NCBI GenBank assembly: GCA_038222225.1
Contig: JBBRHV010000006.1
Span: 1,626-65,625 of the forward strand
Length of the DNA stretch: 64,000 nt
Source of the DNA: Candidatus Omnitrophota bacterium
GTDB taxonomy: Bacteria; Omnitrophota; Gorgyraeia; Zapsychrales; JANLHA01
Direction: 5' to 3'
In this document: positions 1-64,000 of the stretch, piece after piece
How the letters are laid out: each line of letters opens with the position of its first letter
Numbering within the stretch: the stretch's first letter is position 1
Translations under genes and position numbers: made by a program
Notes under the pieces: generated by a model
Database searches by the model: none
Told to the model about the DNA's origin: nothing
What the model saw: only the letters and a program-made list of their open reading frames with translations

Positions 1-2
1 AG

Positions 3-3000
3 TCTGATCAAAGGCCCAATTCTTCAGAGCCACTAGAAAACAATAAAGCGGTTGTTTCCAAGCTTCTGGCCGGGGTTGTGGTTCTGGTGAGCTTGGTATG
101 GCCGCTTGTTTTGTCCAAGGCCTTTGTATCAAAATATCTGGCGTTCACGCTTTGGGGCACATTGGGAGAAGGATATGTTTGGCAGCTCCTCACGTACAGT
201 TTTCTCCATACGAATCCTTTGCATTTGACCTTCAATGTGATCGCGTTTGTTTTCTTCGCGAATTTCATAGAGAGGGCAGTGGGGGTCAAAAGATTTTTGA
301 CTCTCTTTATCGGAGCAAGTGTTGCCGGAGCAGTCTTCCAGGTGCTGGCAATGGCCGCAAACAGTTTCACCTCGCCGGAATTAGCGGAGGCACTGGATAT
401 CACTCCTCTCATCGGACTCTCAGCAGTAGTAGCCGGGCTGATCGGAGCCTTCGGCGTTGTGCTGCGTGATCAGAAAGTGACATTCTTACTGTTGTTCATT
501 ATTCCGTTCCGCATCAAGGCGCAGCGGTTGGCGCAGATGTTGGTCACCGTCAGCATTGCGGCGATCATTTTCAATATAGTTCGCGGGGCCCAGGGCGGGA
601 TCGCCCACGGGGCGCACCTCGGCGGGCTTATTTTTGGTTGGGTTTATACGGAATATTTGCGGCGTGCAGGAAAGATCGATACGTTCATTATTGAAGAGGA
701 GAAACCCAAGGATCCTTCCGGAACCAACGCGGCGGTATTATCCAACTCAGATCCGGAAGGGGGAGTTGTTTCTTATCCGGCCCGTTCCAGCATCAGCGCT
801 GAAGAAAGGGAAGCAGCAAAACAGGGTACGGGCCCGGAAAATCTCAAGGGCTATGTCGTCAATTCACGGAAGATTCTGGGCGTTCCGGTTGAAGGTCTTG
901 AGATCAGTTATTCGGACCGCAGCGGACAAACAGTTGCTGAATATAAGCCGGGCCGTGTTGCCATTGATCTTTTGGGCCTTGGAGCCCGGGCGCCGCCGAT
1001 CGATCTCGAGCATTCTGCAAAATCCCGTCGCTTCCAGAGCATTATTCATGATGTTGTACGACAAATTATATTAGCTTCTCATTATTATGCCCTTTCAGAG
1101 AAAGATGTCCGTCAGGTTTCAGCCCGGCACTTTATCGGCCGGCAGCAAAAAGTTCAGAATTTTCTGGATCAGGAATTTAATCTTCGCGAATTCGGTCTGG
1201 TGTTTGATCCTGCCTATCTTGAGCTTTTAAGAAATTACCAGAGAATTGATCCTCAAATCGAAAGAATTAAAGAGCAGCTTGATCTCTTCAAGGGCGGGGC
1301 TGTGTCGTTTGAAGAGCTGTGTGAAGCTCTGGATGCGCGCGTTATTCTGAATGTGGCATCGCGTGCCTTATTTGAAGTGGGGAACAGTCCGTACCTGGTT
1401 AAAATTTACCGCGGCGGAACGCTGACGGCGAAGGCGTATGCCGCCGAAAAACAATTTTATAGAGAATATAACCCAACGGTCCAGCCGGAGCTGGTTTATT
1501 GTGATGACAATCTGCAGGCCTTGGTTGTGACGGATTTGAACCAGCTGGGATTGGTGCGCATGTTTGATTTTATTCAAGGGCCGTTCATTACGGAAGAATT
1601 GTTGGGTTGTTCGATTTCTTCCATGGCCCATGCCTTGGCGCAGCTGCATAGCAGCGCTGACGTGGCCTCGCAAACCGGTGAGCGGAAATTTGCTGAACTC
1701 AGGCATGAAGTGGACCGGGCGGTGGAGGTCTTAAGAGCGGCCGGGTTCCAAGGCCTTCCCGATGGAAAGAGCCTGGAGGATTTTCTTGCGCGATTCCAAG
1801 ATTCAGTAGTCGGAGAAAATGAACGATTGGTTCACGGCGATTATCTGATGTGGAATATTTTTGTTGACCCGGCAAGCGGAGAGGTGCGGGCCCTCATTGA
1901 CGGTGAGATGAGCGGTCTTGATTCTGCCGCTAAAGAGATGGCGAACACGATCCTGGGATTGATCGATGCCCGCAAGAATCATCCGTTCTTAATCAGTCAA
2001 ACTGCGGAGATGTTACGGTCGTTTTGGAGAGAATATATCCGGGAGACGAAAGACATTACCGGGCAGGAGATTTCTCCGGCGTTTGAGACTCGGGTCCATT
2101 TTTATTGCGCGGTCCAGTTGCTGATTGGCGCCAGAGTTGCGCATGAGAAATGGGCTAAATGGGCCCATTTCAGAATTGAGATGGCCAGGTTTTTCCTTAA
2201 TCAGGAAGCATTTTCATTGGAAGCTTTCATTGAGTTTTTGAATCATAATATTGGCAAACAACCGATCGGTTGGGTCGGGAATTTTGATGTTGCGACTCAG
2301 CACGGGCAGAGGCCGGGCTCGGGCGTTGAGATAATGATTGATGAAACAGGTTGGGCTGATTTCTTTGCCGAGGTTTGGGTTCCAGGAAACATCGGGGATC
2401 CGATTTTTGCATTGGGTATCGGAGCGGAATTACGTGTGACAAACAGAGACACCGGCGTTGTTTCGATTTGGAGGCCAGTGGAATTTTGTCATTTTGCGGG
2501 GAATAATTATCAATTTAGAGGAAGCGTGTTTTATCTCCAGGCGGGATCGTATGATGTGGAACCATCCTTCTCAGCGGATATGGGAGAAACGTGGTTTATT
2601 CCGCAACTCCCTTATGGCCCGTGTCATCTGACAGTGACAAAAGCATTGTCTGGGGAAGCGCCTTCAGAAAAGATAGTGAGTGTGGTCTTTTCTGACCTTC
2701 ACGGTGAGTTGAATGGTTTCCGTTCAGCGCTTGTAAAGCTCGGTATGATTTTACCGCAAAATAACCCGATGGAAGATATTTGGATTTCTCAAGATGTGAC
2801 GGTGGTTGTGGATGGAGATATCATGGATCGTGGTTTGCGACAGAAAGAGTTATACCACTATATCTGCCATCTCATGTTGACCGCCGAAGAAAGCCGTAAT
2901 CGGGTCATCTTTATCTTAGGAAATCATGAGCTGCTTCATCTTCAGGGGACTCCGGATGATTGGACAGCTCATGCGCTTACAGAAGTGATTAGAGAAGGTA

Positions 3001-6000
3001 TTCTTCGAGGAGATATTGTGGCAGCCGCGTATCTAGGTGGGCGTCTGATAGTTCATGCGGGAATTTTACCTTTTATTACCATGGATTTGATAAAGACATT
3101 ACGCCCAGGATTTTTGACTGTCGTTGCCCATCGGTCAGGAAAGTTCGTAAAGGATCTTACCGCGGTTGAAGTTGCCATCGAATTGAATAAAACACATAGC
3201 GTTCTTTCTGCTGACTCTATCGTGAATGAATTCAATCGGAGATTGCGGTTGGCGGTTGAGAAAGGCGATTATTCTGACGTTATTTTCCAGAGAGGGAACG
3301 CTCATTTTGGCGAGAACAAAAGGCCTGGAGAGTCGGGATATATACCCGGAGGCATATTCTGGGCAGACTATGAAAACGAATTGCGGCTGGTTGACCCGCG
3401 TGCGCTTATAGCGCAGATCGGAGGACATAGGGAGGGGAATGCGCTCCGTTGGACAAAGGGAGCCAGGGCTGTGAACGTCAATCTTTGTTATAAAGAGGGA
3501 TTTGGACGCAGCTCCGGAGTCGCTGTGTTTGATGGACAAAACTGGAAAGCTGTTTATTTTGATGGCCGGCCCATGCAAATTATTCCTGCTGTTATGGAGC
3601 GTGCTGTAAAACGACAGACAACAAATTCGGCAGCAGGTCAAGGCGGAACCAACGCGGCTGTTCTTGAGGGTGCGCCTTTTGAAGAACCGGAAACGGGTCG
3701 GATGAGCAGGCGAAGCATGCTGAAAATGCTGGCGCTGGCAGGAGCAAGCTTGCCGTTCATGACAACGACTGCTTTTGCTGATGAACCGACGGTTGATGAA
3801 GTTTTGACGGAACTTTTGAGCACTCAAACAGCGCATGGCCTCATTAAGAGTTTCAAGGGCACAACCGATACCTTCATGCAGAATCAGGCCGTGACCTATG
3901 ATCAGGCAGCCGCCGGGATCGCAGCTCTTGCGGCCGGAAGGACGGCGGAAGCGGTCAGGATTTTTAATTTCTTTTATAACCAGCATAATGGAGGAGATCC
4001 TGTCTGGAACGGGTTTGTGAATATGTATGATGCGACCCGCGGGGTCAAGGGCAACGAGCGCACGATCCACACAGGCCCGAACATCTGGATGGCGATGTTC
4101 AGCCTTCATCTTTATATGGCAAGCAGCGGTCAACAGGCCACGAAGGCCTTGACCCTTGCCAAAGCGCTCATGCAGTGGGCCAGGGGTTTGAATCATCGCG
4201 ATGGAGCGGTTGCCCTTGGACCGGTCCCCAATAATAATATTTTCTCAACAGAACATAACCTTGATTATTTCGCCTTCCTTAAAGGAATACAGTCGTTTTT
4301 GTCCGCGGCAGAAGCGGCGATCGTTCAAGCAGAAATGGACGGGGTTGGAACATGGTTAAAGACACATGCTTATGACCCGGCCAGAAGATTGTTCAAACGC
4401 GGAGCATATGAAAACCCGGTTGTCTATGCTACAGATACGTCAAGCTTTGCATTTTTATTGGGATCGCAGGTTCTGGAAGATTGGGGCATTGTTCGCTCAA
4501 CATTCATCGGCCAGTCCGATGCTGCCTATCGTGTCGGGACACGCGGTTTTGATGTGGCGAGTGTCGAGAACGCCAATTGGACCCCGCGTTCACGTTATGT
4601 CTTCAGAGAGTTTACTCTTCAGATGGCGGTAGGATTTTTGGTGATGGCTGATGATGAACACGATCGAGGCAATTTCACGCTGGAAAAAACGTATCGTGAT
4701 AAGGCTCAGCTCTATGCTTCTCAATCTGGCATAGATGGTGATTATCAATATTGTGAACAGACCGGGGTTCAGCTCTTTTATGATATTCCGAGCTGGAAAA
4801 CAATTAATGGTCAGTCGGCTTCGGTCATGGCCTGGAAGATATTTGCACTTCTCGGTTTCAACCCGTTTGGATTTGTTACAAAGGTGCGGCTGTCCGTCAG
4901 GCGTCTGGCGGCAACTGGAAATATGGAGTTGACTTTGCGCAAGGAAAGTATGGCGTCGCTCACTGCCGAGATTCTTTATTCAGATGACCTGGGAGATCAG
5001 AAAGAATGGAAGAGCGCCGGTTCAGTGGATTTGAGCGGCCTAAGGGCGGTTTGGGTCGATAACGGTTCTCAGACCACAACACATCCGTCGCAAAGCTCAA
5101 GGAGATTCTACCGAGTCTCGGCTGTAAATTCGTCTGTCCAGGGATTGGGCGCAGTCCATCAGGAGTCTAACGGTTTAGTGCCAGAGACGGTATTAATTGG
5201 GTCAAGCGCAGAGTATGGTCAAGAGTTCAAAGATGCGAATGCAGCAGTTTTGCAGGGGAAATTTGTTCAGACAGTGAAGACCAAAGGATCTGGGCTTAAT
5301 CGCTTTGACCTCGGGCGTTGGGGACGCGGGGCACTGCATTCAGTTCTTGCGCTAACACTGCTCACATCCGGTTGTGAGAAAAAAGAGGATACCCAGGGAG
5401 ATGCGTTGTCGGGAGTCGCGGTTCAGCCTGTTGATAGGAGCGCATTGGAGAACAGGATCAAGGAAGAGGTCCGGAAACTAGAGTATTCTGACAAGAACGC
5501 GGAGGATTTTGTAACGATGCTACGTCAATGGAAGAATGCTCAAGGCCAACCGGTTCTTACTGCGTGGGAGCAGAGCATTCTTAATGCCCGGAAACAATAT
5601 GAGCAGGGAGCCATGACAGCCGATCAGTTGGCCGGGATCGAAGCCGGGGTTGTTGGAGAAGTTGCGATGAGGATCGCTGAAGAATTTTCCGCGAATAATA
5701 ATGCTTTTGAATTGACCGATCTGATTGAAAAGAAACAGTCACAGTGTGTCAGCAGGTCAATGGCGGTAGCTATCGTCGGGAATGTACTTGGATTTAAGGT
5801 TGACTTTCTTGATGTTGATGCCAAGGAGATCAGGGCGATTGACGTTCCATTGGCGGAAAGAACTGTGGCGCATGCGGCCACCCTTGTACATTTGACCGGC
5901 GGGACCGTGATCATCGCCGATTCAGCGCTACGGTTTGTAAGCCGGCCGTTTTTAATGGAAGAAACCTACGCCGCAGTCGGGAACTATTGGGAACTTAAGA

Positions 6001-9000
6001 ACAGGAACGAACCGTTGTTGCTGCATGGACGAATCAGGAAGGCGTCTCTTTTAGCAGAGATTTATAACAATCGAGGCAACGCCTATGGAAGAGCCGGTCG
6101 TTATGAGGAAGCCTTCGCGCTGATGGCGAAAGCGATGGAAATCGATCCGGCATTGGCTGCAGCTTATTACAATCGGGGAGTTCAATATCAGGATCTAGGC
6201 CGGGTAGCCGAGGCAGTGGCGGACTATACAAAAGCGATCGAGCTTGATCCAAGAGATGCTGCTCCATATTGCAATCGGGGGAATATTTACAATACCGCAG
6301 GACGGGATGCTGAGGCTGTTGCTGATTATACGAAGGCCATTGAGCTTGATCCGCAATTAGCAGTGGTGTATTTCAATCGGGGAAATATTTATGGCAGATC
6401 AGATCGGCCAGAGGAGGCGATTGCGGATTTGACGAAAGTGATCGGGCTGAATCCGGAAGATGCCCAGGCTTATTACAGGCGGGCAGTGATTTACGGAAGA
6501 GTCGGTCAGTTAGAGAGCGCCAAAGCAGATCTCTTAAAGGTGCTGAATTTAAGTTCGGATGAAAAGCAAAAAGAACAGATCAAAGCTGCTGTTCGCAAGA
6601 TTGATGACATGCTTAAAGAAATGCCTAAGAAGAGCGCATCATCCAGCCACTCTGTTAAAAACGCTGAAACCAACGCAGCGATCCTTTATCCGTCACGCTT
6701 GGTGCCTGGACAAACGCCGGACTGGGCAATAAAATTCAGAACGACGTTGCCTAGCGATTTTGTTGAGGCGGCCGAGTCAGAGGATGGAGAGCAGGGCGTT
6801 GACAAGGTCATGTCGCTGGGGATTTGCCAGGATTCGCCGGACGTCTCGGAGCTTTTATCAAGATTTTATCGAGGATTGATGGAGAATAGCAACCCATCCG
6901 AGGTCCGCAGTCATTTGATTTATGACACGTGGTTAAAACTTAAAGAGAAGAAGATGGATGAATGGAACGCGACATTGGCGGTGTGGTTTACGTATGTGGT
7001 CTTTCAAAAAGCTTTAAGCATAGAAGCAAAACGATTAGCACAAAAGAATGCTCCGGCGCCTTCTGTTGAGGCATCCACAGAAGTCGCTACAGAACCATCT
7101 TCAAAAGGGCAGGAAGAAGGGGCGTCTGCCCGGGAAGATGAGCGTTACTTGGGGATTGTGATCGAGGTGGAAGGGTTTGGCCAGGTCACACTGACCGAAC
7201 GCATCGCCCGAAACAGCCGGACGCTTCTTTTTAAGACGAATCACCCTGGGCTTTTGATCAAACTTTTTGATCTGAACCACACCAGCATCGCCGGAGCCTT
7301 TGATCCGGTGATCGTCCAGAATTTTGAATTGGAACGCAATAATTTTGTCGAGGTCGCGAAGATCGATGAGCTGAGGCCGTATATTCCGCATTATTATCAG
7401 AGCGGCATCATCAAAGAGAGCAAGTACGCTTTCATCGCCATGGAATACATTGAAGGCACGGACTTAAAGAGCTGGCGGGAACAGGTTATTAACGGACGCA
7501 GTGAAAAGACTTTGACCGCCATTGAGTTCTGGCAGATGATGTCCCAGGCGATGAGCATTTTAAGAATATTCCACAAGTATGACCTGATCTTTTCTGATTA
7601 TAAACTTGAGAATATTCTAAGGCTGGCAGACGGACGTCTGAGGTTCGTTGATCTGGGAAGTGTTTTCCTTATTCATGGCTCGATCAAACCGCAGGATTTT
7701 CCGTATTCAGCAACAATGGAGGATTCGGAAGTTTTTGAAAACGCTGTCACTTTGAAGAACGGAAAGCCGCTGGCGAAAATTTCCGATATCTTCTGTGTGG
7801 GTGTGAGCCTGTTTGAATTCGCCACAGGCCAGGACCGTTTGACGCTGAGTCGTGAATATGCGGATATGCTTTTGACTCATTTACGCGTTATCAACCCGCG
7901 GATGTCTGAAACCCGGCTGTATTTTAATTATTATCCTCATCTTAAGGGAAAATTACCGACGCTGGAAGATCAGCTGCGTGAAGGATACGTCTTTTTTGCT
8001 GATTTTTGGCATTTGCTGCACGAAGTTCTTAAATATACCCAAGACGGTTATGAAGACATGGGACAGGCTGAAAAGGATGTTGTCCTGTTGTCGGCGGGGA
8101 TCGATTTTATCCGTAAGCAGCTTGGGCCTCTGGGCTGGGTGGCAGAGCCTGTTGCCCGGGCGACAGTTCTTAGACGCGTCCGGGTTGACAGTATTCATGA
8201 TCTGCTTTTGACGTTCCACAGCCCCTTGGGAGCGGAGGTCGTTGATGACCTTCGCCGTCACAACTGTTTTGTTGGTTGTGCTGAATCACAGTTCGGACAG
8301 CAGGGTTTCGTGGAACAGATGAGCACTTGGGACGTGCGTCTGAATTCGCACACTCAGCATTGGGCGGTCCAGGCGCCGGTCGCATTCAGGCATGATACAC
8401 AAGAAGCCGGTGCGTTGTTCTTGCAGCAGACCTACACGGATGAGGATGGCCATCGGTATTATCACATCACAAGCATGGAGGAGGCGGATGAATTGCCGAA
8501 CGGGGAAAAATTGACCCTGGCGCATTTGGAGGATGATCCGTACGCTTGGCTGGGAGCTCCATCGCAGGAAGATAATCAGGGTGGAAACTCTAAGAAAAAG
8601 CCTGTTCCAGCTCCTGAGAAAGAAAAGATAGTCATTGCGGGTAACGAAAGTGAGAAGCAGAAGAAAAAAACCAAAAGAAAATCCAGGAGGCAAAAGCTTC
8701 CAAAACCGACGACACGAGAGGAGGCCATCGCGTTGCTGATCCAAGCGGCCGGACGTGTTCCTTCGAACATTGCAAAAACCCCGCATCTTGTGGCCGACTT
8801 TTCACGCGGAGAGTTGACCGCAGCCAAGATCAAGAGCATGGCAAGGCAATGGGGGATTACGGGATATGATGTGCCGATCTCGAATTTGCCTTTTAGAGCG
8901 TATTCACGGAATGCTTCTTCAGACGAGCAAACAAATTCCTCTGTTCTGAACGAAGATATTTCAAAAACCGGACCTCCGCAGGGCTTTATTCATGTGGATG

Positions 9001-12000
9001 TCCATCCGGAAATTTGTTCGTTTAACGCCCTTGCTGAAGTTCAGCATCAATTTGGGGAGCTCACCACCATTGTTGTTGTTTATAGACGAGCCGCCGCTCT
9101 TCTTCAAAGGAAGCCGGTTTATGCCTCGCGTGAAAATGATATCATCATTCATTCCGACGGGATTATTTCTCAGGATCAGCTTATTTCGAAAATAAAAGGC
9201 CCTATCGCGCGCCTGTTGGTAACCGGCAATGAATTTGAAAGCTGTGTTGCCCGGGCTGTTTTTTCCATCAGAGAATTTATGCGGGATCAATATTCTGCCG
9301 GGTTTGTCTTGGATGTTCATTTTCCGATGGATTTGATCGTTGCCAATCGTCATGACTATCGCGATGGGGGATATCAAAAGATGATCGCGAATATAAAAGG
9401 CGGGGACTTTTTCTACAGCTATAAATTTCAAGCCCGTCGGATTGCCTATGACATCTATGATGGAACCGAACTGATCTGCCCTTGTGGGGAGGGAAGCGAA
9501 AATATTTCCAATCTTTATGTATGGCCATCTTTACAGAGCATGAAAGATGAATTAAGCCGAGGAACCGGCGGGACCAACGGGGCTGTTCTTGAATCAGGAG
9601 AGGGCGGCGCCTACAAGGAATTGATTTGTCGGTTTGACATGAAAGAAGATTATGAGGCGGATGATTGGAAGGAATCACGGGTTCTTAAGCGCGTGGCACT
9701 TATGAAACAGATCAGGTTGGGTTGGAAATATCCTCAGATGGGAGAACCGTCGGAACAATGGCTCAATGAGCTGAGAGAACTCGTTCTTCATCGTCTTTGG
9801 ACAAAGCTTCAAAAAGCACATCGTGGAGACATGTTTTTCCCTCAAGACATGGTTTCTCTCAATCGGTCGCTGAATCAGCCGTTTGTTTTTATCGTCGATG
9901 AACTTTTAAAGAACGCCCTTGATGCCCAGGCCTTGGCAGGGCAAAGCGGAAATGTCCATCTTGCGAGATCGTTGCAAGGCGGAACATTCGTGATGGCGGT
10001 TTCTGATAACGGAATCGGCGTCCGTCGCCCATTCTTAGGCTCAGAGCAGCTGGCTTGTATTGAGTCTTTGGCAGATCAGCAGAAGAGACGTAATACTCGT
10101 TTGGAAGCAAGTGATGGGGCTGGATTGATCTGGGTTCAGTATCTGGTCGCCATGCGGGGAGGTAAGCTTGAAGTCGAATCTCCCGGTCGCAATGAAGCCA
10201 GGACTACGGTTGTTGTGTCCTTGCCGGCGGATGCGTTAACGGTCATTGACAAGACGGGCTTAGGTTCTCAGACAAATGCTGCAGTCCTTCAAAAGAGAGA
10301 AGATGTCGCTACGCGGTTTATTTTTAGGTTAGCTGATCATTATGGTCTTTCTTCCACTTGTGATCCGCAGGAGATCCTTCAGGTTCTTCGTGCCAGGGGA
10401 ATCTTGAGTTCAGGGGAAGAAAGGGCGTTTGTCAGATATAGAAAAATTTTAAAACAGATGTATCCGGAGCTGAGCCTTGGGCAGGCTGAAGCACGCTGGA
10501 CGGAGGGCTACACATTTTTCGGGAATAATTCTTCTGAGGATTGGGAGCTTTCCGGACTGACGGAAGATTTTACGGTCATGGTTAAGAAACACATCGAAGG
10601 GATCCGGGCCGTTGAACACACCGATCATCCTGCGGATCAGGGCTGGTGGAAGGAAGATGGGCTGAAAATAAGAGTGATCCGGATTACGGATAGTCTTGAT
10701 TTAAAGGCGGCGTTACCGAACGAAAAAACAGAAAACCTGCCGCTGTCATCTGATGATGAAAACGGTTCACTGCACCTCTTTGAGTTTTTGTTCAAGAAGA
10801 TCTTTATTGAGCCAAAATATTTTGGCCTGGTAGCTTTCAAAGAAGGAAGGCCTGTTGGTGTATATGGGGTTTTTGTTTTAAATGATTGGAGAACGATCTC
10901 TGGGCGCGGATTATATGTCGTTCCATGGGAAAGGTATAAGAAAACAAATATCGGGTGGATGCTGGTCTCAAGGATGGCGGAATTGTTCGCGCTCAATGGC
11001 TATAAGTATCTTTATATCCCTGTGGCCAACCGTCCGTCGGCGCAGAAATTTTTTGAGAACGTGTCGGACAATACTGGACGCTTCCAGTTTTTCACAGAAA
11101 CAAAACGGAACGATGACGGAAAAATTCAAAAGGTTGCTGTGAAGCTGCAGGAAAGGTTCACTCCGGTTCAATGGGACATTGATCTTAAGCGTCAGATCGG
11201 CCAAGTCAACAGCGCGGTATTAAATACGAGCCTGTTGCAGCAGGTCCAAAATATGGAGGCAATGTTTAAAGCCTATGAATCGATTCTTAGTGACCATGGC
11301 CGACAGATACACGAGAGAGTTCGAGTGGTTTTAAGAGCAGCTTCTCAAGGCGTGATGAATGCAGAGCAGCAAAAAGAAGTTCGGGCGCTCGTGGCGTTGA
11401 TGCCTGATCCGCAGCATATTGATATTGAATCCGGCGGAGAAAAGAATTGGATCCGTTGGTTTGATTTAAGCCCGGAAAGACTGGGCGCATCTTTAGATCA
11501 AAGCATTGCCGATGGATGTGCGTGGCCGTGCCTGCATTGTGCGGCGTACAATGGCCATGCCAAAACAGTGATGGAGCCGCTTCCTGTTGTGATCGCAAAA
11601 ATTTTAAGCAGAACACAAACGGATATTATTTATCCATTCCAGTTCGATCTGATTTCTTGGCGGGATCTTTTCTTTGGAGTCGGCATTTCGGGATTAGCAG
11701 AGTTTATATCACGGTATAACCCGCAATATCAATTACGGTCATTGCCGACACGAGGTTGGGATAGCGATGATGCCTTTGTTCAGAACGAAGCCCTGCATCT
11801 TGCGCAGCTTAAAATCGCTAGTGGTATGTTCATTCTTTCATTCCATCTGTGCCATCAGCGGTATGACATCTTGCCGGCTATTGCGCAGGCGGTCAGGAAC
11901 GGAGACCGTGCAGAACTCGATGCACTGATCGATGTTTATGCAGCACGTTATGCGAATGTGATCGCTACGTTAAGTCCTGCGCTTGATCGGGTCAGCGTAT

Positions 12001-15000
12001 TTTTACCCGGAGATGTATACGCTCCCGTCTTTGAAGAGGCGACGATCCGGGCATTGAAAAAAGTGTTGAGCATCTTAAACGCTTCGCATGAAGAGATCAA
12101 GCCGCTTGTTGGTGAGATCAGTCATGGGGTCCTTGGGATCCGGGATATGAGATTTTTAAACATCGGCGGAAGGCAGATTTCGTTTATTTCTCGAACGATC
12201 CAACACGACGGCCGCGGGCGTGACTTTTTGGGACGATTGTGCATGGCTGAAAGCGGGGATTTGAACGGCAGGAAGGCGAATATGAATTTGCTTCGCATGG
12301 TCAAAGAACATGGCCGTCCGTATCCGGTTTCTGTCCTGTTTGCCTCTGGACGAACGATTGTCCAAACGCCGCAAGTCAACAGCGCGGTGCTTTTGACCGA
12401 ACCGCTGAGAAAAATGTTCCGCGCATTGAAACCGTGGCTGGTTATCGGCGCCGTTGCTGCCTGGGTGGGTTTTGAAAGAATGAATGCGAATCTCTTTTCT
12501 GGCCCTGAAGGGGGCGCGCATGAGAAATGGATCTTTCTCGACCTTGTTTTAGCCGCCGGTGTTATTGAAGAAATTCAATACAGGTTTGGCGTGTACAGGC
12601 ATGTCTTGAGGCCTTATTTCGGCGTTGTGCTGTCAGTCATCATCAGTTCTTTAGTTTTTGTGGCGGTCCATCTGATCTTTGCGGATGGGACCTTGATCGG
12701 TTTAATATATGTCCTGTTGTTTGGTGTAATTTCTGCCTTGATTTATGAAACCAGCGGCAAGCTGCGCTACGCTATTCTTCTGCACATGATCTCGAACTTG
12801 ATTTGGATCGGCATGAGCGCCGGTCCGTTTGCATATTTTATATTCACGGTCTCGCTTATGGCGCTGATGAAATTAAGCTTTGTTCTATTTATCTTCTATC
12901 ATACGGTCATCGCTGGCGTTAATGAGAGAGGAATCAAGGCCTTTGAACGTTTTGGAAAAACTGATTCGATTGATGAATGGTTAGGTCAAAAAGTTATCAG
13001 ACCGGCGGTGGCTGTGATTAAAAGCCGATGGGCAAAACTTGGCATGAATAAAATGTGGCGAGCAAAAAGCCCGGATGGAAAAGAACATCGCCGCATATAT
13101 GCTTTGGCATTCACAATCAGTGGATTGATCCTGACCTTGCAGTTTGCCGGAGACAGGATGTTCAGATTGTTCTATCCGGTCTCGCCAAGACCTTTGATCA
13201 CTCAAGAAGAGATGCGACAGAACATTCAGCGGGAGAGGGATAAGTTTGAAGCAGCAAAACGTGCCGCCCTCGCACAGACGCCAGGACTCACCACCAATGA
13301 TATTTTTGGTGTGATGTATTCTTACAAAGCGGATCTTTCATTGATCCGGGTTGTTTTATTCCATGACGGTCGCGCATACAGCGTGGAGGTGACATCGTCA
13401 GGTGAGACAATTGTCGATCCGGTAGCGTTATCATGCTACGAGGGCATTCTTACGCTGTTATTTTCCGACGGGCATATGGACAGACATCGTGAACTTCCTT
13501 TAAACGAACGGACTTGGAATGAAGTTGAAGCTTGGAAAAATAGATTGCCTCAAAAACCTGCACCTAAAGTACGGTCGAAACAGGGCGCGCAAAATTCATA
13601 TCATAAATTCAATACAGCGAGTTTGTACAAAGGGGTCAACAGCGCGGTGTTGTTGGGTTACTCGGATAAAGAAGCGTGGAACAAAGAGTCCGGGTTTTTG
13701 CTGGATACATTTTTTACATTTGAGCAGTATGTCGCGGCGGCTTTATATGATCCGGCCTGGGGATTTTATGGCAGTGGGAAGATCAAACTAGGGTTTGATT
13801 TCGGAACCATGCCGATCGCGCTGTCGCCGTTTTTCGGAGAGAAGGTCGCTGAGCGTGTGTACGAGATGTATATCGGCATGCTGAAAGCCGGTACCATCAG
13901 GCCGGATGAGCCGTTTTACATGATCGAGTTTGGGGCGGGAACCGGCGTGTTGGCAAGGGACGTACTGGCATTCTTTAGAGAACAAGCTAAACGCGGACGG
14001 GTTTATAAACGATTCTATGACAATTTGCATTATGTGATCAGCGACCGATCTAGCCCGCTGCTGGAAAAACAAAAGCAGAAGAATGCGGAGTTCTTGGAGG
14101 AAGGCAAGATCCAGTTTGTGATCGGCGATGCTCAAGAGCTTGAAACATTCTTGGAGAAAGAGCGTCCGATCAAGGGAGTTGTATTCTCCAATGAGCTTTT
14201 GGATGCCTTCCCGTCCCATAAAGTTTACATGGATGAACAGGGAGTGGCACATGCCATGGTCTCGATACCGGCTCTTGTCGATCAGCACAGTCCTGATCTC
14301 AGGCCTGGCAGCAGAGGCCGCCTATCGTCAACGATCAGCTTGTTGGCGCAAGTCGGAAAGGTGCTTAAGGCCCACGGGCTTTCGCTTGAAACATTAACTC
14401 AAAAAAGCCGTGAGTTCGCAGGGCGGTCGAATGTAGTCAAACAGATGGTGGATGATGGGGCCGTTGTTTTAAGTCGGGAGGATTTCTGCCGTATCCAGGA
14501 AATTTTCTCCGGTGAGAAAGTCAGTATGTATCGCGAGCTTATCCACAGGGTTATGGCGTTCTCTGAGATGACGGTTCCCGCGGCGCTGGTGCCCGGTTTA
14601 AAGGAATATTTAGATTTCCACAAAGATGAAATGAGGACGGCCCTTCAGGGAGAGTCAGGATGCGCAGTTGTCTCTTCCGGGTGGCTTTCGTTTGCAAAGC
14701 ATGTTTCCGGTTTGATCGATCAGGGATATGTCTTTACGATCGATTATGGAGAGACTACGGCGACATTGTTGAGCGCCAGGCGCAGAGAGAATTTTCCGAT
14801 TTCGATCTATCATCGACGTTTGGGAAGAGAGCGCAATCCTTATCTTCACCCTGGTGATGTGGACATATCGGTTGCGCCGGATTTCACGGTCTTTGCCCAG
14901 GCGGGGCTTGTTCATGGCTTGGTTCCGGTTTATCACGGGGAGCTCCGGTTCTTGCAGGCAGATTCAACCGAAAGGATTGACTCCGCGCAAACCGCTTCAC

Positions 15001-18000
15001 GGGTTAAGCGGCTGTTTACCCAGATGGCGATCGAGGCCAATATTGAAATTAATGCTCTTCGAGCACATGGATTTTCGGGTGATCAATCTCAGAGCATCGC
15101 TGCTGCGATGGAGCGTTATTTTAAAGAGGGTCGCCAGCCTGCGCCGGGAGAGCTTGACGCTAAAGCTCAGGCGGAATTTGACAGCCTTCTTCAATTCGGA
15201 CGTAACGATGCCGATGACAAATATCCTATCTGGGTTGAGCGTTTCTTGCATTCATCCGGGCATAAGATCTTGATCCAGCAAAAGGCGGGCACAGATCCAC
15301 ATTATTCGTTTGGCCAGCCGATCTTGCCGCTGTTTCAGGTGAAGCCCAAGACATCTTTGGCAGTTTCGAATGATTTTATCGGAACAAATTCATCCGTGAT
15401 CGACGATCAAAAGGTTGTTGTTGATATCCGCAGCCTGGCTGAAGATGCCTACGATGAAGCGTTTGCCACACGCCATTCGAATTATAGACGTCATGACTCC
15501 CATCGAGTCCATCATTGCGAGGTCAACACCAATATTTTGCAGGGATTCCTTCAGCTAAAAGGATACAGGGCTATTCAAGTTTTTCATACACCAAAAGGTG
15601 AACCGCAATATTTTGTTATGTTTATGGTTAACGGTGAGGTTTGGGTTGCTGAGCCAACTTGGCAGCTCATGATTCCTGAAGAGAATCGCACTGATGATCT
15701 TCCGCATTGTCTGGTTTTCAAAGAAGCGGATCTTGAGAAAATCATGCAACAATTCGGTATTGTTGAACATTGCCGCGTAAGTTGGCGCAAATCGGTGAGT
15801 GAGAATCGAGACAAACTATTTGAGACCGGGACAAGGGATTCTCTTGGGACGAACGGATCGGTTTTAAATTCAGGCATAACAGGTGTTAAAAAAGGAATAG
15901 GGTATGTGAGTTCGCTCTGGCAAAGGATGCGGCATGGGCGCGCAGACTCTTTTGATCTTCATCAGATGGAGGCTGCCTTCGGATTGCATGTTTTGGGACG
16001 GTTCCTTCGCCGTCGCCCAACGGTTCTGGTGATTCGCGGGAAGGGGCCGTTAAGCGGGCTGCAGGTTCTGGCAGAGGGCTTGGCCGCTCAAAAGTATAAT
16101 GTTGTTCTGTTCAATTATGATTACAGATTGCCGATCAGACAACTAAGCGCTTCGCTGATCGCAGCCTGGAGAGTATTCCAGAAGGCCCATCCACGGCGGA
16201 CGGAGTTTGGGGTGGTGGCGTATTCTTACGGGACAACAGTTCTTCGTTTGGCTGTGGTGAAATCGTTAGATGAGGTCTTCAGAGAGGGGCACATCATTGA
16301 GCTGGCACCGCTCTTGGGCGGATCTAGGAGCGCCTTGAGCGCATCGACGCCGGAGGGGATTGCCTTGGCGCGGTCTTCCGGCAAAGCGGATATGATCCAG
16401 ATAGGGAAGGCCTTGGATCCGAATGGTGAGTTCCAGGCGGAGTTGTTTAATGAAATCAATATTGGATTATATGAGGACCGGTTCAGCCGTGCTTCGCGTT
16501 TTGTGATTATCGCCGAAGGAGATGAACTTGCGCCGCGCCTGGACCGCCGGCCGGATCATTTCACGCGAAGGTATCAGGAGAATCTCGGAGAACATGTCGA
16601 AGTCCGTATTAAGCGGCAGCCGCATGATGCTTTGCCCTCAGAGCCTGCGGCGGTTACAAAAGTGATCGAGCGGTTGAACTCTCGACTTAGACCCGGTGTC
16701 GATACCGCTGAGAGAAAAGCAGACGGCCGTCAAGGGAGAGACATCAATAGCGCGGTGTTGTCCTCTGGGGCTGAGCCGGATTTTTCTTTCGACAAAACAA
16801 TTTCGCCCGATGTTCATCGTGCCAAGATTCGTTATGTAAGCCAAAAGAGAATCGCTCAGGATATGTCACGCACTAGCCATGACCGGGTTCGGGCTAAGGA
16901 AGCCTATTTGCTTGCAGTTCGCGATACGGCGATCAATTTAGCCCGGGCTAGGGATGAGCGGGTCGCTGCTGTACTGCGGAAAATATGTGATACGATCGTG
17001 GTTCGTGCCGGCCCTATGAAATATTTATTGGGGGCCTACCGTTCAAAAGAATTGTTCCTTGATGAATCTCTGCTTTCTGATCCTCAACAGTATTATGAAT
17101 TAATTCTCACATTATTGTATGAAGCGCGAGCGATTGCTTACCCGGCAGGTTTTAATGCGGAAAATGAGGGGTTTGCCCAAGATTGTTTGGTCAACGGGCT
17201 TATTCCAGAACGGATCCATCCGCGCACCGCCAAAGAGCGTCAAAAGATCGTGGAGGCGCTCAAGCTTTTACCAAAAATTCAATCCCCGGTGAATTATCTT
17301 TTAGTCGTGCCGATGTATAAGGAAATGTTCCGTTTGAGTCCTGAGGGCGAAGACGCGTTGCGGCGCAAGGTTTTGGCCATGGCTGTTCTGCATCGGTTGA
17401 ATCCGAATTTGAACGGCCGCATGCTTCTGGTTGATGACGGAACTCCATCCCTGGCATCTGAGGCGTGTGCCCGTGAGATTTGGCGTCAGATCCAAAAGGA
17501 ATTCCAGGCTCGCGGCGAGGTACTGGATCCGGAAGCCGTTACGTTTGCCCATGTCTCCGTTGAGGAAAAGAAAAGCAAGAAGAGCAGAAAAGGATGGGCG
17601 GTTCTGCGGGGGATGCGTTTGGCGCTGGAGCAGGGATGGGCAGATTATATTGGTTATACCGATACGGATATTTCAACAAATCTGCTTCAGATGCCGTTTA
17701 TTTTATGTCCCCTGATCGAGCGCACGGCTGACGTTGCGATCGGATCCCGTTGGGCCAGCGGCGGCAAACAGGAAGGTGTTTCGTTTAGACGGATGGTTTC
17801 AAGTAAAGTCTTTAATATGGCGGTTCATATGTTTCTGCCGGTTTTGTGGCGGATCAGGGATACTCAGCGGGCGTTTAAATTGTTTAACCGGTCAGTATTA
17901 AGAACCATTTTGCCGTATGCCAAGGAACCCGGCTTAGCGATTGATACAGAGCTATTAACACTTGTCCGTATCGCCGGACGGAAAATCATTGAAGTTCCTA

Positions 18001-21000
18001 TTGCATGGATTGATTCTGCCGAGGCAAGTACGATCGATCTGGGGAAGTCTGCCAAAGAAATGCTTTTGGCAATTATGCTGCAGTCGCGCCATATGTTCGA
18101 TCTCAGGCTGATTTTGAATCTTCGGCTTGCAGAGAGGCTGAACCCTGAAAGGAAAGGAACAGATCTCGAGGTTAATAGCGCTGTTCTGGATGCAGAGAGT
18201 TTAAGTTGGAGTGGCTTCATTGAATTTGAACATGCCGGAATGAAACTGCTGGCTATTCAACGCAAGACAGAAGGGCTTGCCGGACGCAGCCTGGCCCGCG
18301 CGAGTATCGAAATTTATCAGCTGATCAGAGGTGTTTCTGAGCCTGCGCTGACCGGATTTGTTGACGTCTGGTTCCGGGAAGACCGAACAGCGGCGGTCCA
18401 TAAAGAATTTTCTTGGAATGATTATTATGCCTTAGGTGTCTTGGGACATGCCCATGGGCCGTTGAAATTAGGTTATTCTTTAGACGGGTATGATACTGTC
18501 TGGAGCTATGGCGAACGCCGGTTTCTGGTTGGGGAAGACCATCCGGCCTTGTGGGTCCATGCGCAATCACGCAATCAGGGGTTAGGGAAGGTCCTGTTTG
18601 GGGCCGCAGCCGAACTGGCCCGCTTGCGCAATTGTCATCTGCTTCGTGTTGAAGAATGCCAGACAGGCGGGCGCAGTCTGTATAGACAGTTTGTTCCGGC
18701 GGATCAACAGCAAAATATTGACGGATCTTCGGTCGTGCTTCAGCTGCAAGGCCGTGATGCACAAAAGACGGGTGAATCTCAAAAGGAAACGAATGCGTCG
18801 ATTTCTGGCGTTGAGGCGGAGCATAACAGTTCGGCTGGGATGCAGGAAAGGTTGGCAAGACTTTGTGAGGAGGCCCTTCATCAAACAGTTTTCCCTGTTC
18901 GAGGCCAAAGCACGGAGGATGTGAAGCGGCTTCTTATCGAGGCGGATAAACAGACGCATAGTATTTTCAGATTCCATTTGGCAAGACTGGTTCTGGCAGA
19001 ATTAGGCCGTTGTTGTTCAGGGGCTAAAAAAGGATGGATCTTCGGTGATGTCGGGGAAGGAACACTTGATCGGATCGGTCCGTTGGGCGATATTGATCTC
19101 ATTATCGGAGTCGCGACCGAAGAAGATAAAGTTGGCGCGGCCCAAAATTTAGCGAGCATTAACGCGTATGTGACGTACTGGTTAAATAAGCTGCAGCATA
19201 CCAAAATAGAGGAGCTCATTGAAACAAGGAATGCGAAAAGAATTTTAACATTGGCAGAGATTGAGGGTAACCCGTTCTATATCCACAATGTCGACAGTCC
19301 TGCTTCGCTTCTTTTTGATGCCGAAACAATTTCAGATGTTCGACGCGCAAACGGATCTGAGTCTGCCGAGGCCAACAGCGCGATCCTGAATCGAGAGGAC
19401 GCGCTGGCCCGGCTTCGCAATCCGGATTATGTTGAGCCGCAAGAATTGACCAGCACCGATCTTTTGGGGACGTGTGAAAAAATCACGCGCTGCACAAATA
19501 CAAGAGTTCAATGCTCATTTGTTCCTCATCAGCAGCATGCTCCCGGAGGTGTCTATGTTGCGGCAGGCGTTGCGCAGACAGCAAGGATGACGGCAACGGG
19601 GCAGGTGCATACACAGACTCAATTTGAAATCACGATCAGGGCAGGTCAAAGAGAGGACATGAAACATGTTTTGCGCATGATCTTAGAGAAGCTGGTGCGT
19701 TTGAGGGATAAGGTGGCTCCGGAAGCATTGGACGCCTTTGATGTTCTGGCGCAAAGAAAGGCCGCCGACATTTCTCTTCATGCCGCAGAGGGAGAATCGG
19801 CGCTTAGGTGGTCACATATGATCGGGCTTAAGGTTGAGGCGGAGAAGCATTTTAATCATGTGCCGGTGAGCATTCAGGCAGATGTGATCTTGACTACGAT
19901 GCCCCGGAGGGAGGCGGCACAGCGTTTGGTTGTTAAATTAAGTCAGGAACAACGGTTTATGATATTGGCTCCGACCGGGTTAAGCCCGCGGGAGATTGTG
20001 GATCAGCTTCTTGCGAAAGAAACCGTTGAGGAGGCAATTAAAAATATCTTGAGGAAAGGGATCCTTCGCGGGATTCATGCCCATGATGATATCCGAAAAG
20101 CGTTTCAGGGCAGCGGGATTTTATGTGAAGCGCTCGTGTCGGATGCCAGGGTCAACCGGATCCATATTTTCAGCGTGCCCAAAAGGATCACGGTTTTAAA
20201 AAGTTATCACTCAACGCCGGAAGATGTGTGGGACGCTTTGCGCCGGGAGAAGGGGCTTAATAATCAGCTTCAGGCGGATTTTGCTGAAAGCGTTCATTCT
20301 CAGATTGCCGCTGATATAGTCATGCGGCGTTTAGGTTTGTGGCGTCTAAAAGAAAAGAAAGACGGGTCTCTGTTTAGAGTCTTAACCCGTTTATTCCGGT
20401 TGAGGCGTTCGTCTTACGGTTTGGCCCAGGCCAGGGAAGACGTGGCACACATCAATTCCCAAATGGCAGGATCTGTTGCAGACTCCCTGACGTGGGTTTC
20501 GGCACCAACATATTTCTTGAGTCTTTCTGATGAGGAACGCAAGGGCCTTGAGGAGGAGATCAAATTTCAACTTCGAAAATTTGGGCCGAAGGCTGTTGAC
20601 CAGGAAGAATTTCAATTGAAATTGAGAGAGTCGATCGCGCAGCGTTGGAGAATCCAGAAGGGGATGACGCCGGAAGAAGTTTTTGACCAATGCGCGCTGT
20701 ATTGGATCGTGGAAGTTGCAAATAACTTCATTCCGAAATTCAATGCCATGAGGTCACGCTCAGAGCGGTTTGAATTTTTGAAGGCCCAGCTTCCGCAGTG
20801 GTATCCGGCGTTGGTAGAGACGTTAGATTCTCTTCAGAGTTTATTAAATGACGGAAGTACATCTTTTGATGTTCGACAGCAGATAGGAACACTGGGCATC
20901 TCAGTTGCGGAACAGGACCTTTTATCAAAAGCATTTTTAGATGAATTTGGGTTTGTGCTGCTTTTGGGACAGTCCGCTCAGGGAACAAAGTCAGATTTAT

Positions 21001-24000
21001 CGACAAGCGCCAGTGTTCTAAATGGAGAAAGCCAGGAAAGTGCGGACTTTGGCGAGGATCAAGATTTATCTCAGATTCTGTTGATGGCCCAAAGGGACCT
21101 CCGGTCTGGGAACCTTTCGCGGTTTGCCGGGATCAATGCTGAAAATCATAAAGAGCGATTATCAGGATTTATTTCTGAGAGCATTCTTCAGAATGAGCGT
21201 TTTGCGCAGGTCATCGGCCTCTTGTCATTTATTTCTGATAATCAGGCTAGGTCTGCTTATGGCTATTCGCCGATTTGTGAACATATGAGTCAGGCGGTTG
21301 CGGTTGAGACGGCAATAAAAGAATTCCAGGTATTAGGCTTGGCGGGCTGGAAGGTCGATTCGAGAGTTTTGACCGGTGTCAAGGATTGGTGGCCCATCGG
21401 TTCTCATCATTCAGCCGCGATCGTTGTGATCGGGGATATTCGTTTCTTTGTCGATATGACATTTCCTGTTCTCATCGAAAGCAATTCAGATTATGCGGAT
21501 TTAAGCAAGCCTCATGGGCTTGTGATGATCCCTGAACAAGTTTTGATCGAACATCCTTCGTTCCTTCAGCTTTATCAGACAGGGATCGCCAGATCCATGG
21601 ATTGCGGATTTTCTGAAATCAAGGGCGTCCAAAGGGAGGATTTAAAATTGACCATGCGGCTCCTTTCTTTAGACGAATTTTCTGATGTGATCGAAACTAT
21701 TCCCGATGATTTTGTCGCTGAACGCTACTCCAAAGAAGAGAGAGCTGCTTTACCAGCCCAAATTGAGAGCCAGGCACTCAAGATCTATTGTTTCTATCTT
21801 CCTCGGGCGGTTTCTCAGGGAGTCCTGGCAAAAGGAGTCGGCATGGTTTTTGTCCGCCAGGAGGGAACGGGCCGTCGCGAGATCGATTTCTTTTTCTTGC
21901 GATGCAGCCTCACTTATATGGGATTTGGGCCGGAAATGATTAGGCGCGTTTTGAGAGAACTTCGCAAAGGAACATCAGGCGTGAAGGAAGTTGGAATAAG
22001 CTCCGGGTTCTTGAAGATGCTTCCGGAAGACAACGGGTCTTCAAAACGGGCAAGGCTTTCGAGAAAGTTCTTTTGCTATCTGGGATTTGAAGGTGATCCG
22101 TTGACGTTGCGTTTGCAAACTTCCGAGGAAAAAAACAAGGTCCCCTCCGCAGCGACAAATGCTTCGGTCATTTTGGATGGAAAAACCTTGAGCGAACAGA
22201 AACCGCTAACGGTTGAAGAATCGTGGCAGCTATTCGCCAGAAAGTTGGAGAAGGGGGCGCGTACGAATAGTCATTCTGGATTGGAAGACAATCCGGTCAT
22301 GTCGCATTTTAACGAGACGAAAAAAAGGAACGCGAATAATTCCTTTGAAACAAATGCGTCCATTCTTCTGGAATGGAGATTGAGGAAAATCATGCAGCCG
22401 TTTTTTGAAGGCGGATATTACGTCGAGAAGCAGGGGGATTCACGTCATGAAATGTTTCTGCGCGTGTGCCATCCGGAGCCAGAGAGACAGGGCGTGTTTC
22501 GTGGTGAAGACAAGACCCGCGCTTTCTGGGTTCAAGCGAGGGAAGATGAGTTTGAGGTCAACTGGGTCTTTCCGGATCTTCCGCCTGGCAAAGGTCTGGG
22601 GCGTGCTTTCATGGCCAGTGCACTTTTATTGCAGGATGGTTTTTGTGGAGGAAAGAAAAAGTTTATTATTGAAGACACAAAAATCTGGTTGTGCCGCAGC
22701 TTCAGAAAGCTTCCCGGATTCGGGATTTTTTATTGGGCGAAAACGTTTCAGTTTGTTGCGTTGCTGTTTTGGTTGGCGGGCCGCCGGGATGTTCTGAAAT
22801 ACAGGCTGACCGGGCGCGTACCCGAGGTTTCAGCGAAATTTAAAGCCTGGCTGCATGAAAGAAATGAACACAACAAGGGCAAGGCTGTAGGGACAGAGCT
22901 TCGAACGACCAATGCCGCGGTGTTGGGCCGTTGGGTGCATGCGTTCGAAGAGGGGTGGGGGCGTGCGGCGAAAACAACCTTGAGCAGGGTTGCTGATGAA
23001 TCGCTTGCATGGAAAAGAAAAATTAATGAGTGGGTCTCTTGGCTGAAAATTTGCCTGCACGTGACGGACCGCAGTGATCGAGTGGTTGCGGCACAGCAAC
23101 AGGATATCCAGATTATTGGAAACAATTTCGGTACGGAGCAACACCCAGCCCGCGTCGGATCGGTAGTTCATATGTCCAGTTCGCATGAACAGGACCCGGG
23201 ACTACCGGTCTGGCGCACATATTTCGAAGGAAAACTCAGCGGCGGGGTAAACGCGGCTGTGCTTGTCCCTGATCGCATGGGCAAGACGTCGGCGGACTAT
23301 TTTGATGAACTTGTCGCGCAGTTTAATGATCAAAACAATGAAGTTTGGCAGAGATTTCGTGCTTCTGTTGAAGCGAACCCCGATCAGTACGATTCAGTTT
23401 GGTTGAAAGTTTTGAAGCAGGCGCGTGCATTAGAGGTTGAAACACAGAAGCAGGTTCAAGAACCCGTGAAGATATTTTTATCGCTGGATTCCGTCTTGAT
23501 CGTTCCTGAAGATGGAAGCATGACCGGTCCTTTATTGCCGTTGGCGCCGGATTCGGAAGCAACGCATCATTTGCCTGCCCTGCCTGTGGTGCCGGAAGCA
23601 ATTCTTTTATTCATTTTCGTTTTGAGCCGCAAAAGACAAGGCCGCGGGGGGAAAGGCAGGGAGTACAGTTTAGCTGCATTCGTTGAGAGCATGCAGAGCC
23701 GATGGAAGGCCGTGAAACGTGCTGGTTTTACGGGCAAAGATTTCTTTGGAAAACGCCATGTCTATAATCTCACGTTGCGGTCTTCGTGTCGGAATTTTGC
23801 GTCAACAGGGTTGAGTGATCCGTCCGTAAAGTTTGCAGGAGAAAGTAACGCATCAGTTCTGAAGGATGCAAAGAATCGTGAGAAGCGTGACAGTTTCAGA
23901 AGTGGACGGCGGTCTCTTTCTGTCGTGTTCACCGTTCTTGGAGTTGCGATCGTTTTGTTTATCGCGCAGACAGCTTTGGCAGGATTGGAAAGGGCGGCCT

Positions 24001-27000
24001 TGGGGTCGGTTTTTGGAAAAACTTTTGAACTGTGGAAACAGTTCCATGGTCCAGACGTGGTTATTTCCATCTTGGCAACTGCAGTGATTTGGACTGTTTA
24101 TCGGGTCCTTGTTTCATTCAGGGCCATGCGGGCCCGGCTGGGTGAGCCGGCATTATTTTCAGGTTGGCCTGGAATTGCGCGTGTGATCATCGCAAAGGTT
24201 TTAAAGCGGATTGTCTATCCGCACAATAAAAATGCGAAATGCGCATCGGCGGCGGGTTTCCGTTCCTTTGCCCGGAGTTCTCGCCGGAAAGAGGTCCGTG
24301 AGGCCCTGATGCGCGCTTCAGCTCTGCTGCGCGAGTCCCAGCGGCCTCTTCTGGTTAAACACAATGATATAAGGAACGTCCTGTTTTTATTATTCCCGGG
24401 CCACATTCCAGCGGCGGTACGTTTGAAGGGCGAGATTATCTGGTCGCCATGGTGTCCGAGCAAGGAGGCCTTGATTTCACATTTGACCAGCGTGATGGGG
24501 ATTCGTCAGGAAGAGGCGCAGCTCACAGCCGATCTGGTTGAGATCTGCCTTTCCCAAGAGGAAAATGTCTGGCCTCATTGGCAGGCTGCCCGCCGGTATT
24601 TCAAGTCCATCCGTTTCAGGGTTCAGCAGGAAACTTGGCGGCTCATTGGACGTTCTTCAGATCGGCAATTAAAGGTTTACCGCAAGGCTGTCGAAGACCT
24701 CGTCCTTTTTAGGCTTGAGCCGGCCGGCGGGAAATCGGCTCCCATAGTATTTTCGAAGTTCCGGGAGAGGCTGGTTAAGTTCTTTGGTGAGCGGCCCGAA
24801 ACTGCGTATATCGCAGGCTTCGATGGTGAACTGATCGAATGGCTCTATGCCATATACGATGGCGGACTTGGAGAAACAGCGTTTATCCAGGAGGTGGTTC
24901 GCCTCATGGATGTTGCTAATAATGTGGATCATGCGATGTCCGACCATGTTGAGGGCGCATTGAAGGATGCCGGAATTGAGAACCTGAAACCAATGTCCGT
25001 TGTGTTTGCTTTTGATCCGCACAGCGGGACTGCGGCAGATATTCTCAACGGAAAACTCAGAATTAATTATTATCAGTACATGTCGAGTGTGGCTAAGGTA
25101 GAGGAATTGCTGGAGACCCTTCTGTATGATATTTACTTCCATATTATTTATGCGGATCAAATGCGCTCGAATGAATTTTGTGATCAGGCTTCGCGCTCTG
25201 AAGCGCCTGGCGTGGTCAAGGGAAGTTATTTGCGAGGAGAATCGTATCCGGTTTCAAGTTTGGAACAGGGGGACCGTATTCGTCTGCATGAACGATTGGC
25301 CAAGCTGACCGCAGAAAAGATCGCCGCACAATTGGTGTTTGGGAAGGATTCTCAGATCGCCGGTTTGAGGCGGCGCTTTGTGGCGACGTGTGCTAAGTTC
25401 AAGTCCGGAGCGTCAGTCGCAGAATTAGCACTGGAAGTCGCTTCGCGAAGAGCCGTCCTCCAGGTCGAAGGACATGCCGGAACCTTGACAGAATCCGCCC
25501 GACAGCTAACGGAGTATTTGAAGGCTGCGCTATCGGCTGATTTGCCGGAACAGAAGCAGGTTATGGATTATATTGAGATTCAGGCACAAGCCATGGCGGT
25601 ATTTTTTGAGAAGATTGAACTGACCTCCGATTTTCGCGTCAGGCTTATGTCCACAGCGGGCTTTTTTGGGGAAGGCGCGCATGATCGTCACGGCATAGCT
25701 GAGGTCGGCATGAATGGGATTGGGATCATTCCTGTCAATCGGCTTTCTTTTGATTTCTTATTTGAAATAAAGGCCCGCGTTGCGGCTGCGCTGACCGGAT
25801 TCCGTTACCGCAAGATGGTCAATGATCAGCAGGCTGTAGTTCATGGTCAGGCTAATTTGCTGTTGTCCAATCCGATGGCGCGCGAGCTTTTGATCAAGAC
25901 GTTCCGTTTAAACGGAAGCCGGGATCCAGAAAAACGCGCGGATGATGTCCTGGCCGGGCAGCATGATCTTTCCCGTTTTGAGGAGGAATTGAAGGCAATG
26001 CTGAGTGCGTTGGGATCCCGTTATGTGAAGGTTGGATGGGATGAACAGGGAAGAGTGATCTGTCCTTTGCTTGATCCAAGTCAGATGAAAGAGGAGATCC
26101 TTAAAACGCGCTTGCGCGGCAACGTGATCGTTTTTGCGATCCGCCCAACGGTCGGCGGCCGCGCTTTATTCTCGACCTGCCTTCCGGATGACGATGATAA
26201 TTTTATTTATTATCATCTTCGCGGAGCTATAGAATTTGATGAACAGGGAGAATGTAAGGGGATCATTCTCCAGGGAGGGGAACCGCGCGATCCTGACTTG
26301 TTCATGAAATATCATGGATATTTCGGCGTATATTCAGAAAAAGACCTGATGGCGATCCTGCGCAATGACATGATCCTGGCAGCCCGCCGGTTCATGAAGA
26401 GCGGCCTGTTTGATCCGCATACGGAGGTGGGGATTTTATATATTGATCAAAACGGAGTTGATCAGTCGGAGAAGGTCCGGCTTGTCGACCTTGCCCGTGA
26501 TGTTCTGTACCGTCAGCACGATGCTCCCCAGCAGAATCACCCGAGCTATGTTCCTCAGACCCGCATACTTGCCTTAGGAGAAATTCTGCTTTGGTACAAT
26601 TATTTCCATTTGAAAAACAGACTTGGGTTATTGCTGGATTCAGAAGCGAGAGAGTATCTCAGCGCCGTCAGATCGCTCCCTTGTTATGAGAGCCTTGTGC
26701 GTCATTTTCCGACGGTGGAAATTGCTGAGGTTGACGCGCTGCCCCTGGTGGACTCCTCAGGGGAAAAGACCGGTACCAGGGTCGGAGATTTAAGGATGTT
26801 CGGTTCATGGAAGCCGTTCCTGACAGCAGAAGATGCGCATTCGAATAAGACAATGTCTTGGGAACAGCGAGTCATGACGAATGCATCGGTCAACAGCGGA
26901 ACAGAAGACGATGAAGGACCTTTGAGGGAATCATTGATCAGGAAAGAGGCGGGTGAAAGTATAGCGGCGGAAGCTTGGTACATGGGACAGGAAAACGGGA

Positions 27001-30000
27001 AATATCGCGACTTTGGCAGTTATTTGGCAACCCATCCATGGGTGTATGATCTGAAAAAAGGAAAAGCCGACAGCGGGGCCAATTCATCCGTACTGGGACG
27101 CAGAGTTGAGCTAAAGGATTTAGTTTTTCAATTTGCTTTTGAGATGGAACGCCGCGGCCGCGTGATCCGCACCCGGGCAGGAAGGATCCTTGATATTGAA
27201 GAAGACACTGAACTTAAGCGTTCCAGGGTTATAAAAGAGGAGGGGATGAGCACGTACCTCTTGGCTGACCGTTATGAGAGAGGATCGTCCTTGATGGCCT
27301 GGGTTGCGCAGGGAGAGATCATTGGTTACGGCTCTTATGTTCTGTCAGAGAACGATTCAGCGTGGATCGGATTCTGCATTTTTGAAGAGTATCGTGGCCG
27401 TGGGTTTGGCAGCCGGGCCTATTCAAAGTTGATCAGCGTTACACAAAACATTGGCCTAAGGCCAGTTGTGCAGTGGAGATATCCGCCTATTACTGTTTTA
27501 AACAAGAAGCTTTATCCAGGTGCGCGCTGGGATCTTTTGCCGTTTTTGTTGAGAAAGGGATTCCGTCCGTGGTTTGCTGATATTTCAGAAGAACACATTG
27601 AGCGTATTGCCAGAGGGGAACATGTCGGTTCCCGTATTGTTCACCGGTTGGTCCAACAGCCGTTGGTCTTGACGGACCACGCGAATTCCGCTGTTTTGAC
27701 TTCAACAACAGTTGGTCACGAACCGTTCGCTTACCGTGTGTGGGTCAAAACACCTCCGGTGTTAGCCGAAGGTAAATTTGCGGAATTGAGTGTAAAGGGT
27801 GGCTTATTGAGCGCGGCCAGATGCGCCGAGCTTAACGCCGAGTTGGAAGGAGCGAAGAAAAAAATTCTAGCCGAAGGATTCTTTGATGAAAAAGATTTTG
27901 ATCTGGAAGTCCGCATTCTCCGACGTGCCTACCATAGTGAATCCTTCACGCGACAAGTTAAAAAGACAATTCTTTTCCTTGATGAGCGGACATTCCAACA
28001 TTCGTTTGCTCTTTATCTTGCCGTTAAACATGCCATAACAGATCTCTGGGTGGATAAAAATGCGGAAACGCTGATCGCGCATGATCAGTTCGGACATCTG
28101 AAAGATTATATTTCGGAATCTTCCAAAGGAAGATCTTTTAATCCGGCCTGGCGTGAGATTTTCACGATCTTAAACGTTAATGTTTTTGAGTTTTTGCTTT
28201 TGCGTGATCAAGCTCTCAAGAAAGCTGAAGAATTCATTCGTTCGATCGGAAAAGAGGCGGCCGTGCACGGGCTGTTTTGGCTTTATGTATTGATGCTGTC
28301 TGATAGAGAAAAAAAGACGCCCATAGAATGGATCGGCGTGGTTTTCGCCCTTGTCTCTTACAGCCCTGCTGTTTATCCGGCTATCCGAGCACGGGCGCAT
28401 GCTTTTGGTATGTATGAGAATCCGCAGAGGGCACAAGCTTTAGCGCGGAGTGTGGAAGGGGTTTTTGCAACCAAGGACTTGCAGATCGGGGCACAGGCTC
28501 AAGCCAGGCTTCAGGAGTTGCGCGGCTATCAAAAGCAAAGCGAGATTGACCGTTTGGCGGAAAGCATGAGAGCTCTGGTTTCTGCAGTGCAGCGCTTGAC
28601 GGATGAGGGATACAGGCCAGAACAGTTGACGTTGGCGTTTTTCAAAGACGTTCCTATTAATCCGGTTGATCGTAAATCGTGGTTTAAGCCGTTTAAAAAA
28701 TGTCAATGGGATGATCCGTTGCAGAGGAATTTGAGTCTCGGGCGGACATCGCGCGTGAGGAAATCTCCGGGATCTAACAGTGCGGTGCTTAATGGTTTTG
28801 AGCCGTCCGGGTCCTCTATAGGGCATCCGGGCCCAGCTGCTTCCAATAAGGTTTGGCTGATCGTTGCGTTTGTGCTGCCCATCGTTCATGGACTGAGCAT
28901 TGTGCTGGCGAAATATATTCTGGGCGTTCAGCTGGTGCATCCGATTGGGTATTTGTTTGCGTTTTTTGCTTGGACAAATATCTGGATGTTTTTGTTCCGG
29001 ATCGCACAGAGCTTCAGCAACGGCCAGCGTAATGAACAAACGCCATGGAGCTTGTTGCGCCATTGGAGTTTTACTCATCGGGAATGGACGGTGCTTGAGC
29101 AGTCGACCCGGGCAGAAAAGTGGATGATCCGCGTGAACGCGTTATTCAGCCAGTTTATTCTCACGCTGTTATTTATTTGGTCACTGAAAAGCGGCCTTTT
29201 AACAGCGGTTTATTCCATTTTGCAGACCTCCGGCTTTGTGTTCGGCCTGTTTCTTGGAGCGCTTGTTCTGGGAAAAATTCTAAATATTCACGCGGAAAAA
29301 TTACGGTTCCGTCATTTCGCCGGCATTGGTTTAGCTGTGACCGGGGTTGTGTGGGCTTTGGCAAGTGTGGGCATAAGTCAGGGCCGCGGGATCCGGGGCC
29401 TAATTGAAATGGTCATCAGCGGCTTAACCAGTTCGGGAGCAGGGTATGCCATCGGGTTGGCCGGGCTGGTCGGCTTTCAGGCCCTTCTGCAGAAGATCAT
29501 TATCAGTGTGATGAATAAGGGCAAGCCGTACCGGCAGAAACAATTGCCTTATGTTATGACAAAATACGGATACCGGTTTGGGATCACGACAGCGTTGTTA
29601 ACGCTTCTCGGATTAGCCATCATTTCTCCTGCCGTGGCTCCGTCGGTCGCTGAGATTGCAGCGTGTTTTTTCAATCCGTATTTGATCGCCTTGGCGGGAA
29701 TTTTTCCAATGATATGGATCACGACCTATACCTTGTACCGCAAACTTCCTTTATTGCAGCTGACCTTTTTCCGTGCAACCATTCCTTTCTGGGTCATGCT
29801 CGGGTCATTTGCCGCAATGCATACAGCGGTGACGTTCAGCCAGGTCATATCCGGGCTTTTTGTTCTATCGGCGGCGGTTGTGGCAGCGACGGGCACTCAG
29901 AATGGAAACAATCAAGACGCGGTGCCGGATTTTCAAGCAGAGAACGGCCAGGACAAAAGAGAAGTTGTCGTACGCTGCCATTCTTGGTTTAAGCCATGGG

Positions 30001-33000
30001 AAAAAAGGAAGAACCGGATCCATTTGCGTCCGGCCAGTAGAATTGTTTATGTTGCGAAGTACATCTGGGATCAATTGAACATTCGTATGATCGTTGAAAA
30101 GGAAGGAGATCAACAACAGGTGGATGCCCGAAGTATCAACGGCCTTGCACGTCTGGCAATCTTTGACGGGGAAAAAATTTCAATTCGAACAGAGGGCTTG
30201 GCAGATAGGCAGATCAAAGGCAAAGCGGTTGAACTTTTTGCTAGGATTTTGAGAGACCCGGGGGTTCTTCAGCACAAAACGATTTGGGACATTTTTTATT
30301 TCTTTGATGAAGGGCGGGGGATAGATCAATTGTCCTTGCGTAAATATAAGCGTGCGGTTGATTTGATCAAGCTGGATGCGGCGGAGTCGGACCGACCTGA
30401 TAGGGCGCAAGTCAATTCCTCAGTTCTATTCGGAGCATCTCTGGCGCAGATCGATGCCTCTATCGTTGGTGATGTGGTCGGAATGATCATGTTTGCTTTG
30501 GGGTCGGCGGTTACCTGCATTGCGGCCCTGTTGATATGGCTGGTTAGAACACAGCGGTTCCGTATTCATGGGTTCTGGGTTAGGAGCTATACACCGGAGG
30601 AGATGAAAATTCGCCGGAGCGTTCATGCGCGGATGATCGATTTTTGCATCGGAAGCAAGCATTCTCAGAGAATGGCAGCTCAACGCATGGCGGGCCGTTT
30701 TACGCATTCGGCACGCAAATCATACAGATATCTTGTTGATATCTATGGAAGAGAAAAAAGCAAAACGGAATTTTTAAAATTTTTGAGAGAAACAGAAAAG
30801 GATCGACTGGTTACTTTTTTAGTTTTCTTAGAAAAGAAGAAGATGCGGTTGATCGTCGCTCCGCGATTTGTGGAAGGCGGAAAAGAATTCCGTCATCTGG
30901 ACATGCAGCATGGGTTCGCTTTGGAGGGCGTTCTAAAAAATTATGTTTACGGATATTTTGAAGGGATTGACCCAACGGACGATCAAGGAAAGATCGTGCT
31001 GATGTATTTGGCGGGGGAGGAGGGGTTCAAACAGCTACAAGAGTTGGCATTTTTATTTATTACAGGCGGAATATCCATAGTGAAGCCAGTCGAGCTCTTT
31101 ATGGATTCGGGAACGATAGGTGAGATCAAGACTGTGCGTGATCTTTTGCGTGTTGAGTATTTCTATCAGATAAAAAAGCAGAAGCAAAAAGAGGCGTTAG
31201 AAAAACGCATTGCCGAGGATAGGGCCGCGCAAGACGGGACCAACGCGGCGGTTTTAGAGAACGGCACAGCGGATCATGAACAGGACGGTGGCGAAACAAA
31301 TGCCGCGGTGCTGGATTCCGAAAACGAAAGCAAAGGGGAATTTTTGGCCGGGACCCAGCAGGGGATTCGGCTTGGGCTTTTGACACTTGAGGAGGCGCGT
31401 CTTTGGGAGAGGGCGGCAAAGATTGTTGATGCTCCTGTCGGCATGGAGATAGAATTCAGTCATCCGGAAATTGCGACATTAGGTGATGATGAGTATGATC
31501 TTCCCTATTATATTAGCGAACATTATTCGGATCCTCATTTGGAATTTAATCTTGAGCCATCTTGGAATCTTGGCATTCAAAGATATTTGGTAAGGCATAT
31601 TTACCGCAGTATGGGGTTGTCTGAGGATGATGTGATCTCGGTCCAGTTAAACTGCGGTATCCGCAAGAAAGATTATGAGGGGCTTTCTCAAGCTTCCCGC
31701 GGATTATTTTTATCTATGGCGCATTATTTAATGCTTGCGGTTACGATCGTTTATGCATCAAATCAAAGGATCTTATCAAAGAAATCAGAAAAGGTGGCCG
31801 AAAAACGGGATTGCGCTGAACCGCTTGATGGAGAACCCTACATTCGGATCGAATACGGTTTTCTTGATACGATCGATGAGGGGTGGCTGGTTCTCTGGAT
31901 CTTGCATCAGGTTATTTGGAAAACTGCAAGGTTCAGCGACGATCAAAAAATTTCCGGCAAACTCATTCGTGAAGAGGAGCAGTTGCTAATCAAGATCGGG
32001 CAGGACATGGTTATTCAATTGCATGAACGTCTTCCAGGTATTAGAGGATTAAGTGCGAATGATATATTTGACCTGTCGGATGCTCGGACGTGGTTTAGGT
32101 TGGTTCCGTGGCGCCAGGAAAATCCTGCTACGGTGAAGGCCATTGACAATCTTCTCCAGAAAACTGTGCTTCAAGTTTTGTCCACTTTAGGAGGGTCAAA
32201 CCATACGCCAGAGAAGGAAGTGCCGGTTTGGATTTTACCGGCTGGAAATCGGGAGACATTTTTAAGATGGTTTGGTAATCGGGAGCAGGCGATTGCTCAT
32301 ATTCCTGAGCCTACAGGTGGACAGGACGAGGTAAGGGATGGCGGAGTTAATTCTGCCGTTTTGGATCAGAGAAACATTGTTGGTGTTGAAGTGCACTGTC
32401 CGGCAGGATCAGGATATTGGCTGAGAGATATTCTTTATGAAGGGATCCCGGTTCAAGGCGGGCTGGTGATCCGGTATTATGATCAGTCGCGGTGGTCGTC
32501 AGGAATTGCAGGGATACGGACGGTTCGCAGTGATCATGGATTTTTTACAGAAGTGGATATGTTAAGAATATTAAATGGAGAGGTCCCGACAGACATTTTC
32601 TACGTGGGGGCTTTTCATTTGGGATGTGTTCGGCATGCGTTTGAAAGCGCGCTTCAAATTCAAAAGACAGGCCTGTGGAACGGGTCTCAAGCAAATCATC
32701 ATTTCATTTCAAACCGCATTGCCTGTGATTGTGATGATTTCGATATTCGTGTCAGTGATGCTTTGCCGAGGCTGAATCTGAGGACTGCAACGCCGTTTGC
32801 CTGGCGCAGAAATTGGAGTGTCAAAGCAGCGGTTATTCGGGGAGATGAGGTTGTAAGTAACACACGATTTATCGATCAGCTTCAAGCGAGGCTTTATTAT
32901 TGGAACGATGTGCCGGAATTTAAGGAATGGATAAGCCGTGGGATTCAGCAGACAAACGCAGCGGTTTTGAACCAGAGAATGTTTGAGATCGTGGATACAC

Positions 33001-36000
33001 ATATGATCAGGCGCAGAGTAGCGCAGAATCTTCAGGCATTGGAAGGCCTGCTGCGACAAAATTTTTCAGATCAAATGCTGGCAGAGGCTGCGCAATATCT
33101 TGCGCCGTTCACCACAGAACCGATCCTGTTCCATGAGATTTCAGATCAGGAGCGTGGGGAGCTGACGGTCGTTGATTTAGGCAACCGGCCGGCGGGATCG
33201 TTTAAGCCATGGATCATTTATGGTGTGATCAAGGCTATTTTGGAAGGGAAGACAACGATCGTGACCGCCAGCACAGGAAATCAGGCTATTGCTGTTCAAA
33301 AGATCATTGAGCAGATCAATGCAACGCCGTCGTTGATCGGTATCAACGCCCAAAGGCTTGGAATAAAAGTTGTTCTATTTGTGGGCCGTCATACTCCGCT
33401 GGAAAAAATCGACCGCATCAAGCACGGTGACGGACTTGTTGAGATTGTCGGAGATCCGAGGGAGAACGGCAGGTTGTTTGAGAACTATGAGGGGGCCTAT
33501 CGCGCCGCACGAGTCTTTGCAGCCCAAGAGCCTTCTAAGAATTATTTTGTTGAACATGCCGGGCGGGAGGCCATTGCCGGGTATATTGTTTTGGCAAACA
33601 GGGTCTTTGATCAGTGGCTCGCTCAGGGGCGAGATCTTCATCAAATGACAATACGGGTTGGGGTTGGCGCCGGAGGTTTGGCCAGCGGGTTTGCGATCGC
33701 GGCATTTTTAAGGGGAGCGGGCGTACGGATCATTGGGGTTCAGACCGATCGGACTCGTCACGCCTTTGATTCTCTATTTCAGGGAAGGATTCTCCCCTTT
33801 GTTTCAGGGGATACGAGTGGTGAATTTGATGAGGATGGGATCGACACAAAGACGCTTGAACCGATGGCGTTTTGGGCATTATCACATTTCTTGGATGGAT
33901 TGGTTCTCGTTGATCATCAGGAAGTTCCTTCGGCGATAGATTCTTATACACAACATGGAGTTGCGGCTGAAGGCGCGGCAACGCTGCCGTTCATTTCTTT
34001 AGAAAGATCAGCCCGTTTGTTTGATGATGAAGGGTCCCGTCAGCAGATTTTGATCGCCACCGGAAGAAACCGCAGAATACAACCGGGCTTGAACAGTGAT
34101 CAAGAGGCTAATGCCGCGGTACTTGGCGTCATGACCCCGCATGATTTTGTACATGATGGACGAATTTTGAATGAAGTTCATGCGTCAGGATCGGTTGTGG
34201 GGATCGTCCGCGAGATCAAGCGCGGCGCATCGCGTGTGGCAAAAACACCGGATCATGTCCGGCAGTTGACGCAGAGTGGGCTGATCGTTTTGGTAGAAGC
34301 TAAAGCTGGCGAACGCAGCGGGTACAGTGATGATCAGTACCGGCAGGCTGGCGCGTTCATTGTCCTTTCGGCTCGTGAGGTTTGGGAGCGGTCGGATATC
34401 ATCGTCAAGGTGAAAGAACCTCTGCCGCAAGAATATCAATATTTCCGCCGGGGATTGATCTTGTTCACCTATTTCCACTTAGCAAATCCGGAAAACAAAA
34501 ATTTGACAGAGGAGTTGTTGCGCACCGGGGTGACAGCTATTGCCTATGAATCTGTTGTGAAGGATGGACGGACAGTTCTGTTGGAGCCTATGTCGCATAT
34601 TGCCGGATGGTCTGCGGCGATTCTTGGTTTGTTGTATTCCCGCGCGTCGCCGGATTACAAGTTCATGATCGAGCCCGATGGCCGTATAAAAGCGGAGTTA
34701 GCCGCTGATATTCAGCAGTCCGCTGAACCGCTGGCCGGGCAGATGCAAAAAGAATTCGACACTTTGCGCGAGTCGCGGTTCTGCATGGACGAACCCGGAT
34801 TAAGGATTTTGATAGAAAAATTTGGAGGGCTTGGTAATGTCGTGGTTCTGGGTGGAGGCAATGTTGGACGTCAGGCGGCCTATATGGCGATGTTATTACA
34901 ACCACGTTCGGTCACGGTTTCCCAGTTGCCACACTTGCAGGAGGCGTTGCGTGAAGATCTCAGACGGTATCAGGGTCAAACGGTATTTAAGATCGTCACG
35001 CCTGATTCGGCTGAACTCATGGAGGCTTTAGAGCAGGCGGATGTCATTATTAGCGGGATCTATGCGCGCACTGCTGAGGGCGCTACCCGCGCATTGAAAG
35101 TTATTGATGAAGGCCTTCTTGAGAAGATCAGCCGCGGCAAGAAAAAGGTCATTATCGATGTCGCCATTGATCAAGGAGGGAATATTGAGCCGGCATTTGA
35201 CCGGCAGGAAACGGATCCGTTTACCTATCTCGACCGCCCGGCTCGACTGGACAAATTTGGTAATTTGCGCATGGATATTCCTAACATGCCGGATGCGTTT
35301 GGTCCGGTCGCTTCTCCCTATTTGTCACATGCCACCCAACCGTTTCTTCTTTCGCTGGTCCGCATGTCAAACGCGCAGGATATCCGCGAGAGGGATCCAG
35401 TGCTTTGGACCGGGGTTGCCGTAATCGATGGGCAGTTACTGGATAGGGCTGTGGCACAGTCCCATGGGTTGAAACACGGTGGTCAGGGGACAAACAGCGC
35501 CGTGGTGATGAGTGATTCCTTCGGCAAAGAGAGTGACGATCGTGTCAGATTAAAAGGTTGTGGGTCAAGGTGGGCGCAGGTTAAGGCTGTTATCGGCCGC
35601 TCGAGTATCCGGGAAGAAGATTCCATTGAAGTCACTCTTCCGGGCAAAGATTTCCGCATGGATCTTAAGGCTCTTGCGCTGACGGGGTTGAAGGATATTG
35701 GATTGGCCAATTACCGCAGGGTTATGGAGGCTATGGAGCTTAAACACATTTGGAAACAGGTCTTTCTATCGGACATTCTTAAAGCCCTGGCCAGAGTGAA
35801 GTTTGTTCTAATCGATGATCCCCAGCGGAATGGGTCAGCGTCCCTGATCGCTGATGGATGGAGACGATTTATTGCTGCGGCCGTTTCCGTTGAAGCCCCT
35901 GGCCGGATCTATTTGTCACGGTCTCTTGTTAAGGACATAAAGAACAGAAAAGAATTCGATGCCCTGATCGGATTTGTCTGGAGTGCGGGTTTTTGGATAG

Positions 36001-39000
36001 CAGCGCAAGACAAGGGTCTTCTGAACAATGAGGACCTGAGGCGCGCAGCCGTGGCCATGGAAGGTTTGCCTGGCATTATTCTGGATGAGGGGTCGTATAT
36101 GCAAAGCGATTTAAAGAAAGCAAGCGAGTTTGATTTTGTGATGGCTGACCGTATGGTTGAAGAATTCCGGCTGAGATTGGGGAATCCCGGGGTAACCCTG
36201 GTGGCGGAATCGTTAAATTGTGACGAGGAGGATCCAGACCATCAGACGGGGTTGATCATCGCTGCTGTGATGGACCATCCTGCCATTACCAGGGTGCTGG
36301 ATTATAATTCGATGAGTCCTTTTGTAAGACATGGTGGATTCTTGATCACCGACGGACAACAGAGAAATTCGGTGCCGTTATTTGACGGTGTGCAGGAGAT
36401 TGTGTTGGTCGGCGGGAATTTAAGCGCGTGTCTTAAGACGCAGCTTTTTATATGGTTATTCGCCTTGCGGCATGAGTTTGAACAGGGGGTTGTATCGGGT
36501 AACTGGGTCTTTCATATTCCTTCGGGCGCAGTGTTTGATGTTAACGAACAGATGACGGGTAATGAATTTTTAAGGAGAACGGATGGCGTGCGGAAAACAT
36601 TTTTAAAAGAGTTTTCCATTTTAAACGAAGGGTTTGCGGCAGATCGTTTCGGGTTGATTCGCGTGTATAGACAAGAAAAGTTTTCAGTGACTTTAAGGCT
36701 GTGGAAAAATTTTGAAGATTTTATGAGGCGATTGGATTCTGTGAAGAGGATGGCCCGCTTGGGTACGTCTAACTCCTCCGTATTGAAGCCGATGGCCGTT
36801 GGGATTGGCGTGCATGACGGAAGCCACATGAGTGAGGCGGCGGCGAAACGTACATGGGCGGCGCTTGAAAACGGAGAGCGCGTGAAGTTTGCCGATATAA
36901 GGGATCATGTTTTACCGGGGATGATTGATCCGATTGCTCAAAGCCTTTTGCGGGATGAAAGGGTTTGGATCTTTGTTCCGGATGTTATGGCGGGAGAGCG
37001 CGGTCCGCCGGTGCTGTGGTTTGATTCTTCTGAATATTTTGTTGTTTCAGCTATTTTAAATCAGCAAATCATTATTCCTGTCGGGCTTTTGGACCATCCT
37101 TCCCTGATCGAAATTTTGCGTTTTGAAATGGTGAATGTTATTTCTGGTGAAGAAGACGTCGCGCAGGGAGCTCTTTTGGCACAAAGTGTTTTGCGGTCTG
37201 TTCTCATGGTGATCAATAAGGGAAAAGAAGTAAAAAATAAGTCGAAAAAAGACCATGCTGCTGAAGAGATCAATTCTGCCGTTTTGAGCGGAAAGGACAA
37301 AGAATACCGTGTGATTTTTGAAGGCAACAAAACAACGATCCGTGGTGAAGAGGGATATTGGGTCCATGTTCAAGTTTTGATTGATATGGGGGAGATTCCC
37401 GCCGAAGGCAAGACGATTCGCAACGGGGACCGCTGGCAGCAGGAAACGTCCGAAGAAGTCTTTGGACAGGGAAAAATTATTGCGGTTCAGGGTGATTATT
37501 TAAAGGCCGAATTTGGGACCAAAGGAATGCGGCAGTTCAATTGGAGGGTGGCGGATATTGAGATTTTTGTTTCATTGAAGAGCCTTTTGTTTAAAAAAAT
37601 CCGCGACTCCGAGGAGGAAAAAAATAGGGCTTTTGCCGAAATTCAGAGGGGCGAGCTAGCCGGGTTGATAGACTCGGCGCTGCGTTGCGGGTATCGATTG
37701 CAGGATTTAGCCCGGGAAGCGGTTATATCCCCCAGTTATATAACAGGTATCGTGAAGGGGAGGATGCAGCCATCGACAGACGTTATCCGTAGGCTTGTTG
37801 CTGCAACAAAGAAGGCCATGGCCCATCCAAAAATGATTGGGCGAAAAAAGGGCGGGATGTTGATTAGCGCAGAAGAACGCCAAAGGATAGTAGCTCGTCT
37901 GCAAGCGCTTATTCAAAGAGGGTTCTTGCCTGCCCGGATCGCGGAAGAAGCGAAAATTTCTTTAGCACTTCTTTCACGCGTGCTTAATAACGGATGGGGG
38001 TTGGGTACCCATGCTCATGAAAAAGTGATGAGTGCTGTTGAGAAGATGGAGAAACAAAAACCGAATCTTGATCAGATAAGGGATGTCTTAGTCAAGATTT
38101 TAAACAGCGGTTATTCATTTGTTGAAGTGGGAGAAGTGGTCGGAGTGAGTGACATAAAACTGAGGCGCATCTACAAAGGAGAAACCGGTTTTGCTGTTGA
38201 CGAAAAAGAACTGTTAAATAAACTTCGGATTTTGAGCGGGCAGCCACATCCGAATGCTGTTTTAGGGAAAGCATTGTACCGGTTAGCCGTCCTTTTGGGT
38301 TCGCAAAAACGTGTGGCACAAATCTGCGCAGAGAACACGTTTGTCATCAGCAAACTCATCCGCGGTTCAGGCGGGGTTAAAGCCGATAAACGGAAAAATT
38401 TATACGCCTGCATTGTGCGCGCGTTACCAAAGATCGCAACGTGTTTGACTCTGGAATTGTCCGGTAAAGGGCTTGGTTCTTTAGCTGGGTCCATGGCAGA
38501 GGTCTTGCGCAACAGATCAGGCGCCGTGCGCTTGTTTACCGATGTGGACTATTTGACCTTTAACGCAGCCCGGATCCACGAGTTCCTGGCGGTTGAGAAT
38601 GTTCTACTTGAGCTGACGCAAAACATTTTCCTCAAGAAAGCGCGCGAATGGATCGATGAACAAGGTGTACATGTCATTTATCATGTTGTCCCTCAAGATC
38701 AGGCTGACTTAAATGGAAGAAACAAACCGTTAACGTTATCGAAGGTCCAGGGTGAACGTGATTGGATTGGCGCGGAGTTTTTTGACGAGCGTTCAGGACA
38801 TGCCGTCAATTCCTCTGTTTTGAATGCCGTTCACTCAGATATGTGGGTCAGGGTGAAGAATACAGTCCCGGCTCTGGAGCAGATGAAGCAGATGTTTGAT
38901 GCAGATCAAGATTTGCTCACAGAAGAAGGAGTGAGAGTGGAGAGAGACGTCCGCGACACGTTGATGGCGTTGCGCTCTTCTTTGAGAAACGAATGGGCTT

Positions 39001-42000
39001 TGGCGTTCGCGGAAGATCTTGTTGCCCTCATGCCGGATCCTGAACACTTTGATGAAACGGGTGAGTGGATGACGTGGTTTAAGCCTCATGCATTTAATGG
39101 GAAATTCACCCTTGAAGCATGGGGTCTCGGGCAGGAGTTCATCGATCGGTTGAACAAGGTGCGCGGGGCAGACACGAGCAAAATCAACAGCGTCGGGGTT
39201 AATTCGTCTATTTTTGGTCATTTATTCGGGGCAAAGAAAGAAGCGGCAGACATTGATTCTACGGAGGTCAGACAGGAGATAACAGAGTGTGATTTTGATC
39301 AGGCCGTGCGCGGAGTTCGACGCCTGGTTAATGAAACGCCGACAAATGAAATTGCAAAAGTTCTTTACGGCCTGCTTCAGTATGAGGAGGACTATTTGTA
39401 TTATCAGATTGTTCGTTATGAGGCTGCCAAGAGAATAGCCAAGGCATCGGTGGAGGAATATGAAGATCTGAAACAGTTGATCAGCACATTGCGGATGCTC
39501 GGGAAGATGATTGAAGATCGCCAAAAATTGTTTGAGGAAACAGGGGAAACGAACGTTGACTTTTATTTATTAGCCCTTCGACAGTCTCGACAGAAGTTAG
39601 CAAGATTATTCCGTTTTCATATTCGGGGGTATGAGAATCTTGACCGGGTCGTTCAACGGTTGGACAGCGACACGGTGGAGTATTTATTTTCGTTCTTCAG
39701 CAGGGCATCAGTTCAAGAATTCACCAGCTTAGATGAGCTCATGCAGATCATGACATTTGTCCGGCGGCGCACTTCTTTGGTGGATGAAGATCTGTTGGCG
39801 CGCGCCAAAGAAAGCCTTGAACGGATCATGGTGGAATGGGTTTGTGAAGTCGGCGGAGAAAAGGATCCTGATCTAAGGAGCCAAGAAGTCAGGAATATTC
39901 TAGAATACATTACACAGCATGATCGGACATTCCGTCAGAAATTGAAAGAAGGCATCAAGAGGGCCATTGGTTTCTTAGCCCGTCAAATCAGAAAGAGTCA
40001 AGATGACGCAAGGGAGGCGCAAAACTTGGCAGATAAGAAGGCCGTTGAAGGACGGCAAAACACACTGATTGATTTAAGCGTGAGTTATTCGGCGCTGATG
40101 ACAGCAGTGGATGATGAGTCAGGAGACGGAAATCTTGATGGAAACAATTTATGGGAAAGCCAAGACAGCCAACAGACAGATAAAAAATCAAACAATGATT
40201 TGGGTGCAAATGCTTCTGTATTGATGGGAAGAGAAAATTACAGGCATCTTAAAAAAAGATTTGATGATACAAACGCGGCGCTATTGATTGGAAGAAGTGA
40301 CAGGTCACAGACAAACAAGGAAATAAGGGCGAAGAGGCTCATTCAGGGGTCGATTTTAAATGCGTTTCTCTTTTGTCTTCCTGCTTTGGTCATTGCGGTG
40401 ATCGCTGTTGTGACTTGGGGGCCAAGCTGGAAGATATTTGTGGCGGTCTGGGTTATTCTGGCGTTAACACGGTTTGCAATGTCCATGCGCCATATTCCCG
40501 ATATTTGGAGAACATTGCAGGGCTTAGGTACGCCAACGAAGGGCGGCATCATTGAATTGGCTAAGGCCACTAAGACCAAGATGGAAAGGAAAGCTGTGGC
40601 GCGTGAGCAAGCCCGCAAGAAAGCGATTCATCAGGCCAAGGCTGCTATGGGCAGGGTTTCTCCCAAGAGTTATGCCATACAAGAGGAGTATAGCACCGAG
40701 GTGGGCCGAAAGATCCCGGCGGAACTTAGAAACGACGAAGAAATTGTTGAGCAATATGAAAAATTGACAGCCCGTGCGGAAGAATTTTTTGCGCGCAAAG
40801 TACGTTCACAAAAACCGAAAGAGACTGCGCCGCAGCATATTCCTGAGGTGGCACCAATACCGATAGAGCCTGTCCAAAGACAGGAAGCGCCTGAGGCGCG
40901 CGAAATGGCCAGAAAACGGTTCATTCGTCGACAGCTGGCTGAGGCGCGCCGTTATATTGAAAAGCTGGACAGCCGCGGGTTTATGAGCGCGCATGAGTTT
41001 TTGAACGCCGCCGAAACGTTTAAACCGGAGTGCGTTAAAACATATCCGGATGATGCTCAGGTGAAGGATTTTCTGACGTGGTTTGATTGTGCAGTTCAGG
41101 CTGTGGCACAACAGGTCGCGGATAATGTTCGGCGCATGGAATTTGAGGAGCGCAAAAAGGAACTGCTGGCATCATGGCGAATGATGGTTGAGAAATTGGA
41201 AAGAGCCCGGCAACGGCTGGATCAGGCTATGGCGGCAAGGATTTCCAAAGACCGCGCTTCGTTGGCAGAGTTGCAGAGAAGGATGGATCAACAGGTCGCG
41301 GATAATGTTCGGCGTATGGAATTTGAGGAGTGCAAAAAGGAACTGCTGGCATCATGGCGAATGATGGCTGAGAGATTGGAAAGAGTTCGGCAGCGGCTGG
41401 ATCAGGCTATGGCGGCAAGGATTTCCAAAGACCGCTCTGCGTTAAGTGAGTTGCAGGTAAGGATGGATCATCTGGCAGCGACCATAGAACAGCTTCGTCA
41501 GGCAAAAGATGTTTTGCGCGCGTTGACTTTGCCATCCGCGACCGCCGGTGAGGATGATTTGCGATCCGCGATTTTACAGGTGCTTCCCGTTGAAGTCAGA
41601 GAAGACCCGCGCTTGGCGCTTTTTATCGAACAGGCCAGGTTGCGGTTGTATGAACACGCTGTGACGCGGGTTTTGGATATTTTGTCTCAGTCTTCAGTTG
41701 ACCCCAGAACTTTTGATGACAGCGAGGCCTTCCGCCAGGCATGGATTGCGAAAGTGCCGGTATGGATGCAGGAGGATCAACGTATCATTGCAGCCCTTGA
41801 AGAGCGTATTGATCAAGGCCTTTTGGTAATAACCGAACAGGAGAAAAAGTCTGCTCAAGTTAAAAGGGAACAGGCATTAGAAAAAAGAGCGACTATTGGG
41901 GAACTTTATACCGCCTTAGGAAAAAATGATTTTGGAACGGCACTGACGAAAGCCTTTAAGTTGCGCACATTGGTTGCTGATATGCCGGTAGAGGATTGGT

Positions 42001-45000
42001 TGGAATTTCTTGAGATGTTTGTTGTGCAGGCAGCTCAGAGAATCGAACAATTACGTCGGGAAAAAAGGCATAAAGAGGCCGAACATGCCATCCAAGGAAT
42101 GCGTAGGCTTTTGGACAAGACCCCGCTGGCGGAAACTTTCAAGCAAATGCTAGGAGACATTGACCGCCGTTTGCAAGAAACACAACATAGAACGCCGGTT
42201 TCCGAGCGTATCCAAGAAGGAGCAAATGGCAATGAAACAAATTCTGCTATCGCGCATGGGACTGACAATGCAGATAATACGGGCAATGTACCGGATGAGG
42301 TAGGAGCAAGGCTTAGTGCTGAGGTCTGGCTGGATGTGGCGCATTTGGATGCGGAGGCGGTCAATGGGGTTTTGAGATTTAAGGGGAACGATGGCTCTGG
42401 ATTGACGTCTTTGACTTTGACAGACCTTCCGGTGAGTGCCGCTCTGGATCAATTATGGTTTTTGTGGTTTAAATGGAAGAATGACAGAGAAGCATTTTAT
42501 CGTGATTGGCTTTCTCATCTCCGAAACATTCCTTTATCGTTTTCTCACTTAAAACAAGAAGACAATTTAAAACAAGCTGTGCTCAGTAAAGGGCGCATGG
42601 CTTTTGCGATTCATGTGGCTGCCAATATGCGTTCTGACCGTTGTTTGTACGAACGATTAGAGGCAGCCGCGAGATCAGGAGCGCATACGGTGCTTGTCGT
42701 TTCCGGCGGAGGCCTTTATCAGAAAATTTTACGAAGAGTACCGTTTGGACGGTATGTGTTCCGTGATGGATCTTTGAAATTGATTCACATGTGGGCCAGT
42801 TTGTCGCGTGAGGGAAAGGTCCCTCCGGGTGTGAGGATCGCCGTTGCGCTTAATTCGAATTATATCGGCTCGAAGGCAAAGCGCGAAGCGGTTCGTTTGG
42901 TAAAGAAAGTGAAGTTGGCTCAAGAATTGGGCATTCCGCTTTCTCAGATCGAAATTCATACCATGGCTCCTTTGACCGGGTTTGAGTGGGTTGACGGTAT
43001 CGGGCTTTGGAACTTGCGCCATGTGGATGCGATCGCGTTTTTCAGGGACATCTTATTACCAGTTTTAGCAAAAAATGGAATTGGTACTAAAGAGTTAACC
43101 GTTCGTTTTGGTGTGGCCCATGTGATGAATGCAACAAACTATGCATTTTGGGTGTATTTGGCTGGCCGATCCGTCGATGAAAAGAGTGCGGGCCGGGCGT
43201 ATGACACTTGGCGAAAGCATTCACGTGCTGATCAACTGGCAAAAGCATGGTGGAGAGTTCAGTATGAAGTCAATAAGCGGATTCAGGAGCAGGCGTCTTT
43301 TGGTCACGTCGCATTGATCTTTCAGCCGGCGGCAAAGAAGGCGGGGGATGCGGTTATCCGTTGCGCGTCTTTTGTGCAAAGTGTGAATAGCGCGGTTTTA
43401 AAGACAGCAAGACAAAACGGGCTTATCAGCGATTCAATCATTATTCAGGAATTAGGTTTTATGCGCAGGATGTTTACGGCCTATGAGGGAATATTAAGTG
43501 AACAAGGCCGCAGAGCCATACAGAATATCAGTGAATTCATGAGTAGTCTTCAAAGAGGCTCGGCGGGGGATGATGTTCGCCGGAAAGCCGTCGAGTGGAT
43601 CTATAAAATGCCGGAACCGTTGCAGTTGAATATGGAAGACGAATGGCTGACGTGGTTTGATCACAAGAAAATCCAGTTGTTCCCTTATGGTTTAGGGGGC
43701 GGGTGCACGGAGCCTTGCTTGCATTGTTTTTGGGGGAATCCTGTTCCAGTGGCGAATCTAAATCCTCTTCCTGCCGTATTTCTCGGCGCGAAAAACAGCA
43801 AACGAGAAGTTCTTACGTGCGGACATTTTGATGATCTGGAATGGTATGACCCCTTATTCGGAATTGGGCTAGACAGCATTGTGAAGTATTATTTGAATTC
43901 AAATCCACGGCAAAGGTTAAGTCTTTTGACTCGCGGTTGGGAAAAAGAACATGCAAGAAAACAACAGGTTGTTGAGAACATTGTTCGTATTGTATCCGGC
44001 GCTGATTATAACTTTGAATTTGGAGTTTCCTTTAATCTTGCTCAGTCTGGAAAATATGATCTCGCTAAGGCGATTCAAAGTGGAAGGCTGGAGTCTGTTT
44101 TAGAACTGTATGCTCAGCGTCATCAACACATTTTAAGGACGCTTCGAGGCTTGTCGAAGATCCGATACGTGGTTCGTCCGCTTCTGCAGGAGCGGGAGTT
44201 GGATCATCCCACAGAGAAATTGCTTGGCATGGTCTTGCGCAAAGCTGAGGTTGCGGCTGCGGACGTGAGAAGGGCGGAGGCGACCGTCATTGGAAGCAAT
44301 AGAAACAGCCGAATCCCCTGGGGCCCAGGAACGCTCACGATCGAATGTGATCAATGCATCAATGAGACCGGTTCCGGCGGTGAGTTTATTCGAAGCATTG
44401 ACTCGGCGATTCGCGGAGAAGATTTTGTGCGAAGTTCCTACGGGCACATATATAGAGAAGGCATGCCGTGCGCTCAAATACACGGTGCTACAAATGAGAT
44501 CGTTGTTGTTCTTCCCAGCGGAAAGCGGGTGATGCGAGGACCGATAAGCGATTTTCCGATGAGGACGGTAAGGCAAAAGGGCGCTGCTCAAGGTGGCAAC
44601 TCTGCAATTTTAGCTGAGAAATTCAGTGATTGCGTTGATATCGATTTTGAGAGGATGTTACAAGACCGGAAAAAGAAGTTCTCCTCCAGTTGGCCGCATC
44701 TTGATTTTACAAATCGCATTTTGATTCCGTTTCCTCTGCCAATGTTGCGGGTGTACGGAAAAGAACCATTTCATGACGAAGATATTCAGCGCGTTATTTA
44801 TGAGCTTTTAACCAATGCTCACGATGAGGCGCCGGCCGGGCTGATCAGAGTGAATTTTGAATTGGGAAGCATTGATTCGCAGAACGGCCTAAGTCTTTTT
44901 ACGATCCAGATCGAAAATGAGCGCACCGGAGAGATCCCGTTTGATCAGATGTTTCGGTTCCTGTTGGGACAGGCAATCACCGGGAATCTGTGGCGTAATA

Positions 45001-48000
45001 AGACGACGGATCAGCCGGTCATTGAACGGATCCAGAACCGTTGGGAAGTTGGGGAATTGGAAAACATGCCGGACATTTACGAGCGCGTACCTGACCGTCT
45101 TCAGGCCCTTGCGCTGGCCCACCGCTATGTTCGTCAATATGGGCTTAAGTCGATCCTCTTTCTTGAAGGAGTCGGTCGAAGAAAAAGTAGAGAGAGAAAC
45201 GAGATCGGCGGAGTGGGCGTGGGACTTTATAACAGCCGGTATACCATCAATCGATTAGGGGGAAAGATTGATCTTGATGATACGCGCTCGGGCCGGACCA
45301 CGTTCGCGATCGGATTTTTTGTCCGGGAATTTTCATTGAGGCAAAAAGGATCGGATGCGTTTGTTAGCGGTGCTAACTCTGCGGTTTTTAGGGGATCGAA
45401 GGATTCTTCTCTTGATTCTCTGCTTGAGAGCATCATGGCGTCCCACAAAGAGAGCGGGGTGCGATCAACGCCTTGGGCTGCAAGGATGGACAAGCCGCTT
45501 GACCGCACAGGATTCAACGGGCCGCACCTTTTCGCGAATATTGAATTAACGAACGAGCAGGTTCGGTTGTTCCTTATCCTTAAAGAGCATAAACAGGCGC
45601 TCCTCAATTTACTTGGTGAAAGCTTCAGAGCTGTATTTGGGAAAGCGGCAGGGATCCTTCTTAATCAAAATGTTTCTGGATTTAAGGCAACACAGGTCGA
45701 TGAACAGTATTTAACTTGTACCGTTGGTGATCTTTTTATTCCAGCCATCGAAAATGCTTTTGATGCCTATATGAAAAAGAGCGGCCAATCATCCGATGTT
45801 CCGTTGGTTCTTGAATTTTATATTTCCTTTGATGGCCGGGTGATGATTGCGGAGATGCGCACCAATGGTCTGTCGTATGATTCCGGTGAGACCGCGACCT
45901 CCGAAAAGAAAAAGGACTCGGATCAATTGGGTGGAAAAGGGCGCGGACTGAAAGCCATTGATGAATTTGCTGCATGCATCGGCGGGATCCAGTGGGATAT
46001 CCGAAACCGTAAAGATCTTTTTCCTGAGGATGCGGAAGGATCTGTTTTTTATGTATCTCTTCAACGGGATAAGCTTTCTCAAATCGTCAGTCATGCGGCG
46101 AAGTTTTTTGGTCTGGGTTCGTGCGCGACATGCCCAGAGGATAGCGTCAGAAGAAATGCCGACGCAACGAGCAAGAATAGTGGAGCGAATTCTGCAGTCT
46201 TGAACGGAAACACGGATGATTCGACGGGAAGTGATTCTCAAAAGAAGCGCTTGGAAGATTTCTTGAGCATGGCTAAAAATTCACAGTTGGAGGCGTTTTG
46301 GTTAATTCATGAATTAAAATTGGATCAAATTGAGCGGGCCGTTTCCGTTGGCAGCGGCGTGCTTGCGTTGGCGCCGTTTGAAATGATTTTAATCGAAAGC
46401 GGTGTTGTGGTTACGATTTTTGATCCCGATCCAAACGTTCAGGAAAATTGGGCGCAGTATAAAGCGCGAAGGCTTAATGGCCATTGTGTTGACCTTGTAC
46501 CGTTATCCAGATCAAAATTTGGAAGTTCAGCACAGCCGATCCAGGGTGCGCAGATGTATATTACGATGAATGTTTTTGGTCGTTCGGGCATTCCTATGAC
46601 AGAACGTGCACAAATGTTAGGCCTCTTAGCGAAAAGTTTTAAAAACGGGGACTTTCTTTTGAATGGATGGTGCAGTCCGCTGGCGTTTGAATTGATTGCA
46701 AATTCGCCGGCACCCCAAGAGGATGTCAGGGTCGAGACCGCGCTCAATCACGAGCATATGCTGGCCTTGGTGAATCTTTTGGAATCGCGGCATATGATGT
46801 TGGAGCCTGTCCGTTTCGGCAGGAAGGAGGACGTTCTTCATCAGAGGGACTTTTATCGAATTATTCCGCTCGGATCACCGGTGATGCCGGTAGCTGATAA
46901 AAATCGAAAAAAGAAGGGTGAGCGCCAGCCTGGAAAGAGGATGTCCGAAGATAAAGGCGCCAATGCTGCTGTTTCGCAAAATAATGAAGGCGTTCCGGCG
47001 GATGATCGAGGGATCGATTGGAAAGGATTAAGGGCAGGGCTTGAGCAGGGAAGTTCCTTGTCGTTCGGCAAGGTCAAGCAGCTGATCCGGGCAGGGAACA
47101 AGAAGGTGTTTGGTCTGCTGCAATCTGTCGTCGCCGGCCACAGCAAACAAGAGGCTGCGGTTTGGCATTTTATTTTGACGGTGGATCTTGATCGGGAATA
47201 TTCAGCCCATTTGGGTTCGAACATGAGAAATTTGAAAATGGCTGTTATCCGGGCCGCGCAAAAGGATCTTGAAAAAGGCGGTGTGCCCGGGTCCGATCTT
47301 CTGGAGCAGTCTGTGTCCTATGGTGATGAAGATTCTTTGAGCGCTCTTCAAAGGGTGGCCTTCGGTGTCAGCAAAGGGAAATTCCTTGCGATCAGAGTAA
47401 TCTTTGAGGCGCAAAAGGAAAAGAGTCCGGCGTCTCCGCAAATACGGGCTGTTTGCCGGGGATTTTTGAACACGATCGCCTATAAATTAGGCGAAGGGAT
47501 CGAGAGGGATCCAGAAACGGGGTTACTCATACTTGGAGCGCTTGTTTTTGAGATGCCTTGTGAACCGATAGGGGAAGGGGCCCGCGGGATATTAAAAAAT
47601 ATCGTCGATGGGAAGTGCCGGTTGACTAAAGAGAAAAGGATTGAGGCGTTGAATTCTTTGGTGGAATGCGTTCGTGACGGAGGCTCTGTCGATTTGCTGG
47701 AGTGGATTTTGAAGGGCGTGGCCGCGCTTGACGGCAAAGGCTTCCCGCGTCTCAATAGCTGGAGCGTTCAAGAGATGCTGGGTTCGCTTTTCCACAATGT
47801 TTCGGTGGCGCCAGTATTGCGCTTGTATGCTTATGGACTGATGCCATTGCCGGAAAACGAGACCGAAGCGCTTGTATTAGCTAAACGTGTGTTACATGAA
47901 AAGGCCCATTTGACCTCCTTGGAACTATTTTCAGACAGCGGTGTTTGGCACAATGAAGAGCTTAAGGTTTATATCTTGGCCGTGTATTTGATTATGGTTG

Positions 48001-51000
48001 CGAAAATAAAAAGAAGCAGTTCCTTTTTTTCACGATGCCAGAATCAGGAAGATGACATCGACAGCATTATGACCGGCACGATGCTGAAAGAAGATTACGG
48101 CGGGATTGGTAACAGCAAGCTGCAGTTCGGGCGCAAAGATCTTATCGAGGACCGCAATGAACCGAAGATGATGTTCGGTACCTGCGCCCACGAGTGGACG
48201 CATATTTTTAACCGTTGGATTATTGAAATTTATAGGATCGAAGAAGAGGATGGACAGGATGCGATCGATGAATTTTTGGCGGATCTGGGTGCGGAAATGT
48301 TTTTTGGAGAAATGGGCTGGCAGCAGGCAAAAGAGGTGCGCCGGAATAAATTTGTATTTCAGCACGCGAAAGTATTTGGGCGGAGTCCCCGGGCAGATCA
48401 GATCAGCCATGAGCAGCATGAGGCGGCCCGTGTCGCCTATAAGGAGATGCAGCGGTTTTTGGAAGCCAGGGAAAGGGAGACCGGTGAACGCGTTCCTCTT
48501 TCTGGAGAGATGCTGTTTTATCTTTGGGGTGCTTTGGGAGAGAGGAAAGCAGAGGAGATATCGTTTGTCATGTTGCAGGATTTGCTGCAGGTCCGGTATG
48601 GTTATGCGGAGTTTGTTCATCGGCGGAAAAACAAGTTCCAGTCCCGTCCCCTCGCGGATAGCGAGATGGAAGAAAAAGGAGTAACGCAACGTGAACCTGA
48701 TAAGGACATTGTTTATGTGATCAGATGTTGGCATGTAGAGGAAGAGGAGCGCGCCGAGCTGTTTGAAGGACCAAATGTTTTACGAATTGCTGTTTCATCC
48801 GGCACAGAACCGCAGGCCAGCGGATCCCAGGATATTCAGGTCATACAAGAGGCAACAAACCCGAAGGATGGAGAAGCGCCATCTTCTAACGCCAACTCTG
48901 CGGTTTTAAACTATTGCGTCGCGTGTTTTGCCGGCGTTGTCGCGTCTCCCTGGGTCGCATTGCCGGTTGACGTTGTCGCAAGCATTGCCATGATGTGGGG
49001 AATCATTGTTATGTCTGAGGGGATCGAGATGCGGCACTCTTTAATTTTTAGGGCTCTCACCTGGATCAAAGACCGTTATGAATCACGCAAGGTCACGATC
49101 GAATTTTTGAAAATGGTCTTGAGGTTTGCAAACATGGTTGGTTTGTATGCGCTTTTATCTTTTTCGTGGGGAACGCTCATTTTGCAATGGATCTCGTTAT
49201 TAAGCATAAAGCTGGATTGGCCTGAGTGGATGACTTTTATAGCAGCGCTCCTACCGGCAGCAGCCTTCATCAGCGGAGTAAGTATGGTGGTGGTCCCGGA
49301 GATCATCCGGGTGCATAAGGAATGGAAGAGATATCTTAAGAATATCCGGGGAGATCGTGCTCCGGAATGGATGGCCCAAAAATACAGCCATATCTCCGCG
49401 GAAGAATTGCTCCACCGTTCGGTGAGGATGAAGCGTATTGGGCGGGTCTTGTTAGCTGCTGTTTGGGGAATAGGTATCATTCTTTTGGCGATGTCGTTCC
49501 AGCATGCTCCGCACATGAAAGTTCTTAAAGGCATAAGCATTGTTGTTCTGTTTTTTTATTATCAGACATTGGTTGCAGCCCGGGAAATGAAGAAAATGGC
49601 AGAAGAATTGGAGCAGACAAAAATTCTAAGGGAGGCTTCTTTAAAAGCCAACCGATCCAGGGCAGGGCCGCCGGTCAGTTCTTATTCGGATTTTAAAGGT
49701 GGTATCAATTCAGCAGTATTGAGTGAACAGAGCGAACCGGATCATACGTCTCCCAATAAAGCAATTTTTGATTTTGTTCGACAGAGTCTCGGGGATGGAA
49801 CAACCCAAACAGTGAATGAGGTGGCGGAAGCGCAAAGACCCGTGATTCTGCAGGGTGGCAGAGATCAGGCGCTTAGAGCAGGTAATGATTCTTTGCCTGA
49901 TGATTTAAGAAAAGTCAATGCCGGTTATCAAGCGGACATTTATTTCTCGCCGAGTCGACGGATGTTTTATAAGGTCAGGAAATCCACGCTGTCTGCCTAC
50001 TATAGGTCATTACGGAATCATCTTCTTGATCGCGGGCTGTTCAGAACATCGGCGTATCTGTGGATTATGGACACGCTGCGGAAAAATTATCAAAGGTCCG
50101 CTGGAATGAAGACCGTGGAGGGTCAGCCTTTTTACGATATTCTTTCGCAGGCCGGTAAGGCCGGACGGCCGAACACCGGTGTTCTTGTCCGCATAACGAA
50201 GATGCTTAAGGCCTTCAGAGCGGTTGTTAGTTTTTGTATTGTTATGGCTGGCAGTATGTTTATTTTTTCAAAGACGGTCAGGGCTGAGAAGGCGCTTTTC
50301 CATGACAATTATTTCAAGGGTTATGAGGACATGCTTAAGTTTGGGTTTGTGCAGCAAGGATATGTGGCAGATTTTCGAGTGATCAGTGTCCCTGCGGAGG
50401 ATCGGAATGGAATTTTTAAATGGAGATGGTTGGAGCGGAACCGAAAGGTCATTGAACAGTCGGAAGTGGTTGAACTGATACAGGTGTTGCGGGAAATGAC
50501 GGATGCGCAGTTTTATGTAGCGGTCGAGCGTTACATTGAGATCCAGCATGCGTTTTGGCGCTGGGGATTTTTTAATCATGCTTTGGGATTTTTGGGAAAT
50601 TATGGATATGTCAAAGATAATGGTCAGACCAACGGACCACTGGTCCTTTTTGACCCGGGAGAGATCGTTAGTAATGGTGATAACGCCGAAGATAAAATTT
50701 TGGAGGTAGTCGAGCGCAAGAAGGAAGGGGCGTATAAGGACCTCAACGCATTGAATCCAGTTTGGGGGCAGTATTACAAGGTTAGAGTTGAGGCTGAACT
50801 AAACCGCTCCAAATTTTACGAGCTTTGGTGCAGTGAAGCCGGGTGCCGGATAGAGACAATCCAAAATTATTCCACTAACGCCGCGGTCGGTTCCAAATCC
50901 CGTTTCGTTAGCCGAAAAAGGGAAAGAGAAGATCGTCCCGCGATGGCCTTGCCGAGTTGGGAAGAGTTCAAGGACCCTCGACGGTCATGGCTGGTAAAAT

Positions 51001-54000
51001 TATATATTCTTTTGGTGCGTCAGCCGGTAAGAGAAGAATATAAACTTTTAGCCGAAATATGGAGTGTTGCGGGCTGGCTTGGGGAGCATGGCGTCAATGA
51101 GAGCAATATGCATGAGCGGTGGGTTCAGGAGCTTTTGGAGCTGCGTACGACGATTAATGCTTTTACCCGGTATCCGGTCCGGTGGTTCGGCCTCTTTGGT
51201 GCAGTACTGATGTACTGGCCTGCGGTGTTCATACATTTTGTTTATAATGCCCGATGGTTGGTGCGCAGGGTTATCCGGGAGGTTTTGTCAGGGGTGAAGG
51301 GTTCGACAGCAACTGTTTTTGTCGGCGAAGCTGCCATGGTCAGAGAAAAGAAAACATCCTCGGCATATCAAGTCATTGTTGAAGAGCTTTGGAATTTGAG
51401 GAGTTTTTATCCTGGGAAGATCTATCTGCGATCAAAGACTATCCTTTGGCTGATGGTGTTCGCTGCCCGATGGATTCTCCGGAAACAGTTATCCACCAGC
51501 TCGGTCGTGGTGCTCGAAAAGAGCAATAACCAGGGTGAAATAGGAAGTGGGCATTTACGGGTTTTCCGGGCATTTGTTTTTAGTTTTGGTTTGAAGTTGG
51601 AATTATTCAGGGCAGATGAGTTTTTGCTGATATCGACAGAAGAGCAGTTTCCAGCCCAATTCGACAAGTTGAAAAATTTATATGCGATGATGAAGCCTTC
51701 CCAGGCTTTTCCCTTAATGGGGGGATGGGCGGCCTCACCGGATCTCGCTATGATCATAGTTTCTTATATCATGAAATATCGTCCAAAAGTTGTTCTTGAT
51801 TTGGGCAGCGGAACTTCGACAATCATCATTGCTCAGGCTTTGAAAAATTTATCCTGCAGCCAGTCCCGCCGCACTTCTGCGGAACGGGCAGGATTCCGCC
51901 TAACGGGTGAAAAGATTTTGGGGGCTCCACAGACAGGGCATGTGTGGTCCATGGAGCAGGACGCAGCCTATGCAGGAAAGACGCGGCAAAATTTGGATGC
52001 CCATGGGCTTGGTACTTACGCGACGGTTATTCATGCTCCGATCAGAGAATATTCGAATCACAACGGCACGGGAAGATGGTATGACGTTTCCCGGCTAGAG
52101 GGTATCGGCCCGATTGATTTGGTGATTGTTGATGGGCCGCGTGGCTCAGGTCAAAGAGCTGGGGCCATGCCGATTCTTTTTGATCATTTAAGCGATGAGG
52201 TTGCGGTGATCATTGACGACACGAGCCGGGTGGCAGAACAGGAAATGGTTGAGAAATGGCTGAGAGATTTTGAAGGGTTCCGCGCGCAGGAAATTGACAC
52301 GGAAAAGGGGACGATTATTTTAAGAAAAACAAAAGCCGCCATGGATGGCGAAGAGGCAGAGCCTATTTCCTTAGAGTCTGAAATCAATGCCGCGGTGCTT
52401 GGAAATGAATCTTCGCCTAAAGAGGATGGGACAAATCACCAGGAAAAATGGTTTTTCCGAGATGCAAAATCCGGTGCGGTCGAAGTCCATGAAATTGCCG
52501 ATGATAATGGGGAAACAATTTGGCAAGTTCTCCAGGAACAGGAAGCGAGAGAGCAACCGGTTTCTGACAATAGCGGGAATAAGATCCAGGGAGCGACAAG
52601 CGCTGCGGTGCTGGGCAGTGGAAAAGTTGGCCGCAATGATCCTTGTCCCTGCGGCAGCGGGAAAAAATACAAGAAGTGTTGTGGGGGGGCTTCCGCTACT
52701 CAACCTTTCGCAGCGCCGGCATTGAACACAAGAAAGAGCGTCGGACGATCGTTCAGGTTTATTGCCATGGCTGATGGTCAGGTTCAAGATCTTTCTCCGC
52801 CGGCAGCGTGGGAATCAGGTTCCGTGGCCGTTTCTCCCCAGCCTGTCCATGGGCGCGCTGCTTTAACCGGGACGGTCATTCCGGCCAGACTTGAGCATGC
52901 TGAGCGCATACTCGCGCTATCCAAGAGGGTCTCCTCATCTACCCCTGTTTCGATGAATGTGATCATCAGATCCATACAGTCCATAGCTGAAGATTTCAAT
53001 GGTGAGCCGAGAATTTTTGTTTACATAGAGAAGAACGTGGTCTTAGGGTATACGTTCGCTTCCATTTATCCTTCAAGGAAACTGGTTTATATGGTTCAAA
53101 CATCCGTTGATCAACAGCATGAAGGCCGCGGGATCGGACGTTATCTGCATCAGTATTTGTTTGATGTTGTGCGAAGCCAGGGACACAAAAAAATCTTTTC
53201 AATATCGAATCCTCGTGCGGCGAGCATCCTTTGTAAGGATGGTTTTCAGGTTTTGACAGACGCCCGAAAACTTCCAGTGATCAGCATTGATCTGCGCGAT
53301 GATGAAAATGTCGTATCTTTGAATGCGACGTTGGAGGATGTTCTCTGCGTGGGGATTATGCGGGTTCTTCTGCCGACCAATCTGGTTGCCATTGATCAGG
53401 CGTTAATTCATGGGGATATGCCCGGGGTTCAGCATCTTGTCCGGACGAATTTTATTTTTGCCTGGCTGCGAGCCAGCGGCATTCTTCCTTCGGATGAATT
53501 CCGACGGAAGATCATTGCGGATTTTAACAGACGAGGGGCTGGTAGGGCTATGCAGCAGAATGAAGAGACGCTGGTTGTGGCCTGTGCGGTAGGGACTTCA
53601 CAACATCCGTCCTCGAGAGATGAAAAATTATGGCAAAGGGAGGGACGTACATTGCCGGCGTCTTTTGATCCGTTAGAAGATTTTGCGCAGCATTGTGTGG
53701 ATGTTGTTTTCCACCCCAAAGAATATGAACAGAGGTATCATTCGGCTGATGAAAAAGATCGACCTCGTTTATTGGCGCAGTATGCAGTTGTGAGGGATGT
53801 TCTTCAGCAGTCCCTTCCTGGCGCAAGAGATAGAGGACAGTCTTCTGGCGGAAGGGGACAGTCCCCCCGCGGGGACAATCCCCAATCGACCAACGCCGCG
53901 GTGCAGGTTTCTGATTCCATTCCGACGCCTTTGACTTCTGAATTTATTCGAACGTTGTCCGTTGGAAAGAGAAGTGTAACGTCATCCGAAAAACGCATCC

Positions 54001-56891: not shown

Positions 56892-57002
56892 CTGGCCGGG
56901 ATTTCTATAAAATGGTTTTGGTAAAAATAAAAAATTATATGAATTTTAGATTTTATGTATAATAAGTGAACTTGCGGTTGTTTTATTAGGGATATTGAAG
57001 AC

Positions 57003-57011
57003 GAAGGAGAG
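57003..57011 (+). promoter_or_regulatory. Shine-Dalgarno sequence (GGAGAGG) for the aldolase gene
   Basis: aaggagaggaaaaa ATG: a purine-rich SD lies 6-8 nt upstream of the ATG at 57018. The 125-bp AT-rich intergenic region upstream also contains TATAAT at about 56957-56962. Confidence 0.5.
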
Positions 57012-57017
57012 GAAAAA

Positions 57018-57968
57018 ATGTATAGACCGGAAATTCGGGTGTTTGACTGCACGATCCGCGATGGCGGGTTGATGAACAACCATTTATTTGATCACAGTTT
57101 TGTCAGAGATGTTTATAAAGGATTATCCGAGGCTGGGGTTGACTATATTGAGCTCGGATATAAAAATTCCAAAGATCTTTTTTCGCCGGAGGAATACGGC
57201 GCCTGGAAATTCTGTGAGGATGACGAAATCCGAAAAGTGACCGAAGGCATTGAATCCAATGCCAAGATCTCGGTGATGGTGGATATCGGCCGGGTGAATA
57301 TGGAAGATATAAAACCGGCTTCTGAGAGTCCCGTGCACATGGTCCGCGTGGCCAGTTATGTGAAGGATATTGATAAGGGGATCTCGATGGCCAATGAATT
57401 CCATGATAAGGGTTATGAAACCACCATTAATATCATGGCTATTTCCAAAGATCAGGGGCCGGACCTCGAAGCCGCTCTTTATCAGATCGAAAAGGAAAGC
57501 AAGGCGGATGTGGTGTATATTGTGGATAGTTTTGGGTATTTTTATCAGGAAAATATTGAGCATTTGACCAAGTTGTATAAGAGGATTTTAAAGACACGCG
57601 AGATTGGTTTTCATGGTCATAATAATCAGCAGTTGGCCTTCGGCAACACGATTGAAGCGATTATCCATGGGGCGAATTTTCTGGATGCAACAATTTTCGG
57701 GATCGGCCGGGCTGCCGGGAATTGTCCGATCGAGCTTTTGCTCGGGTTCTTAAAGAATCCGAAATTTGATATCCGTCCGGTTCTTGATCTGATCTCCCGG
57801 GATTTTGTCCCGTTGCGTGAAAAGATCGAATGGGGATATGTCATTCCTTACGCGATCGCCGGTATGCTCAATGAGCATCCTCGCGCTGCTTTGGCTTTGC
57901 GAAAGACGGAGAAGAAAGAGAATTACCGTGATTTTTATGAGAGTTTGACTAATACGGGGTTGGATTAA
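57018..57968 (+). CDS. DRE-TIM metallolyase, 4-hydroxy-2-oxovalerate aldolase (DmpG/BphI)-like / pyruvate carboxyltransferase family
   Basis: DCTIRDGG resembles the DVTLRDGxH start, VYIVDSFG resembles IYMADSGG, and GFHGHNNQQLAFGNTIEAIIHGANFLDATIFGIGRAAGNCPIELL resembles [45 protein letters not shown] of HOA aldolases. A strong SD lies upstream. Confidence 0.8.
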   Translation: MYRPEIRVFDCTIRDGGLMNNHLFDHSFVRDVYKGLSEAGVDYIELGYKNSKDLFSPEEYGAWKFCEDDEIRKVTEGIESNAKISVMVDIGRVNMEDIKPASESPVHMVRVASYVKDIDKGISMANEFHDKGYETTINIMAISKDQGPDLEAALYQIEKESKADVVYIVDSFGYFYQENIEHLTKLYKRILKTREIGFHGHNNQQLAFGNTIEAIIHGANFLDATIFGIGRAAGNCPIELLLGFLKNPKFDIRPVLDLISRDFVPLREKIEWGYVIPYAIAGMLNEHPRAALALRKTEKKENYRDFYESLTNTGLD

Positions 57969-58147
57969 AAGACAGCGTAAAGGGAAGCGGCAGGTGATAG
58001 AAATACAATTGAAATATAATGGAAATACATAGAAATAAGAAATTCGGAAAAAGAGAAAGCTTAATCAGAGCAAGTAATCGTTAGGGTTTTTTATTTCAAT
58101 GTATGTCTATATTTTTCCATGTATTTCAATCTGTTTTTAATTTGAGT

Positions 58148-58777
58148 ATGAATATTTCCCAATTTAAAAAACTTCCTATTCTGGGCATCTTGCGCGGGAT
58201 CGAAAAGAAACAGGTTTATCCTCTGACCCGGGCCGTGATGGCCTCTGGTCTTAAGAGTATTGAGATCACCATGAATACGGCAGGCGCTGAAGACATGATC
58301 CGTGAGATGATCGCGGTTTCTGACGGTGAGCTGACCGTTGGGGCCGGAACAGTTTTAAATGCCGATGATATGGAGCGAGCGCTGAAGGCCGGAGCAGAAT
58401 TTATTGTGTCGCCTGTCTTTATTGAAGAGGTGGTCGCCTCCTGCAACGAACTTGATATTCCGGTTTTTCCCGGCGCGTTGACGCCTCAAGAAGTTTTTCA
58501 TGCGTGGAATGCCGGAGCCACCATGGTCAAGGTTTTTCCTACCAAACAATTAGGCCCCGGTTATATCAAAGAGCTGAAAGGGCCGCTTGATCAAATTGAA
58601 CTCATGCCCTGCGGCGGTGTGAGCAAGGACACAATCGCTGAATTTTTTAAGTGCGGAGCCTCAGCGGTTGGGTTTGGCGGAAGTATTTTCCGCAAAGAAT
58701 GGCTTCTGGCAGGTCAATATCAGCACATCACTGACGCTATTCGGGAGCTGATTTCAGCCTCTCAACAAGTGGCGTAA
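58148..58777 (+). CDS. eda: 2-dehydro-3-deoxyphosphogluconate (KDPG) / 4-hydroxy-2-oxoglutarate aldolase
   Basis: FKKLPILGILRG, GAGTVL, FIVSP, PGALTPQE, VKVFP and PCGG match Eda signature blocks in order. The ORF track gives an upstream ATG at 58103, but this would add a 15-aa hydrophobic extension not seen in Eda; the ATG at 58148 (MNISQFKK...) is preferred. Confidence 0.8.
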   Translation: MNISQFKKLPILGILRGIEKKQVYPLTRAVMASGLKSIEITMNTAGAEDMIREMIAVSDGELTVGAGTVLNADDMERALKAGAEFIVSPVFIEEVVASCNELDIPVFPGALTPQEVFHAWNAGATMVKVFPTKQLGPGYIKELKGPLDQIELMPCGGVSKDTIAEFFKCGASAVGFGGSIFRKEWLLAGQYQHITDAIRELISASQQVA

Positions 58778-58805
58778 TGTCTTGTGATGATAAGAGGCAT
58801 AGATA

Positions 58806-60353
58806 TTGCAGGGTGATAATATGAAAACTAAAAATGTTCAGGGAAGCGCGAAAAGTTTTTTTTCGGCAAGACGGATATTTTTAGTTGCAATCGTGGGCTA
58901 TGGGATCGGCATTCGTTTGGGTGAGTATTTAGCGAATCGCTCACTCTGGTTTGATGAGGCCATGTTGGCTTTAAATATCATCCACAAATCCTCCTGGGAA
59001 CTTATTACTCAGCCGTTAGATTACAATCAAACCGCTCCGATCGGATTCTTGGCGCTCACCAAACAATTGGTTTTGATGTTTGGAAACGGTGAACTTGTTT
59101 TAAGAGCTGTTCCTTTCTTGTCCGGTATTATTTCAGTCCCTCTTTTTTATAATGTCATTAAAAAATTCAGCGCAAGAAAAACGGCTTTGATCGCCTTAGT
59201 TCTGTTTTCCTTTTCCTCTTCCTTGTTGTTCCATAACACAGAATTCAAACAATATTCTAGTGATGTTTTCTTCGCTCTCATTATTTCATTGCTAGGAGTG
59301 GTTTTTTTAACGAAAAAGTTGACCTTTCAAAGGGGCATTCTTTTGGGAATGGGCGGGGCGGCTATGATATGGTTTTCACACCCGGCCGTTTTTATGCTCG
59401 GCGGAATTGGGCTGACGCTGTTGGTTTTTTATTTTTCAAACAAGAGGTGGAGAGAGTGTGCGCTTTTGTGTGCCAGTTTTATTCTTTGGGGGTTGAGCCT
59501 TATCGTTTTGTATGGTCTTTCTTTAAAAGCAATGGGGAATAATGTGTTTCTTGAGAATGCTTGGCAGCGTAATTTTATGCCTTTTCCTCCGCAATCTATC
59601 CGTGACCTGGGATGGTTTGTTGACTCATTTATTCAATTGTTTTCCGATCCAGGCGCGATCCGGCAGACTTTTTTTGGGGCAGCAGCTTTTGTTTTGGGAA
59701 GTTATTCCATGTTTAAAAGAGACAAATATCTCTTTTGGATGGCGTTGATGCCGATCATTCTGGCTTTGGGGGTTTCCGGCATTGGTTACTATCCGTTTAC
59801 GGGAAGGCTGCTTTTATTTTATGTTCCTTTCTTGTATCTTTTTATTGCAGAAGGTTTGGTGTTTTTAATGGATAAGCGTTCATATGTTCTCCGGGGAGCA
59901 GGCGTTGTTATGTTGGCGATTATCGTATGGTCGCCGAGCATCACGGCCTACAGACAGGTAACTCAGCGGATGTTTTATTCGGAAGAGCTTAAGCCGGTCT
60001 TGGATTATTTAAGAGAACACAGGGAAAAAGAGGATTTTATTTATATATACTATGGAGCCGAATACGCCTTCCGTTATTACGCGGGGCAGTATGGGTTTGA
60101 TGAGGACAATTTCATAAAGGGAAGTAAGTCGCGGAAGGATTGGAAGAAATACTGTGACGATCTTGATCAGTTCGAAAGGGGCGGGCGAGTTTGGTTCATT
60201 TTTTCGCATGTTTATTTTCGGGAGCAAAGGTCGGAAGAGAAGTATATGGTTGATTATTTAGAATCTATTGGGGACAGGCTGGATACTATTCAGGCCACTA
60301 GCGCCTCCGCGTATCTTTATGAATTTGCTGCTATCAAGACGGAGGGGATGTGA
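58806..60353 (+). CDS. GT39/PMT_2 (ArnT-like) membrane glycosyltransferase
   Basis: About 10 TM helices, with the N-terminal RSLWFDEA loop motif (DE catalytic dyad typical of ArnT/PMT GT-C enzymes) and a C-terminal soluble domain. AGAGG SD about 11 nt upstream. Confidence 0.7.
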   Translation: MQGDNMKTKNVQGSAKSFFSARRIFLVAIVGYGIGIRLGEYLANRSLWFDEAMLALNIIHKSSWELITQPLDYNQTAPIGFLALTKQLVLMFGNGELVLRAVPFLSGIISVPLFYNVIKKFSARKTALIALVLFSFSSSLLFHNTEFKQYSSDVFFALIISLLGVVFLTKKLTFQRGILLGMGGAAMIWFSHPAVFMLGGIGLTLLVFYFSNKRWRECALLCASFILWGLSLIVLYGLSLKAMGNNVFLENAWQRNFMPFPPQSIRDLGWFVDSFIQLFSDPGAIRQTFFGAAAFVLGSYSMFKRDKYLFWMALMPIILALGVSGIGYYPFTGRLLLFYVPFLYLFIAEGLVFLMDKRSYVLRGAGVVMLAIIVWSPSITAYRQVTQRMFYSEELKPVLDYLREHREKEDFIYIYYGAEYAFRYYAGQYGFDEDNFIKGSKSRKDWKKYCDDLDQFERGGRVWFIFSHVYFREQRSEEKYMVDYLESIGDRLDTIQATSASAYLYEFAAIKTEGM

Positions 60354-60409
60354 GAAAAATAAGCATTAGCTGGGTTTCCCGCTTGAGGAAAGCGGGGAGG
60401 CCGGCGGTT

Positions 60410-61468
60410 TTAAGGAAGGATCTGCGGGACCGGAAAGTCTTTGTGAAAATGAGGGGAATCTCCCCACTGGTCGTATCCGATCCGTTCTCCGATCGAATCA
60501 ATGCGGTTTTCCAAACATCCCCGGCAGAGCACGGCATTTTCATCCAGGCAGGGCTTATTGTCATAGAGGCGGTAGCTTTTGCGGTATTTGGTCGGCGTCA
60601 TATTCGGCATGATGATATTGGCGCCGGCCTTAAGCCCCAGTTCACGGCCTTCGGGCGACAGGGATTGAAGGGCTGTGGTGGAGGCGATGTTGACATCTTT
60701 CAACAGGATTCGTGTTAAGGCGATCATTTTTAATCCTAATTCCAAATTGTGCGGTCCGTCAAAATTTTTGGCTTCAGACGCCAGCGGCGTATCTTCATGC
60801 ACAATGTAGGGTCCCATTCCGATCATATCCATATTCTGGTTTTTAAAAAACAAAATATCTTCCGCCAGGTCTTCAATGGTTTGAAAGGGCAGCCCGATCA
60901 TGACGCCAGTCCCAACCTGATAGCCGTTTTGGCGTAAAACCTTAAGACATTCAAGACGTTGCGCGAAGTCGTGGCCTTCAGGGTGGATTTTTTGATAAAG
61001 TTTTTCGTTGGAGGTCTCGATGCGCAAGAGATACCGGTGCGCTCCGGCGGTAAACCAACGGCGCAGGGTGTCTGGGGAGTGCTCTCCCAAAGACAAGGTG
61101 ATGCCCAGGCGTCCTTCGCTCACGCGTTTGATGCCGTGTATAACCCGTTCGATAAAGTTTGTAAAAGCATCATCCTGACGTTCGCCGGACTGAAGGACGA
61201 TGGATCCGTATTTCATCTGGTCCGCTAAATAGGCGGTTTGAACAATTTCATCTTCGGTCATCTGATAGCGTTCAACGCGCTTGTTGCCTTTGCGGATGCC
61301 GCAGTAGAGACAGTCTTTTTGGCAGAGGTTGCTAAGCTCAATGATGCCGCGAAAATACACGATCGGGCCGACGTGCTCACACTTGATCCGGTAGGCCTCT
61401 GCATAGAGTTCTTCCAAGCGGGAAGGGTCGGTTGTTTCAAGCCATTGGATCAGTTCAGTTTTGTTCAT
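60410..61468 (-). CDS. Radical SAM protein of the HydE/BioB/PylB subfamily (probable [FeFe]-hydrogenase maturase HydE-like)
   Basis: CQKDCLYCGIRKGN is a CxxxCxxC radical-SAM motif in the HydE/BioB-like context (SNxCxxDCxYCGxR). Length 352 aa. Start overlaps the mnmA stop by 4 nt, consistent with an operon. Confidence 0.6.
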   Translation of the reverse strand: MNKTELIQWLETTDPSRLEELYAEAYRIKCEHVGPIVYFRGIIELSNLCQKDCLYCGIRKGNKRVERYQMTEDEIVQTAYLADQMKYGSIVLQSGERQDDAFTNFIERVIHGIKRVSEGRLGITLSLGEHSPDTLRRWFTAGAHRYLLRIETSNEKLYQKIHPEGHDFAQRLECLKVLRQNGYQVGTGVMIGLPFQTIEDLAEDILFFKNQNMDMIGMGPYIVHEDTPLASEAKNFDGPHNLELGLKMIALTRILLKDVNIASTTALQSLSPEGRELGLKAGANIIMPNMTPTKYRKSYRLYDNKPCLDENAVLCRGCLENRIDSIGERIGYDQWGDSPHFHKDFPVPQILP

Positions 61469-62559
61469 GGTTTGCCCCGGTCATTAGCTGTGACGAATAA
61501 GATGATGCCGCCACCGAGCAGTGTTCCGTCTTCGTCAAACAGAACAACGGATTGTCCTGGGGTGACGGCTTTTTGCGGTTCATCAAAAATAATTTTGGCC
61601 ATTTTTTTGGGAAGCATCTCAGCCCGGCAGGGCAATAAGTTTTTTCCGTAGCGGATTTTCGCAAACAATTTTTCGGGAAGAGGATCAGTGAAAAGGTTGA
61701 TGCTTCCGGCCAAAAGGGTCGTGGATCTCAGATCGGCCTCATCGCCGATCATCACGTCATGCGTATCGGCGTTTAAAGACACAACATATTGAGGTTTGCC
61801 AAGTGCAACTCCCAGTCCGTCGCGTTGTCCGATTGTAAAATGGATAATGCCGTTATGCTGTCCCAAGACAGTGCCTTTTGTATCAATAATATTTCCGGGC
61901 TCGACTGTTGGAACCCATTTTTTTACAAAGTCCGCGTATCCCTCGTCAGAAACAAAACAGATGTCCTGGCTTTGCGGTTTATTGGCCACCGGAAGACCGG
62001 CCGCGTGAGCGATTTTCCGCACTTCATCTTTGGTGTAGTCGGCCAGCGGAAAAAGGATGGAGTCTAAACTCTCCGGCGCAATACAGTAGAGAAAATACGA
62101 TTGATCTTTATTGGTGTCTTTGGCCGGCGTTAGAAAAAGCTGACCGTTGATGTCAGTCATTCTGGCGTAATGGCCGGTGGCCAGATAATCATAGCCGTTG
62201 TCTTTGGCGTATTTGAGAAGTTTTCCGAATTTTAGAAATCGGTTGCATTCCACGCAGGGATTGGGGGTGCGTCCTTGAGTATATTGTGTGACAAAATCCT
62301 TGATCACATGTTCCTGCATATCTTTGGAGAAATCCAGGACATAAAAAGGGATCTTGAGATGCTCGCAGACGGTTCTGGCATCGGCGATCGCGTCGCGCCC
62401 GCAGCAGCGCGTTTTGGGATTCTCCGGCCCGCCGTCAGGAAGGCCCAGACACATGGTGACCCCTTCGACGATATAGCCTTGTTCTTTCAGCAGATAGGCC
62501 GCTGTTGAAGAATCCACTCCGCCGCTCATGGCGACTAAGACGCGTTTAGGTTCGGACAT
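61465..62559 (-). CDS. mnmA: tRNA-specific 2-thiouridylase MnmA
   Basis: VAMSGGVDSS (PP-loop), RTPNPCVECN and ATGHYAR signature blocks; 364 aa. Confidence 0.9.
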   Translation of the reverse strand: MSEPKRVLVAMSGGVDSSTAAYLLKEQGYIVEGVTMCLGLPDGGPENPKTRCCGRDAIADARTVCEHLKIPFYVLDFSKDMQEHVIKDFVTQYTQGRTPNPCVECNRFLKFGKLLKYAKDNGYDYLATGHYARMTDINGQLFLTPAKDTNKDQSYFLYCIAPESLDSILFPLADYTKDEVRKIAHAAGLPVANKPQSQDICFVSDEGYADFVKKWVPTVEPGNIIDTKGTVLGQHNGIIHFTIGQRDGLGVALGKPQYVVSLNADTHDVMIGDEADLRSTTLLAGSINLFTDPLPEKLFAKIRYGKNLLPCRAEMLPKKMAKIIFDEPQKAVTPGQSVVLFDEDGTLLGGGIILFVTANDRGKP

Positions 62560-62687
62560 GATCTTGTTTTCCAGGTTATTGATCGTTAAGCCAGGGGTTC
62601 TACCCGTGGGCGTTCATTATACAGATTTTGGGGGGAAATATCAACCCGTAAACCACCTGGGGTTTTCGGCTTTGGTCCGTGGTGGAG

Positions 62688-63023
62688 TCAGCGAAGGGGT
62701 TTATACTTGGGACGAAAAAGCCGTATGAAACAGTTAAGGATAAAGACAGTTCCAAATCCCCAGAGCAGACTGTTGGCAAGAAAGACAGCCCATTCCAGGA
62801 CATCCGGCACATTTCCACTCATCCATGTTGTCCAGATGAATCGCCCGGGAAGCGAGAGAATGCCGGAAAACATACTAAATGGATCAAAGGAGGCGAGAGA
62901 CAGTTCTCCTTTATCAAAACGGATCATTGATGAGCTAAACGAAACCAAGATGCTGCAAAATGCGGCACCGGCATGAATAGCGGAAAAAAGCGCACCTAAG
63001 AAAATAAAGGTTGTTTCGTTCAA
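62688..63023 (-). CDS. Small hypothetical membrane protein (111 aa, TTG start)
   Basis: ORF with TTG start preceded by a good SD on the minus strand (AAGAGAGG-6nt-TTG). Two to three hydrophobic helices. Lies between mutL and mnmA in the same orientation. Confidence 0.45.
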   Translation of the reverse strand: MNETTFIFLGALFSAIHAGAAFCSILVSFSSSMIRFDKGELSLASFDPFSMFSGILSLPGRFIWTTWMSGNVPDVLEWAVFLANSLLWGFGTVFILNCFIRLFRPKYKPLR

Positions 63024-63060
63024 AAGGGACCTCTCTTAATACGAGCGATACTGTTTATGG

Positions 63061-64000
63061 TCAGGACCTTAAGAATTGTTTGTCAAGAAAATCGAGCGTC
63101 ATTTCCACCACTGTCGGCCGGCCGTGCGGACAGGTGAACGGATCCCGGCAGGTTAAAAGTTGTTCCCGCTGGAATTCTGCCTGTTGGGGCCTTAACACAT
63201 CGCCGGTCATAACGGAAGAGCGGCAGGCACGTCGGGCAATGGTTTCATGGTCACAGCGGGCGGGGTTGTCCCCGGCCAGCAGTTCGCGTACCGCGGATTC
63301 CGGATCTTTCACCAGAGTGGGATGAGTATGGATAGCGATCGTTTGGTCATCAAATTGCGATGTGGAAAATCCGATTTGTTCTAAGGTCTCTTGGGCTTCT
63401 TCCCAGACATTCAATTCCTGGGGGGAACTTTTCAAAAGATAAGGGGACAAAAGGTTTTGGATCTCAATACGGCTTTCCTGCATTTGCAGGATGAACTGTT
63501 CGAACATGATCCGTTCTTGGGCCGCATGCTGATCGATCAGAAGAAGGGCGGAGGAGGCTTCAAACAGAAGATACTTGTTCAACAAGGGGCCGATAAAGCG
63601 GCTGTTCTCCAATTTGGTTTTAAGCGATCCTGCGGTTTGTTCAAACAACTGGCTGCCCCAGCCTGAGGAGGCGAGCTGTTGAGGAAAGGTGTATTGTTCG
63701 GTTGCGTGTTGTTCCGCGGAAGTAAAGGGTTCGATATCGAAACTTTTGTCGAGGACATTTTGAAGGTCTTCCCGCCGGCGCACGGCCTGATCAATCAGGG
63801 CACGGATATTGGCGCCTGCCGGGTTTTGGGACTCATTCGGCACAGGGCTCATGGCCTGCTTGGGTCCGCTGGCTTGCAAGAGGCCTGATTCACAGATTTT
63901 CCGCAAAGCAGAGCAGACCGCCTGTTCGTCTTTGATCTTCACCTCTCGCTTGGTGGGGTGAATATTGACGTCGAGCGTGTTGGCCGGAAGCGTGAGAAAG
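63061..64000 (-). CDS. mutL: DNA mismatch repair protein MutL (C-terminal part; N-terminus beyond window end)
   Basis: C-terminal dimerisation-domain motifs ...CPHGRPT... and, continuing to the window edge, DVNIHPTKREVKI (the MutL DVNVHPTKxEV motif). Frame open to nt 64000. Confidence 0.85.
   Translation of the reverse strand, partial: FLTLPANTLDVNIHPTKREVKIKDEQAVCSALRKICESGLLQASGPKQAMSPVPNESQNPAGANIRALIDQAVRRREDLQNVLDKSFDIEPFTSAEQHATEQYTFPQQLASSGWGSQLFEQTAGSLKTKLENSRFIGPLLNKYLLFEASSALLLIDQHAAQERIMFEQFILQMQESRIEIQNLLSPYLLKSSPQELNVWEEAQETLEQIGFSTSQFDDQTIAIHTHPTLVKDPESAVRELLAGDNPARCDHETIARRACRSSVMTGDVLRPQQAEFQREQLLTCRDPFTCPHGRPTVVEMTLDFLDKQFLRS

Follow-up and report, generated by a model that had tools for sequence, protein, structure and literature searches.

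A recurrent linker peptide in a giant gene of Candidatus Omnitrophota and its possible role in a cellular polyprotein

The giant frame and its genomic setting

The window, by which we mean the whole 64,000-nucleotide stretch analysed from a Candidatus Omnitrophota assembly (GCA_038222225.1 JBBRHV010000006.1:1626-65625), holds a single giant open reading frame with ordinary genes downstream.

3..56891, + strand: giant ORF of at least 18,962 codons, open at the 5' window edge, with its stop codon TAG at 56889-56891
41104-41463, + strand: 180-nt tandem duplication, 91% identical, encoding a 60-aa coiled-coil-like repeat; the sole sizeable DNA repeat

The initial annotation claimed one uninterrupted coding frame that spans 56.9 kb or more, and our results bear this out. 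Frame +3 contains no stop from nt 3 to 56888 (18,962 codons, at least 56,886 nt open), which under random codon usage has a probability of (61/64)^18962, or ~10^-395, so that a chance open frame is excluded. The remaining five frames are stop-rich, as had also been stated, with 637-1305 stops each and a longest open run of 1,146 nt. The coding signal is uniform, in that GC by codon position is alike in each 4.5-kb slice of the ORF (GC1 ~0.56, GC2 ~0.40, GC3 ~0.50), and codon usage correlates with that of six ordinary downstream genes at r = 0.74-0.86 in frame +3 vs 0.13-0.32 in the shifted frames. Judged by a dN/dS of 0.15-0.17 between orthologous units of two related fragments (L082 and L084), orthologous modules of relatives evolve under purifying selection.

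An assembly artefact or chimera, in which many genes were mis-joined and their stops lost by collapse or frameshift errors, has a near-negligible probability. Nothing positive speaks for it beyond the window being metagenomic sequence, and mis-joined ordinary genes cannot yield zero stops in 18,962 codons or the uniform composition and codon usage described above. Besides the tandem duplication, the only DNA repeat in the ORF is a 149-nt, 77% repeat between two paralogous modules, and with so few repeats their collapse in assembly is no concern. An independent assembly supplies the Logan contig SRR19962012_1784423 (4,623 nt), which is 100% identical to window positions 54530-59152 and thereby confirms the stop codon, the 2.4 kb of ORF before it and the genes that follow. 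The same gene end and synteny recur in four further assemblies (L002/L084, L082, L083, L086), and another fragment, P0002, is collinear with the middle of the ORF over ~1,400 aa.

The attribution to Omnitrophota made earlier is right. MnmA is 81% identical to that of the Candidatus Omnitrophota MAG RA.bin146 (next best matches <=52%), the flanking genes are syntenic with those of RA.bin146 at 74-82% nucleotide identity, and in the corresponding position RA.bin146 likewise carries a giant ORF, of which 10.9 kb or more is open. The phylum was already known for giant multi-enzyme ORFs, and the window gene is another of these. The statement that such genes are extremely rare needs qualifying: they are rare across bacteria but common inside Omnitrophota, where 77/116 Velamenicoccia genomes carry ORFs >20 kb (Seymour et al. 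2023, PMC10066038). That threshold for a giant ORF (West-Roberts et al. use >90 kb) is exceeded by the window ORF at 56,886 nt or more, its 5' end lying outside the window. Given published proteins of 85,804 aa (West-Roberts et al. 2023, bioRxiv 10.1101/2023.11.21.568195) and 147,155 aa (Nielsen & Lui 2026, bioRxiv 10.64898/2026.06.07.730766), ~19,000 aa is no size record. The multi-enzyme type has been named "Archaeovorin-type" (10.1101/2023.11.21.568195), "class 1 multi-enzyme metabolic clusters" (10.64898/2026.06.07.730766) and "giant ORFs" (PMC10066038).

A linker peptide between unrelated units

The feature of interest in this ORF is a linker motif that the initial annotation named only in passing. 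It reads [T/A/V/I]-N-[S/A/G]-[A/S]-[V/I]-L and occurs in 53 copies of 15 nt each, all on the + strand between nt 42 and 56084.

Motif starts 1-14, + strand: 42, 726, 3651, 5238, 6672, 8934, 9576, 10275, 11208, 12378, 13638, 15387, 15852, 16746
Motif starts 15-28, + strand: 18174, 19374, 21006, 22158, 22353, 22911, 23250, 23847, 26880, 27081, 27684, 28776, 30414, 31242
Motif starts 29-41, + strand: 31299, 32349, 32955, 34110, 35493, 36771, 37272, 38808, 39201, 40209, 42240, 43386, 44598
Motif starts 42-53, + strand: 45375, 46188, 46962, 48894, 49707, 50877, 52386, 52599, 53892, 54573, 55059, 56070

Strict copies number 44 vs 0.88 expected (maximum in 500 shuffles: 4); the others are three in which N is replaced by S (21006, 52599, 54573) and six whose last or second residue is weaker (42, 26880, 42240, 46962, 50877, 53892). 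Asn is present in 33/37 x[AS][AS]VL matches. Polar residues are frequent in the ten positions to each side (0.74 and 0.68 vs 0.54 for the whole ORF), none of the 53 copies falls inside a Pfam envelope (7.4 expected, P = 0.0004), and no copy was found in ~18,400 aa of flanking open frames at six loci. The motif thus separates proteins, not domains: the N and C domains of alanine dehydrogenase are kept in one unit, as are the APH kinase and its phosphoesterase.

Divided at the motif, the ORF comprises at least 53 protein-sized units with a median of 337 aa, mutually unrelated by internal BLAST. The following units and signals, all on the + strand, could be described.

42-56, + strand: degenerate motif copy NKAVV at residue 14, in polar context, directly before rhomboid TM1
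57-740, + strand: rhomboid intramembrane serine protease unit (PF01694, E = 3.6e-23), with HxxxN at 222-236, GLSAVVAGLIG at 414-446 and GAHLGGLIFG at 609-638 by alignment to the GlpG homologue 2nr9
741-3665, + strand: APH-type kinase plus calcineurin-like phosphoesterase unit, 975 aa (PF01636, E = 3.6e-11; PF00149, E = 1e-7)
3666-5252, + strand: unknown-fold unit starting with the Tat signal MSRRSMLKMLALAGASLPFMTTTAFA at nt 3702-3779 (TIGR01409)
5253-6686, + strand: TPR unit (TPR families, E down to 1e-40) starting with the lipoprotein-like signal GALHSVLALTLLTSGC at nt 5328-5375
6687-8948, + strand: Ser/Thr protein kinase-like unit (PF00069, E = 3.4e-11)
9591-10289, + strand: HATPase_c unit (PF02518, E = 1e-7)
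10290-11222, + strand: GNAT unit (PF00583, weak at E = 0.0095)
11223-12392, + strand: radical-SAM-like unit by its CX3CX2C motif (CAWPCLHC, nt 11517-11540) and internal BLAST; no Pfam match at E < 0.01
12393-13652, + strand: CPBP/Rce1-like glutamic intramembrane protease unit with EEIQYR, FVAVH and HMISN (PF02517, E = 1.2e-12)
13653-15401, + strand: Methyltransf_28 unit (PF02636, E = 1.4e-27)
16761-18188, + strand: GT2-like glycosyltransferase unit (TIGR04182, weak at E = 0.0086); a homologous unit, 36% identical over 264 aa, lies in the D-type fragment P0011
23862-26894, + strand: 1,011-aa unit starting with an RR-containing signal/anchor (SGRRSLSVVF...ALAG, nt 23901-23984), conserved in P0002
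28791-30428, + strand: polytopic membrane unit (~9-10 hydrophobic helices by hydropathy) plus HPr-like domain (PF00381, E = 3.9e-7)
32970-34124, + strand: PLP-dependent threonine dehydratase-like unit (PF00291)
34125-35507, + strand: complete alanine dehydrogenase unit (PF05222, PF01262)
37287-38822, + strand: helix-turn-helix repeat unit (HTH_31/HTH_3, Pfam)
38823-39215, + strand: truncated radical-SAM-like paralogue (internal BLAST)
43401-44612, + strand: full radical-SAM-like paralogue (internal BLAST; CX3CX2C, CTEPCLHC at 43704-43727)
46977-48908, + strand: 644-aa unit with HExxH (HEWTH, nt 48189-48203), a candidate metalloprotease by sequence reading; no Pfam or solved-structure match
50892-52400, + strand: Methyltransf_24 unit (Pfam)
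52401-52613, + strand: 71-aa unit (motif coordinates)
52614-53906, + strand: SEC-C motif plus GNAT unit (Pfam)
56085-56888, + strand: terminal "M54-like" module, a small helical bundle followed by a hydrophobic segment and GRRRP

The product is a concatenation of unrelated, normal-sized units, which sets it apart from repeat proteins and from conventional multidomain enzymes. Its units include intramembrane proteases, kinases and a phosphatase, GNATs, methyltransferases, radical-SAM-like proteins, AlaDH, a PLP enzyme, HTH, TPR and polytopic membrane proteins and many unknowns, drawn from ~18 distinct Pfam families that all score well under NCBIfam equivalog cut-offs (AlaDH, for instance, reaches 212 bits against the 392 of TIGR00518). 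Residue 24-25 of the AlaDH unit aligns with residue 2-3 of solved stand-alone AlaDH chains. In the rhomboid unit, the motifs listed are taken to be catalytic by analogy with GlpG. The terminal module is predicted by AF2 with pLDDT 85-94 for residues ~80-160, and neither a fold match nor a protease-like fold was found for it.

The gene has much in common with the Omnitrophota multi-enzyme giants: the phylum, an ORF of tens of kb, diverse and highly divergent Pfam families among which no single one prevails (methyltransferase, HATPase_c, GNAT, radical SAM, TPR, kinases, peptidases), numerous TM segments, poor conservation between genomes, and a suspected cleavage. Unlike them, it lacks HEAT, NUDIX, GT5 and glycolytic domains in the visible 18,962 aa, the N-terminal part lying outside the window, and in the same stretch there was no match to SecA DEAD-like or preprotein-binding domains or to C39 or S8 peptidases, only a SEC-C zinc motif (nt 52644-52685). 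Two other classes of giant protein were rejected. Repeat-type giant adhesins (Chlorobium chlorochromatii, Dockerin-type Omnitrophota giants) carry tandem dockerin, TSP3, Ig-like or haemagglutinin arrays, which are absent here, where the only repeat-type features are one TPR block and the 180-nt duplication; and NRPS/PKS megasynthases have condensation/adenylation/carrier or KS/AT/ACP modules, none of which is among the Pfam matches.

The motif also bears on the 5' edge. The first in-frame ATG/GTG/TTG of the window is GTG at nt 78, from which, as the initial annotation said, the frame stays open back to the edge. Translation beginning at this GTG would leave the rhomboid with an incomplete first TM helix. 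ORF residues 12-24, ENNKAVVSKLLAG, had been taken for a degenerate linker copy ahead of that helix, and our counts agree: N-x-A-V-[LIV] occurs 29 times in the ORF vs ~1.07 expected, 28 matches being obvious linker copies and the 29th the copy at the edge. Because this copy (NKAVV) precedes TM1, the rhomboid is probably an internal unit, which would place at least one further unit upstream of the window. Together with the position of GTG 78, it supports the earlier inference that the gene is truncated and probably extends 5' beyond the window edge.

Several units begin, shortly after a motif, with sequences of export type. The Tat signal at nt 3702 starts 13 residues past the motif and scores 17.3 bits with TIGR01409, just over the cut-off of 16.7, and 17.7 bits with Pfam TAT_signal, under the gathering score of 22.7; in the relative P0009 a Tat signal passing the TIGR01409 cut-off starts 1 residue past the motif. 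The GALHSVLALTLLTSGC segment may be a lipobox by our own reading of the sequence, and the NCBIfam TPR families that this unit matches best, PilW, Tgl, NlpI and GltE, are lipoprotein families, each reached only below its cut-off. The RR start of unit 23862-26894 has no TAT_signal match and is therefore only signal-like. Over all motifs, N-terminal hydrophobic segments are not enriched (6 vs 4.3 expected, P = 0.26), so the signal-peptide argument rests on few units. Within those units, the Tat starts would imply free N-termini after motifs, with lipoprotein-like and RR-anchor starts in two more.

Cassette turnover and motif dialects among relatives

All relatives available for comparison are fragments. 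The syntenic giant ORF of RA.bin146 (L002/L084; 3,621 aa seen) has only the terminal module in common with the window, and is punctuated by INSAVL, TNAAVL, RNSSIL, TNAAAL, TNASVL and MNSAVL. The terminal module is the sole module common to all relatives found, with 57-63% identity to the termini of L084/L002, L082/P0001 and P0003. Exact cassette differences at motif boundaries were seen between L082 and L084, and between the window and P0002 at three junctions, including the following two.

21021-22367, + strand: two window units missing in the close relative P0002, between TSASVL (21006) and TNASIL (22353); junction A
22926-23861, + strand: internal paralogue of the terminal module, split by the motif insertion GGVNAAVLVP at nt 23241-23270; junction C

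The GGVNAAVLVP insertion is found neither in the P0002 orthologue nor in the terminal copy. We infer from these comparisons that the array changes as entire "unit + motif" cassettes are gained or lost. Cargo is replaced rapidly among close relatives and so looks accessory (envelope, regulatory or effector-like), not housekeeping.

Such precise boundaries would also be expected if the motif were a recombination scar, that is, the translated footprint of DNA-level cassette insertion (integron-/attC-like, or the target of a mobile element) with no peptide function, and "integrative-element passenger genes" are among the hypotheses of Nielsen & Lui (10.64898/2026.06.07.730766). We regard this as very improbable. 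The strict copies comprise 43 distinct 15-mers out of 44, their synonymous sites are free and follow ORF-wide codon usage (Ser is encoded by both TCN and AGY), the flanking DNA is unrelated (nucleotide identity 0.29), and the junctions carry no inverted or direct DNA repeats. Taken together, the distinct 15-mers, ordinary codon usage and unrelated flanks indicate that conservation acts on the peptide, not the DNA.

A second form of the motif, D-x-A-M-L, is used by fragments P0004, P0005, P0007, P0008, P0010 and P0011, with 7 copies in 1,657 aa of P0011 vs 0.03 expected. N-type and D-type motifs are mixed in no protein, and the same loop of the terminal-type module gained GGVNAAVL in the window and DKAML in P0005. 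Regular punctuation by one peptide, lineage dialects and cassette-wise turnover set this gene apart from the published descriptions of Omnitrophota giants. The words "linker" and "polyprotein" occur in none of the three Omnitrophota giant-gene papers, and our literature search returned no paper joining polyproteins with Omnitrophota and none mentioning the motif in such a context; the punctuation therefore appears unreported.

Cleaved precursor or uncleaved chain

We propose, as the best reading of these sequences and with a probability of about one half, that the product is a polyprotein cut at the motif. The motif would be the recognition and cleavage site of a putative dedicated endopeptidase; the giant gene would be translated as a polyprotein and cut at each motif, probably co-translationally; and the freed units would be sorted separately, cytoplasmic enzymes staying, membrane units inserting, and units with Tat or lipoprotein-type signals being exported. 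The motif would co-evolve with its reader, as N-x-A-V-L in the window lineage and D-x-A-M-L in a more distant lineage. A scissile bond between +2 and +3 (P1 = Ala/Ser, P2' = Leu) is our guess, from a small residue being conserved at +2 and V/M-L at +3/+4. Candidate proteases in cis are the rhomboid (57-740), CPBP (12393-13652) and HExxH (46977-48908) units, which carry catalytic motifs and could not be tied to the linker motif, or a domain encoded upstream of the window edge. The fuller picture, in which an ultra-small bacterium makes more than 50 unrelated proteins as one chain with a putative dedicated protease, a lineage-specific site (N-x-A-V-L/D-x-A-M-L) and cassette gain and loss, we put forward tentatively, at somewhat less than even odds.

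A mega-protein that stays intact, as a membrane-anchored "beads on a string" multi-enzyme assembly, is possible although we think it unlikely. The motif would then be a short linear motif that does something else. A chaperone or targeting factor could grip its short hydrophobic A-V-L stretch amid the polar linker, a TPR unit could dock there, or it could be a conserved hinge. An intact chain is the reading favoured for many Omnitrophota giants, published as single TM-anchored polypeptides (10.64898/2026.06.07.730766). The ~43 hydrophobic segments scattered along the ORF fit it (43 19-mers with Kyte-Doolittle >1.6, by a crude predictor, clustered in ~10 units), as does the copy at nt 23250, which sits within a conserved module that cleavage would split. 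Some inter-motif segments are too short for proteins (four units of 19, 65, 67 and 71 aa would come free as peptides), and no protease was matched to the motif among the units examined. However, passive linkers rarely keep a near-invariant 5-residue core over ~50 copies or switch dialect as a set. Units whose chemistry is obligately cytoplasmic (radical SAM, NAD-dependent AlaDH, ATP kinases, HTH) alternate with exported or membrane units, and, given what is established for the Tat and Lol/Lsp pathways, Tat or lipoprotein-type signals deep in a chain of at least 19,000 aa are not known to work unless a free N-terminus lies nearby.

Separate proteins could also arise with no protease, from an operon without stops, by internal initiation after each linker or a 2A-like nascent-peptide skip. 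Consistent with this, a Met lies exactly at the start of the Tat signal (nt 3702), with Val (possibly GTG) there in P0009, and in a few units a Met lies 1-4 residues from the motif. SD plus ATG nevertheless follows only 4/44 motifs vs 3.6 expected, and Met is no more frequent than expected (0.020 vs 0.021). Most ordinary genes here are without a Shine-Dalgarno sequence, so SD-independent initiation may be normal and this test is weak. Internal initiation would, however, neither select a peptide motif nor stop read-through by upstream ribosomes, no conservation around the motif was seen at the DNA or RNA level (the flanks as above; an Rfam search gave 0 families and no ribozymes), and the 2A-like NPGP is absent. 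Peptide-bond skipping is not known on bacterial ribosomes. We consider this route quite improbable.

Viral polyproteins (picornavirus, potyvirus, nidovirus, birnavirus) are among the closest known systems, and the window gene shares with them complete unrelated units in one ORF, a short conserved site in exposed linkers at each junction, differences in that site between lineages as expected from protease co-evolution, protease domains in the same chain and, as in flaviviruses, internal signal sequences after junctions. Unlike these, it is a cellular chromosomal gene amid housekeeping genes, its length is 3-10 times theirs and its units number at least 53, its cargo is metabolic, regulatory or envelope-related and not replicative, and both cleavage and cognate protease are putative. 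Among bacteria, MARTX and large clostridial toxins are likewise single chains of several unrelated effector or enzyme domains with a reshuffled repertoire (there between strains), and their domains are freed by cleavage in unstructured linkers at a Leu-containing site, a step that is putative here. MARTX toxins release 3-5 effectors from up to ~5,200 aa, as against the 53 or more units of the window ORF, whose site has a fixed Asn/Asp-x-Ala-Val/Met-Leu core. Membership of the CPD-autoprocessing toxins was rejected, since Pfam and NCBIfam gave no C80/CPD, RTX or glycine-rich repeats and no T1SS context.

Whether Omnitrophota giant genes encode single megadalton proteins or precursors is an explicit open question, which the junction motif, short and statistically unambiguous, addresses. 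According to West-Roberts et al., it was for want of known cleavage points that they could not split the proteins for structure prediction (10.1101/2023.11.21.568195); the motif gives 53 predicted processing sites in the window gene and a rational way of cutting giant proteins into units for annotation and structure prediction, and its boundaries point to giant genes evolving as cassette arrays. If the cleaved reading is true, no known polyprotein would come near this one in size, and it would be the first of its sort from a cell. Co-expression and exchange of genes would then have an alternative to the operon, the "largest proteins in biology" would turn out to be precursors, and the motif coordinates would form the first cut-site map for Omnitrophota giant genes. 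If cleavage is refuted, the motif would still stand as a conserved and specific element of the linkers in a class of proteins about which little is understood.

The N-type and D-type dialects could help to trace the reader or protease through co-variation. Two of the candidates have C-terminal sorting systems as their best matches (rhombosortase/GlyGly-CTERM for the rhomboid; MrtJ/MrtS with JDVT-/Synerg-CTERM for the CPBP unit, at 30 vs a cut-off of 75 bits and 29 vs 130). Assignment to rhombosortase/GlyGly-CTERM was rejected, as the rhomboid reaches 31.4 bits with TIGR03902 against a cut-off of 84 and the linker motif is followed by polar sequence in place of a TM helix and basic cluster. The hydrophobic segment and GRRRP of the terminal module are reminiscent of a tripartite sorting signal but, unlike such signals, lie inward of the extreme C-terminus.

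The open frame and its class

The best-supported reading of the giant ORF is that its product is a polyprotein, in which a dedicated endopeptidase would cut the chain at a short recurrent linker motif and the units, once released, would act as separate proteins. The frame itself (+3) has no stop codon from nt 3 to 56888 of the window and closes with TAG at 56889-56891; the remaining five frames carry 637-1305 stops, with a longest open run of at most 1,146 nt. The 18,962 translated residues are ordinary in composition, and the codon-position GC pattern is constant in every 4.5-kb slice. Codon usage resembles that of six ordinary downstream genes in the open frame only (r = 0.74-0.86; the shifted frames give 0.13-0.32). 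DNA repeats comprise one 180-nt tandem duplication and one 149-nt, 77% repeat between paralogous modules, and because the ORF is almost free of repeats, repeat collapse is of no concern. A Logan contig from run SRR19962012, an independent assembly, is 100% identical to window positions 54530-59152. The stop-free frame, codon usage, scarcity of repeats and Logan match exclude chance and bear out the initial annotation's claim of a single uninterrupted frame of at least 56.9 kb; an assembly artefact is extremely improbable.

An Rfam search across the ORF returned no ribozymes or structured RNAs. ARAGORN called a tRNA-Gly(GCC) inside it (25332-25418, +; 87 nt, anticodon at position 28), which is most likely a false positive because it has no support as an Rfam tRNA.

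The gene belongs to a known class of Omnitrophota giant ORFs, and the roughly 19,000 aa visible are unexceptional in size for the phylum. ORFs above 20 kb occur in 77 of 116 Velamenicoccia genomes, where they are described as 'poorly conserved' and as having few domain annotations (PMC10066038). ORFs of up to 85,804 aa include an 'Archaeovorin' class in which glycosyltransferase, methyltransferase, peptidase and similar domains abound (West-Roberts et al., bioRxiv 10.1101/2023.11.21.568195). Giants of up to 147,155 aa are also described, with a 'multi-enzyme' class containing, among others, a Pfam co-occurrence module that combines methyltransferase, HATPase_c and GNAT (Nielsen & Lui, bioRxiv 10.64898/2026.06.07.730766). 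In the literature searched, we found no description of a regular, lineage-specific junction peptide or of cassette-wise evolution. With these two features, the old question 'one protein or many?' can be put to a direct test. The initial annotation's observation and its interpretation are supported overall.

The linker motif and the units it bounds

The pattern N-[A/G/S]-[A/S]-[V/I]-[L/I/V/F] occurs 44 times in the ORF, where 0.88 copies are expected and the highest of 500 shuffles gave 4. The total rises to 53 when further copies in polar context are counted, three with Ser in place of the Asn and six in which the last or the second residue is weaker. T, A, V or I precedes the Asn, G, E or Q often stands one position further upstream, and of the 37 sequences that match at all other positions, 33 have the Asn itself. 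No copy occurs in flanking open frames totalling about 18,400 aa at six loci.

Conservation of the motif is at the peptide level and not at the DNA level. Of the 44 15-mers, 43 are distinct, codons at each position follow ORF-wide usage, with Ser encoded by both TCN and AGY, and the 60-nt flanks are unrelated (identity 0.29). Against a DNA recombination scar stand the free synonymous sites within motif copies and the lack of repeats at the junctions; we regard this origin as highly improbable. Internal initiation or peptide-bond skipping at the motifs is also very unlikely, and against the former stands the finding that neither SD plus ATG nor Met is enriched after motifs.

The ten residues on each side of the motif are more often polar and disorder-promoting (0.74 and 0.68) than those of the ORF as a whole (0.54), and less often hydrophobic. 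No copy among the 53 falls within a Pfam envelope (7.4 expected at random placement, P = 0.0004). Two-domain proteins are left unsplit: alanine dehydrogenase (AlaDH) keeps its N- and C-domains together, and the APH kinase stays joined to the phosphoesterase. The AlaDH unit aligns from about residue 24 with solved AlaDH chains starting at their residue 2-3. The segments between consecutive motifs, or units, are 337 aa long at the median and 357 aa on average. As judged from sequence, the motif divides proteins rather than domains.

Many different, highly divergent domains are found along the ORF.

Domains in units of the giant ORF (Pfam/NCBIfam)
Protease: rhomboid; CPBP/Rce1-like
Phosphotransfer: APH kinase with calcineurin-like phosphoesterase; Ser/Thr kinase; HATPase_c (two); HPr
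Transferase: GNAT (five); Methyltransf_28; Methyltransf_24
Metabolic: PLP-dependent dehydratase-like; alanine dehydrogenase
Other: TPR; HTH; SEC-C

In an all-against-all BLAST the segments are essentially unrelated to one another, except that three radical-SAM-like ones (CX3CX2C) form a group and the C-terminal module has an internal paralogue. One motif-bounded unit of 131 aa (38823-39215) is a truncated paralogue of the N-terminal 80-100 aa or so of the radical-SAM-like units at 11223-12392 and 43401-44612, which suggests that decayed remnants of units may persist in frame. The unit at 28791-30428 shows an unusual pairing of a polytopic membrane part (about 9-10 hydrophobic helices) with an HPr-like phosphocarrier domain on its C-terminal side. 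The tandem duplication at 41104-41463, the sole recent internal duplication (two copies, 91% identical), encodes a doubled 60-aa coiled-coil-like segment (…QQVADNVRRMEFEE[R/C]KKELLASWRMM…) within a 677-aa unit.

Several units begin with what resembles an N-terminal export signal. In the unit at 3666-5252, MSRRSMLKMLALAGASLPFMTTTAFA begins 13 residues past the motif and scores 17.3 bits with the NCBIfam Tat-signal model (cut-off 16.7), while falling below the Pfam gathering score (17.7 against 22.7). The large unit that follows starts with a lipoprotein-like signal (…ALHSVLALTLLTSGC) and has a TPR region closest to TPR lipoproteins. P0009, a protein fragment of a related giant ORF, carries a textbook Tat-plus-lipobox signal (VSRRNFIQSIAVAGAAILASGC) one residue past TNSAVL (TIGR01409, 21.6 bits). 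The M24-type RR-anchor starts gave no match to TAT_signal models. Hydrophobic N-terminal segments after motifs number 6 against 4.3 expected (P = 0.26, not significant), and without a general enrichment the evidence for export signals lies in individual units.

The motif also bears on the 5' end. No in-frame ATG, GTG or TTG lies 5' of GTG 78 within the window, and translation from that codon would lose half of the first TM helix of the rhomboid. Residues 14-18 are NKAVV (nt 42-56), one of the ORF's 29 matches to N-x-A-V-[LIV] (1.07 expected), and the remaining 28 are evidently linkers. This motif copy and the splitting of TM1 by GTG 78 indicate that the rhomboid is most likely an internal unit and that the gene runs on 5' of the window, in support of the earlier suggestion that it is truncated at this edge and probably longer. 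No relative came up when a genome collection was scanned with the 1,212 aa at the N-terminus.

Relatives, unit-wise evolution and dialects

The gene is followed by several conventional genes.

Genes flanking the giant ORF
57018-57968, +, HMGL-like gene, 3' of the giant ORF
58103-58777, +, Eda-type aldolase gene, 3' of the giant ORF
58806-60353, +, membrane glycosyltransferase-like gene (515 aa, polytopic, GT39/ArnT-like by eye)
Downstream of the ORF, minus strand, HydE/BioB-like radical SAM gene, MnmA and MutL C-terminus

MnmA is 81% identical to its counterpart in 'Candidatus Omnitrophota bacterium RA.bin146' (JAKLFA010000005.1), the second-best match being 52%. The flanking genes there are syntenic (74-82% nucleotide identity), and at the corresponding place lies a giant ORF of its own, open for at least 7.0 kb in the RA.bin146 locus (L002). 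An identical metagenome contig (L084) extends the open stretch to at least 10.9 kb (3,621 aa), and the frame continues past the edge of the retrieved locus; the RA.bin146 contig could accommodate as much as about 89 kb beyond this. In three other assemblies (L082, L083, L086) the giant gene ends in the same way, with the HMGL-like gene and the aldolase gene after it. The 58806-60353 gene has no nucleotide match in L002, a small indel in the giant gene's flank. Between the HMGL-like and aldolase genes, 57997-58037 holds an 11-nt tandem repeat (ATAGAAATACA, 3.8 copies). The MnmA and HydE/BioB-like genes overlap by 4 nt (61465-61468), suggesting possible translational coupling.

Only the terminal module is common to the visible 3,621 aa of the RA.bin146 ORF and the window (57% identity). 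The other RA.bin146 units are a large NAD-GDH-like unit and nucleotidyltransferase-like, membrane and radical SAM/SPASM units, parted by TNASVL, MNSAVL, INSAVL, TNAAVL, RNSSIL and TNAAAL. Relative to L084, L082 (protein P0001) has one additional unit of 577 aa, inserted exactly after a motif and closing with its own. Between orthologous units of the two, dN/dS is 0.15-0.17, which indicates purifying selection.

The terminal-type module, used as the query of an exhaustive HMMER search, recovered 11 fragments. A word-indexed protein search with aa 14070-15135 or the terminal module found no relatives, though HMMER found fragments of 57-65% identity; since partial giant-ORF products are apparently missing from that index, such a result is no proof of absence. 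A scan of viral contigs found no relative. One fragment, P0002, is collinear with window residues of about 6729-8343 (57-65% identity) and differs by three unit-level changes, each motif-bounded: the window has two additional units (nt 21021-22367) and P0002 an additional GNAT unit. The third is an insertion found in the window alone, where the internal terminal-type module has a motif in one of its loops (GGVNAAVLVP, nt 23241-23270).

More distant fragments (P0004, P0005, P0007, P0008, P0010, P0011) are punctuated by a different, though related, peptide, D-x-A-M-L, which occurs seven times in the 1,657 aa of P0011, against 0.03 expected. The dialects are unmixed: N-type proteins have no D-type copies and D-type proteins no N-type copies. 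P0005 has DKAML in the same loop where the window gained GGVNAAVL, and the two sequences reflect convergent gain, each in its own lineage's dialect. Such a pattern is the expectation for a recognition site co-evolving with its reader. In P0011 (L085, GCA_035477715.1 DATIKI010000204.1), of the D-type lineage, the linkers are longer and are repeated, with a junction element of about 30-40 aa against 6-7 aa; copies of …SSPVPRFPGSPxRKxKTGxLGxRGTGxxExDSAML stand ahead of several units (at residues about 20-60, 500-545 and 1285-1350).

Proposed cleavage and candidate proteases

The polyprotein reading accounts for the peptide-level conservation and exposed context of the motif, for protein-sized units, their unit-wise evolution and the dialects, and for N-terminal-type export signals right behind motifs. 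It also accounts for the sharing of one ORF by exported and polytopic membrane units and by obligately cytoplasmic chemistries (radical SAM, NAD-dependent AlaDH, ATP kinases, HTH). An uncleaved, membrane-anchored mega-enzyme, with the motif as a binding or hinge element, is in our view less likely than cleavage. The sole proteomics on such a giant protein is reportedly that of Kizina et al. 2022.

If the polyprotein is cleaved in cis, several parts of the ORF are candidates for the protease. The rhomboid unit has GxSx, HxxxN and AHxxGG motifs, which we take to be catalytic by comparison with GlpG, and the CPBP unit has EExxxR, FxxxH and HxxxN. An HExxH unit, which has no relative in Pfam or PDB, is another candidate. 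The missing 5' part is a further possible source, and C39 or S8 peptidases are found near the N-termini of such genes (West-Roberts et al., bioRxiv 10.1101/2023.11.21.568195).

In both dialects the residue at +2 is small and V/M-L follows at +3/+4. A scissile bond after +2, with a small P1 and a large hydrophobic P2', would fit both. Strisovsky et al. 2009 reportedly describe a recognition motif for rhomboids that likewise has a small P1 and a large hydrophobic P2'; its P4 position does not fit the D-type, and for this reason we assign the cleavage to no protease.

In all lineages seen, the giant ORF is capped at its C-terminus by the terminal-type module (window 56085-56888; L084 about 10001-10864), which stands in tandem duplicate in P0004 (L088 3-926). 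In D-type lineages, D-x-A-M-L lies inside it, directly after an invariant GSV. This terminal, 'M54-like' module was considered as a protease with a possible Ser/Lys dyad (invariant GSV plus K). The prediction shows the GSV region as disordered and the folded part as a small bundle of helices, for which Foldseek gave no matches; on these models the conserved module is not a protease. It also has a hydrophobic segment with GRRRP or RKR behind it, an arrangement that recalls a sorting signal.

Follow-up and report, generated by a model that had tools for sequence, protein, structure and literature searches.

An 18,937-aa open reading frame of a Candidatus Omnitrophota bacterium is divided into about 55 gene-sized modules by a conserved heptapeptide, [G/E/Q]-[T/V/A/I]-N-[S/A]-[A/S]-V-L. 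Selection at the peptide level, the linker context of the motif, the completeness of the modules, their variation as cassettes and the position of export signals identify the heptapeptide as the module boundary. We infer that the product is probably a true bacterial polyprotein, cut at the heptapeptide by an endopeptidase that is itself probably cytoplasmic.

The giant ORF and its heptapeptide

The giant ORF occupies positions 78–56891 (+) of the window, by which we mean the whole 64,000-nucleotide stretch of DNA that was analysed, and is a single reading frame. Its left end is open: no in-frame stop occurs between it and window position 3, and its N-terminal part lies beyond the left edge of the window. 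The gene is cellular and chromosomal, with MnmA, HydE and MutL as its neighbours; this MnmA shares 81% identity with the one in the Candidatus Omnitrophota MAG RA.bin146, which has a syntenic giant ORF. The modules comprise cytosolic enzymes, regulators, membrane proteins and exported proteins, and a hydropathy scan found about 45 TM-like segments spread over 20 of them. Pfam and NCBIfam searches of the whole ORF matched about half of the modules, in at least 18 distinct families of which none dominates (the commonest Pfam family, GNAT, has 5 copies), and detected no family in the remaining half. The claim of a preliminary description that each interval holds a different, self-contained enzyme thus stands for about half of the modules. 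Ten unannotated modules, among them one with an HExxH motif, gave no credible match in a relaxed Pfam scan, and of two 5,000-aa chunks scanned against the PDB, one was swamped by TPR matches and the other returned nothing. With its Omnitrophota genome, its length of at least 10,000 aa, its many Pfam families and its TM segments and signal peptides, the ORF belongs to the multi-enzyme class of Omnitrophota giant ORFs.

The preliminary description had listed 52 sites, every one of which holds the motif or a close variant. Three further sites (aa 1684, 13042 and 13397; marked "added" below) bring the number to 55.

Heptapeptide sites in the giant ORF (window positions, strand, sequence)
720–740 (+) motif GTNAAVL
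3645–3665 (+) motif GTNAAVL
5121–5141 (+) variant AVNSSVQ, added (aa 1684)
5232–5252 (+) motif DANAAVL
6666–6686 (+) motif ETNAAIL
8928–8948 (+) motif QTNSSVL
9570–9590 (+) motif GTNGAVL
10269–10289 (+) motif QTNAAVL
11202–11222 (+) motif QVNSAVL
12372–12392 (+) motif QVNSAVL
13632–13652 (+) motif GVNSAVL
15381–15401 (+) motif GTNSSVI
15846–15866 (+) motif GTNGSVL
16740–16760 (+) motif DINSAVL
18168–18188 (+) motif EVNSAVL
18786–18806 (+) variant ETNASIS
19368–19388 (+) motif EANSAIL
21000–21020 (+) variant STSASVL, Ser for Asn
22152–22172 (+) motif ATNASVI
22347–22367 (+) motif ETNASIL
22905–22925 (+) motif TTNAAVL
23244–23264 (+) motif GVNAAVL, inserted within the C-terminal module's internal paralog; SMAEA stands here in the terminal copy
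23841–23861 (+) motif ESNASVL
26874–26894 (+) variant MTNASVN
27075–27095 (+) motif GANSSVL
27678–27698 (+) motif HANSAVL
28770–28790 (+) motif GSNSAVL, exact end of homology with the relative P0010
30408–30428 (+) motif QVNSSVL
31236–31256 (+) motif GTNAAVL, next motif 19 aa on
31293–31313 (+) motif ETNAAVL
32343–32363 (+) motif GVNSAVL
32949–32969 (+) motif QTNAAVL
34104–34124 (+) motif EANAAVL, junction of PALP enzyme and alanine dehydrogenase
35487–35507 (+) motif GTNSAVV
36765–36785 (+) motif TSNSSVL
37266–37286 (+) motif EINSAVL
38802–38822 (+) motif AVNSSVL
39195–39215 (+) motif GVNSSIF, added (aa 13042)
40203–40223 (+) motif GANASVL
40266–40286 (+) variant DTNAALL, added (aa 13397)
42234–42254 (+) variant ETNSAIA
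43380–43400 (+) motif SVNSAVL
44592–44612 (+) motif GGNSAIL
45369–45389 (+) motif GANSAVF
46182–46202 (+) motif GANSAVL
46956–46976 (+) variant GANAAVS
48888–48908 (+) motif NANSAVL, TM segment begins 2 aa after
49701–49721 (+) motif GINSAVL
50871–50891 (+) variant STNAAVG
52380–52400 (+) motif EINAAVL
52593–52613 (+) variant ATSAAVL, Ser for Asn
53886–53906 (+) variant STNAAVQ
54567–54587 (+) variant DTSSAVL, Ser for Asn
55053–55073 (+) motif AANSAVL
56064–56084 (+) motif ATNAAVL, immediately before the conserved C-terminal module

A loose expression, N[AGS][AS][VI]x, matched 51 times, whereas 200 shuffles gave 1.9 matches on average and 9 at most. The best-conserved residue is the Asn (4.9 bits). 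It had been called invariant; it is present at 49 of the 52 listed sites and replaced by Ser at the other three (aa 6977, 17508 and 18166). In the V-L pair, described as nearly invariant, the last residue is non-hydrophobic at seven of the 52 (S, N, A, S, G, Q and Q). Altogether 10 of the 55 sites deviate, by having Ser at the Asn position or a polar residue at the end, which counts against a reading of the motif as a cleavage site. Conservation falls off sharply beyond the Leu; the positions flanking the motif are polar and carry less than 0.8 bit each, and the 20–30 residues upstream are unconserved. Among 94 pooled sites, Pro occurs directly after the Leu (+1) in three and is otherwise absent from positions -2 to +4.

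We considered whether the repeat could be a DNA-level feature, such as a site of recombination or a trace left by a mobile cassette system, that is read in frame by accident. The edges of module gain and loss do fall at the motif, as such an origin would have it. However, the third codon positions of the motif are near background, its Ser is encoded by both AGY and TCN and its Leu by both TTR and CTN, two unrelated codon boxes in each case, and no DNA conservation extends beyond its 21 nt. Since synonymous codons vary freely, selection acts on the peptide, as had been proposed at the outset. The signal is also frame-specific: a strict expression gave 44 matches in the ORF frame and 0–2 in each of the five other frames; the six flanking genes contain no match. 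We therefore rule out a DNA- or RNA-level element, and accidental in-frame reading of a DNA repeat has at most a negligible chance of being correct. Internal translation starts past the motif were rejected as well: Met is not enriched there (26/51 against a background of 0.57), a Shine–Dalgarno-like sequence precedes only two of the 26 post-motif Met codons, and only about half of the sites use GTG or TTG for the Val and Leu of the motif.

Complete, unrelated proteins are joined by polar linkers about 30 residues long, and the motif lies within these linkers; the hydrophobic fraction within 15 aa on either side is 0.17–0.25, compared with 0.35 overall. Structure models were of poor quality. 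In a single-sequence structure prediction for a segment running from a TPR module through the linker into the next module, the pLDDT was 50, with the motif stretch below 50 and the TPR part also low; a model of the C-terminal module with a two-row alignment reached 33. The motif is not an element of a repeated fold, the case that the preliminary description had set against its own reading: the flanking sequences show no relation to one another, and paralogy is confined to three module families. Spacing between motifs is irregular, as described before, with a mean of about 340–364 aa, and ranges from 19 to 1011 aa rather than from 13. The very short intervals (19, 37, 65 and 67 aa) have no obvious product and count against cleavage.

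Module ends, cassettes and export signals

Several kinds of evidence place the ends of proteins at the heptapeptide, and the modules concerned are the following.

33135–34067 (+) PLP-dependent enzyme (threonine dehydratase-like) module, ending at the motif
34200–35477 (+) alanine dehydrogenase module, starting 22 aa past the motif
11223–12392 (+) module m10, with CX3CX2C, full-length paralog of m41
43401–44612 (+) module m41, paralog of m10
38823–39215 (+) module m37, truncated copy of the N-terminal part of m10/m41, ending at the motif
22926–23861 (+) modules m21 and m22, internal paralog of the C-terminal module with a motif inserted between them
56085–56888 (+) C-terminal module, the sole module common to the giant-ORF ends of relatives, at 57–60% identity
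3699–3785 (+) Tat-type signal peptide RMSRRSMLK...TTTAFA↓DE, 13 aa past the motif and conserved in the ortholog of the relative P0012
5310–5375 (+) lipoprotein-like signal (..LALTLLTSGC), opening the TPR module

In Pfam and PDB alignments, the PALP fold terminates at the motif. The alanine dehydrogenase region matches the PDB at 1e-51, and residue 2 of the solved enzymes falls 22 aa past the motif. The alignment of m10 with m41 is full-length, from motif to motif.

The motif is shared by five related giant-ORF fragments found in public assemblies; the named relatives, all Candidatus Omnitrophota, are L001, L081, L083, P0007, P0010 and P0012. Other matches to a motif HMM (P0001, P0002, P0004–P0006, P0008, P0009 and P0011) are unrelated tandem-repeat proteins and were set aside; the P0002 match lies on a 1.09-Mb contig on which gene calls are short and sparse. 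The relatives retain the heptapeptide but differ in their modules. Each of the 13 breakpoints in homology falls within 25 aa of a motif, as near as about 16% of the chain is to one, and seven of them fall within 5 aa. Modules are thus gained, lost or replaced as motif-bounded cassettes.

Tat and lipoprotein signals require a free N-terminus nearby. These proteins, about 33,000 aa in total, yielded three Tat-like signals and one clear lipobox, every one of which begins 10–21 aa past a motif, and the ortholog of the TPR module in P0007 has RARTVLAAGLAGLVALSGC immediately after its own motif. The export signals thus lie as if a free N-terminus arises at the heptapeptide.

These positions bear on the possibility that the chain stays uncut, as one membrane-anchored mega-enzyme in which the heptapeptide is a short linear motif at every joint, perhaps a hinge or a docking site for a partner, chaperone or scaffold. 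The polar linkers would suit docking motifs, our Pfam and NCBIfam scans found no matching protease, and a 2026 preprint (bioRxiv 10.64898/2026.06.07.730766) treats the products of Omnitrophota giant ORFs as single membrane-anchored proteins. On the other hand, ortholog-conserved Tat and lipoprotein signals cannot function deep within a 19,000-aa chain, and unrelated modules come and go independently. The topology of an intact chain would also appear contradictory, as there is just a single hydrophobic segment between m03, a module exported by Tat, and m06, an ATP-dependent kinase. We regard an uncut chain as unlikely, if still a serious alternative.

Candidate routes of separation

The preliminary description had proposed that embedded proteases process the chain, and three modules are relevant to this.

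171–662 (+) rhomboid protease module (Pfam Rhomboid, E = 2.4e-23; best NCBIfam match rhombosortase, under the curated cutoff)
12528–12803 (+) CPBP/Rce1-like intramembrane protease module
48189–48203 (+) HEWTH (HExxH), within a module for which no family was detected

Cleavage of the linkers in cis or in trans by one of these modules would draw on rhomboid and CPBP domains that look intact, on six motifs that directly precede a TM segment, and on a loose fit of the heptapeptide to the rhomboid recognition pattern (beta-branched, any, small, small, hydrophobic, hydrophobic). However, rhomboid and CPBP enzymes cut inside or beside membrane helices, and of 54 sites only seven have a TM-like segment within 30 aa, the other 47 lying farther away, which makes these enzymes unlikely as general processors. 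In P0012, a relative of 6,662 aa, BLAST found no counterpart of either the rhomboid or the CPBP module, and the L083 and L081 fragments gave no Pfam rhomboid or CPBP match, although all three keep the motif. The HExxH module, for its part, fits no peptidase family. Processing by any of the three is quite improbable, and the proposal finds no support here.

Autoproteolysis at the Asn had also been put forward. The near-invariant Asn would cleave its own chain by succinimide formation, the chemistry of asparagine peptide lyases, with no protease involved. Its being the best-conserved residue and followed by a small one agrees with such chemistry, and Asn-Ala is the bond at which the nodavirus coat protein cleaves itself. 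Known Asn lyases, however, depend on a folded domain for activation of the Asn, and here the flanks are unconserved polar linkers with no conserved fold around it; Ser takes its place at three sites, and the strong conservation of V-L further downstream, four residues on, would be left unexplained. We consider this route very improbable.

A third possibility is separation at the ribosome, with the nascent heptapeptide causing peptide-bond skipping, or release and continued translation, as a bacterial counterpart of the viral 2A "StopGo" sequences. The purely peptide-level conservation accords with it, and no start codon or Shine–Dalgarno sequence past the motif is needed or found. Against it, the sites lack the 2A signature D(V/I)ExNPGP, the motif logo showing no NPGP, and the 20–30 upstream residues that would occupy the exit tunnel are the unconserved ones. 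We know of no such skipping mechanism in bacterial ribosomes, and its chances here seem remote. Even with their sub-variants taken together, separators that act by themselves or at the ribosome are improbable.

Our preferred reading is therefore a polyprotein processed by a dedicated enzyme. About 55 gene-equivalent modules would be translated as one chain, joined by the polar linkers with a heptapeptide in each, and the heptapeptide would most likely be the recognition site of one site-specific endopeptidase. The candidate enzyme is probably soluble and cytoplasmic, and may be encoded in an unannotated module or elsewhere in the genome; the search for a protease of matching specificity with Pfam and NCBIfam gave only the rhomboid, the CPBP and the unclassified HExxH modules, and about half of all modules could not be assigned to a family. 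The chain would be cut during or after translation, and the freed modules would then fold, enter the membrane or leave through the Tat or lipoprotein pathway independently. Over evolution, motif-bounded cassettes have been gained, lost and swapped.

The scissile bond has three candidates. A cut after the Leu is one, because conservation drops sharply past this residue; the Pro that follows the Leu at three pooled sites argues against a cut after Leu there. A cut between the two small residues is another, because the pattern [T/A/V]-x-[A/S]↓[A/S] is known at other protease sites, namely those of signal peptidase I, birnavirus VP4 and herpesvirus assemblin. The third is a cut after the Asn.

As a whole, the proposal of a polyprotein cleaved at the motif holds in so far as protein ends, paralogs, breakpoints and export signals show that the motif delimits gene-equivalent modules; the cleavage itself is deduced from this arrangement. 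The ORF shares with polyproteins both the presence of several complete, unrelated proteins in one frame and a conserved short motif at their junctions.

Known systems and significance

Giant, "multi-enzyme metabolic cluster" ORFs of Omnitrophota have been described (bioRxiv 10.64898/2026.06.07.730766; West-Roberts et al., 10.1101/2023.11.21.568195; Seymour et al. 2023, PMC10066038), and ORFs of 10,000–147,000 codons are common in this phylum. The earlier statement that no bacterial system with such an architecture is known is thus outdated (cf. 10.1101/2023.11.21.568195 and 10.64898/2026.06.07.730766). Like these giants, the present ORF belongs to the same phylum, exceeds 10,000 aa in one frame, combines many unrelated Pfam families with scattered TM helices, and has sequences that are mostly unique to each genome; HATPase_c, GNAT, methyltransferases, radical SAM and TPR are families common to both. 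The giant-protein papers suspect cleavage and say that the cleavage points and the motifs recognised are unknown. Unlike the published giants, for which the papers report no inter-module motif or linker, the present ORF has a conserved heptapeptide at every module boundary. We did not find this delimiter motif in the searchable literature, and it is unreported in 10.1101/2023.11.21.568195 and 10.64898/2026.06.07.730766.

The closest parallels in organization are viral polyproteins, such as those cut by 3C-like proteases, Mpro or birnavirus VP4, in which many unrelated proteins also share one ORF and are joined by exposed linkers with a short degenerate junction peptide, a near-invariant key residue standing beside small residues. 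By contrast, the present gene is cellular and chromosomal, has about 55 modules rather than 3–16 and contains no cis-encoded protease of matching type that we could find, and its cleavage is a prediction. MARTX and large clostridial toxins resemble it as very large bacterial proteins with unrelated enzymatic modules and cassette exchange between strains, and their inter-module cuts follow Leu. The whole ORF, however, has no cysteine protease domain (Peptidase_C80) or RTX repeats by Pfam and NCBIfam, and its modules, among which are housekeeping-type enzymes as well as proteins that carry Tat or lipoprotein signals of their own, are not obviously effectors. In multi-core RiPP precursors (cyanobactin PatE) and eukaryotic polyproteins (polyubiquitin, nematode polyprotein allergens), recognition repeats likewise flank the units and direct a dedicated protease, but those units are short peptides or identical repeats, whereas here they are about 55 different full-size proteins.

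Whether Omnitrophota giants work as one chain or as cut products is an explicitly open question in the literature, and the boundary peptide makes it testable. If our reading is true, the heptapeptide is the first predicted cleavage map for these proteins; it predicts exact neo-termini that can be sought in metaproteomes, permits giants to be split in silico into units for folding and annotation, and provides a handle on the protease through peptide substrates and phylogenetic profiling. On balance we expect that in this bacterium, whether free-living or host-dependent, more than 50 gene-equivalents form one translational unit, with a heptapeptide separator, cut by a dedicated endopeptidase, in place of stop and start codons: a cellular "polyprotein operon" with modules that are exchanged as cassettes. 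If confirmed, this would be a strategy of gene expression known until now from viruses, at a 50-gene scale in a cell, and would add a new pair of site-specific protease and site.

A conserved heptapeptide along the giant ORF

The heptapeptide recurs along one reading frame, the sole ORF of its kind in the window:

78..56891, + strand: giant ORF, 18,937 aa

No stop interrupts the frame back to window position 3, and at its left end the first helix of the rhomboid domain is apparently missing. Almost certainly, then, the gene runs on past the left edge and exceeds 18,937 aa, with its start probably outside the window.

The motif is real and highly non-random. We found the heptapeptide or a close variant at all 52 coordinates listed in the preliminary description, and at three sites that it had overlooked (aa 1684, 13042 and 13397). 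A loose regular expression, N[AGS][AS][VI]x, matched 51 times, against a mean of 1.9 and a maximum of 9 in 200 shuffles; a strict one matched 44 times in the ORF frame, 0–2 times in each of the five other frames and never in six flanking genes. The Asn, first described as invariant, is present at 49 of the 52 listed sites and replaced by Ser at the other three (aa 6977, 17508 and 18166), and the V-L pair, thought nearly invariant, ends in a polar residue instead of Leu, Ile, Val or Phe at seven. Information content is 4.9 bits at the Asn, 2.5, 2.8, 3.3 and 3.4 bits along the following [S/A][A/S]VL, and 1.5 and 1.8 bits at the preceding positions −2 and −1 ([G/E/Q][T/V/A/I]). On either side the values fall below 0.8 bit per position, so that the element is sharply bounded. 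Taken together, 94 sites in the window and in its relatives gave the consensus [G/E/Q]-[T/V/A]-N-[S/A]-[A/S]-V-L-[S/N/G/D/R]-[G/S/A].

The motif uses both AGY and TCN codons for Ser and both TTR and CTN codons for Leu, its third codon positions stay close to background, and conservation at the nucleotide level ends with its 21 nt. Thus, the peptide is the conserved object, as originally proposed; codon usage and the flank analysis rule out a DNA or RNA element.

Spacing is at times very short. Two perfect motifs lie 19 aa apart at window 31236-31313, with an acidic, Gly-rich spacer (ENGTADHEQDGGE) between them; cuts at both would free a 19-residue peptide. Further intervals measure 37, 65 and 67 aa.

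Modules, linkers and cassettes

A Pfam/NCBIfam scan of the giant ORF detected many families, one to three per inter-motif interval: Rhomboid, APH, Metallophos, TPR, Pkinase, HATPase_c (twice), GNAT (five times), Rce1-like/CPBP, Methyltransf_28, HPr, PALP, alanine dehydrogenase, HTH, SEC-C and Methyltransf_24. The view that each interval holds a different enzyme stands for the roughly half of intervals with such families; the scan assigned none to the other half. Where solved homologs exist, the motif is an end marker of whole proteins: the motif at aa 11345 closes a threonine-dehydratase-like fold, and 22 residues further on the chain aligns with residue 2 of solved alanine dehydrogenases. The 15 residues on each side of the motif have a hydrophobic plus aromatic fraction of 0.17–0.25, compared with 0.35 overall, and are enriched in disorder-promoting residues. 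It is this composition, together with the domain boundaries, that suggests disordered linkers around the motif; AlphaFold models of two segments, one from a single sequence and one from a two-row alignment, gave pLDDT values of 50 and 33.

Self-comparison of the giant ORF revealed three paralogous module families. In one, the alignment of m10 with m41 runs full length from motif to motif, and m37 is a truncated copy with the motif at its end:

11223-12392: m10, with a CX3CX2C radical-SAM-type cysteine motif
43401-44612: m41, with a CX3CX2C radical-SAM-type cysteine motif
38823-39215: m37, 131 aa, truncated copy closed by the motif

Pfam matched neither m10 nor m41 despite their cysteine motifs. 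Truncated yet closed by the motif, m37 could be a cassette in decay. An internal paralog of the C-terminal module, m21 plus m22, has the motif (SGGVNAAVLVP) in place of SMAEA.

In comparisons with related loci, the modules behave as cassettes. P0012, a 6,662-aa fragment with 17 motifs from one cluster among the relatives found with a motif HMM, shares with the window ORF a collinear backbone of m03, m06, m08-m09 and m15 (48–73% identity); P0012 lacks m04 plus m05 and m07, and one unrelated module takes the place of m10-m14. Another fragment, P0010, matches m25 plus m26 (61% identity), and homology ends one residue past the motif. With the final 3,300 aa of the L083/L001 ORF, the window ORF shares only its last module (~290 aa). 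Over all comparisons, 13 homology breakpoints fall within 25 residues of a motif, seven of these within 5; about 16% of the chain lies that near a motif, so the clustering would be far from chance. At orthologous junctions the heptapeptide is kept and the adjoining linker residues have diverged. These sequence comparisons strongly support reading the motif as a module delimiter.

Of all the modules, the last (~270 aa; window 56085-56888) alone is conserved at the ends of all related giant ORFs (L001, L081 and L083), and it is duplicated internally at window 22926-23861. Both copies have a PEP-CTERM-like tail (P-x-x, about 15 hydrophobic residues, then RRR/RKR); Pfam found no family in it, and its AF2 model had a pLDDT of 33. 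Modules vary internally too, as the P0012 ortholog of the m06 kinase (aa 4437-5517, against window aa 2195-2958) carries ~230 aa of repeated HTH-like units (..TVAEMARQSGGDVSRETIK..) as an insertion absent from the window copy. What looks like a recent in-frame duplication, 180 bp in two tandem copies 91% identical, lies at window 41109-41470 in a coiled-coil-like module (aa ~13,680-13,800). The TPR module (window ~6054-6476; aa 1993-2133) matches engineered consensus-TPR proteins with E = 4e-110, so its repeats are unusually near the TPR consensus. A GNAT-containing module opens with a SEC-C-type zinc-binding motif (NDPCPCGSGKKYKKCCG; window 52614-52700, aa ~17,513-17,540), placed directly after the Ser variant ATSAAVL.

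Probable processing of the chain

We searched ~33,000 aa of motif-bearing giants for Tat signals ([S/T/N]RRx[F/M]LK plus a hydrophobic stretch) and lipoboxes. Three Tat signals and one clear lipoprotein signal were found, all beginning 10–21 residues past a motif; one junction, in P0007, reads TNSAVL-RARTVLAAGLAGLVALSGC. Orthologs keep both the m03 Tat signal and the TPR-module lipoprotein signal. Such signals normally require a nearby free N-terminus. Moreover, a single hydrophobic segment separates m03, predicted to be Tat-exported, from the ATP-dependent kinase m06, so the topology of an uncut chain would be contradictory. Internal initiation after motifs does not account for this, since Met is no commoner there than at random positions and a Shine-Dalgarno-like sequence precedes 2 of 26 post-motif Met codons. 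No 2A signature was found at the motif.

The polyprotein reading is thus well supported by modules, cassettes and signal placement. Proteolysis itself we infer, and cutting by a dedicated endopeptidase is the best explanation, one we regard as fairly probable. Asn-mediated autoproteolysis, suggested earlier, is not supported: known Asn lyases require a conserved fold, and the surroundings of the motif have none. Nor did the embedded rhomboid, CPBP or HExxH modules hold up as the cutting enzyme. The rhomboid and CPBP domains look intact, and the best matches to them in NCBIfam, all under the curated cutoffs, are rhombosortase and the CTERM-sorting proteases MrtJ/MrtS. However, only 7 of 54 motif sites have a TM-like segment within 30 residues and BLAST found no counterpart of either module in P0012, making them unlikely general processors; no peptidase family matches the HExxH module. 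For the dedicated endopeptidase, the pattern [T/V/A/I]-x-[A/S]↓[A/S] would resemble a Ser/Lys-dyad or assemblin-type site, such as those of signal peptidase I, birnavirus VP4 and herpesvirus assemblin. A cut after Leu by a P1-Leu enzyme would also fit, as conservation drops sharply past the Leu, although Pro follows it at 3 of 94 sites and argues weakly against such a cut there.

Relatives and earlier descriptions

The genes flanking the giant ORF are ordinary bacterial ones (HMGL-like aldolase, Eda, HydE, MnmA and MutL). GC skew is strongly positive across the whole window (0.11–0.23 per 4-kb window), including the minus-strand gene region, with a window-wide G excess on the + strand. The window MnmA shares 81% identity with its counterpart in Candidatus Omnitrophota MAG RA.bin146, which has a syntenic giant ORF with the same end point, carrying INSAVL, TNAAVL, RNSSIL and TNAAAL. 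The motif also occurs in other relatives: a 33-column HMM of it, run against 1.84 billion representative proteins in a library that apparently lacks very long ones, gave 11 matches. Eight of these are unrelated tandem-repeat proteins. The remaining three, fragments of 817–2,278 aa, are true relatives, and each carries the annotation Candidatus Omnitrophota. Scanning metagenomes for the C-terminal module added three loci, one with a giant ORF of at least 3,628 aa and six motifs. A 166-aa ORF (P0002; L087 6001-6501) holds five tandem copies of RETNAAVLTGLIDST, an exact consensus motif. Gene calls on its 1.09-Mb contig are sparse and short, and this ORF is probably non-coding, a DNA tandem repeat within eukaryote-like sequence and unrelated to the polyprotein.

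Giant ORFs are common in Omnitrophota (PMC10066038; bioRxiv 10.1101/2023.11.21.568195), and the window ORF fits the "multi-enzyme metabolic cluster" class of a June 2026 preprint (bioRxiv 10.64898/2026.06.07.730766). No inter-module motif, linker or polyprotein processing appears in these three sources, and a full-text literature search for motif peptide strings and for polyprotein with Omnitrophota returned nothing relevant. Thus, this kind of giant multi-enzyme ORF is already known and the motif feature appears undescribed. A survey of huge proteins counts the recognised motifs among the open problems; the heptapeptide gives the giant multi-enzyme ORFs of Omnitrophota a concrete, testable mechanism.

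Follow-up and report, generated by a model that had tools for sequence, protein, structure and literature searches.

The 64,000-nucleotide stretch of DNA analysed here (the window) carries most of one 57-kb giant gene from an uncultured Omnitrophota bacterium, in which about 57 protein-sized modules are encoded in a single frame. The best explanation as a whole, to which we give somewhat less than an even chance, is that the product is a polyprotein cut at a repeated junction peptide, with a soluble zincin as the most plausible cutter and two intramembrane proteases, a rhomboid and a CPBP, as cargo. All three had been proposed in an earlier note as embedded self-processing machinery. Each does belong to a protease family and retains its catalytic residues, as judged from profile matches and alignments, and all are encoded in frame with approximately 54 other modules (Table 1).

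Extent and architecture of the giant ORF

A single forward-strand ORF (78..56891; 18,937 aa), free of in-frame stops, makes up the giant gene within the window. The frame is already open at nt 3 and the rhomboid's first transmembrane helix (TM1) overlaps the GTG codon listed as the start (nt 78), so the chain probably begins upstream of the window and the ORF probably runs off its left end. The position of the rhomboid as first recognisable module, on which the earlier note had remarked, therefore depends on the window edge, and the rhomboid need not be first. Across positions 54530–59152 the sequence is matched at 100% identity by an independent Logan assembly of SRR19962012. MnmA shares 81% identity with its counterpart in an Omnitrophota MAG, with conserved gene order.

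The modules include regulators alongside cytoplasmic enzymes and both membrane and exported proteins, and their median length is 276 aa (mean 332 aa). Their limits coincide with whole proteins, for example AlaDH, a PALP enzyme and the rhomboid, and in the giant gene of a relative they fit an entire NAD-GDH of 1,339 aa. Like the Omnitrophota giants already known, of the 'Archaeovorin'/dockerin type (West-Roberts et al. 2023, bioRxiv 10.1101/2023.11.21.568195) and of the class termed 'multi-enzyme metabolic cluster' (Nielsen & Lui 2026, bioRxiv 10.64898/2026.06.07.730766), this protein from the same phylum exceeds 10,000 aa and is tiled by many Pfam families, here including HATPase_c, GNAT, methyltransferases and radical SAM. 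Roughly half of the modules gave no Pfam or NCBIfam match. Of the giant gene, only the last module is conserved in relatives (57–63% amino acid identity).

Table 1. Positions of the giant ORF, its protease modules and selected junctions in the window
Feature	Position (nt)	Strand	Details
Giant ORF	3..56891	+	listed as 78..56891; open from nt 3; ~57 protein-sized modules
Rhomboid intramembrane serine protease module	3..725	+	PF01694 domain nt 171-662; ends ~20 aa before first junction
GASVAG	312..329	+	aligns with TM3 in A1; non-catalytic
IGLSAV, catalytic Ser motif of rhomboid	411..428	+	Ser aa 115, nt 420-422; G and S invariant in A1
AHGAHLGG, rhomboid TM6 His motif	603..626	+	catalytic His aa 180, nt 615-617; A-H-x-G-G invariant in A1
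Junction (GT)NAAVL	726..740	+	directly after rhomboid module; one of 56
Junction GTNAAVL and twin-arginine signal	3651..3788	+	signal begins 18 aa past junction
Junction DANAAVL and lipoprotein-like signal	5238..5375	+	read from sequence; starts TPR module
CPBP/Rce1-like intramembrane protease module	12378..13637	+	aa 4101-4520; junctions at 12378 and 13638
CPBP motif EEIQYR	12567-12584	+	
CPBP motif FVAVH	12657-12671	+	
CPBP motif HMISN	12783-12797	+	
Soluble zincin module	46962..48893	+	aa 15629-16272; junctions at 46962 and 48894
AHEWTH, zinc-binding/catalytic HExxH motif	48186..48203	+	His 16038, Glu 16039, His 16042
IDEFLADL	48264..48287	+	invariant Glu 16065, nt 48270-48272; column E178 of A3
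EQHEAARV	48411..48434	+	invariant His 16114, nt 48417-48419; column H227 of A3
Last module	56070..56888	+	aa 18665-18937; preceded by junction ATNAAVL

A conserved peptide at the module junctions

The modules are separated by a seven-residue junction, [GE]-[TVA]-N-[SA]-[AS]-V-L, which was found at 56 sites in the ORF, an enrichment of approximately 260-fold compared to control ORFs. Its strict form occurs 39 times, against a mean of 0.28 (maximum 3) in 1000 shuffles and a total of 3 in the 383,418 residues of the control ORFs. All 56 sites fall outside Pfam envelopes (P ~3e-4), the flanks and linkers are hydrophilic, and the codons of the motif vary, which indicates that the constraint acts on the peptide. 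Approximately eight sites are degenerate (e.g. NGSLH and NASIS), and two paralogous modules are distinguished by an inserted cassette, GGVNAAVLVP.

In giant genes of relatives from the same lineage, modules without homology to those here are separated by this junction too, as seen in the readable 3' parts of those genes (up to 3,628 aa), and the strict form is absent from the relatives' flanking genes. A sequence-specific heptapeptide is kept across species and between unrelated module pairs as its surroundings turn over. A second Omnitrophota giant, P0054, has a different junction, A[RK]SEVR, in 11 copies compared to 0.08 expected; when the two motifs are aligned on Val (position 0), they have in common a small residue at -4 and Ser at -2.

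The best-conserved junction position is the Asn (53 of 56 sites), and the residue after it is always Ser, Ala or Gly. Asn peptide lyases cut at such pairs, between Asn and Ala in the nodavirus coat protein and between Asn and Ser in poliovirus VP0, and the modules could in principle be separated without a protease, by cyclising self-cleavage at the Asn or by 2A-like ribosomal skipping at the motif. We regard this as very improbable, as the known Asn lyases require a folded catalytic environment, whereas the motifs lie in hydrophilic, probably disordered linkers, and the P0054 junction contains no Asn. Skipping of the type seen with viral 2A peptides requires NPGP, and no bacterial case is known.

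Export signals after junctions

Twin-arginine (Tat) signals function only at an N-terminus. A single Tat-like site was found in the ORF; it begins 18 aa past a junction and consists of SRRSMLK, a hydrophobic stretch and AFA|DEP, matching Pfam TAT_signal with an E-value of 0.0062 and scoring 16.1 bits against NCBIfam TIGR01409 (cut-off 16.7). The only Tat-like signal of P0054 begins 19 aa past a junction, and the joint chance of both placements was estimated at approximately 0.006. The lipoprotein-like signal opening the TPR module shows a basic stretch, a hydrophobic stretch and LLTSGC, and HMM searches gave it no support. Besides the Tat-bearing one, there are modules that start with an N-terminal anchor, a Sec-like signal or a lipobox signal.

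These placements bear on whether the chain could remain uncut, as a membrane-anchored mega-enzyme in which the repeat serves as a linker or lets a common partner dock, with the proteases as plain enzymatic domains. Published surveys regard the Omnitrophota giants as single polypeptides, and peptides of the V. archaeovorus giant ORF have been detected with no processing reported. An intact chain nevertheless seems improbable here, given that in two independent giants a signal that must be N-terminal lies 18–19 aa past a junction, that, in an uncut chain, modules with one predicted TM segment would leave the NAD- and PLP-dependent enzymes behind them on the cell exterior, and that the heptapeptide is maintained between unrelated modules and across species. 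The conserved junctions, the pattern in the relatives and P0054, and the Tat signal shortly after a junction make putative cleavage at the junctions, in the cytoplasm, likely.

The rhomboid and CPBP modules

The rhomboid domain (aa 32–195) matched PF01694 with an E-value of 2.8e-22 and 79.9 bits (cut-off 22.6), and the CPBP domain (aa 4151–4242, nt 12528–12803) matched PF02517 with 5.5e-13 and 49.5 bits (cut-off 22.4), so that the Pfam searches suggested in the earlier note bore out both assignments. When the rhomboid was aligned with 14 homologues (alignment A1), the H/H/N of TM2, the G-x-S of IGLSAV and the AH-x-GG were invariant. AHGAHLGG had thus been correctly named as the His motif, as had the CPBP motifs EExxxR, FxxxH and HxxxN, all of which are present; GASVAG, put forward as the catalytic Ser motif, was rejected, as it pairs with TM3 in A1 and the true Ser lies in IGLSAV. 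The nearest homologues of the rhomboid are stand-alone Verrucomicrobiota rhomboids of approximately 287 aa (37% identity), and the best NCBIfam matches of the CPBP, under the cut-offs, are CPBPs of the MrtJ/MrtS type.

Rhomboids cut within or beside transmembrane helices, and in GlpG structures the active site opens to the cell exterior while both termini are cytoplasmic. According to the earlier note, the chain would be threaded or anchored at the membrane and trimmed, which would make the membrane-embedded rhomboid, alone or with the CPBP, the cutter at the junction motif. Both domains are intact, a TM helix closely follows six or seven of the junctions, and the small junction residue followed by hydrophobics loosely resembles the rule that Strisovsky et al. 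reportedly gave in 2009 for rhomboid recognition (small P1, hydrophobic P2'). However, approximately 45 of the 56 junctions flank soluble enzymes of cytoplasmic type with no TM segment nearby (as called by a crude hydropathy scan), the outward-facing active site and cytoplasmic termini do not suit such a role, the Asn lies outside the rhomboid rule, and neither protease turned up in P0054 or in what could be read of the relatives' giant genes. Trimming by these enzymes is therefore highly unlikely. The junction peptide and Tat signals do suggest the cutting implied by self-processing, but nothing ties the rhomboid or CPBP to the junctions, and with the rhomboid active site facing outward both are more likely cargo.

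A candidate junction protease

Among the three proteases, the soluble zincin alone could plausibly reach the junction sites. Its module, in which the hydropathy scan predicted no TM segment, joins a helical-repeat region at the N-terminus to a thermolysin-like zincin domain (modelled over aa 15888–16187, nt 47739–48638). The A-H-E-x-x-H is invariant across 13 sequences (alignment A3), reading HEWTH in the window copy and HE[LIM][GM]H, mostly HELGH, in the homologues. Glu 16065 is predicted to be the third zinc ligand of a gluzincin, and IDEFLADL is aligned to the E-x-x-A-(D/E) segment that bears the ligand in ArdC and aureolysin. An HExxH with a downstream Glu ligand is also found in gluzincins (M4, M1) and minimal zincins (M48, M78 ImmA/IrrE, SprT/Spartan, ArdC), from which this family differs in an extra invariant His, 76 residues past the first HExxH His, and in the helical-repeat region fused to the zincin domain.

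The earlier guess of an M48 or SprT peptidase holds in part: family members match Pfam M48, M78 and MPTase-PolyVal weakly, but the window copy reached the threshold of no Pfam or NCBIfam model. The family profile gave weak matches to the ArdC metalloprotease domain (solved), aureolysin, thermolysin, CapP and Ste24, and judged from its sequence the module belongs to a thermolysin-like zincin family not described before. Just 11 homologues were found in a set of 1.84 billion representative proteins, which means that Omnitrophota giants do not generally carry the family. All source-named members are from Omnitrophota, and most are long proteins, several of them very long and multi-enzyme.

Both giants with a junction motif, this ORF and P0054, carry the zincin family; in the relatives' giant genes it is absent from the 3' stretches that could be read (up to 3,628 aa). 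Zincins typically prefer a hydrophobic residue right after the cut, which fits a cut before the conserved Val. The zincin is thus the most plausible candidate of the three, a link that rests on two proteins and the topology argument.

Less probable, though well above the other alternatives, is that the chain is cut at the junctions by a different enzyme, encoded elsewhere in the genome or by an unrecognised module, and that all three proteases are cargo. An unrecognised protease could hide among the modules without a family match, the zincin family is rare and extends to long proteins that lack a junction repeat (none was recognisable in P0050, of 6,545 aa, or P0052, of 4,315 aa), and the closest relatives of the rhomboid are stand-alone enzymes of housekeeping type. 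In addition, [TVA]-x-[SA] followed by [AS] suits the Ala-x-Ala rule that Ser/Lys-dyad proteases follow, signal peptidase and birnavirus VP4 among them. Against this, no peptidase family besides the three was detected anywhere in the ORF (E <= 0.5), the conserved flanking genes include no protease gene, and the zincin is present in both motif-bearing giants.

Comparison with known systems and proposed processing

Embedded peptidase domains, C39 and S8, have already been proposed as cutters of Omnitrophota giants, with the cleavage points stated to be unknown; here, by comparison, the embedded domains are of the rhomboid, CPBP and new zincin families, and a defined junction peptide is present, with Tat signals inside the chain just past junctions. 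In the 2026 survey the giants are interpreted as single chains, and the four longest proteins were chunked and signal-peptide calls suppressed except on the first chunk (bioRxiv 10.64898/2026.06.07.730766).

Viral polyproteins (picornavirus 3C, coronavirus Mpro, birnavirus VP4) resemble this ORF in yielding many mature proteins, in a short conserved motif at every boundary, and in a protease that is a unit flanked by its own sites, with tandem sites close together. They differ in that the gene described here is cellular, chromosomal and approximately ten times longer, with metabolic, regulatory and membrane modules, and in that its candidate protease is a zinc metalloprotease, unusual for such processing, and its cleavage putative. 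MARTX and clostridial large toxins are likewise large bacterial multi-effector proteins with a built-in protease and short inter-module linker sites, but in MARTX an InsP6-activated cysteine protease cuts after Leu within the host cell, and the toxins carry 3–5 effectors in 3,500–5,300 aa; no homology of this ORF to these toxins was detected. Finally, C-terminal sorting systems (rhombosortase/GlyGly-CTERM; MrtJ/MrtS, JDVT-/Synerg-CTERM) provide the best NCBIfam matches of the rhomboid and CPBP, at scores far under the family cut-offs (35.8 vs 84 and 33 vs 75), and the last module ends, as in those systems, in a hydrophobic helix and an RRR cluster. The junction peptide, in contrast, is internal and mostly without a following TM helix.

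In the polyprotein model, the chain would be cut at its junctions on the cytoplasmic side, during or shortly after translation, with the zincin acting in cis first on its own flanking junctions and later in trans. The freed modules would then fold, enter the membrane or be exported independently. The two intramembrane proteases, once released, may perform ordinary membrane-level jobs, such as the trimming of anchors or sorting signals, rather than junction cleavage.

Modular organisation of the giant ORF

The giant ORF encodes 18,937 aa with zero in-frame stops. A junction peptide, [GE]-[TVA]-N-[SA]-[AS]-V-L, recurs 56 times along it (about eight of these copies being degenerate) and splits it into approximately 57 modules, whose length is 276 aa at the median and 332 aa on average. 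In its strict form, N[AGS][AS][VI]L, the motif is present 39 times; 1000 shuffles contained 0.28 copies on average and never more than 3, and control ORFs from unrelated loci (383,418 residues) hold 3 copies, corresponding to an approximately 260-fold enrichment. At most two copies were found in the other five reading frames and none in the flanking genes. Synonymous codons vary freely at the junctions and the constraint therefore acts on the peptide; a nucleotide-level role was rejected on account of this variation and the scarcity in the other frames. Not one of the 56 junctions falls inside a Pfam envelope (P about 3e-4), the sequence around them is hydrophilic, with Ser, Gly, Asp, Asn, Lys and Pro abundant, and modules match whole proteins, as seen for the rhomboid, AlaDH and PALP enzyme of the window and a 1,339-aa NAD-GDH of a relative. 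Separate production of the modules from internal translation starts was likewise rejected, as module beginnings lack start codons and no stop codons lie between modules. Four pairs of junctions are only 19-65 aa apart and would, if cut, yield very short peptides.

Coordinates of the giant ORF, its junctions (position of the motif Asn) and other features
Feature	Position in ORF (aa)	Position in window (nt)
Giant ORF (+)		78..56891
Pfam match, rhomboid	32-195	
Pfam match, CPBP	4151-4242	
Zincin module	15629-16272	
Alpha/beta-hydrolase-like module	5259-5556	15852-16745
Coiled-coil-like module	13399-14054	
Tandem duplication		41109-41470
Module of the paralogous trio		11208-12377
Module of the paralogous trio		38808-39200
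Module of the paralogous trio		43386-44597
Internal paralogue of last module		22911-23846
Last module		56070-56888
Membrane protein gene, 515 aa		58806-60353
Alignment gap versus relatives		58766-60447
Match to Logan assembly		54530-59152
Close junction pair	1684/1721	5127-5252
Close junction pair	7361/7426	22158-22367
Close junction pair	10389/10408	31242-31313
Close junction pair	13378/13399	40209-40286
Junction	217	726
Junction	1192	3651
Junction	1684	5127
Junction	1721	5238
Junction	2199	6672
Junction	2953	8934
Junction	3167	9576
Junction	3400	10275
Junction	3562	10761
Junction	3711	11208
Junction	4101	12378
Junction	4521	13638
Junction	5104	15387
Junction	5259	15852
Junction	5557	16746
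Junction	6033	18174
Junction	6239	18792
Junction	6433	19374
Junction	6977	21006
Junction	7361	22158
Junction	7426	22353
Junction	7612	22911
Junction	7725	23250
Junction	7924	23847
Junction	8935	26880
Junction	9002	27081
Junction	9203	27684
Junction	9567	28776
Junction	10113	30414
Junction	10389	31242
Junction	10408	31299
Junction	10758	32349
Junction	10960	32955
Junction	11345	34110
Junction	11806	35493
Junction	12232	36771
Junction	12399	37272
Junction	12911	38808
Junction	13042	39201
Junction	13378	40209
Junction	13399	40272
Junction	14055	42240
Junction	14437	43386
Junction	14841	44598
Junction	15100	45375
Junction	15371	46188
Junction	15629	46962
Junction	16273	48894
Junction	16544	49707
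Junction	16934	50877
Junction	17437	52386
Junction	17508	52599
Junction	17939	53892
Junction	18166	54573
Junction	18328	55059
Junction	18665	56070

Downstream of the giant ORF lie ordinary genes (HMGL-like aldolase, KDPG aldolase, a membrane protein, a radical-SAM enzyme, MnmA and MutL), and an independent Logan assembly of run SRR19962012 matches the 3' region with 100% identity. The neighbouring MnmA shares 81% identity with the MnmA of Candidatus Omnitrophota bacterium RA.bin146 and the flanking gene order is conserved; the window gene therefore counts among the already known giant genes of Omnitrophota. It resides in an Omnitrophota genome, its 18,937-aa product lies above the 10,000-aa mark of such giants, no single Pfam family dominates among the many it contains (domain searches gave at least 17 different domain types), and it belongs to the 'multi-enzyme' class of giants (bioRxiv 10.64898/2026.06.07.730766). 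A protein search with the last 1,000 aa gave no match.

The coiled-coil-like module contains a 180-bp tandem duplication (2 copies, 91% identical). Three paralogous modules lack a Pfam match; two are full-length and carry a radical-SAM-like CxxxCxxC, and the third is a truncated N-terminal copy.

The three protease modules

The rhomboid module scored 79.9 bits against Pfam PF01694 (cut-off 22.6, E 2.8e-22), and its nearest homologues are stand-alone Verrucomicrobiota rhomboids of approximately 287 aa (37% identity). In a 15-sequence alignment, the invariant columns comprise the His/His/Asn of TM2, the TM4 G-x-S in IGLSAV (G113/S115) and the TM6 A-H-x-G-G containing H180 (AHLGG). The earlier note had correctly read AHGAHLGG as the His motif, but its Ser motif, GASVAG, aligns with TM3, the actual Ser motif being IGLSAV with Ser 115. 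Judged from its sequence, the module is a rhomboid-family (MEROPS S54) domain whose predicted catalytic Ser and His motifs are intact. TM2-TM6 of the six-helix core are visible and the His/His/Asn of the TM2 motif (H-x4-H-x3-N in the family) are present; TM1 runs across the listed start codon and the edge of the window. The frame is open from window position 3 with no start codon ahead of the GTG at 78, and TM1 of the homologues aligns with residues straddling that GTG, which indicates that the ORF very probably extends upstream of the window; the rhomboid can thus not be claimed as the first module of the chain, as had been proposed. Three scans with the rhomboid module for an upstream continuation, in genome, metagenome and viral contigs, gave no match.

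The CPBP/Abi assignment held up as well, with 49.5 bits against Pfam PF02517 (cut-off 22.4, E 5.5e-13) and the motifs EEIQYR, FVAVH and HMISN (EExxxR, FxxxH, HxxxN) in the correct order within the match, as read directly off the sequence. The best NCBIfam matches of both membrane modules are C-terminal sorting enzymes, all far under the family cut-offs: rhombosortase TIGR03902 for the rhomboid (35.8 bits, cut-off 84), and MrtJ NF033192 (33 versus 75 bits) and MrtS NF040589 (30.5 versus 130 bits) for CPBP. CPBP-like motifs seen by eye in three other sequences (P0045, P0047 and P0052) were dropped, having no Pfam or phmmer support.

For the third candidate, the HExxH motif by itself is weak evidence, since the giant ORF holds 3 copies versus 0.66 expected, one of them the GNHE of a metallophosphatase module. 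Direct searches with the zincin module gave no match in Pfam (E <= 0.5), NCBIfam, PDB sequences (E <= 10) or a word-seeded search of 5.8 billion protein clusters, and a single-sequence AlphaFold model was unusable (pLDDT 37). HMMER run in full against 1.84 billion representative proteins, on the other hand, yielded 11 homologues with E down to 4.5e-39, all of those with a source name being from Omnitrophota; several are very long, at 6,545, 5,008 (partial) and 4,315 aa. The 13 aligned sequences, at 16-29% identity, have just six invariant columns: A-H-E-x-x-H, one Glu and one His. The Glu (16065), 27 residues past the first His of HExxH, is the predicted third zinc ligand and is aligned with the zinc-ligand stretch of ArdC and aureolysin, E-x-x-A-(D/E); the invariant His outside HExxH follows 76 residues past the same first His. 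The family profile matched PDB entries weakly, but nearly all were zinc peptidases, the best being ArdC (E 0.0018, with both HExxH and Glu aligned), followed by aureolysin, thermolysin, CapP and Ste24. Individual members gave weak Pfam matches to M48 (5/13, best E 1.1e-4), M78 (3/13) and MPTase-PolyVal (2/13), and the alignment-fed AlphaFold model (pLDDT 80.5, pTM 0.84) displayed a thermolysin-like catalytic fold. Together, the family invariants, the ArdC-type profile matches and the alignment-based model identify the module as a genuine thermolysin-fold gluzincin from a family outside the coverage of Pfam and NCBIfam models. The earlier note had read the HExxH motif as a zinc peptidase, with M48/SprT as families to check; the window's own copy has no M48, M78, SprT-like or MPTase-PolyVal match at E <= 0.5-1.

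No other peptidase families were detected in the giant ORF at E <= 0.5, and regular-expression scans for GDSGG, DTG, subtilisin, caspase and papain signatures returned nothing convincing. The alpha/beta-hydrolase-like module, which has an AYSYG nucleophile-elbow-like motif and no Pfam or NCBIfam match, could be an unrecognised serine hydrolase or peptidase.

Export signals and a second junction type

The module from aa 1192 starts NAAVL-EGAPFEEPETGRM-SRRSMLK-MLALAGASLPFMTTTAFA-DEP, a twin-arginine signal (Pfam TAT_signal E 0.0062; NCBIfam TIGR01409 16.1 bits versus a cut-off of 16.7). It is the sole Tat-like site found in the giant ORF and begins 18 aa past a junction. A comparable arrangement was found in P0054 (NCBI MBP9864989.1, Candidatus Omnitrophota, partial, 5,008 aa), a zincin homologue with a different repeat, A-[RK]-S-E-V-R, present in 11 copies versus 0.08 expected (aa 344-3407, some in tandem and 10-27 aa apart). 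Its sole Tat-like site, TRREWIK, scores above the TIGR01409 cut-off (17.4 bits) and begins 19 aa past one such repeat. The joint chance of both placements is estimated at approximately 0.006, with junction-proximal windows taken to cover 9% and 7% of the respective sequences. Tat signals function at N-termini, and the placement is indirect evidence that junctions may become N-termini; the signals of exported modules make sense only if they do. Other post-junction starts, read from sequence without HMM support, include a lipobox (LLTSGC) ahead of a TPR module, an RR/AxA Sec-like start at aa 7924 and N-terminal anchors. The different repeat in P0054 suggests that junction motifs are lineage-specific.

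Comparison with relatives

Two more lineages supplied 3' ends of the giant gene: L002/L083/L084, with 3,628 readable aa, and L082, with 1,077 aa. Whereas the flanking genes share 75-82% nucleotide identity with the window, the giant gene is alignable over its last approximately 710 nt only, which points to reshuffling of the giant gene far faster than its neighbourhood. At the protein level, homology is confined to the last module (57-63% identity), and the upstream content is wholly different (NAD-GDH, SPASM/radical-SAM modules). Even so, the non-homologous upstream modules are separated by NASVL, NSAVL, NSAVL, NAAVL, NSSIL and NAAAL in L084 and by NAAVI and NAAVL in L082, and the strict form is absent from the relatives' flanking genes. 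None of the three protease types turned up in the readable parts of these giant genes. SPASM-domain modules directly precede the last module in relatives (compare the three paralogous modules of the window). The otherwise syntenic relatives offer no nucleotide match to the 515-aa multi-pass membrane protein gene located 3' of the giant gene, which lies within an alignment gap.

The last module also has an internal paralogue (39-52% identity), in which a GGVNAAVLVP cassette, inserted at the point where MAEA stands in the terminal copy, separates two modules; the junction therefore behaves as a portable element. Both copies end in a hydrophobic helix followed by an Arg/Lys cluster, resembling a C-terminal sorting signal.

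Proposed cleavage of the chain and the candidate enzyme

The giant protein has the architecture of a polyprotein, with many units separated by a short conserved motif and embedded proteases flanked by junctions. Viral polyproteins and MARTX toxins are its closest functional analogues, and from sequence we infer, with moderate confidence, that the chain is cleaved at the junctions. The earlier note had regarded the three proteases as candidate self-processing machinery. Its underlying observation is confirmed with two corrections (the catalytic Ser position and the 'first module') and its interpretation is partly supported: all three domains are in frame and bounded by junctions, but the rhomboid could not plausibly reach these junctions. 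In six-helix rhomboids, as in GlpG structures, both termini are cytoplasmic and the active site opens to the outside, while the majority of junctions adjoin soluble, cytoplasm-type enzymes and have no TM segment close by. Either membrane protease is very unlikely to be the junction enzyme.

The zincin module has zero predicted TM segments and would thus be soluble and cytoplasmic. Zincins such as thermolysin typically select a hydrophobic residue right after the scissile bond, a preference that fits a cut ahead of the conserved junction Val. When aligned on this Val (position 0), both types of junction have a small residue at -4 and Ser at -2, and the family is present in both junction-bearing giants, the window ORF and P0054. 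Against this role, two long family members lack a junction repeat, the family is rare, and the relatives' giant genes showed no zincin in their readable parts. Junction cleavage by the zincin, as the full best explanation, is accordingly put forward tentatively, at somewhat below even chances.

A still broader reading, which we consider rather doubtful, is that in some Omnitrophota a substantial share of the proteome is expressed in the manner of RNA viruses, with lineage-specific junctions being cut by the chain's own zincin. A single product of approximately 2 MDa would then carry approximately 57 unrelated proteins, among them cytoplasmic enzymes, membrane proteins, a Tat-exported protein and a lipoprotein. 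The dedicated zincin would belong to a family so far encountered in Omnitrophota alone, junction sequence (NSAVL-type in the window, ARSEVR-type in another lineage) and protease specificity would co-evolve, and module content would be rapidly reshuffled between close relatives.

The single chain also contains at least six GNAT acetyltransferase modules. Speculatively, a cut after the junction Asn would create N-termini starting with Ser or Ala, typical substrates of N-terminal acetylation.

Implications for Omnitrophota giant proteins

Omnitrophota giant genes, and the idea of their self-cleavage via embedded C39 and S8 peptidases, have already been published, with the cleavage points stated to be unknown and the choice between one chain and a cut one, and where, posed as an explicit question (West-Roberts et al. 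2023, bioRxiv 10.1101/2023.11.21.568195). By family, the protease parts of the window comprise one rhomboid, one CPBP and one member of a new gluzincin family. A junction peptide is mentioned in neither of the giant-gene preprints (bioRxiv 10.1101/2023.11.21.568195; 10.64898/2026.06.07.730766), and literature searches, including full text for the motif, found no earlier description of it or of such bacterial polyproteins. Multi-enzyme giants have been read as single chains, with signal-peptide calls suppressed on the non-first chunks of chunked proteins (bioRxiv 10.64898/2026.06.07.730766).

The locus makes processing testable through specific predictions, namely a junction peptide at 56 positions, exported modules with post-junction signals, and three protease candidates with named predicted catalytic residues: Ser 115 and His 180 in the rhomboid, Glu 4164, Glu 4165 and His 4198 in the CPBP, and His 16038 and Glu 16039 in the zincin. 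It also adds a thermolysin-fold zincin family outside all Pfam and NCBIfam models. If cleavage is confirmed, a cellular organism would be using the polyprotein strategy on a large scale; published readings of topology and of 'largest protein' status would need revision, and giants would have to be analysed per module.

Follow-up and report, generated by a model that had tools for sequence, protein, structure and literature searches.

Giant open reading frames (ORFs) have already been described in Omnitrophota, and the closest described counterparts of the locus analysed here are the 'Archaeovorin-type' proteins (West-Roberts et al., 2023, bioRxiv 10.1101/2023.11.21.568195) and the class 1 'multi-enzyme' proteins/Pfam 'Module 1' (Nielsen and Lui, 2026, bioRxiv 10.64898/2026.06.07.730766). 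Omnitrophota have been predicted to live as predators or episymbionts, and host cells have been suggested, speculatively, as the targets of their giant ORFs. GHKL, methyltransferase, and GNAT domains occurring together in giants that have a membrane anchor but lack a signal peptide have been published as a 'signal-transduction/regulatory module', which is read as facing the cytoplasm. The giant ORF found in the stretch of DNA analysed here (64,000 nucleotides; hereinafter the window) is of the membrane-anchored multi-enzyme type already described for Omnitrophota. It belongs to the same phylum, exceeds 10 kaa in a single ORF, has many transmembrane segments (called by crude hydropathy scans), and is poorly conserved between genomes. 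It also contains many different, highly divergent enzyme domains, none of them dominant, including HATPase_c, methyltransferases, GNATs, radical SAM, TPR, a GT2-like glycosyltransferase, and peptidases. A protease domain is likewise present at the N-terminus, although it is a rhomboid and not C39 or S8. SecA_DEAD and NUDIX, known from the Omnitrophota giants, were absent, with only a SEC-C motif present, and the protein is below the 30 kaa cut-off of West-Roberts et al. Since GHKL-, methyltransferase-, and GNAT-rich giant multi-enzyme ORFs are already known in Omnitrophota, the domain cluster flagged in a preliminary description of this DNA is of that known kind. A regular junction peptide, protein-sized modules, and internal export signals were not described in those giant-protein papers according to full-text searches. 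No published description of such a module structure was found, and neither the 2026 catalogue paper (Nielsen and Lui) nor Seymour et al. (2023) mentions a linker, junction, or cleavage motif.

The frame of the giant ORF was already open from window nucleotide 3, i.e., at the 5' edge of the window, and its true start may therefore be located upstream. Apart from one 180-bp tandem repeat in two copies, the ORF was non-repetitive. It was flanked by mnmA and mutL, as a chromosomal gene of a cell and not of a virus. The host was assigned to Omnitrophota because the adjoining MnmA was 81% identical to its counterpart in 'Candidatus Omnitrophota bacterium RA.bin146', in which a syntenic giant ORF was present; the next best matches (36–52%) were from other phyla. 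Syntenic giant ORFs were found in one NCBI MAG and two ENA/JGI assemblies, and window positions 54530–59152 matched a Logan contig from the assembly of run SRR19962012 at 100% identity. A search for RNA elements found none. Features are listed in Table 1, in which residues of the giant protein (aa) correspond to window nucleotides as nt = 78 + 3 × (aa − 1).

Table 1. Features of the giant ORF, in window coordinates.
Feature	Position (nt)	Strand	Basis or remark
Giant ORF	78..56891	+	18,937 codons counted from GTG78; ORF scan
M01, rhomboid intramembrane serine protease domain	78..725	+	Pfam Rhomboid 79.9 bits, covers 2-141/143
Junction M01/M02, SGTNAAVL	720..740	+	
M02, 975 aa, APH/ChoK-like kinase and PPP-type metallophosphatase	726..3650	+	Pfam, PDB matches
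Junction M02/M03, GGTNAAVL	3645..3665	+	
M03, 492 aa, orphan module	3651..5126	+	Pfam: no match
Tat-like signal of M03, RMSRRSMLKMLALAGASLPFMTTTAFA before DEP	3699-3782 (aa 1208-1235)	+	Motif scan; 17 aa past junction
Weaker junction copy, AVNSSVQ	5121-5141	+	
Junction M04/M05, DANAAVL	5232..5252	+	
M05, 478 aa, lipoprotein-like signal, then TPR array	5238..6671	+	Pfam, NCBIfam
Lipoprotein-like signal of M05, ...GRGALHSVLALTLLTSG before C	about 5319-5375 (about aa 1748-1766)	+	
Junction M05/M06, ETNAAIL	6666..6686	+	
M06, 754 aa, Hanks-type Ser/Thr kinase core, flanks unannotated	6672..8933	+	Pfam Pkinase
Junction M06/M07, QTNSSVL	8928..8948	+	
M07, 214 aa, orphan module	8934..9575	+	Pfam: no match
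Junction M07/M08, GTNGAVL	9570..9590	+	
M08, 233 aa, stand-alone GHKL ATPase	9576..10274	+	Pfam HATPase_c
Junction M08/M09, QTNAAVL	10269..10289	+	
M10, radical-SAM module (CAWPCLHC)	11208..12377	+	Paralogues M42, M38
M11, CPBP/Rce1-like intramembrane glutamic protease	12378..13637	+	Pfam Rce1-like 46.8 bits
M33 (PLP-dependent dehydratase-like) and M34 (complete alanine dehydrogenase)	32955..35492	+	Each fills exactly one module
M38, paralogue of M10	38808-39200		
M42, paralogue of M10	43386-44597		
M43 (GHKL) and M44 (GHKL-like, motifs only)	44598..46187	+	
M46, orphan with HEWTH (HExxH) and downstream Glu residues	46962..48893	+	Motif reading
M55, C-terminal module with terminal hydrophobic tail	56070..56888	+	Paralogous to M22+M23

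The flagged domains correspond to modules M02–M08, seven of about 55 in the one ORF. All five domain calls (APH-like kinase, PPP phosphatase, TPR, ePK-like kinase, and GHKL) were recovered above Pfam gathering cut-offs where they had been placed, consecutively and within a single ORF, and the per-module profile searches assigned the domains as called and not to unrelated folds. In M02, the APH domain (aa 432–625, nt 1371–1952; motifs HGDYLMWN and IDGE) scored 44.9 bits against a cut-off of 23.2, and the Metallophos domain (aa 869–962, nt 2682–2963) scored 34.5 bits against 21.5. The phosphatase motifs had been described as all present; GDxxDRG (GDIMDRG) and GNHE were found, but the place of GDxHG is taken by SDLHG, with S for the first G. 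No junction was located between the two domains of M02, whose PDB relatives included the ACAD11 kinase domain, hygromycin kinase, and a Shewanella cold-active PPP-like phosphatase, and no homologue of M02 was returned by a word-indexed search. The TPR array of M05 (aa 1992–2172, nt 6051–6593; TPR_1, E = 1.5e-40) had the TPR lipoproteins NlpI, Tgl, GltE, and PrsT among its best NCBIfam TPR matches. The Pkinase domain of M06 (aa 2443–2589, nt 7404–7844; 45.2 bits against 31.7; DYKLEN and DLG) had bacterial Hanks kinases as its nearest solved relatives, namely StkP (3.7e-6), PknB, and PknA, and gave only generic kinase matches in PADLOC. HATPase_c of M08 (aa 3271–3384, nt 9888–10229) scored 37.3 bits against 26.4 and contained an N-box (ELLKNALDA), G1 (DNGIG), and G2 (DGAGL); about 30 distant relatives were found, several within proteins of 1.3–6.5 kaa. 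M07 had no match among 1.84 G representative proteins.

The rhomboid M01, at the head of the giant protein, is apparently active; HxxxN (HLTFN), GLSA (Ser), and GAHLGG (His) were identified in it by reading, and its match to GlpG was weak. Over the ~3,900 aa past the rhomboid domain, in which the flagged region lies, no transmembrane-grade hydrophobic segment (KD19 ≥ 1.6) was detected, and the Tat-like signal of M03 and the lipoprotein-like signal of M05, with its positively charged n-region, were the sole hydrophobic features. A Tat-motif scan of the giant ORF gave one hit against 0.04 expected.

Most modules of the giant ORF were orphans. Two further GHKL domains had been proposed at 44790–46030, of which M43 (nt 44598–45374) was supported by Pfam (33.3 bits), while M44 matched no profile and contained only the GHKL-like motifs IENAFDA and GGKGRGL. 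GNAT and methyltransferase modules, also named earlier, were found by profile searches in the giant ORF, but an NTase module was not reproduced by Pfam. M11 contained EEIQYR, FVAVH, and HMISN and matched MrtS/MrtJ-like proteins weakly in NCBIfam, and M46 is a candidate metalloprotease. Signal- or anchor-like starts were detected by hydropathy in M11, M24, M28, M29, M40, M47, and M54.

A conserved heptapeptide, [G/E]-[T/V/A]-N-[S/A]-[A/S]-V-L, was found at 54 sites and partitions the giant ORF into 55 protein-sized modules (median 311 aa). Asn was conserved at 51/54 junctions, Val at 47/54, and Leu at 42/54. The strict pattern N[AS][AS]VL had 33 matches in the giant ORF against 0.12 expected from shuffles, and a looser pattern gave 44 hits in the ORF frame, compared with 3 in the remaining five frames. 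Eight copies were located in the flagged region and 46 further junctions downstream. Third codon positions at the junctions carried only 0.15–0.25 bit and Ser was encoded by both the AGY and TCN families, indicating selection on the peptide and not on the DNA. The junction flanks were polar and Gly/Ser-rich, and the motif was kept between species though the flanking linker residues differed. This module-delimiting peptide, the organising principle of the ORF, was absent from the preliminary finding; the Tat-like signal, the lipoprotein-like signal, and the two orphan modules of the flagged region were likewise not listed there.

The modules behave as units, which correspond to whole free-standing proteins, duplicate whole, and are gained or lost exactly at junctions. 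Every best-matching Pfam stretch was confined to one module, and none spanned a junction. Free-standing homologues of M10 (about ten, 380–437 aa) started 0–13 residues from the junction-equivalent position, the paralogues M10, M42, and M38 aligned from module residue 1, and M34 aligned to the alanine dehydrogenase 8hyh (E = 4e-49) from residue 2 of the latter, 28 aa past the junction. The toolkit had been characterised as one normally spread over many genes, and the modules do look like former separate genes. Among related genomes, the only module common to the giants was M55 (57–60% identity), and the same junction peptide was used despite the sharing of this last module alone. One related giant (L083) carried an extra 582-aa module between TNAAVI and TNAAVL, two junctions with 15 identical nucleotides in common, where another (L085) had a single TNAAAL. 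In the comparison of M22/M23 with M55, the two align as one homologous unit, interrupted only by the junction as a small insert; a junction is thus not always a former gene boundary. In-frame ATG codons were not enriched past junctions and Shine-Dalgarno-like sequences were no commoner there than elsewhere, so that separate translation of the modules is not supported.

Other giant fragments contained recurring junction peptides of their own, with motifs picked after inspection of k-mer counts: SSP[VIL] in P0024 (9 vs 0.2 expected), RTSP in P0018 (6 vs 0.02), and A[AP]AG in P0010 (9 vs 0.31), in addition to those of P0002, P0006, and P0013. All source-named fragments with junction peptides were from Omnitrophota. 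In P0024, an Omnitrophota-type fragment, a complete sigma-70 factor was located between junctions.

The short conserved peptide between all modules suggests that many proteins of ordinary kind are released from the giant by cutting. We assign a probability of roughly 0.45–0.5 to the giant ORF being a bacterial polyprotein processed at its junctions, a reading inferred from sequence. A single chain would be translated and tethered to the inner membrane through its transmembrane modules, and an endopeptidase recognising the junction peptide (invariant Asn, then small-small-Val-Leu) would cut it, freeing modules that would then function like any other protein. Export would use the Tat-like signal in the case of M03 and the lipoprotein-like signal in that of M05, while M02 (APH-like kinase and PPP phosphatase), M06 (Hanks kinase), and the GHKL ATPases would work on the cytoplasmic side, regulating or modifying proteins or metabolites of the bacterium itself. 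The signals located just past the M03 and M05 junctions, the signal- or anchor-like starts of the other modules, and the sigma-70 factor of P0024 point towards module release.

The ORF itself offers three candidate cutters, M01 (rhomboid), M11 (CPBP protease), and M46 (HExxH). A protease from another locus of the genome would be equally possible. No protease of known Asn-directed specificity was found, legumain/C13, C39, S8, and the MARTX CPD being absent in profile searches, and the giant ORF yielded neither a chymotrypsin-like nor a papain-like protease. Rhomboid recognition rules (Strisovsky et al., 2009, PMC2941825) would fit the junctions only partly. If the cut were made after the second small residue, P1 would always be small (A or S) and P2' would be Leu at 42/54 junctions, giving agreement at two of three key positions, but P4 is large and hydrophobic at just 15/54. 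In addition, rhomboids require a nearby transmembrane segment, which is missing at most junctions, and GlpG-type rhomboids have an active site open towards the periplasm, while most modules of the giant are probably cytoplasmic.

Less probably, the chain remains uncut, as one multi-MDa membrane-anchored scaffold tethering about 55 enzymes like beads on a string, with the junction as a hinge, a folding/chaperone hand-off, or a docking element. Inner-membrane-anchored enzymes on the cytoplasmic face are the default published reading of transmembrane giants without a signal peptide, and this arrangement agrees with the lack of a matching protease, the M22/M23 junction inside one homologous unit, and polar flanks suited to a flexible linker. 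The Tat-like and lipoprotein-like signals could then be relics, or membrane anchors within the uncut chain. However, such signals, like a complete sigma factor, would be hard to explain in the middle of a tethered chain, and an uncut chain would place the charged n-region of M05 on the wrong side of the membrane. A near-invariant Asn with small-small-Val-Leu is also much more specific than a hinge requires, and the consensus varies by lineage while the spacing remains protein-like, a pattern suited to co-evolution with an enzyme that recognises it.

The preliminary description had likened the kinase, phosphatase, GHKL, NTase, GNAT, and methyltransferase modules to the effector arsenals of host-associated or predatory bacteria. 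On this view the modules would be aimed at a host or prey cell, by delivery or by display; no specific evidence for it was obtained, and we regard it as improbable. The lifestyles predicted for Omnitrophota, the proposed action of giant ORFs on host surfaces, the export signals on M03 and M05, and very divergent modules with fast turnover between close relatives, typical of conflict genes, are consistent with it. On the other hand, no secretion, translocation, or toxin domain was detected by Pfam, NCBIfam, or PADLOC, M06 resembles bacterial Hanks kinases and not effector families, and the flagged region follows a rhomboid whose C-terminus would be cytoplasmic if its topology is GlpG-like. The flagged region also lies in the stretch free of transmembrane-grade segments, and the published reading of GHKL, methyltransferase, and GNAT giants places them on the cytoplasmic face. 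Further, most annotated modules need ATP, SAM, NAD, PLP, acetyl-CoA, or Fe-S and have no signal. Housekeeping-type enzymes with cytoplasmic cofactors in the same ORF included alanine dehydrogenase, a PLP dehydratase, radical-SAM enzymes, methyltransferases, and GNATs, and alanine and glutamate dehydrogenase modules were found in this giant and its relative.

Still less probable is that the junction peptide is a mere evolutionary seam of in-frame module insertion and deletion, for example by junction-repeat recombination or target-site duplication, with no role in the protein. The 15 identical nucleotides bracketing the extra L083 module, the module indels at junctions, and the distinct motif of each lineage would accord with a seam. 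Against this, the 54 junctions keep their amino acids while synonymous positions are nearly random, with both Ser codon families in use, which indicates purifying selection on the peptide, and the motif is conserved between species with differing linker residues. An artefact (mis-assembly, a pseudogene, or several genes misread as one ORF) is scarcely credible despite a 5' end outside the window and mostly orphan modules, given that 56.8 kb free of stops at 49% GC cannot be chance, that the 3' part is identical in the Logan assembly and syntenic ORFs exist in the three other assemblies, and that neither internal start signals nor RNA elements were found.

A polyprotein of this kind has parallels in viruses and in bacterial toxins. 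The polyproteins of picornaviruses and potyviruses and coronavirus pp1ab yield many mature proteins from one ORF that includes the protease, and their boundaries are short conserved peptides with one invariant residue followed by small residues. Unlike these, the giant is a cellular gene, 3–8 times longer, with predicted cleavage. In the MARTX toxins of Vibrio and its relatives, several unrelated enzyme modules follow one another and are freed by a protease of the same chain that cuts the linkers; among bacteria, these toxins are the nearest precedent for the possible mode of action of the giant. They comprise 3.5–5.3 kaa with about 3–5 effector modules and glycine-rich repeat regions, are exported by type I secretion, and are cut after Leu by an InsP6-activated C80 cysteine protease domain. 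These features were not detected in the giant by domain searches; it consists instead of about 55 modules, mostly housekeeping-type or regulatory enzymes, joined by an Asn-centred junction.

The giant ORF, which comprises 18,937 codons, has a modular architecture delimited by junctions that are under selection at the peptide level. A heptapeptide with the consensus [G/E]-[T/V/A]-N-[S/A]-[A/S]-V-L was found at 54 sites along the ORF, with Asn conserved at 51, Val at 47, and Leu at 42 of them, and with flanks enriched in Gly, Ser, Lys, Glu, and Asp. The strict form of the pattern was observed 33 times versus 0.12 in shuffles, and a looser form 44 times in the frame of the ORF versus three times across the window's remaining five frames. 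These junctions divided the ORF into 55 modules (M01 to M55) of 19-1,011 aa (median 311 aa), 45 of which, at 150-700 aa, were about as long as typical bacterial proteins. Third codon positions within the junctions carried 0.15-0.25 bit, all four Val codons occurred, and Ser was encoded by both AGY and TCN; such nearly random third positions indicate selection on the peptide and rule out a DNA-level or RNA element. No Rfam match was obtained in the window.

Other roles of the peptide were also considered. An N-glycosylation sequon was ruled out since about half of the junctions read N-x-A, and Ser/Thr-driven self-cleavage of the SEA or intein type since Ala was as common as Ser after the Asn. 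Neither post-junction ATG codons nor Shine-Dalgarno-like sequences were enriched, ruling out separate translation of the modules; separate proteins, if any, would therefore come from proteolysis and not from internal initiation.

In sequence comparisons, the modules behave as former proteins and evolutionary units. All best-matching Pfam stretches were confined to single modules, and the alignment of the alanine dehydrogenase module with solved enzymes began at residue 2 of the latter, 28 aa past the junction. An exhaustive HMMER search of 1.84 billion representative proteins with M07 to M10 returned 67 relatives, none of which belonged to M07 or M09. About 40 were relatives of the radical SAM module M10, and about 10 of these were free-standing (380-437 aa) and began 0-13 residues from the position equivalent to the junction. 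The remaining M10 relatives were embedded in long partial proteins, and all those with a source name originated from Omnitrophota. Within the giant ORF, alignment of the paralogues M10, M42, and M38 began at module residue 1. Other searches yielded little: a word-indexed search with aa 401-3400 gave only TPR proteins among the matches listed, aa 2199-5104 gave one weak match to a kinase, aa 217-1720 gave none, and a scan of genome contigs with the radical SAM module alignment gave none. Relaxed Pfam searches with 20 further modules gave almost no matches, and about 35 of the 55 modules were without annotation. Housekeeping-type amino acid enzymes were also present as whole modules: in the giant ORF, a PLP dehydratase-like module (M33) and, directly after it, alanine dehydrogenase (M34), and in a related genome, an NAD-glutamate-dehydrogenase-like module (L085:~3800-5600).

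Several modules carried putative N-terminal targeting signals. In M03, a Tat-like signal, RMSRRSMLKMLALAGASLPFMTTTAFA/DEP, was located 17 residues past the junction and matched the twin-arginine consensus near-fully, Met included (SRRSMLK, hydrophobic core, and AFA/D). It was the single twin-arginine match in the whole ORF, versus 0.04 expected, and no Shine-Dalgarno-like sequence was found upstream of its ATG. A single-sequence AlphaFold2 model of M03 was too poor for a fold search (pLDDT 37.6). M05 contained a basic n-region, a hydrophobic core, and LLTSG/C ahead of its TPRs, and several of its best NCBIfam TPR matches were TPR lipoproteins. Signal-like, anchor-like, or transmembrane starts were further identified in M11, M24, M28, M29, M40, M47, and M54. 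In addition, M28, a nine-helix membrane module, ended in a PTS-HPr-like domain, and M51 began with a SecA-type SEC-C zinc-binding motif directly past the junction, followed by a GNAT domain. The otherwise orphan M46 (644 aa) contained HEWTH, an HExxH motif, with downstream Glu residues, and is a possible zinc protease and thus a candidate processing enzyme.

Recurring peptides were also found in long giant-protein fragments recovered by the module search. Each fragment had its own peptide, with spacings mostly of 250-650 aa: SSP[VIL] in P0024 (9 observed vs. 0.2 expected), RTSP (RTSP[MV]) in P0018 (6 vs. 0.02), A[AP]AG in P0010 (9 vs. 0.31), RSPSG (RRRSPSG) in P0013 (3 vs. 0.0), SSP[AV] in P0006 (4 vs. 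0.05), and SSP[LIV] in the Omnitrophota fragment P0002 (4 vs. 0.17), statistics that are indicative only, the motifs having been picked after inspection of k-mer counts. Fragment P0024 encoded an HD domain, a methyltransferase, an M28 peptidase, a complete sigma-70 factor, and a GHKL domain, each between junctions.

From these sequence features we infer, with a probability of about 0.45-0.5, that the giant ORF is a polyprotein cleaved at its junctions. The main rival, an uncut scaffold in which the modules stay tethered by a conserved linker, is less likely. The motif is far more specific than a hinge would need, and its one near-invariant residue is reminiscent of protease sites; moreover, its consensus is lineage-specific. 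N-terminal targeting signals and the sigma factor of the related fragment would be hard to use in the middle of a chain, and the n-region of the M05 signal would break the positive-inside rule if the chain were uncut. Cleavage is also favored by the protease domain at the N-terminus, a rhomboid (M01), as an N-terminal protease domain has been reported for other giants as well. Against cleavage, a specificity matching the junction was found in no protease (rhomboid, CPBP, and HExxH modules are present in the ORF). The published rhomboid rules (Strisovsky et al., 2009) were consistent with the junction at P1 and P2' and mostly failed at P4, and the nearby transmembrane segment required by rhomboids was missing at most junctions. 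Further, the junction between M22 and M23 appears as a short insertion in a unit that is continuous in M55 and in relatives.

The preliminary description had reported five domains of a signaling cluster in consecutive modules, here M02 to M08, and likened their combination with NTase, GNAT, and MTase modules in one ORF to the effector arsenals of host-associated or predatory bacteria. All five domains were reproduced at the positions given, above the Pfam gathering scores, in profile searches (see the table). As for the two further GHKL domains that it had placed downstream, the one in M43 was confirmed, and the one in M44 showed motifs only.

Features located in the giant ORF and its window (bit scores with Pfam cut-offs in parentheses)
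Feature	Module	Residues (aa)	Window (nt)	Score or content
Giant ORF	M01-M55		78..56891 (+)	
APH	M02	432-625		44.9 bits (23.2); APH-like kinase, no junction separating it from the PPP phosphatase
Metallophos	M02	869-962		34.5 bits (21.5); PPP phosphatase
Tat-like signal	M03	1208-1235	3699-3782	otherwise orphan module
Short module	M04			37 aa
Lipoprotein-like signal	M05	~1748-1766	5319-5375	
TPR array	M05	1992-2172		E = 1.5e-40
Pkinase	M06	2443-2589		45.2 bits (31.7); Hanks-type kinase
Orphan module	M07			
HATPase_c	M08	3271-3384		37.3 bits (26.4); GHKL ATPase
Paralogue of M55	M22+M23		22911-23846	
tRNA-Gly(GCC) call			25332-25418 (+)	87 nt
PTS-HPr-like domain	M28	~9978-10051	30009-30230	32.5 bits (23)
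Amino acid enzymes	M33-M34		32955-35492	
Tandem repeat	M40		41109-41470	180 bp x 2, 91% identical
HATPase_c	M43			33.3 bits (26.4)
HEWTH motif	M46	16038	48189-48203	
SEC-C motif	M51	17519-17536	52632-52685	
Paralogue of M22+M23	M55		56070-56888	
Antisense ORFs (examples)			3135-4196 (-), 48030-48734 (-)	
Stretch identical to Logan contig			54530-59152	run SRR19962012

Catalytic motifs of the flagged enzymes were read in translation. The APH half of M02 had the Brenner motif HGDYLMWN and a downstream IDGE, and its nearest solved structures were the ACAD11 kinase domain and hygromycin kinase. The PPP half had SDLHG (with S for the first G of GDxHG), GDIMDRG, and GNHE, and was nearest to the Shewanella PPP-like phosphatase 1v73. 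M06 carried the catalytic loop SDYKLEN and the Mg-binding DLG, with bacterial Hanks kinases as the nearest solved structures (StkP, 3.7e-6; PknB; PknA); its Pkinase match began at model position 65, leaving the N-lobe with the glycine-rich loop, VAIK lysine, and alpha-C glutamate unaligned. GHKL motifs in M08 comprised the N-box ELLKNALDA, G1 DNGIG, and G2 DGAGL. No HisKA-type domain was matched by Pfam in M08, M43, or M44, and these modules are thus not classical histidine kinases.

M02, M06, and M08 were without signal sequences. They lay in a region of about 3,900 aa that follows the rhomboid domain and is free of transmembrane-grade segments (KD19 of at least 1.6); its sole hydrophobic features were the Tat-like signal of M03 and the lipoprotein-like signal of M05. 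By analogy with GlpG, if the rhomboid domain has the same topology, this stretch would be cytoplasmic. All three modules contain ATP-requiring enzymes; on these grounds, their predicted role is on the cytoplasmic side, as the bacterium's own regulatory or modifying enzymes. The effector reading is improbable. It is in line with the predicted lifestyle of the phylum, which is circumstantial only, and no secretion, toxin, or defense signature was detected with Pfam, NCBIfam, or PADLOC. A signaling toolkit is a recurring content class of Omnitrophota giants and by itself no evidence for effectors. Published giants of the phylum include a "signal-transduction/regulatory" set with HATPase_c, methyltransferase, and GNAT domains, so that the cluster in M02 to M08 represents a further example of what has been described. 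An anti-phage defense role was also rejected; PADLOC, run on the first 10,000 aa including the whole of M02 to M08, gave only generic similarity of the M06 kinase to PD-T4-6 and mad6.

With regard to relatives, the giants of the closest related genomes (L003 = L085; L083) had only the last module in common with the giant ORF, at 57-60% identity. Their other modules included an NAD-glutamate-dehydrogenase-like module, another Hanks-type kinase, and a SPASM radical SAM enzyme, and their junctions carried the same peptide (TNASVL, MNSAVL, INSAVL, TNAAVL, RNSSIL, and TNAAAL). L083 contained one extra module of 582 aa exactly between two junctions, whereas L085 had a single junction at that place (L083:606-2372 vs. 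L085:~10007-10030). The two junctions around the extra module shared 15 identical nucleotides, ACCAACGCCGCGGTG, and this bracketing points to gain and loss of modules in frame, as cassettes, at the junction codons. That the junction is purely a recombination seam is very improbable, being contradicted by the codon evidence at the junctions. M55 is a paralogue of M22 and M23 combined; the junction between the latter, SGGVNAAVLVP, was replaced by SMAEA in M55 and AITAA in a relative, which indicates that a junction can enter or leave one continuous unit.

The frame of the giant ORF was stop-free back to window nt 3, and the GTG78 start, as listed, would truncate the first rhomboid helix (window 1-180). 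This helix seems to start ahead of GTG78, so the gene may in fact begin outside the window, on its 5' side, and the ORF may be longer than stated. The part of the ORF inside the window, 56.8 kb with an open 5' end, exceeds the at least 10,000 aa used to define Omnitrophota giants and falls short of the West-Roberts cut-off (at least 30,000 aa, >90 kb). Housekeeping genes were found downstream, encoding an HMGL-like enzyme, KDPG aldolase, a radical SAM enzyme, MnmA, and MutL. The best match of MnmA (81% identity) was in "Candidatus Omnitrophota bacterium RA.bin146," and the matches ranking below it came from other phyla (36-52%). Two other neighboring genes were matched on short Logan contigs only. 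In RA.bin146, the HMGL-like gene again adjoined the end of a giant ORF, which extended past the fetched stretch. Both the MnmA identity and this synteny indicate an Omnitrophota origin. Part of the window was identical to a Logan contig, and an artefact, being contradicted by independent assemblies and synteny, has a negligible probability.

About 15 unrelated kinds of Pfam domain occurred in the giant ORF, none of them dominant, and there was no tandem-repeat scaffold. A crude hydropathy scan gave 43-47 hydrophobic segments, grouped in about 12 modules. The sole tandem repeat was a duplicated coiled-coil-like segment of 60 aa within M40. A tRNA-Gly(GCC) called by ARAGORN inside the giant ORF is probably a false positive, as the Rfam tRNA model scored below threshold there. 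Minus-strand ORFs of 150-353 aa overlapped the giant gene antisense; given a GC skew of +0.12 to +0.27 throughout, they probably arise from its codon composition.

Omnitrophota giant ORFs are known as membrane-anchored and poorly conserved proteins with many divergent enzyme domains. Whether they are single multi-megadalton proteins or are cut up has been left as an open question in several papers; the cleavage points were stated as unknown in one of them, and the missing cut sites also blocked structure prediction of their parts. In full-text searches of the published literature on these giants, no regular junction peptide, protein-sized module structure, junction cassette indel, or internal export signal was found to be described. 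The junction peptide provides boundaries at residue level and predicts 54 sites in this ORF, with analogous ones in other giants. Proteomes, whether existing or new, allow a direct check of these sites, which can also serve now to split giants for structure prediction and annotation. The peptide further offers a framework for module gain and loss in giant genes. Through junctions, modules, cassettes, and signals, the question of one protein or many becomes directly testable.

A broader scheme extending cleavage to the Omnitrophota giants in general is proposed tentatively. A giant would in effect be an operon written as a single ORF, in which a cleavage peptide that differs by lineage (N-[SA]-[AS]-V-L here; SSP[VIL], RTSP, or A[AP]AG in other giants) links dozens of genes that were once separate. 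The peptide and a cutting protease in the same chain, the rhomboid here and C39 or S8 in other giants, would evolve together. Once cut, the modules would move to the cytoplasm, the membrane, or the periplasm, directed by the signals they have kept. Recombination at the junction codons would exchange modules in frame, like cassettes, and would account for the extreme module turnover among close relatives. Should cleavage be confirmed, no polyprotein system known from cellular organisms would come close in size, and bacteria would have a new route to co-expressing dozens of proteins.

Among known systems, Archaeovorin-type giants are characterized by glycosyltransferases, methyltransferases, glycoside hydrolases, peptidases, SAM enzymes, and NUDIX domains. 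Of these, the giant ORF contained methyltransferases, peptidases, radical SAM enzymes, and one GT2-like module, and neither NUDIX nor glycoside hydrolase domains were detected in Pfam and profile searches. In contrast to that type, the giant ORF has a rhomboid at its N-terminus, where Pfam showed no C39 or S8 peptidase, and, of the parts of SecA, only the SEC-C motif, the DEAD-like domain being absent. MARTX-type toxins are characterized by a C80 protease, glycine-rich repeats, and a T1SS signal, none of which was matched here by Pfam or NCBIfam. In viral polyproteins, the segments are complete proteins and the boundaries carry a conserved peptide, and the giant ORF, with its 54 junctions, is built likewise.

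Follow-up and report, generated by a model that had tools for sequence, protein, structure and literature searches.

How could a signal for protein export function when it is encoded deep within a giant reading frame? The window analysed here, a 64,000-nucleotide stretch of DNA from a Candidatus Omnitrophota bacterium, raises this question, as its giant ORF carries a Tat-type signal peptide in its interior. Giant genes from the same phylum, with ORFs of tens of kilobases that likewise mix TPR, HATPase_c, kinase, methyltransferase and membrane segments, have been described previously (West-Roberts et al., 2023, bioRxiv 10.1101/2023.11.21.568195; Seymour et al., 2023, PMC10066038; 2026 preprint, 10.64898/2026.06.07.730766). 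According to these papers, the products may be cleaved into smaller ones, at points that are unknown, and they represent giant adhesins, coats or membrane-anchored proteins; one paper dismisses internal signal-peptide calls as artefacts. The fate of the products is thereby left open, and the junction motif and adjacent sorting signals described below make it testable. Our preferred answer, to which we assign a probability of roughly 0.55, is that the giant gene encodes a cellular polyprotein whose modules are released at the motif, with module 3 then being exported by the Tat pathway.

Organization of the giant ORF

Because the frame is already open at nt 3, the ORF likely begins outside the window, with its start probably upstream, and the listed 18,937 codons represent a lower bound (Table 1). 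The chain is made up of about 45 protein-sized, functionally unrelated modules delimited by copies of a junction motif. A profile search of the giant ORF returned more than 15 unrelated Pfam families, each in separate motif-bounded modules, with module families comprising Rhomboid, APH, Metallophos, TPR, Pkinase, HATPase_c, GNAT and Rce1-like proteins, and further Methyltransf_28, HPr, PALP, AlaDH/PNT, HTH and SEC-C. The last 786 residues gave zero matches in a word-indexed protein search.

Table 1. Coordinates of the giant ORF and of the features discussed in the text, numbered from the first nucleotide of the window.
Feature	Position (nt)	Strand	Remarks
Giant ORF	3..56891	+	Listed as 78-56891, 18,937 aa; no stop from the first in-frame codon of the window
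Rhomboid intramembrane serine protease module	78..740	+	PF01694, 83 bits
Module W2, cytoplasmic type, APH-family kinase and calcineurin-like phosphoesterase	741..3665	+	PF01636, PF00149; C-terminal end is the motif
Junction motif T-N-A-A-V-L upstream of the Tat signal	3648..3665	+	aa 1191-1196; one of 37 core copies
Acidic, unconserved 12-residue spacer between motif and signal, EGAPFEEPETGR	3666..3701	+	AF2 pLDDT <50
Tat-type signal peptide, MSRRSMLKMLALAGASLPFMTTTAFA	3702..3779	+	aa 1209-1234; predicted signal-peptidase I site between A1234 and D1235, then DEPT
Mature (alpha/alpha)6-barrel domain, glycoside-hydrolase or sugar-epimerase-like fold	3780..4865	+	No Pfam match
C-terminal beta-sandwich, then low-confidence tail	4866..5234	+	AF2 model
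Degenerate motif relic VNSSVQ in the module 3 tail	5124..5141	+	Where the L003 ortholog has junction motif TNAAIL
Next junction motif A-N-A-A-V-L, closing the Tat module	5235..5252	+	–
Lipoprotein-type signal of module 4 (TPR protein), GALHSVLALTLLTSG/C	5328..5375	+	25 residues after motif
CPBP/Rce1-like intramembrane glutamic protease module	12393..13652	+	EExxxR and FxxxH motifs present
Sec-type signal or signal-anchor of module W18, RRSLSVVFTVLGVAIVLFIAQTALA/G	23907..23981	+	Hydrophobic stretch starts 17 residues after motif

The junction motif

The modules are joined by a short peptide, x-N-[A/S]-[A/S]-[V/I]-L, which occurs in 37 core copies in the frame of the giant ORF and in about 45 when variant forms are included. 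The expectation for this frame is 0.21 copies and the maximum in 1000 shuffles was 3, while the other five frames contain only 0-2 copies and the six neighbouring normal genes contain none. Within the motif the Asn, Val and Leu are nearly invariant, with Ser replacing Asn at three sites, and the residue just after it is almost free to vary. All synonymous codons are found among the copies, including both AGY and TCN for Ser and both CTN and TTR for Leu, and the signal is therefore a peptide rather than a stretch of DNA or RNA; a nucleic acid-level signal is ruled out by this full codon use together with the restriction to one frame. The structure model (AF2) gives low confidence both for the spacer that follows the motif and for the tail that precedes the next one, as expected of exposed linkers. 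The motif is not always a border between ancestrally independent proteins, since in the paralogous pair W16-W17 and W42 conserved sequence runs on continuously except for a clean insertion the size of the motif.

The internal Tat signal

In translation, the sequence GQGG precedes TNAAVL and is followed by EGAPFEEPETGR, then MSRRSMLKMLALAGASLPFMTTTAFA, with DEPT beginning after the predicted cut. The earlier note had described a Tat signal just after a linker motif, with an SRRxMLK region, a hydrophobic core and an AFA-D site, and this held, the sequence being exactly as described; its estimates of about 14 residues past the motif and more than 1,190 residues into the chain are here measured as a 12-residue spacer and at least 1,208 residues. 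As encoded, the signal is therefore not N-terminal; to become so it would need the proposed cleavage, itself inferred, at the motif that ends 12 residues before it. The heptapeptide SRRSMLK (nt 3705-3725) fits the Tat consensus S/T-R-R-x-F-L-K, with Met replacing Phe. The h-region, MLALAGASLPFMTTTAFA, consists of 18 uncharged residues, within the range of about 13-20 typical of Tat signals, with a mean Kyte-Doolittle value of 1.38, compared with 2.2-2.75 for TM and Sec-type segments elsewhere in the giant ORF, and the c-region ends in A-F-A ahead of Asp, an AxA signal-peptidase site.

Scoring the segment as an independent N-terminus, a check that the earlier note had proposed, takes it just past the cut-off of NCBIfam TIGR01409 (TAT_signal_seq; 16.8 bits vs 16.7) and leaves it under that of Pfam PF10518 (17.3 bits vs 22.7). 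With the full module as query no Tat profile matches, the hit being removed by the HMMER filters, and profile support for the signal is real but marginal. A loose, TATFIND-like rule matches only one site in the 18,937 residues and about 1.1 sites per residue-shuffled copy; the pattern alone is therefore not rare, and its position is the unusual part. When the window is taken together with the related giant ORF L003 (below), three of the four TATFIND-like matches fall in the zone 11-22 residues past a junction motif, which accounts for about 6% of the sequence.

Internal translation starts were rejected as a general source of module N-termini. A Shine-Dalgarno sequence with a start codon follows 6 of 49 motifs, against a background of 15.5%, and a Met follows the motif in 47% of cases against 48%, which is no enrichment. 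New N-termini must therefore come from processing.

The earlier note had also suggested looking for signals early in other modules, and such signals are present near motifs, lipoprotein-type in module 4 and Sec- or anchor-type in W18. The former assignment rests on the lipobox rule, which is general knowledge. In all, Sec-type or anchor segments are seen in modules 9, 18, 21, 22, 32, 36 and 41. A test against randomly placed boundaries was uninformative, as the polytopic modules are dense in hydrophobic segments, and only the segment that opens each cluster was scored instead; 8 of 30 such cluster-initial segments lie within 45 residues of a motif, where 11.7% would be expected (binomial P = 0.019).

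Homologs of module 3 and related giant ORFs

Free-standing homologs of module 3 are about 400-480 aa in length and lack the junction motif. Their ends coincide with the borders of the module, and their N-terminal Sec or lipoprotein signals align over the internal Tat signal. The proposal in the earlier note that the module descends from an independent gene is thus supported, on sequence evidence, by secreted free-standing homologs that align without the motif. A word-indexed protein search with module 3 returned only one distant match, and a single-sequence AF2 model of it was uninformative (pLDDT 36).

A scan of a genome collection, with a 3-sequence alignment as query, placed the nearest loci in two Candidatus Omnitrophota MAGs, at 76% and 36% identity; scans of JGI metagenome contigs found no relative. 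Communities in which this lineage occurs are represented by Logan SRR19962012, by ENA ERZ795054 and by the source of MAG RA.bin146. In L003, an Omnitrophota MAG locus, the equivalent of module 3 is 76-81% identical, and its giant ORF carries the same junction motif. Modules are present or absent as wholes between the two loci, with homology extending up to the motif boundaries. Here, the upstream neighbour of the Tat module differs from that in the window, and the TPR/lipoprotein module is missing, leaving the Tat module directly followed by a Ser/Thr kinase and HATPase domain, of which the Pkinase domain was confirmed. Across the approximately 2,100 residues past the L003 signal there is no 19-residue segment with a Kyte-Doolittle mean of 1.5 or more.

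The signal itself differs between the window and L003 at 11 synonymous and 10 non-synonymous positions over 34 codons. Retained are the RR pair, MLK, LPFMT and the AxA site, with both Arg codons changed synonymously, and the L003 h-region has a mean Kyte-Doolittle value of 1.09. The L003 spacer, AAGESGDW, cannot be aligned with that of the window. From sequence alone, we infer that the internal Tat signal is under purifying selection within the giant ORF. A 38%-identical giant-ORF fragment reads SRRTFLK at this point and scores 21 bits on TIGR01409, and P0003 retains the RR pair; more broadly, Tat- or Sec-type signals precede the same domain in three further giant-ORF lineages, P0003, L004 and P0109 (27-38% identity). 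In addition, L003 and P0002 each possess a second Tat signal, located 22 residues after another motif.

A cellular polyprotein as the preferred reading

In the polyprotein reading, about 45 ordinary, unrelated proteins, among them cytoplasmic enzymes and regulators as well as polytopic membrane and exported proteins, would be translated as one chain, joined by short disordered linkers that bear x-N-[A/S]-[A/S]-[V/I]-L. An unidentified endopeptidase is inferred to cut at or beside the motif, which would release module 3 as a precursor of approximately 57 kDa with a 12-residue stretch between the new N-terminus and its Tat signal. The folded (alpha/alpha)6 glycosidase-like enzyme would then be exported by the Tat pathway, a dependence inferred from sequence features, and signal peptidase I would remove the signal at AFA-D, inferred in the same way. 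Other modules would be sorted by their own signals during or after release, module 4 as a lipoprotein and others by Sec or anchor types.

What is shown is the architecture, the motif statistics, the conservation of the signal, the gain and loss of whole modules, and the homology to secreted free-standing proteins. Two further considerations bear on the order of events. Were the export signal to work in an uncut chain, the L003 kinase would lie outside the cell, which supports release before export; and export by Tat of a folded module with more than 17,000 residues attached is a step for which release would be needed. The suggestion in the earlier note that the module is liberated and then exported is accordingly supported as far as sequence evidence reaches, namely by signal conservation, the differing neighbours in L003, the kinase topology and the lack of internal initiation, though cleavage itself is not shown. 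Its premise that an export signal is meaningful only at an N-terminus failed as stated, being too strong: flavivirus polyproteins contain internal Sec-type signals that work during translation, through Sec61, and Tat signals also occur internally in the Rieske proteins of actinobacteria (QcrA and similar).

Cleavage, the protease and Tat dependence remain inferences, all evidence being comparative, with no cleavage product, proteomic N-terminus or link between a protease and its substrate available. No soluble endopeptidase is recognisable among the modules, and both proteases in the ORF, the rhomboid and the CPBP/Rce1-like protein, are intramembrane. These two modules are candidate processing enzymes, untested and with no evidence that ties either to the motif. 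The rhomboid is a weak candidate on topological grounds; the active site of rhomboids faces outside, away from cytoplasmic linkers. A search of PDB sequences for a hidden protease, run on the first quarter of the ORF, was dominated by TPR matches.

Alternative explanations

The rival that survives best, although we consider it unlikely, is that the chain remains uncut and that the Tat-like segment is one of many membrane anchors in a giant membrane protein, its resemblance to a Tat signal being inherited or incidental. Giant Omnitrophota proteins are at present described in this way. In its favor, the Tat-like segment of the window forms a pair with the lipoprotein-like segment of module 4, by which the chain would re-enter the cytoplasm ahead of the kinase module; topology analyses in the literature take such ORFs to be single multi-TM proteins (bioRxiv 10.64898/2026.06.07.730766); and no protease for the motif has been identified. 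Against it, L003 lacks the TPR/lipoprotein module and has no hydrophobic segment between the exported module and the Ser/Thr kinase and HATPase domain. The h-regions of both loci are also only weakly hydrophobic in comparison with true TM segments, a conserved RR pair, AxA site and lipobox cysteine would be needless in a mere anchor, and the 37 peptide motif copies at module borders are left unexplained.

Slightly less plausible still is that the signal is a relic, no longer used, of independent genes fused in frame, one of them for a secreted glycosidase. Free-standing homologs with N-terminal signals do exist, and modules are gained and lost between relatives, so that fusions are ongoing. 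An unused signal should decay, yet between the window and L003 the functional residues are kept while synonymous sites and the spacer have diverged freely, and signals of Tat or Sec type recur ahead of the same domain in P0003, L004 and P0109.

Release without a protease, whether by a ribosome that skips a bond or releases the chain and continues (a bacterial counterpart of viral 2A 'StopGo') or by an Asn that cuts its own backbone, can draw on the near-invariance of N, V and L beside an almost free following residue, on the lack of a recognisable soluble protease module and on the chemistry of asparagine peptide lyases, which rely on an Asn with a small residue after it. It is nonetheless improbable, because 2A-like activity is not known on bacterial ribosomes, the motif is unlike D(V/I)ExNPGP, Ser in place of Asn at three sites argues against Asn as an obligatory nucleophile, and Asn sites that cleave themselves normally depend on a fold around them, while this motif sits in disordered linkers.

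Comparison with known systems

The arrangement resembles that of viral polyproteins, the facts on which are general knowledge. As in picorna-, poty- and coronaviruses, one ORF encodes many unrelated proteins with a short conserved peptide at each junction, and as in flaviviruses and pestiviruses, individual products have their targeting signals within the ORF, immediately past a junction. It differs in that the gene is on a bacterial chromosome, the products number about 45 and include housekeeping-type enzymes, and no cognate protease is identified; unlike the flaviviral internal signals, this one is of Tat type, which acts after folding and hence needs prior release.

With canonical N-terminal Tat signals (TIGR01409/PF10518) the internal signal shares the RR consensus, the weakly hydrophobic h-region, the AxA site and a folded cargo domain. 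In contrast, any possible start is more than 1,200 codons away, release would leave it with an acidic extension of 12 residues, and it has no start codon context of its own that other modules share. Dual Sec/Tat polytopic proteins of the QcrA type also have a twin-arginine motif away from the N-terminus of the chain. Their RR helix is the final TM segment, with the Tat cargo forming the C-terminal domain, whereas the Tat module here precedes more than 17,000 residues, mostly in modules of cytoplasmic type.

Of the features of the Archaeovorin and Dockerin types of West-Roberts et al., the Omnitrophota origin and the tens of thousands of codons are met here, while C39/S8, SecA-related, dockerin and downstream pilZ features are not found (the true N-terminus being outside the window). 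The window part of the ORF contains no C39, S8, dockerin or SecA helicase domain, only a SEC-C motif, and the genes downstream of it are HMGL-like, KDPG aldolase, PMT_2-like and radical SAM, with no pilZ. What sets this locus apart from Omnitrophota giant genes as published is the specific junction motif together with internal Tat, Sec and lipoprotein signals. The searchable literature on these genes holds no description of the motif or the internal signals; it returned nothing relevant on Omnitrophota and polyprotein, and no paper containing both 'Omnitrophota' and 'twin-arginine'.

Implications and a broader reading

The polyprotein reading supplies predicted cut sites, a predicted mature N-terminus beginning DEPT, and a short substrate for a protease search. 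If true, it would mean that a cellular organism expresses tens of unrelated genes as one polyprotein, a strategy so far associated with viruses. The consequences would extend to gene calling, estimates of proteome size and functional annotation across the phylum, and the toolbox would gain a new protease and site pair.

A bolder version, toward which we lean by a narrow margin, is that Omnitrophota giant ORFs, in at least one lineage, are polyproteins that replace operons and are split at a lineage-specific motif, xN[A/S]AVL. A dedicated protease, its type unknown, or an undescribed bacterial release mechanism would carry out the separation, and the Tat, Sec and lipoprotein signals would be active only after release. 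Weighing against the polyprotein reading, L004, the third giant ORF from Omnitrophota, shows no recognisable recurring motif despite an internal signal ahead of this domain, a de novo motif search of it returning only a 77-residue tandem repeat. It is possible that other lineages use other motifs, such as SSSP[V/I] in P0109.

The internal Tat-type signal

The Tat-type signal inside the giant ORF is one visible symptom of a wider feature, an ORF divided by a short motif into modules that are sortable. The ORF is listed at 78-56891 (18,937 aa), with the Tat segment inside it, and around the signal the + strand frame reads ...NSAAGQGG-TNAAVL-EGAPFEEPETGR-MSRRSMLKMLALAGASLPFMTTTAFA-DEPTVDEV.... 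The signal contains the Tat consensus SRRSMLK, an h-region of 18 uncharged residues of modest hydrophobicity (mean Kyte-Doolittle 1.38, versus 2.2-2.75 for the Sec-type and TM segments of the giant ORF), and a C-terminal end of A-F-A. The earlier note had described a textbook Tat signal placed internally after a linker motif. Its presence there is confirmed, with matching sequence and coordinates. Scored as an N-terminus, the signal just passes NCBIfam TIGR01409 (16.8 bits, cut-off 16.7) and fails Pfam PF10518 (17.3 bits, cut-off 22.7), so that profile support is real but marginal. This site is the sole match to a TATFIND-like rule in the giant ORF, and since about one match arises per shuffled copy, the pattern by itself carries little weight; it is the position of the signal that is telling.

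Location of the internal signal and domain-bearing modules of the giant ORF (window nucleotides where given)
Feature	Location	Strand	Basis
Junction motif TNAAVL	nt 3648-3665	+	translation
Spacer EGAPFEEPETGR between motif and signal	nt 3666-3701	+	translation
Signal MSRRSMLKMLALAGASLPFMTTTAFA, M1209-A1234	nt 3702-3779	+	translation
Predicted signal-peptidase site	A1234/D1235 boundary (AFA then D)	+	sequence features
Rhomboid module	giant ORF	+	domain match
APH kinase + metallophosphatase module	giant ORF	+	domain match
TPR protein module	giant ORF	+	domain match
Ser/Thr kinase module	giant ORF	+	domain match
HATPase_c module	giant ORF	+	domain match
GNAT modules (several)	giant ORF	+	domain match
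Rce1-like CPBP protease module	giant ORF	+	domain match
Methyltransf_28 module	giant ORF	+	domain match
HPr module	giant ORF	+	domain match
PLP enzyme module	giant ORF	+	domain match
Alanine dehydrogenase/PNT module	giant ORF	+	domain match
HTH regulator modules	giant ORF	+	domain match
SEC-C/GNAT protein module	giant ORF	+	domain match

The module that carries the signal, module 3 (aa 1197-1725), has no match in Pfam. Its AlphaFold2 model (12-sequence alignment) shows an (alpha/alpha)6 barrel and, C-terminal to it, a beta-sandwich, with pLDDT >90 for residues 40-400 and low confidence for the spacer, the signal region, and the last 40 residues ahead of the next motif. Among PDB structures, Foldseek ranks highest the glycoside hydrolases, glycan-active enzymes, and sugar epimerases that share this fold, with dextran dextrinase 9ju0 at the top (E = 3e-8), and we infer that module 3 is likely a secreted glycan-active enzyme.

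The junction motif and modules

The giant-ORF frame has 37 copies of N[AS][AS][VI]L, among them the TNAAVL ahead of the signal, compared with a mean of 0.21 (maximum 3) in residue shuffles, 0-2 copies in the other five frames, and none in six ordinary downstream genes. The number rises to ~45 sites once variants are counted (G at a small position; I, V, or S replacing the last L; S replacing N). The consensus is [G/E/Q/D]-[T/A/V/I]-N-[S/A]-[A/S]-V-L, with polar, unconserved flanks. Every synonymous codon choice occurs among the copies, with Ser encoded by both AGY and TCN and Leu by both CTN and TTR, so selection on the motif acts at the level of the peptide and not of DNA or RNA.

The modules bounded by the motif are of ordinary protein size and belong by domain search to unrelated families, with several further modules being polytopic membrane proteins. 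W8 (11223-12392), W30 (38823-40223), and W33 (43401-44612) are paralogs of unknown function with mutual identity of 24-36%, so modules duplicate within the ORF. A SEC-C zinc-binding motif, NDPCPCGSGKKYKKCC (window 52614-52690), lies 8 residues past a junction at the start of a GNAT-bearing module. The frame is free of stop codons between nt 3 and nt 78; the ORF therefore very likely starts upstream of the window, and for this reason the rhomboid is probably not its first module. Over window 1-80 this frame reads ...PLENNKAVVSKLL..., a stretch (NKAVV) that could be a degenerate junction ahead of the rhomboid module.

Junctions are not fixed. The pair W16+W17 has a single-module paralog, W42 (window 22926-23861 versus 56085-56888), and where the former reads ...WRTYFEGKLS-GGVNAAVL-VPDRMGKTSADYFDE..., the latter reads ...WRTYFEGKLS-MAEA-DRMGKTSADYFDE..., a clean motif-sized insertion or deletion (GGVNAAVL versus MA) within otherwise conserved sequence. 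The motif thus behaves like a portable cassette, 6-8 residues long, whose gain or loss can occur within an uninterrupted protein, and not every module descends from a gene of its own. Decayed motifs, such as VNSSVQ in W3 (nt 5124-5141), where the ortholog in the related locus L003 has the intact junction TNAAIL, suggest junction loss followed by merging of adjoining modules. ETNASIS (window 18789-18809, aa 6238-6244) is likewise decayed, with an intact KTNGAVL in the L003 ortholog. Motifs come in close pairs at two places, only 19 residues apart in ENGTADHEQDGGETNAAVL (window 31257-31313) and 21 in MGRENYRHLKKRFDDTNAALL (40224-40286); double cutting would free mini-peptides, or the pairs may be duplicated junctions.

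Signals at the starts of other modules, a possibility that the earlier note had raised, are indeed present. Module 4 (TPR) has a lipoprotein-type signal, GALHSVLALTLLTSG followed by C, 25 residues past its motif, and in module 18 the hydrophobic stretch of a Sec-type signal, ...RRSLSVVFTVLGVAIVLFIAQTALA followed by G, starts 17 residues past the motif. The first membrane segment of modules 9, 21, 22, 32, 36, and 41 starts 0-38 residues past the motif. Cluster-initial hydrophobic segments fall within 45 residues of a motif in 8/30 cases versus 11.7% expected (P = 0.019), in a test diluted by buried helices from soluble domains.

Relatives of module 3

An exhaustive HMMER search with module 3 recovered 217 relatives, including the fragment P0002 (82% identical), which a word-indexed protein search had missed; a "no homolog" output from the latter calls for caution in this lineage. 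Free-standing homologs (P0021, P0045, P0046, P0024, P0008) are 400-480 aa long with N-terminal Sec or lipoprotein signal peptides that align exactly over the internal Tat signal, and none of the five has the junction motif at its C-terminal end. Many other relatives have a PilZ-TM-coiled-coil N-terminus, inferred also to put the domain outside the cell. Four other giant ORFs contain a relative (P0002/L003, P0003, L004, P0109). In P0002 and L003, the latter from Candidatus Omnitrophota MAG RA.bin146, the module is 76-81% identical to module 3; all 21.5 kb of L003 fetched are open, and this giant ORF has the same junction motif at at least 17 sites.

Over the 34 codons from the signal Met, the window and L003 are separated by 11 synonymous and 10 non-synonymous changes. 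In the RR pair each Arg has a different codon (AGG to CGC and CGA to CGT, window to L003), while RR, MLK, LPFMT, and AxA-DEPT are kept, and the motif-to-signal spacer is not alignable. We infer from this comparison that the divergence pattern fits a working signal peptide, not a relic. Module-by-module BLAST places L003 orthologs of W3, W5, W6, W7, W11, W12, W13, and W15 in matching order, with homology extending to the module ends; L003 is without W4, W8-10, W14, and W16-18, and has modules absent from the window. The module immediately upstream of the Tat module is different in the two, and the very next module after the Tat module of L003 is the W5 ortholog, with its Pkinase domain confirmed. 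Over the ~2,100 residues after the L003 signal, no 19-residue segment has a Kyte-Doolittle mean ≥1.5. An uncut chain with a working export signal would therefore put an ATP-dependent kinase of L003 outside the cell.

Proposed release and export

Tat translocates folded cargo post-translationally. Such export is unworkable for the uncut chain, in which other enzymes and membrane proteins add >17,000 residues. The signal is therefore either inert, a reading that the selection test speaks against, or it acts on a module that has already been released. We favor, with moderate confidence (probability about 0.55), a model of release followed by Tat export, in which translation of the giant ORF would yield a polyprotein that is cut at the motif or close to it. 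Module 3 would be freed with an acidic extension of 12 residues preceding the signal, fold, undergo Tat export, and then be trimmed at AFA before D, while the remaining modules would be sorted by their own signals. The earlier interpretation, that the module is liberated and then exported or descends from an independent gene, is supported by the comparative evidence, though cleavage itself is not shown.

The processing enzyme is not identified; possible candidates within the ORF are the rhomboid and CPBP/Rce1-like modules. The catalytic motifs of the CPBP/Rce1-like module look intact (EExxxR and FxxxH are present). The junction motif loosely recalls the rhomboid recognition motif, with central small residues and hydrophobics two positions to either side, but a rhomboid is unlikely to process cytoplasmic linkers since its active site opens outward. 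Ribosomal (2A-like) release or self-cleavage at the motif Asn is not excluded, but is disfavored because Ser replaces Asn at three sites, the motif sits within disordered linkers, and 2A-like activity is not known on bacterial ribosomes. Internal initiation as a general source of module N-termini is ruled out, as neither a start codon with Shine-Dalgarno (6/49 versus 15.5% background) nor Met (47% versus 48%) is enriched after motifs.

The closest functional analogues of this proposed arrangement are viral polyproteins, some of which have short protease sites at junctions, with flaviviruses having internal signal sequences; the closest relatives by descent are Omnitrophota giant genes. Cleavage of their products has been suspected, with cut points unknown (10.1101/2023.11.21.568195), and the products have been read as giant adhesins or membrane-anchored proteins (PMC10066038; 10.64898/2026.06.07.730766), with internal signal-peptide calls explicitly suppressed as artefacts (10.64898/2026.06.07.730766). 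The fate of such giant proteins and protease motifs have been named as open problems (PMC11573180). Full-text literature searched for the motif strings, or for polyprotein with Omnitrophota, yielded nothing relevant, and a junction motif that splits a giant ORF of this phylum into proteins that can be sorted is apparently undescribed.

Signals and linkers in further giant ORFs

The P0003 fragment (L005; GCA_023818655.1, JAMWCI010000040.1), a 12.8-kb contig open throughout and 38% identical to module 3, begins exactly at SRRTFLK... of the homolog and scores 21 bits on TIGR01409; its handful of ASSxV[S/T]-like linkers does not suffice for a motif call. In L004, which comes from a second Omnitrophota MAG and is 36% identical, the internal signal is Sec-like, LKRNVTLWVVSGLISLSLLFGSLRSQA followed by ATV. 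No recurring junction motif is seen there, and a 77-residue repeat (…L.TAFGGNK…LGW..I…) occurs five times in tandem at aa 4049-4400. In P0109, the homologous domain is preceded by RSSSPI, then INLQNILAVALLSLGFTVSSRQAVYA, then QDY. This giant-ORF fragment (L006; GCA_002792715.1, PFOV01000010.1; 9 kb, open throughout) has a recurring linker SSSP[V/I] (SSPV, 5 copies versus 0.05 expected), three copies of which precede signal-peptide-like segments, one ahead of the module 3 homolog; it may be a lineage-specific junction motif. GC skew in the window is positive in all 2-kb bins (0.11-0.27), giant ORF and downstream genes alike. L003 has a second Tat-type signal, NRRGFLKSLAVLCGGLAV... (6680-6800, aa 2226-2290; 18.8 bits on TIGR01409), 22 residues past a junction motif and upstream of a module without a Pfam match.
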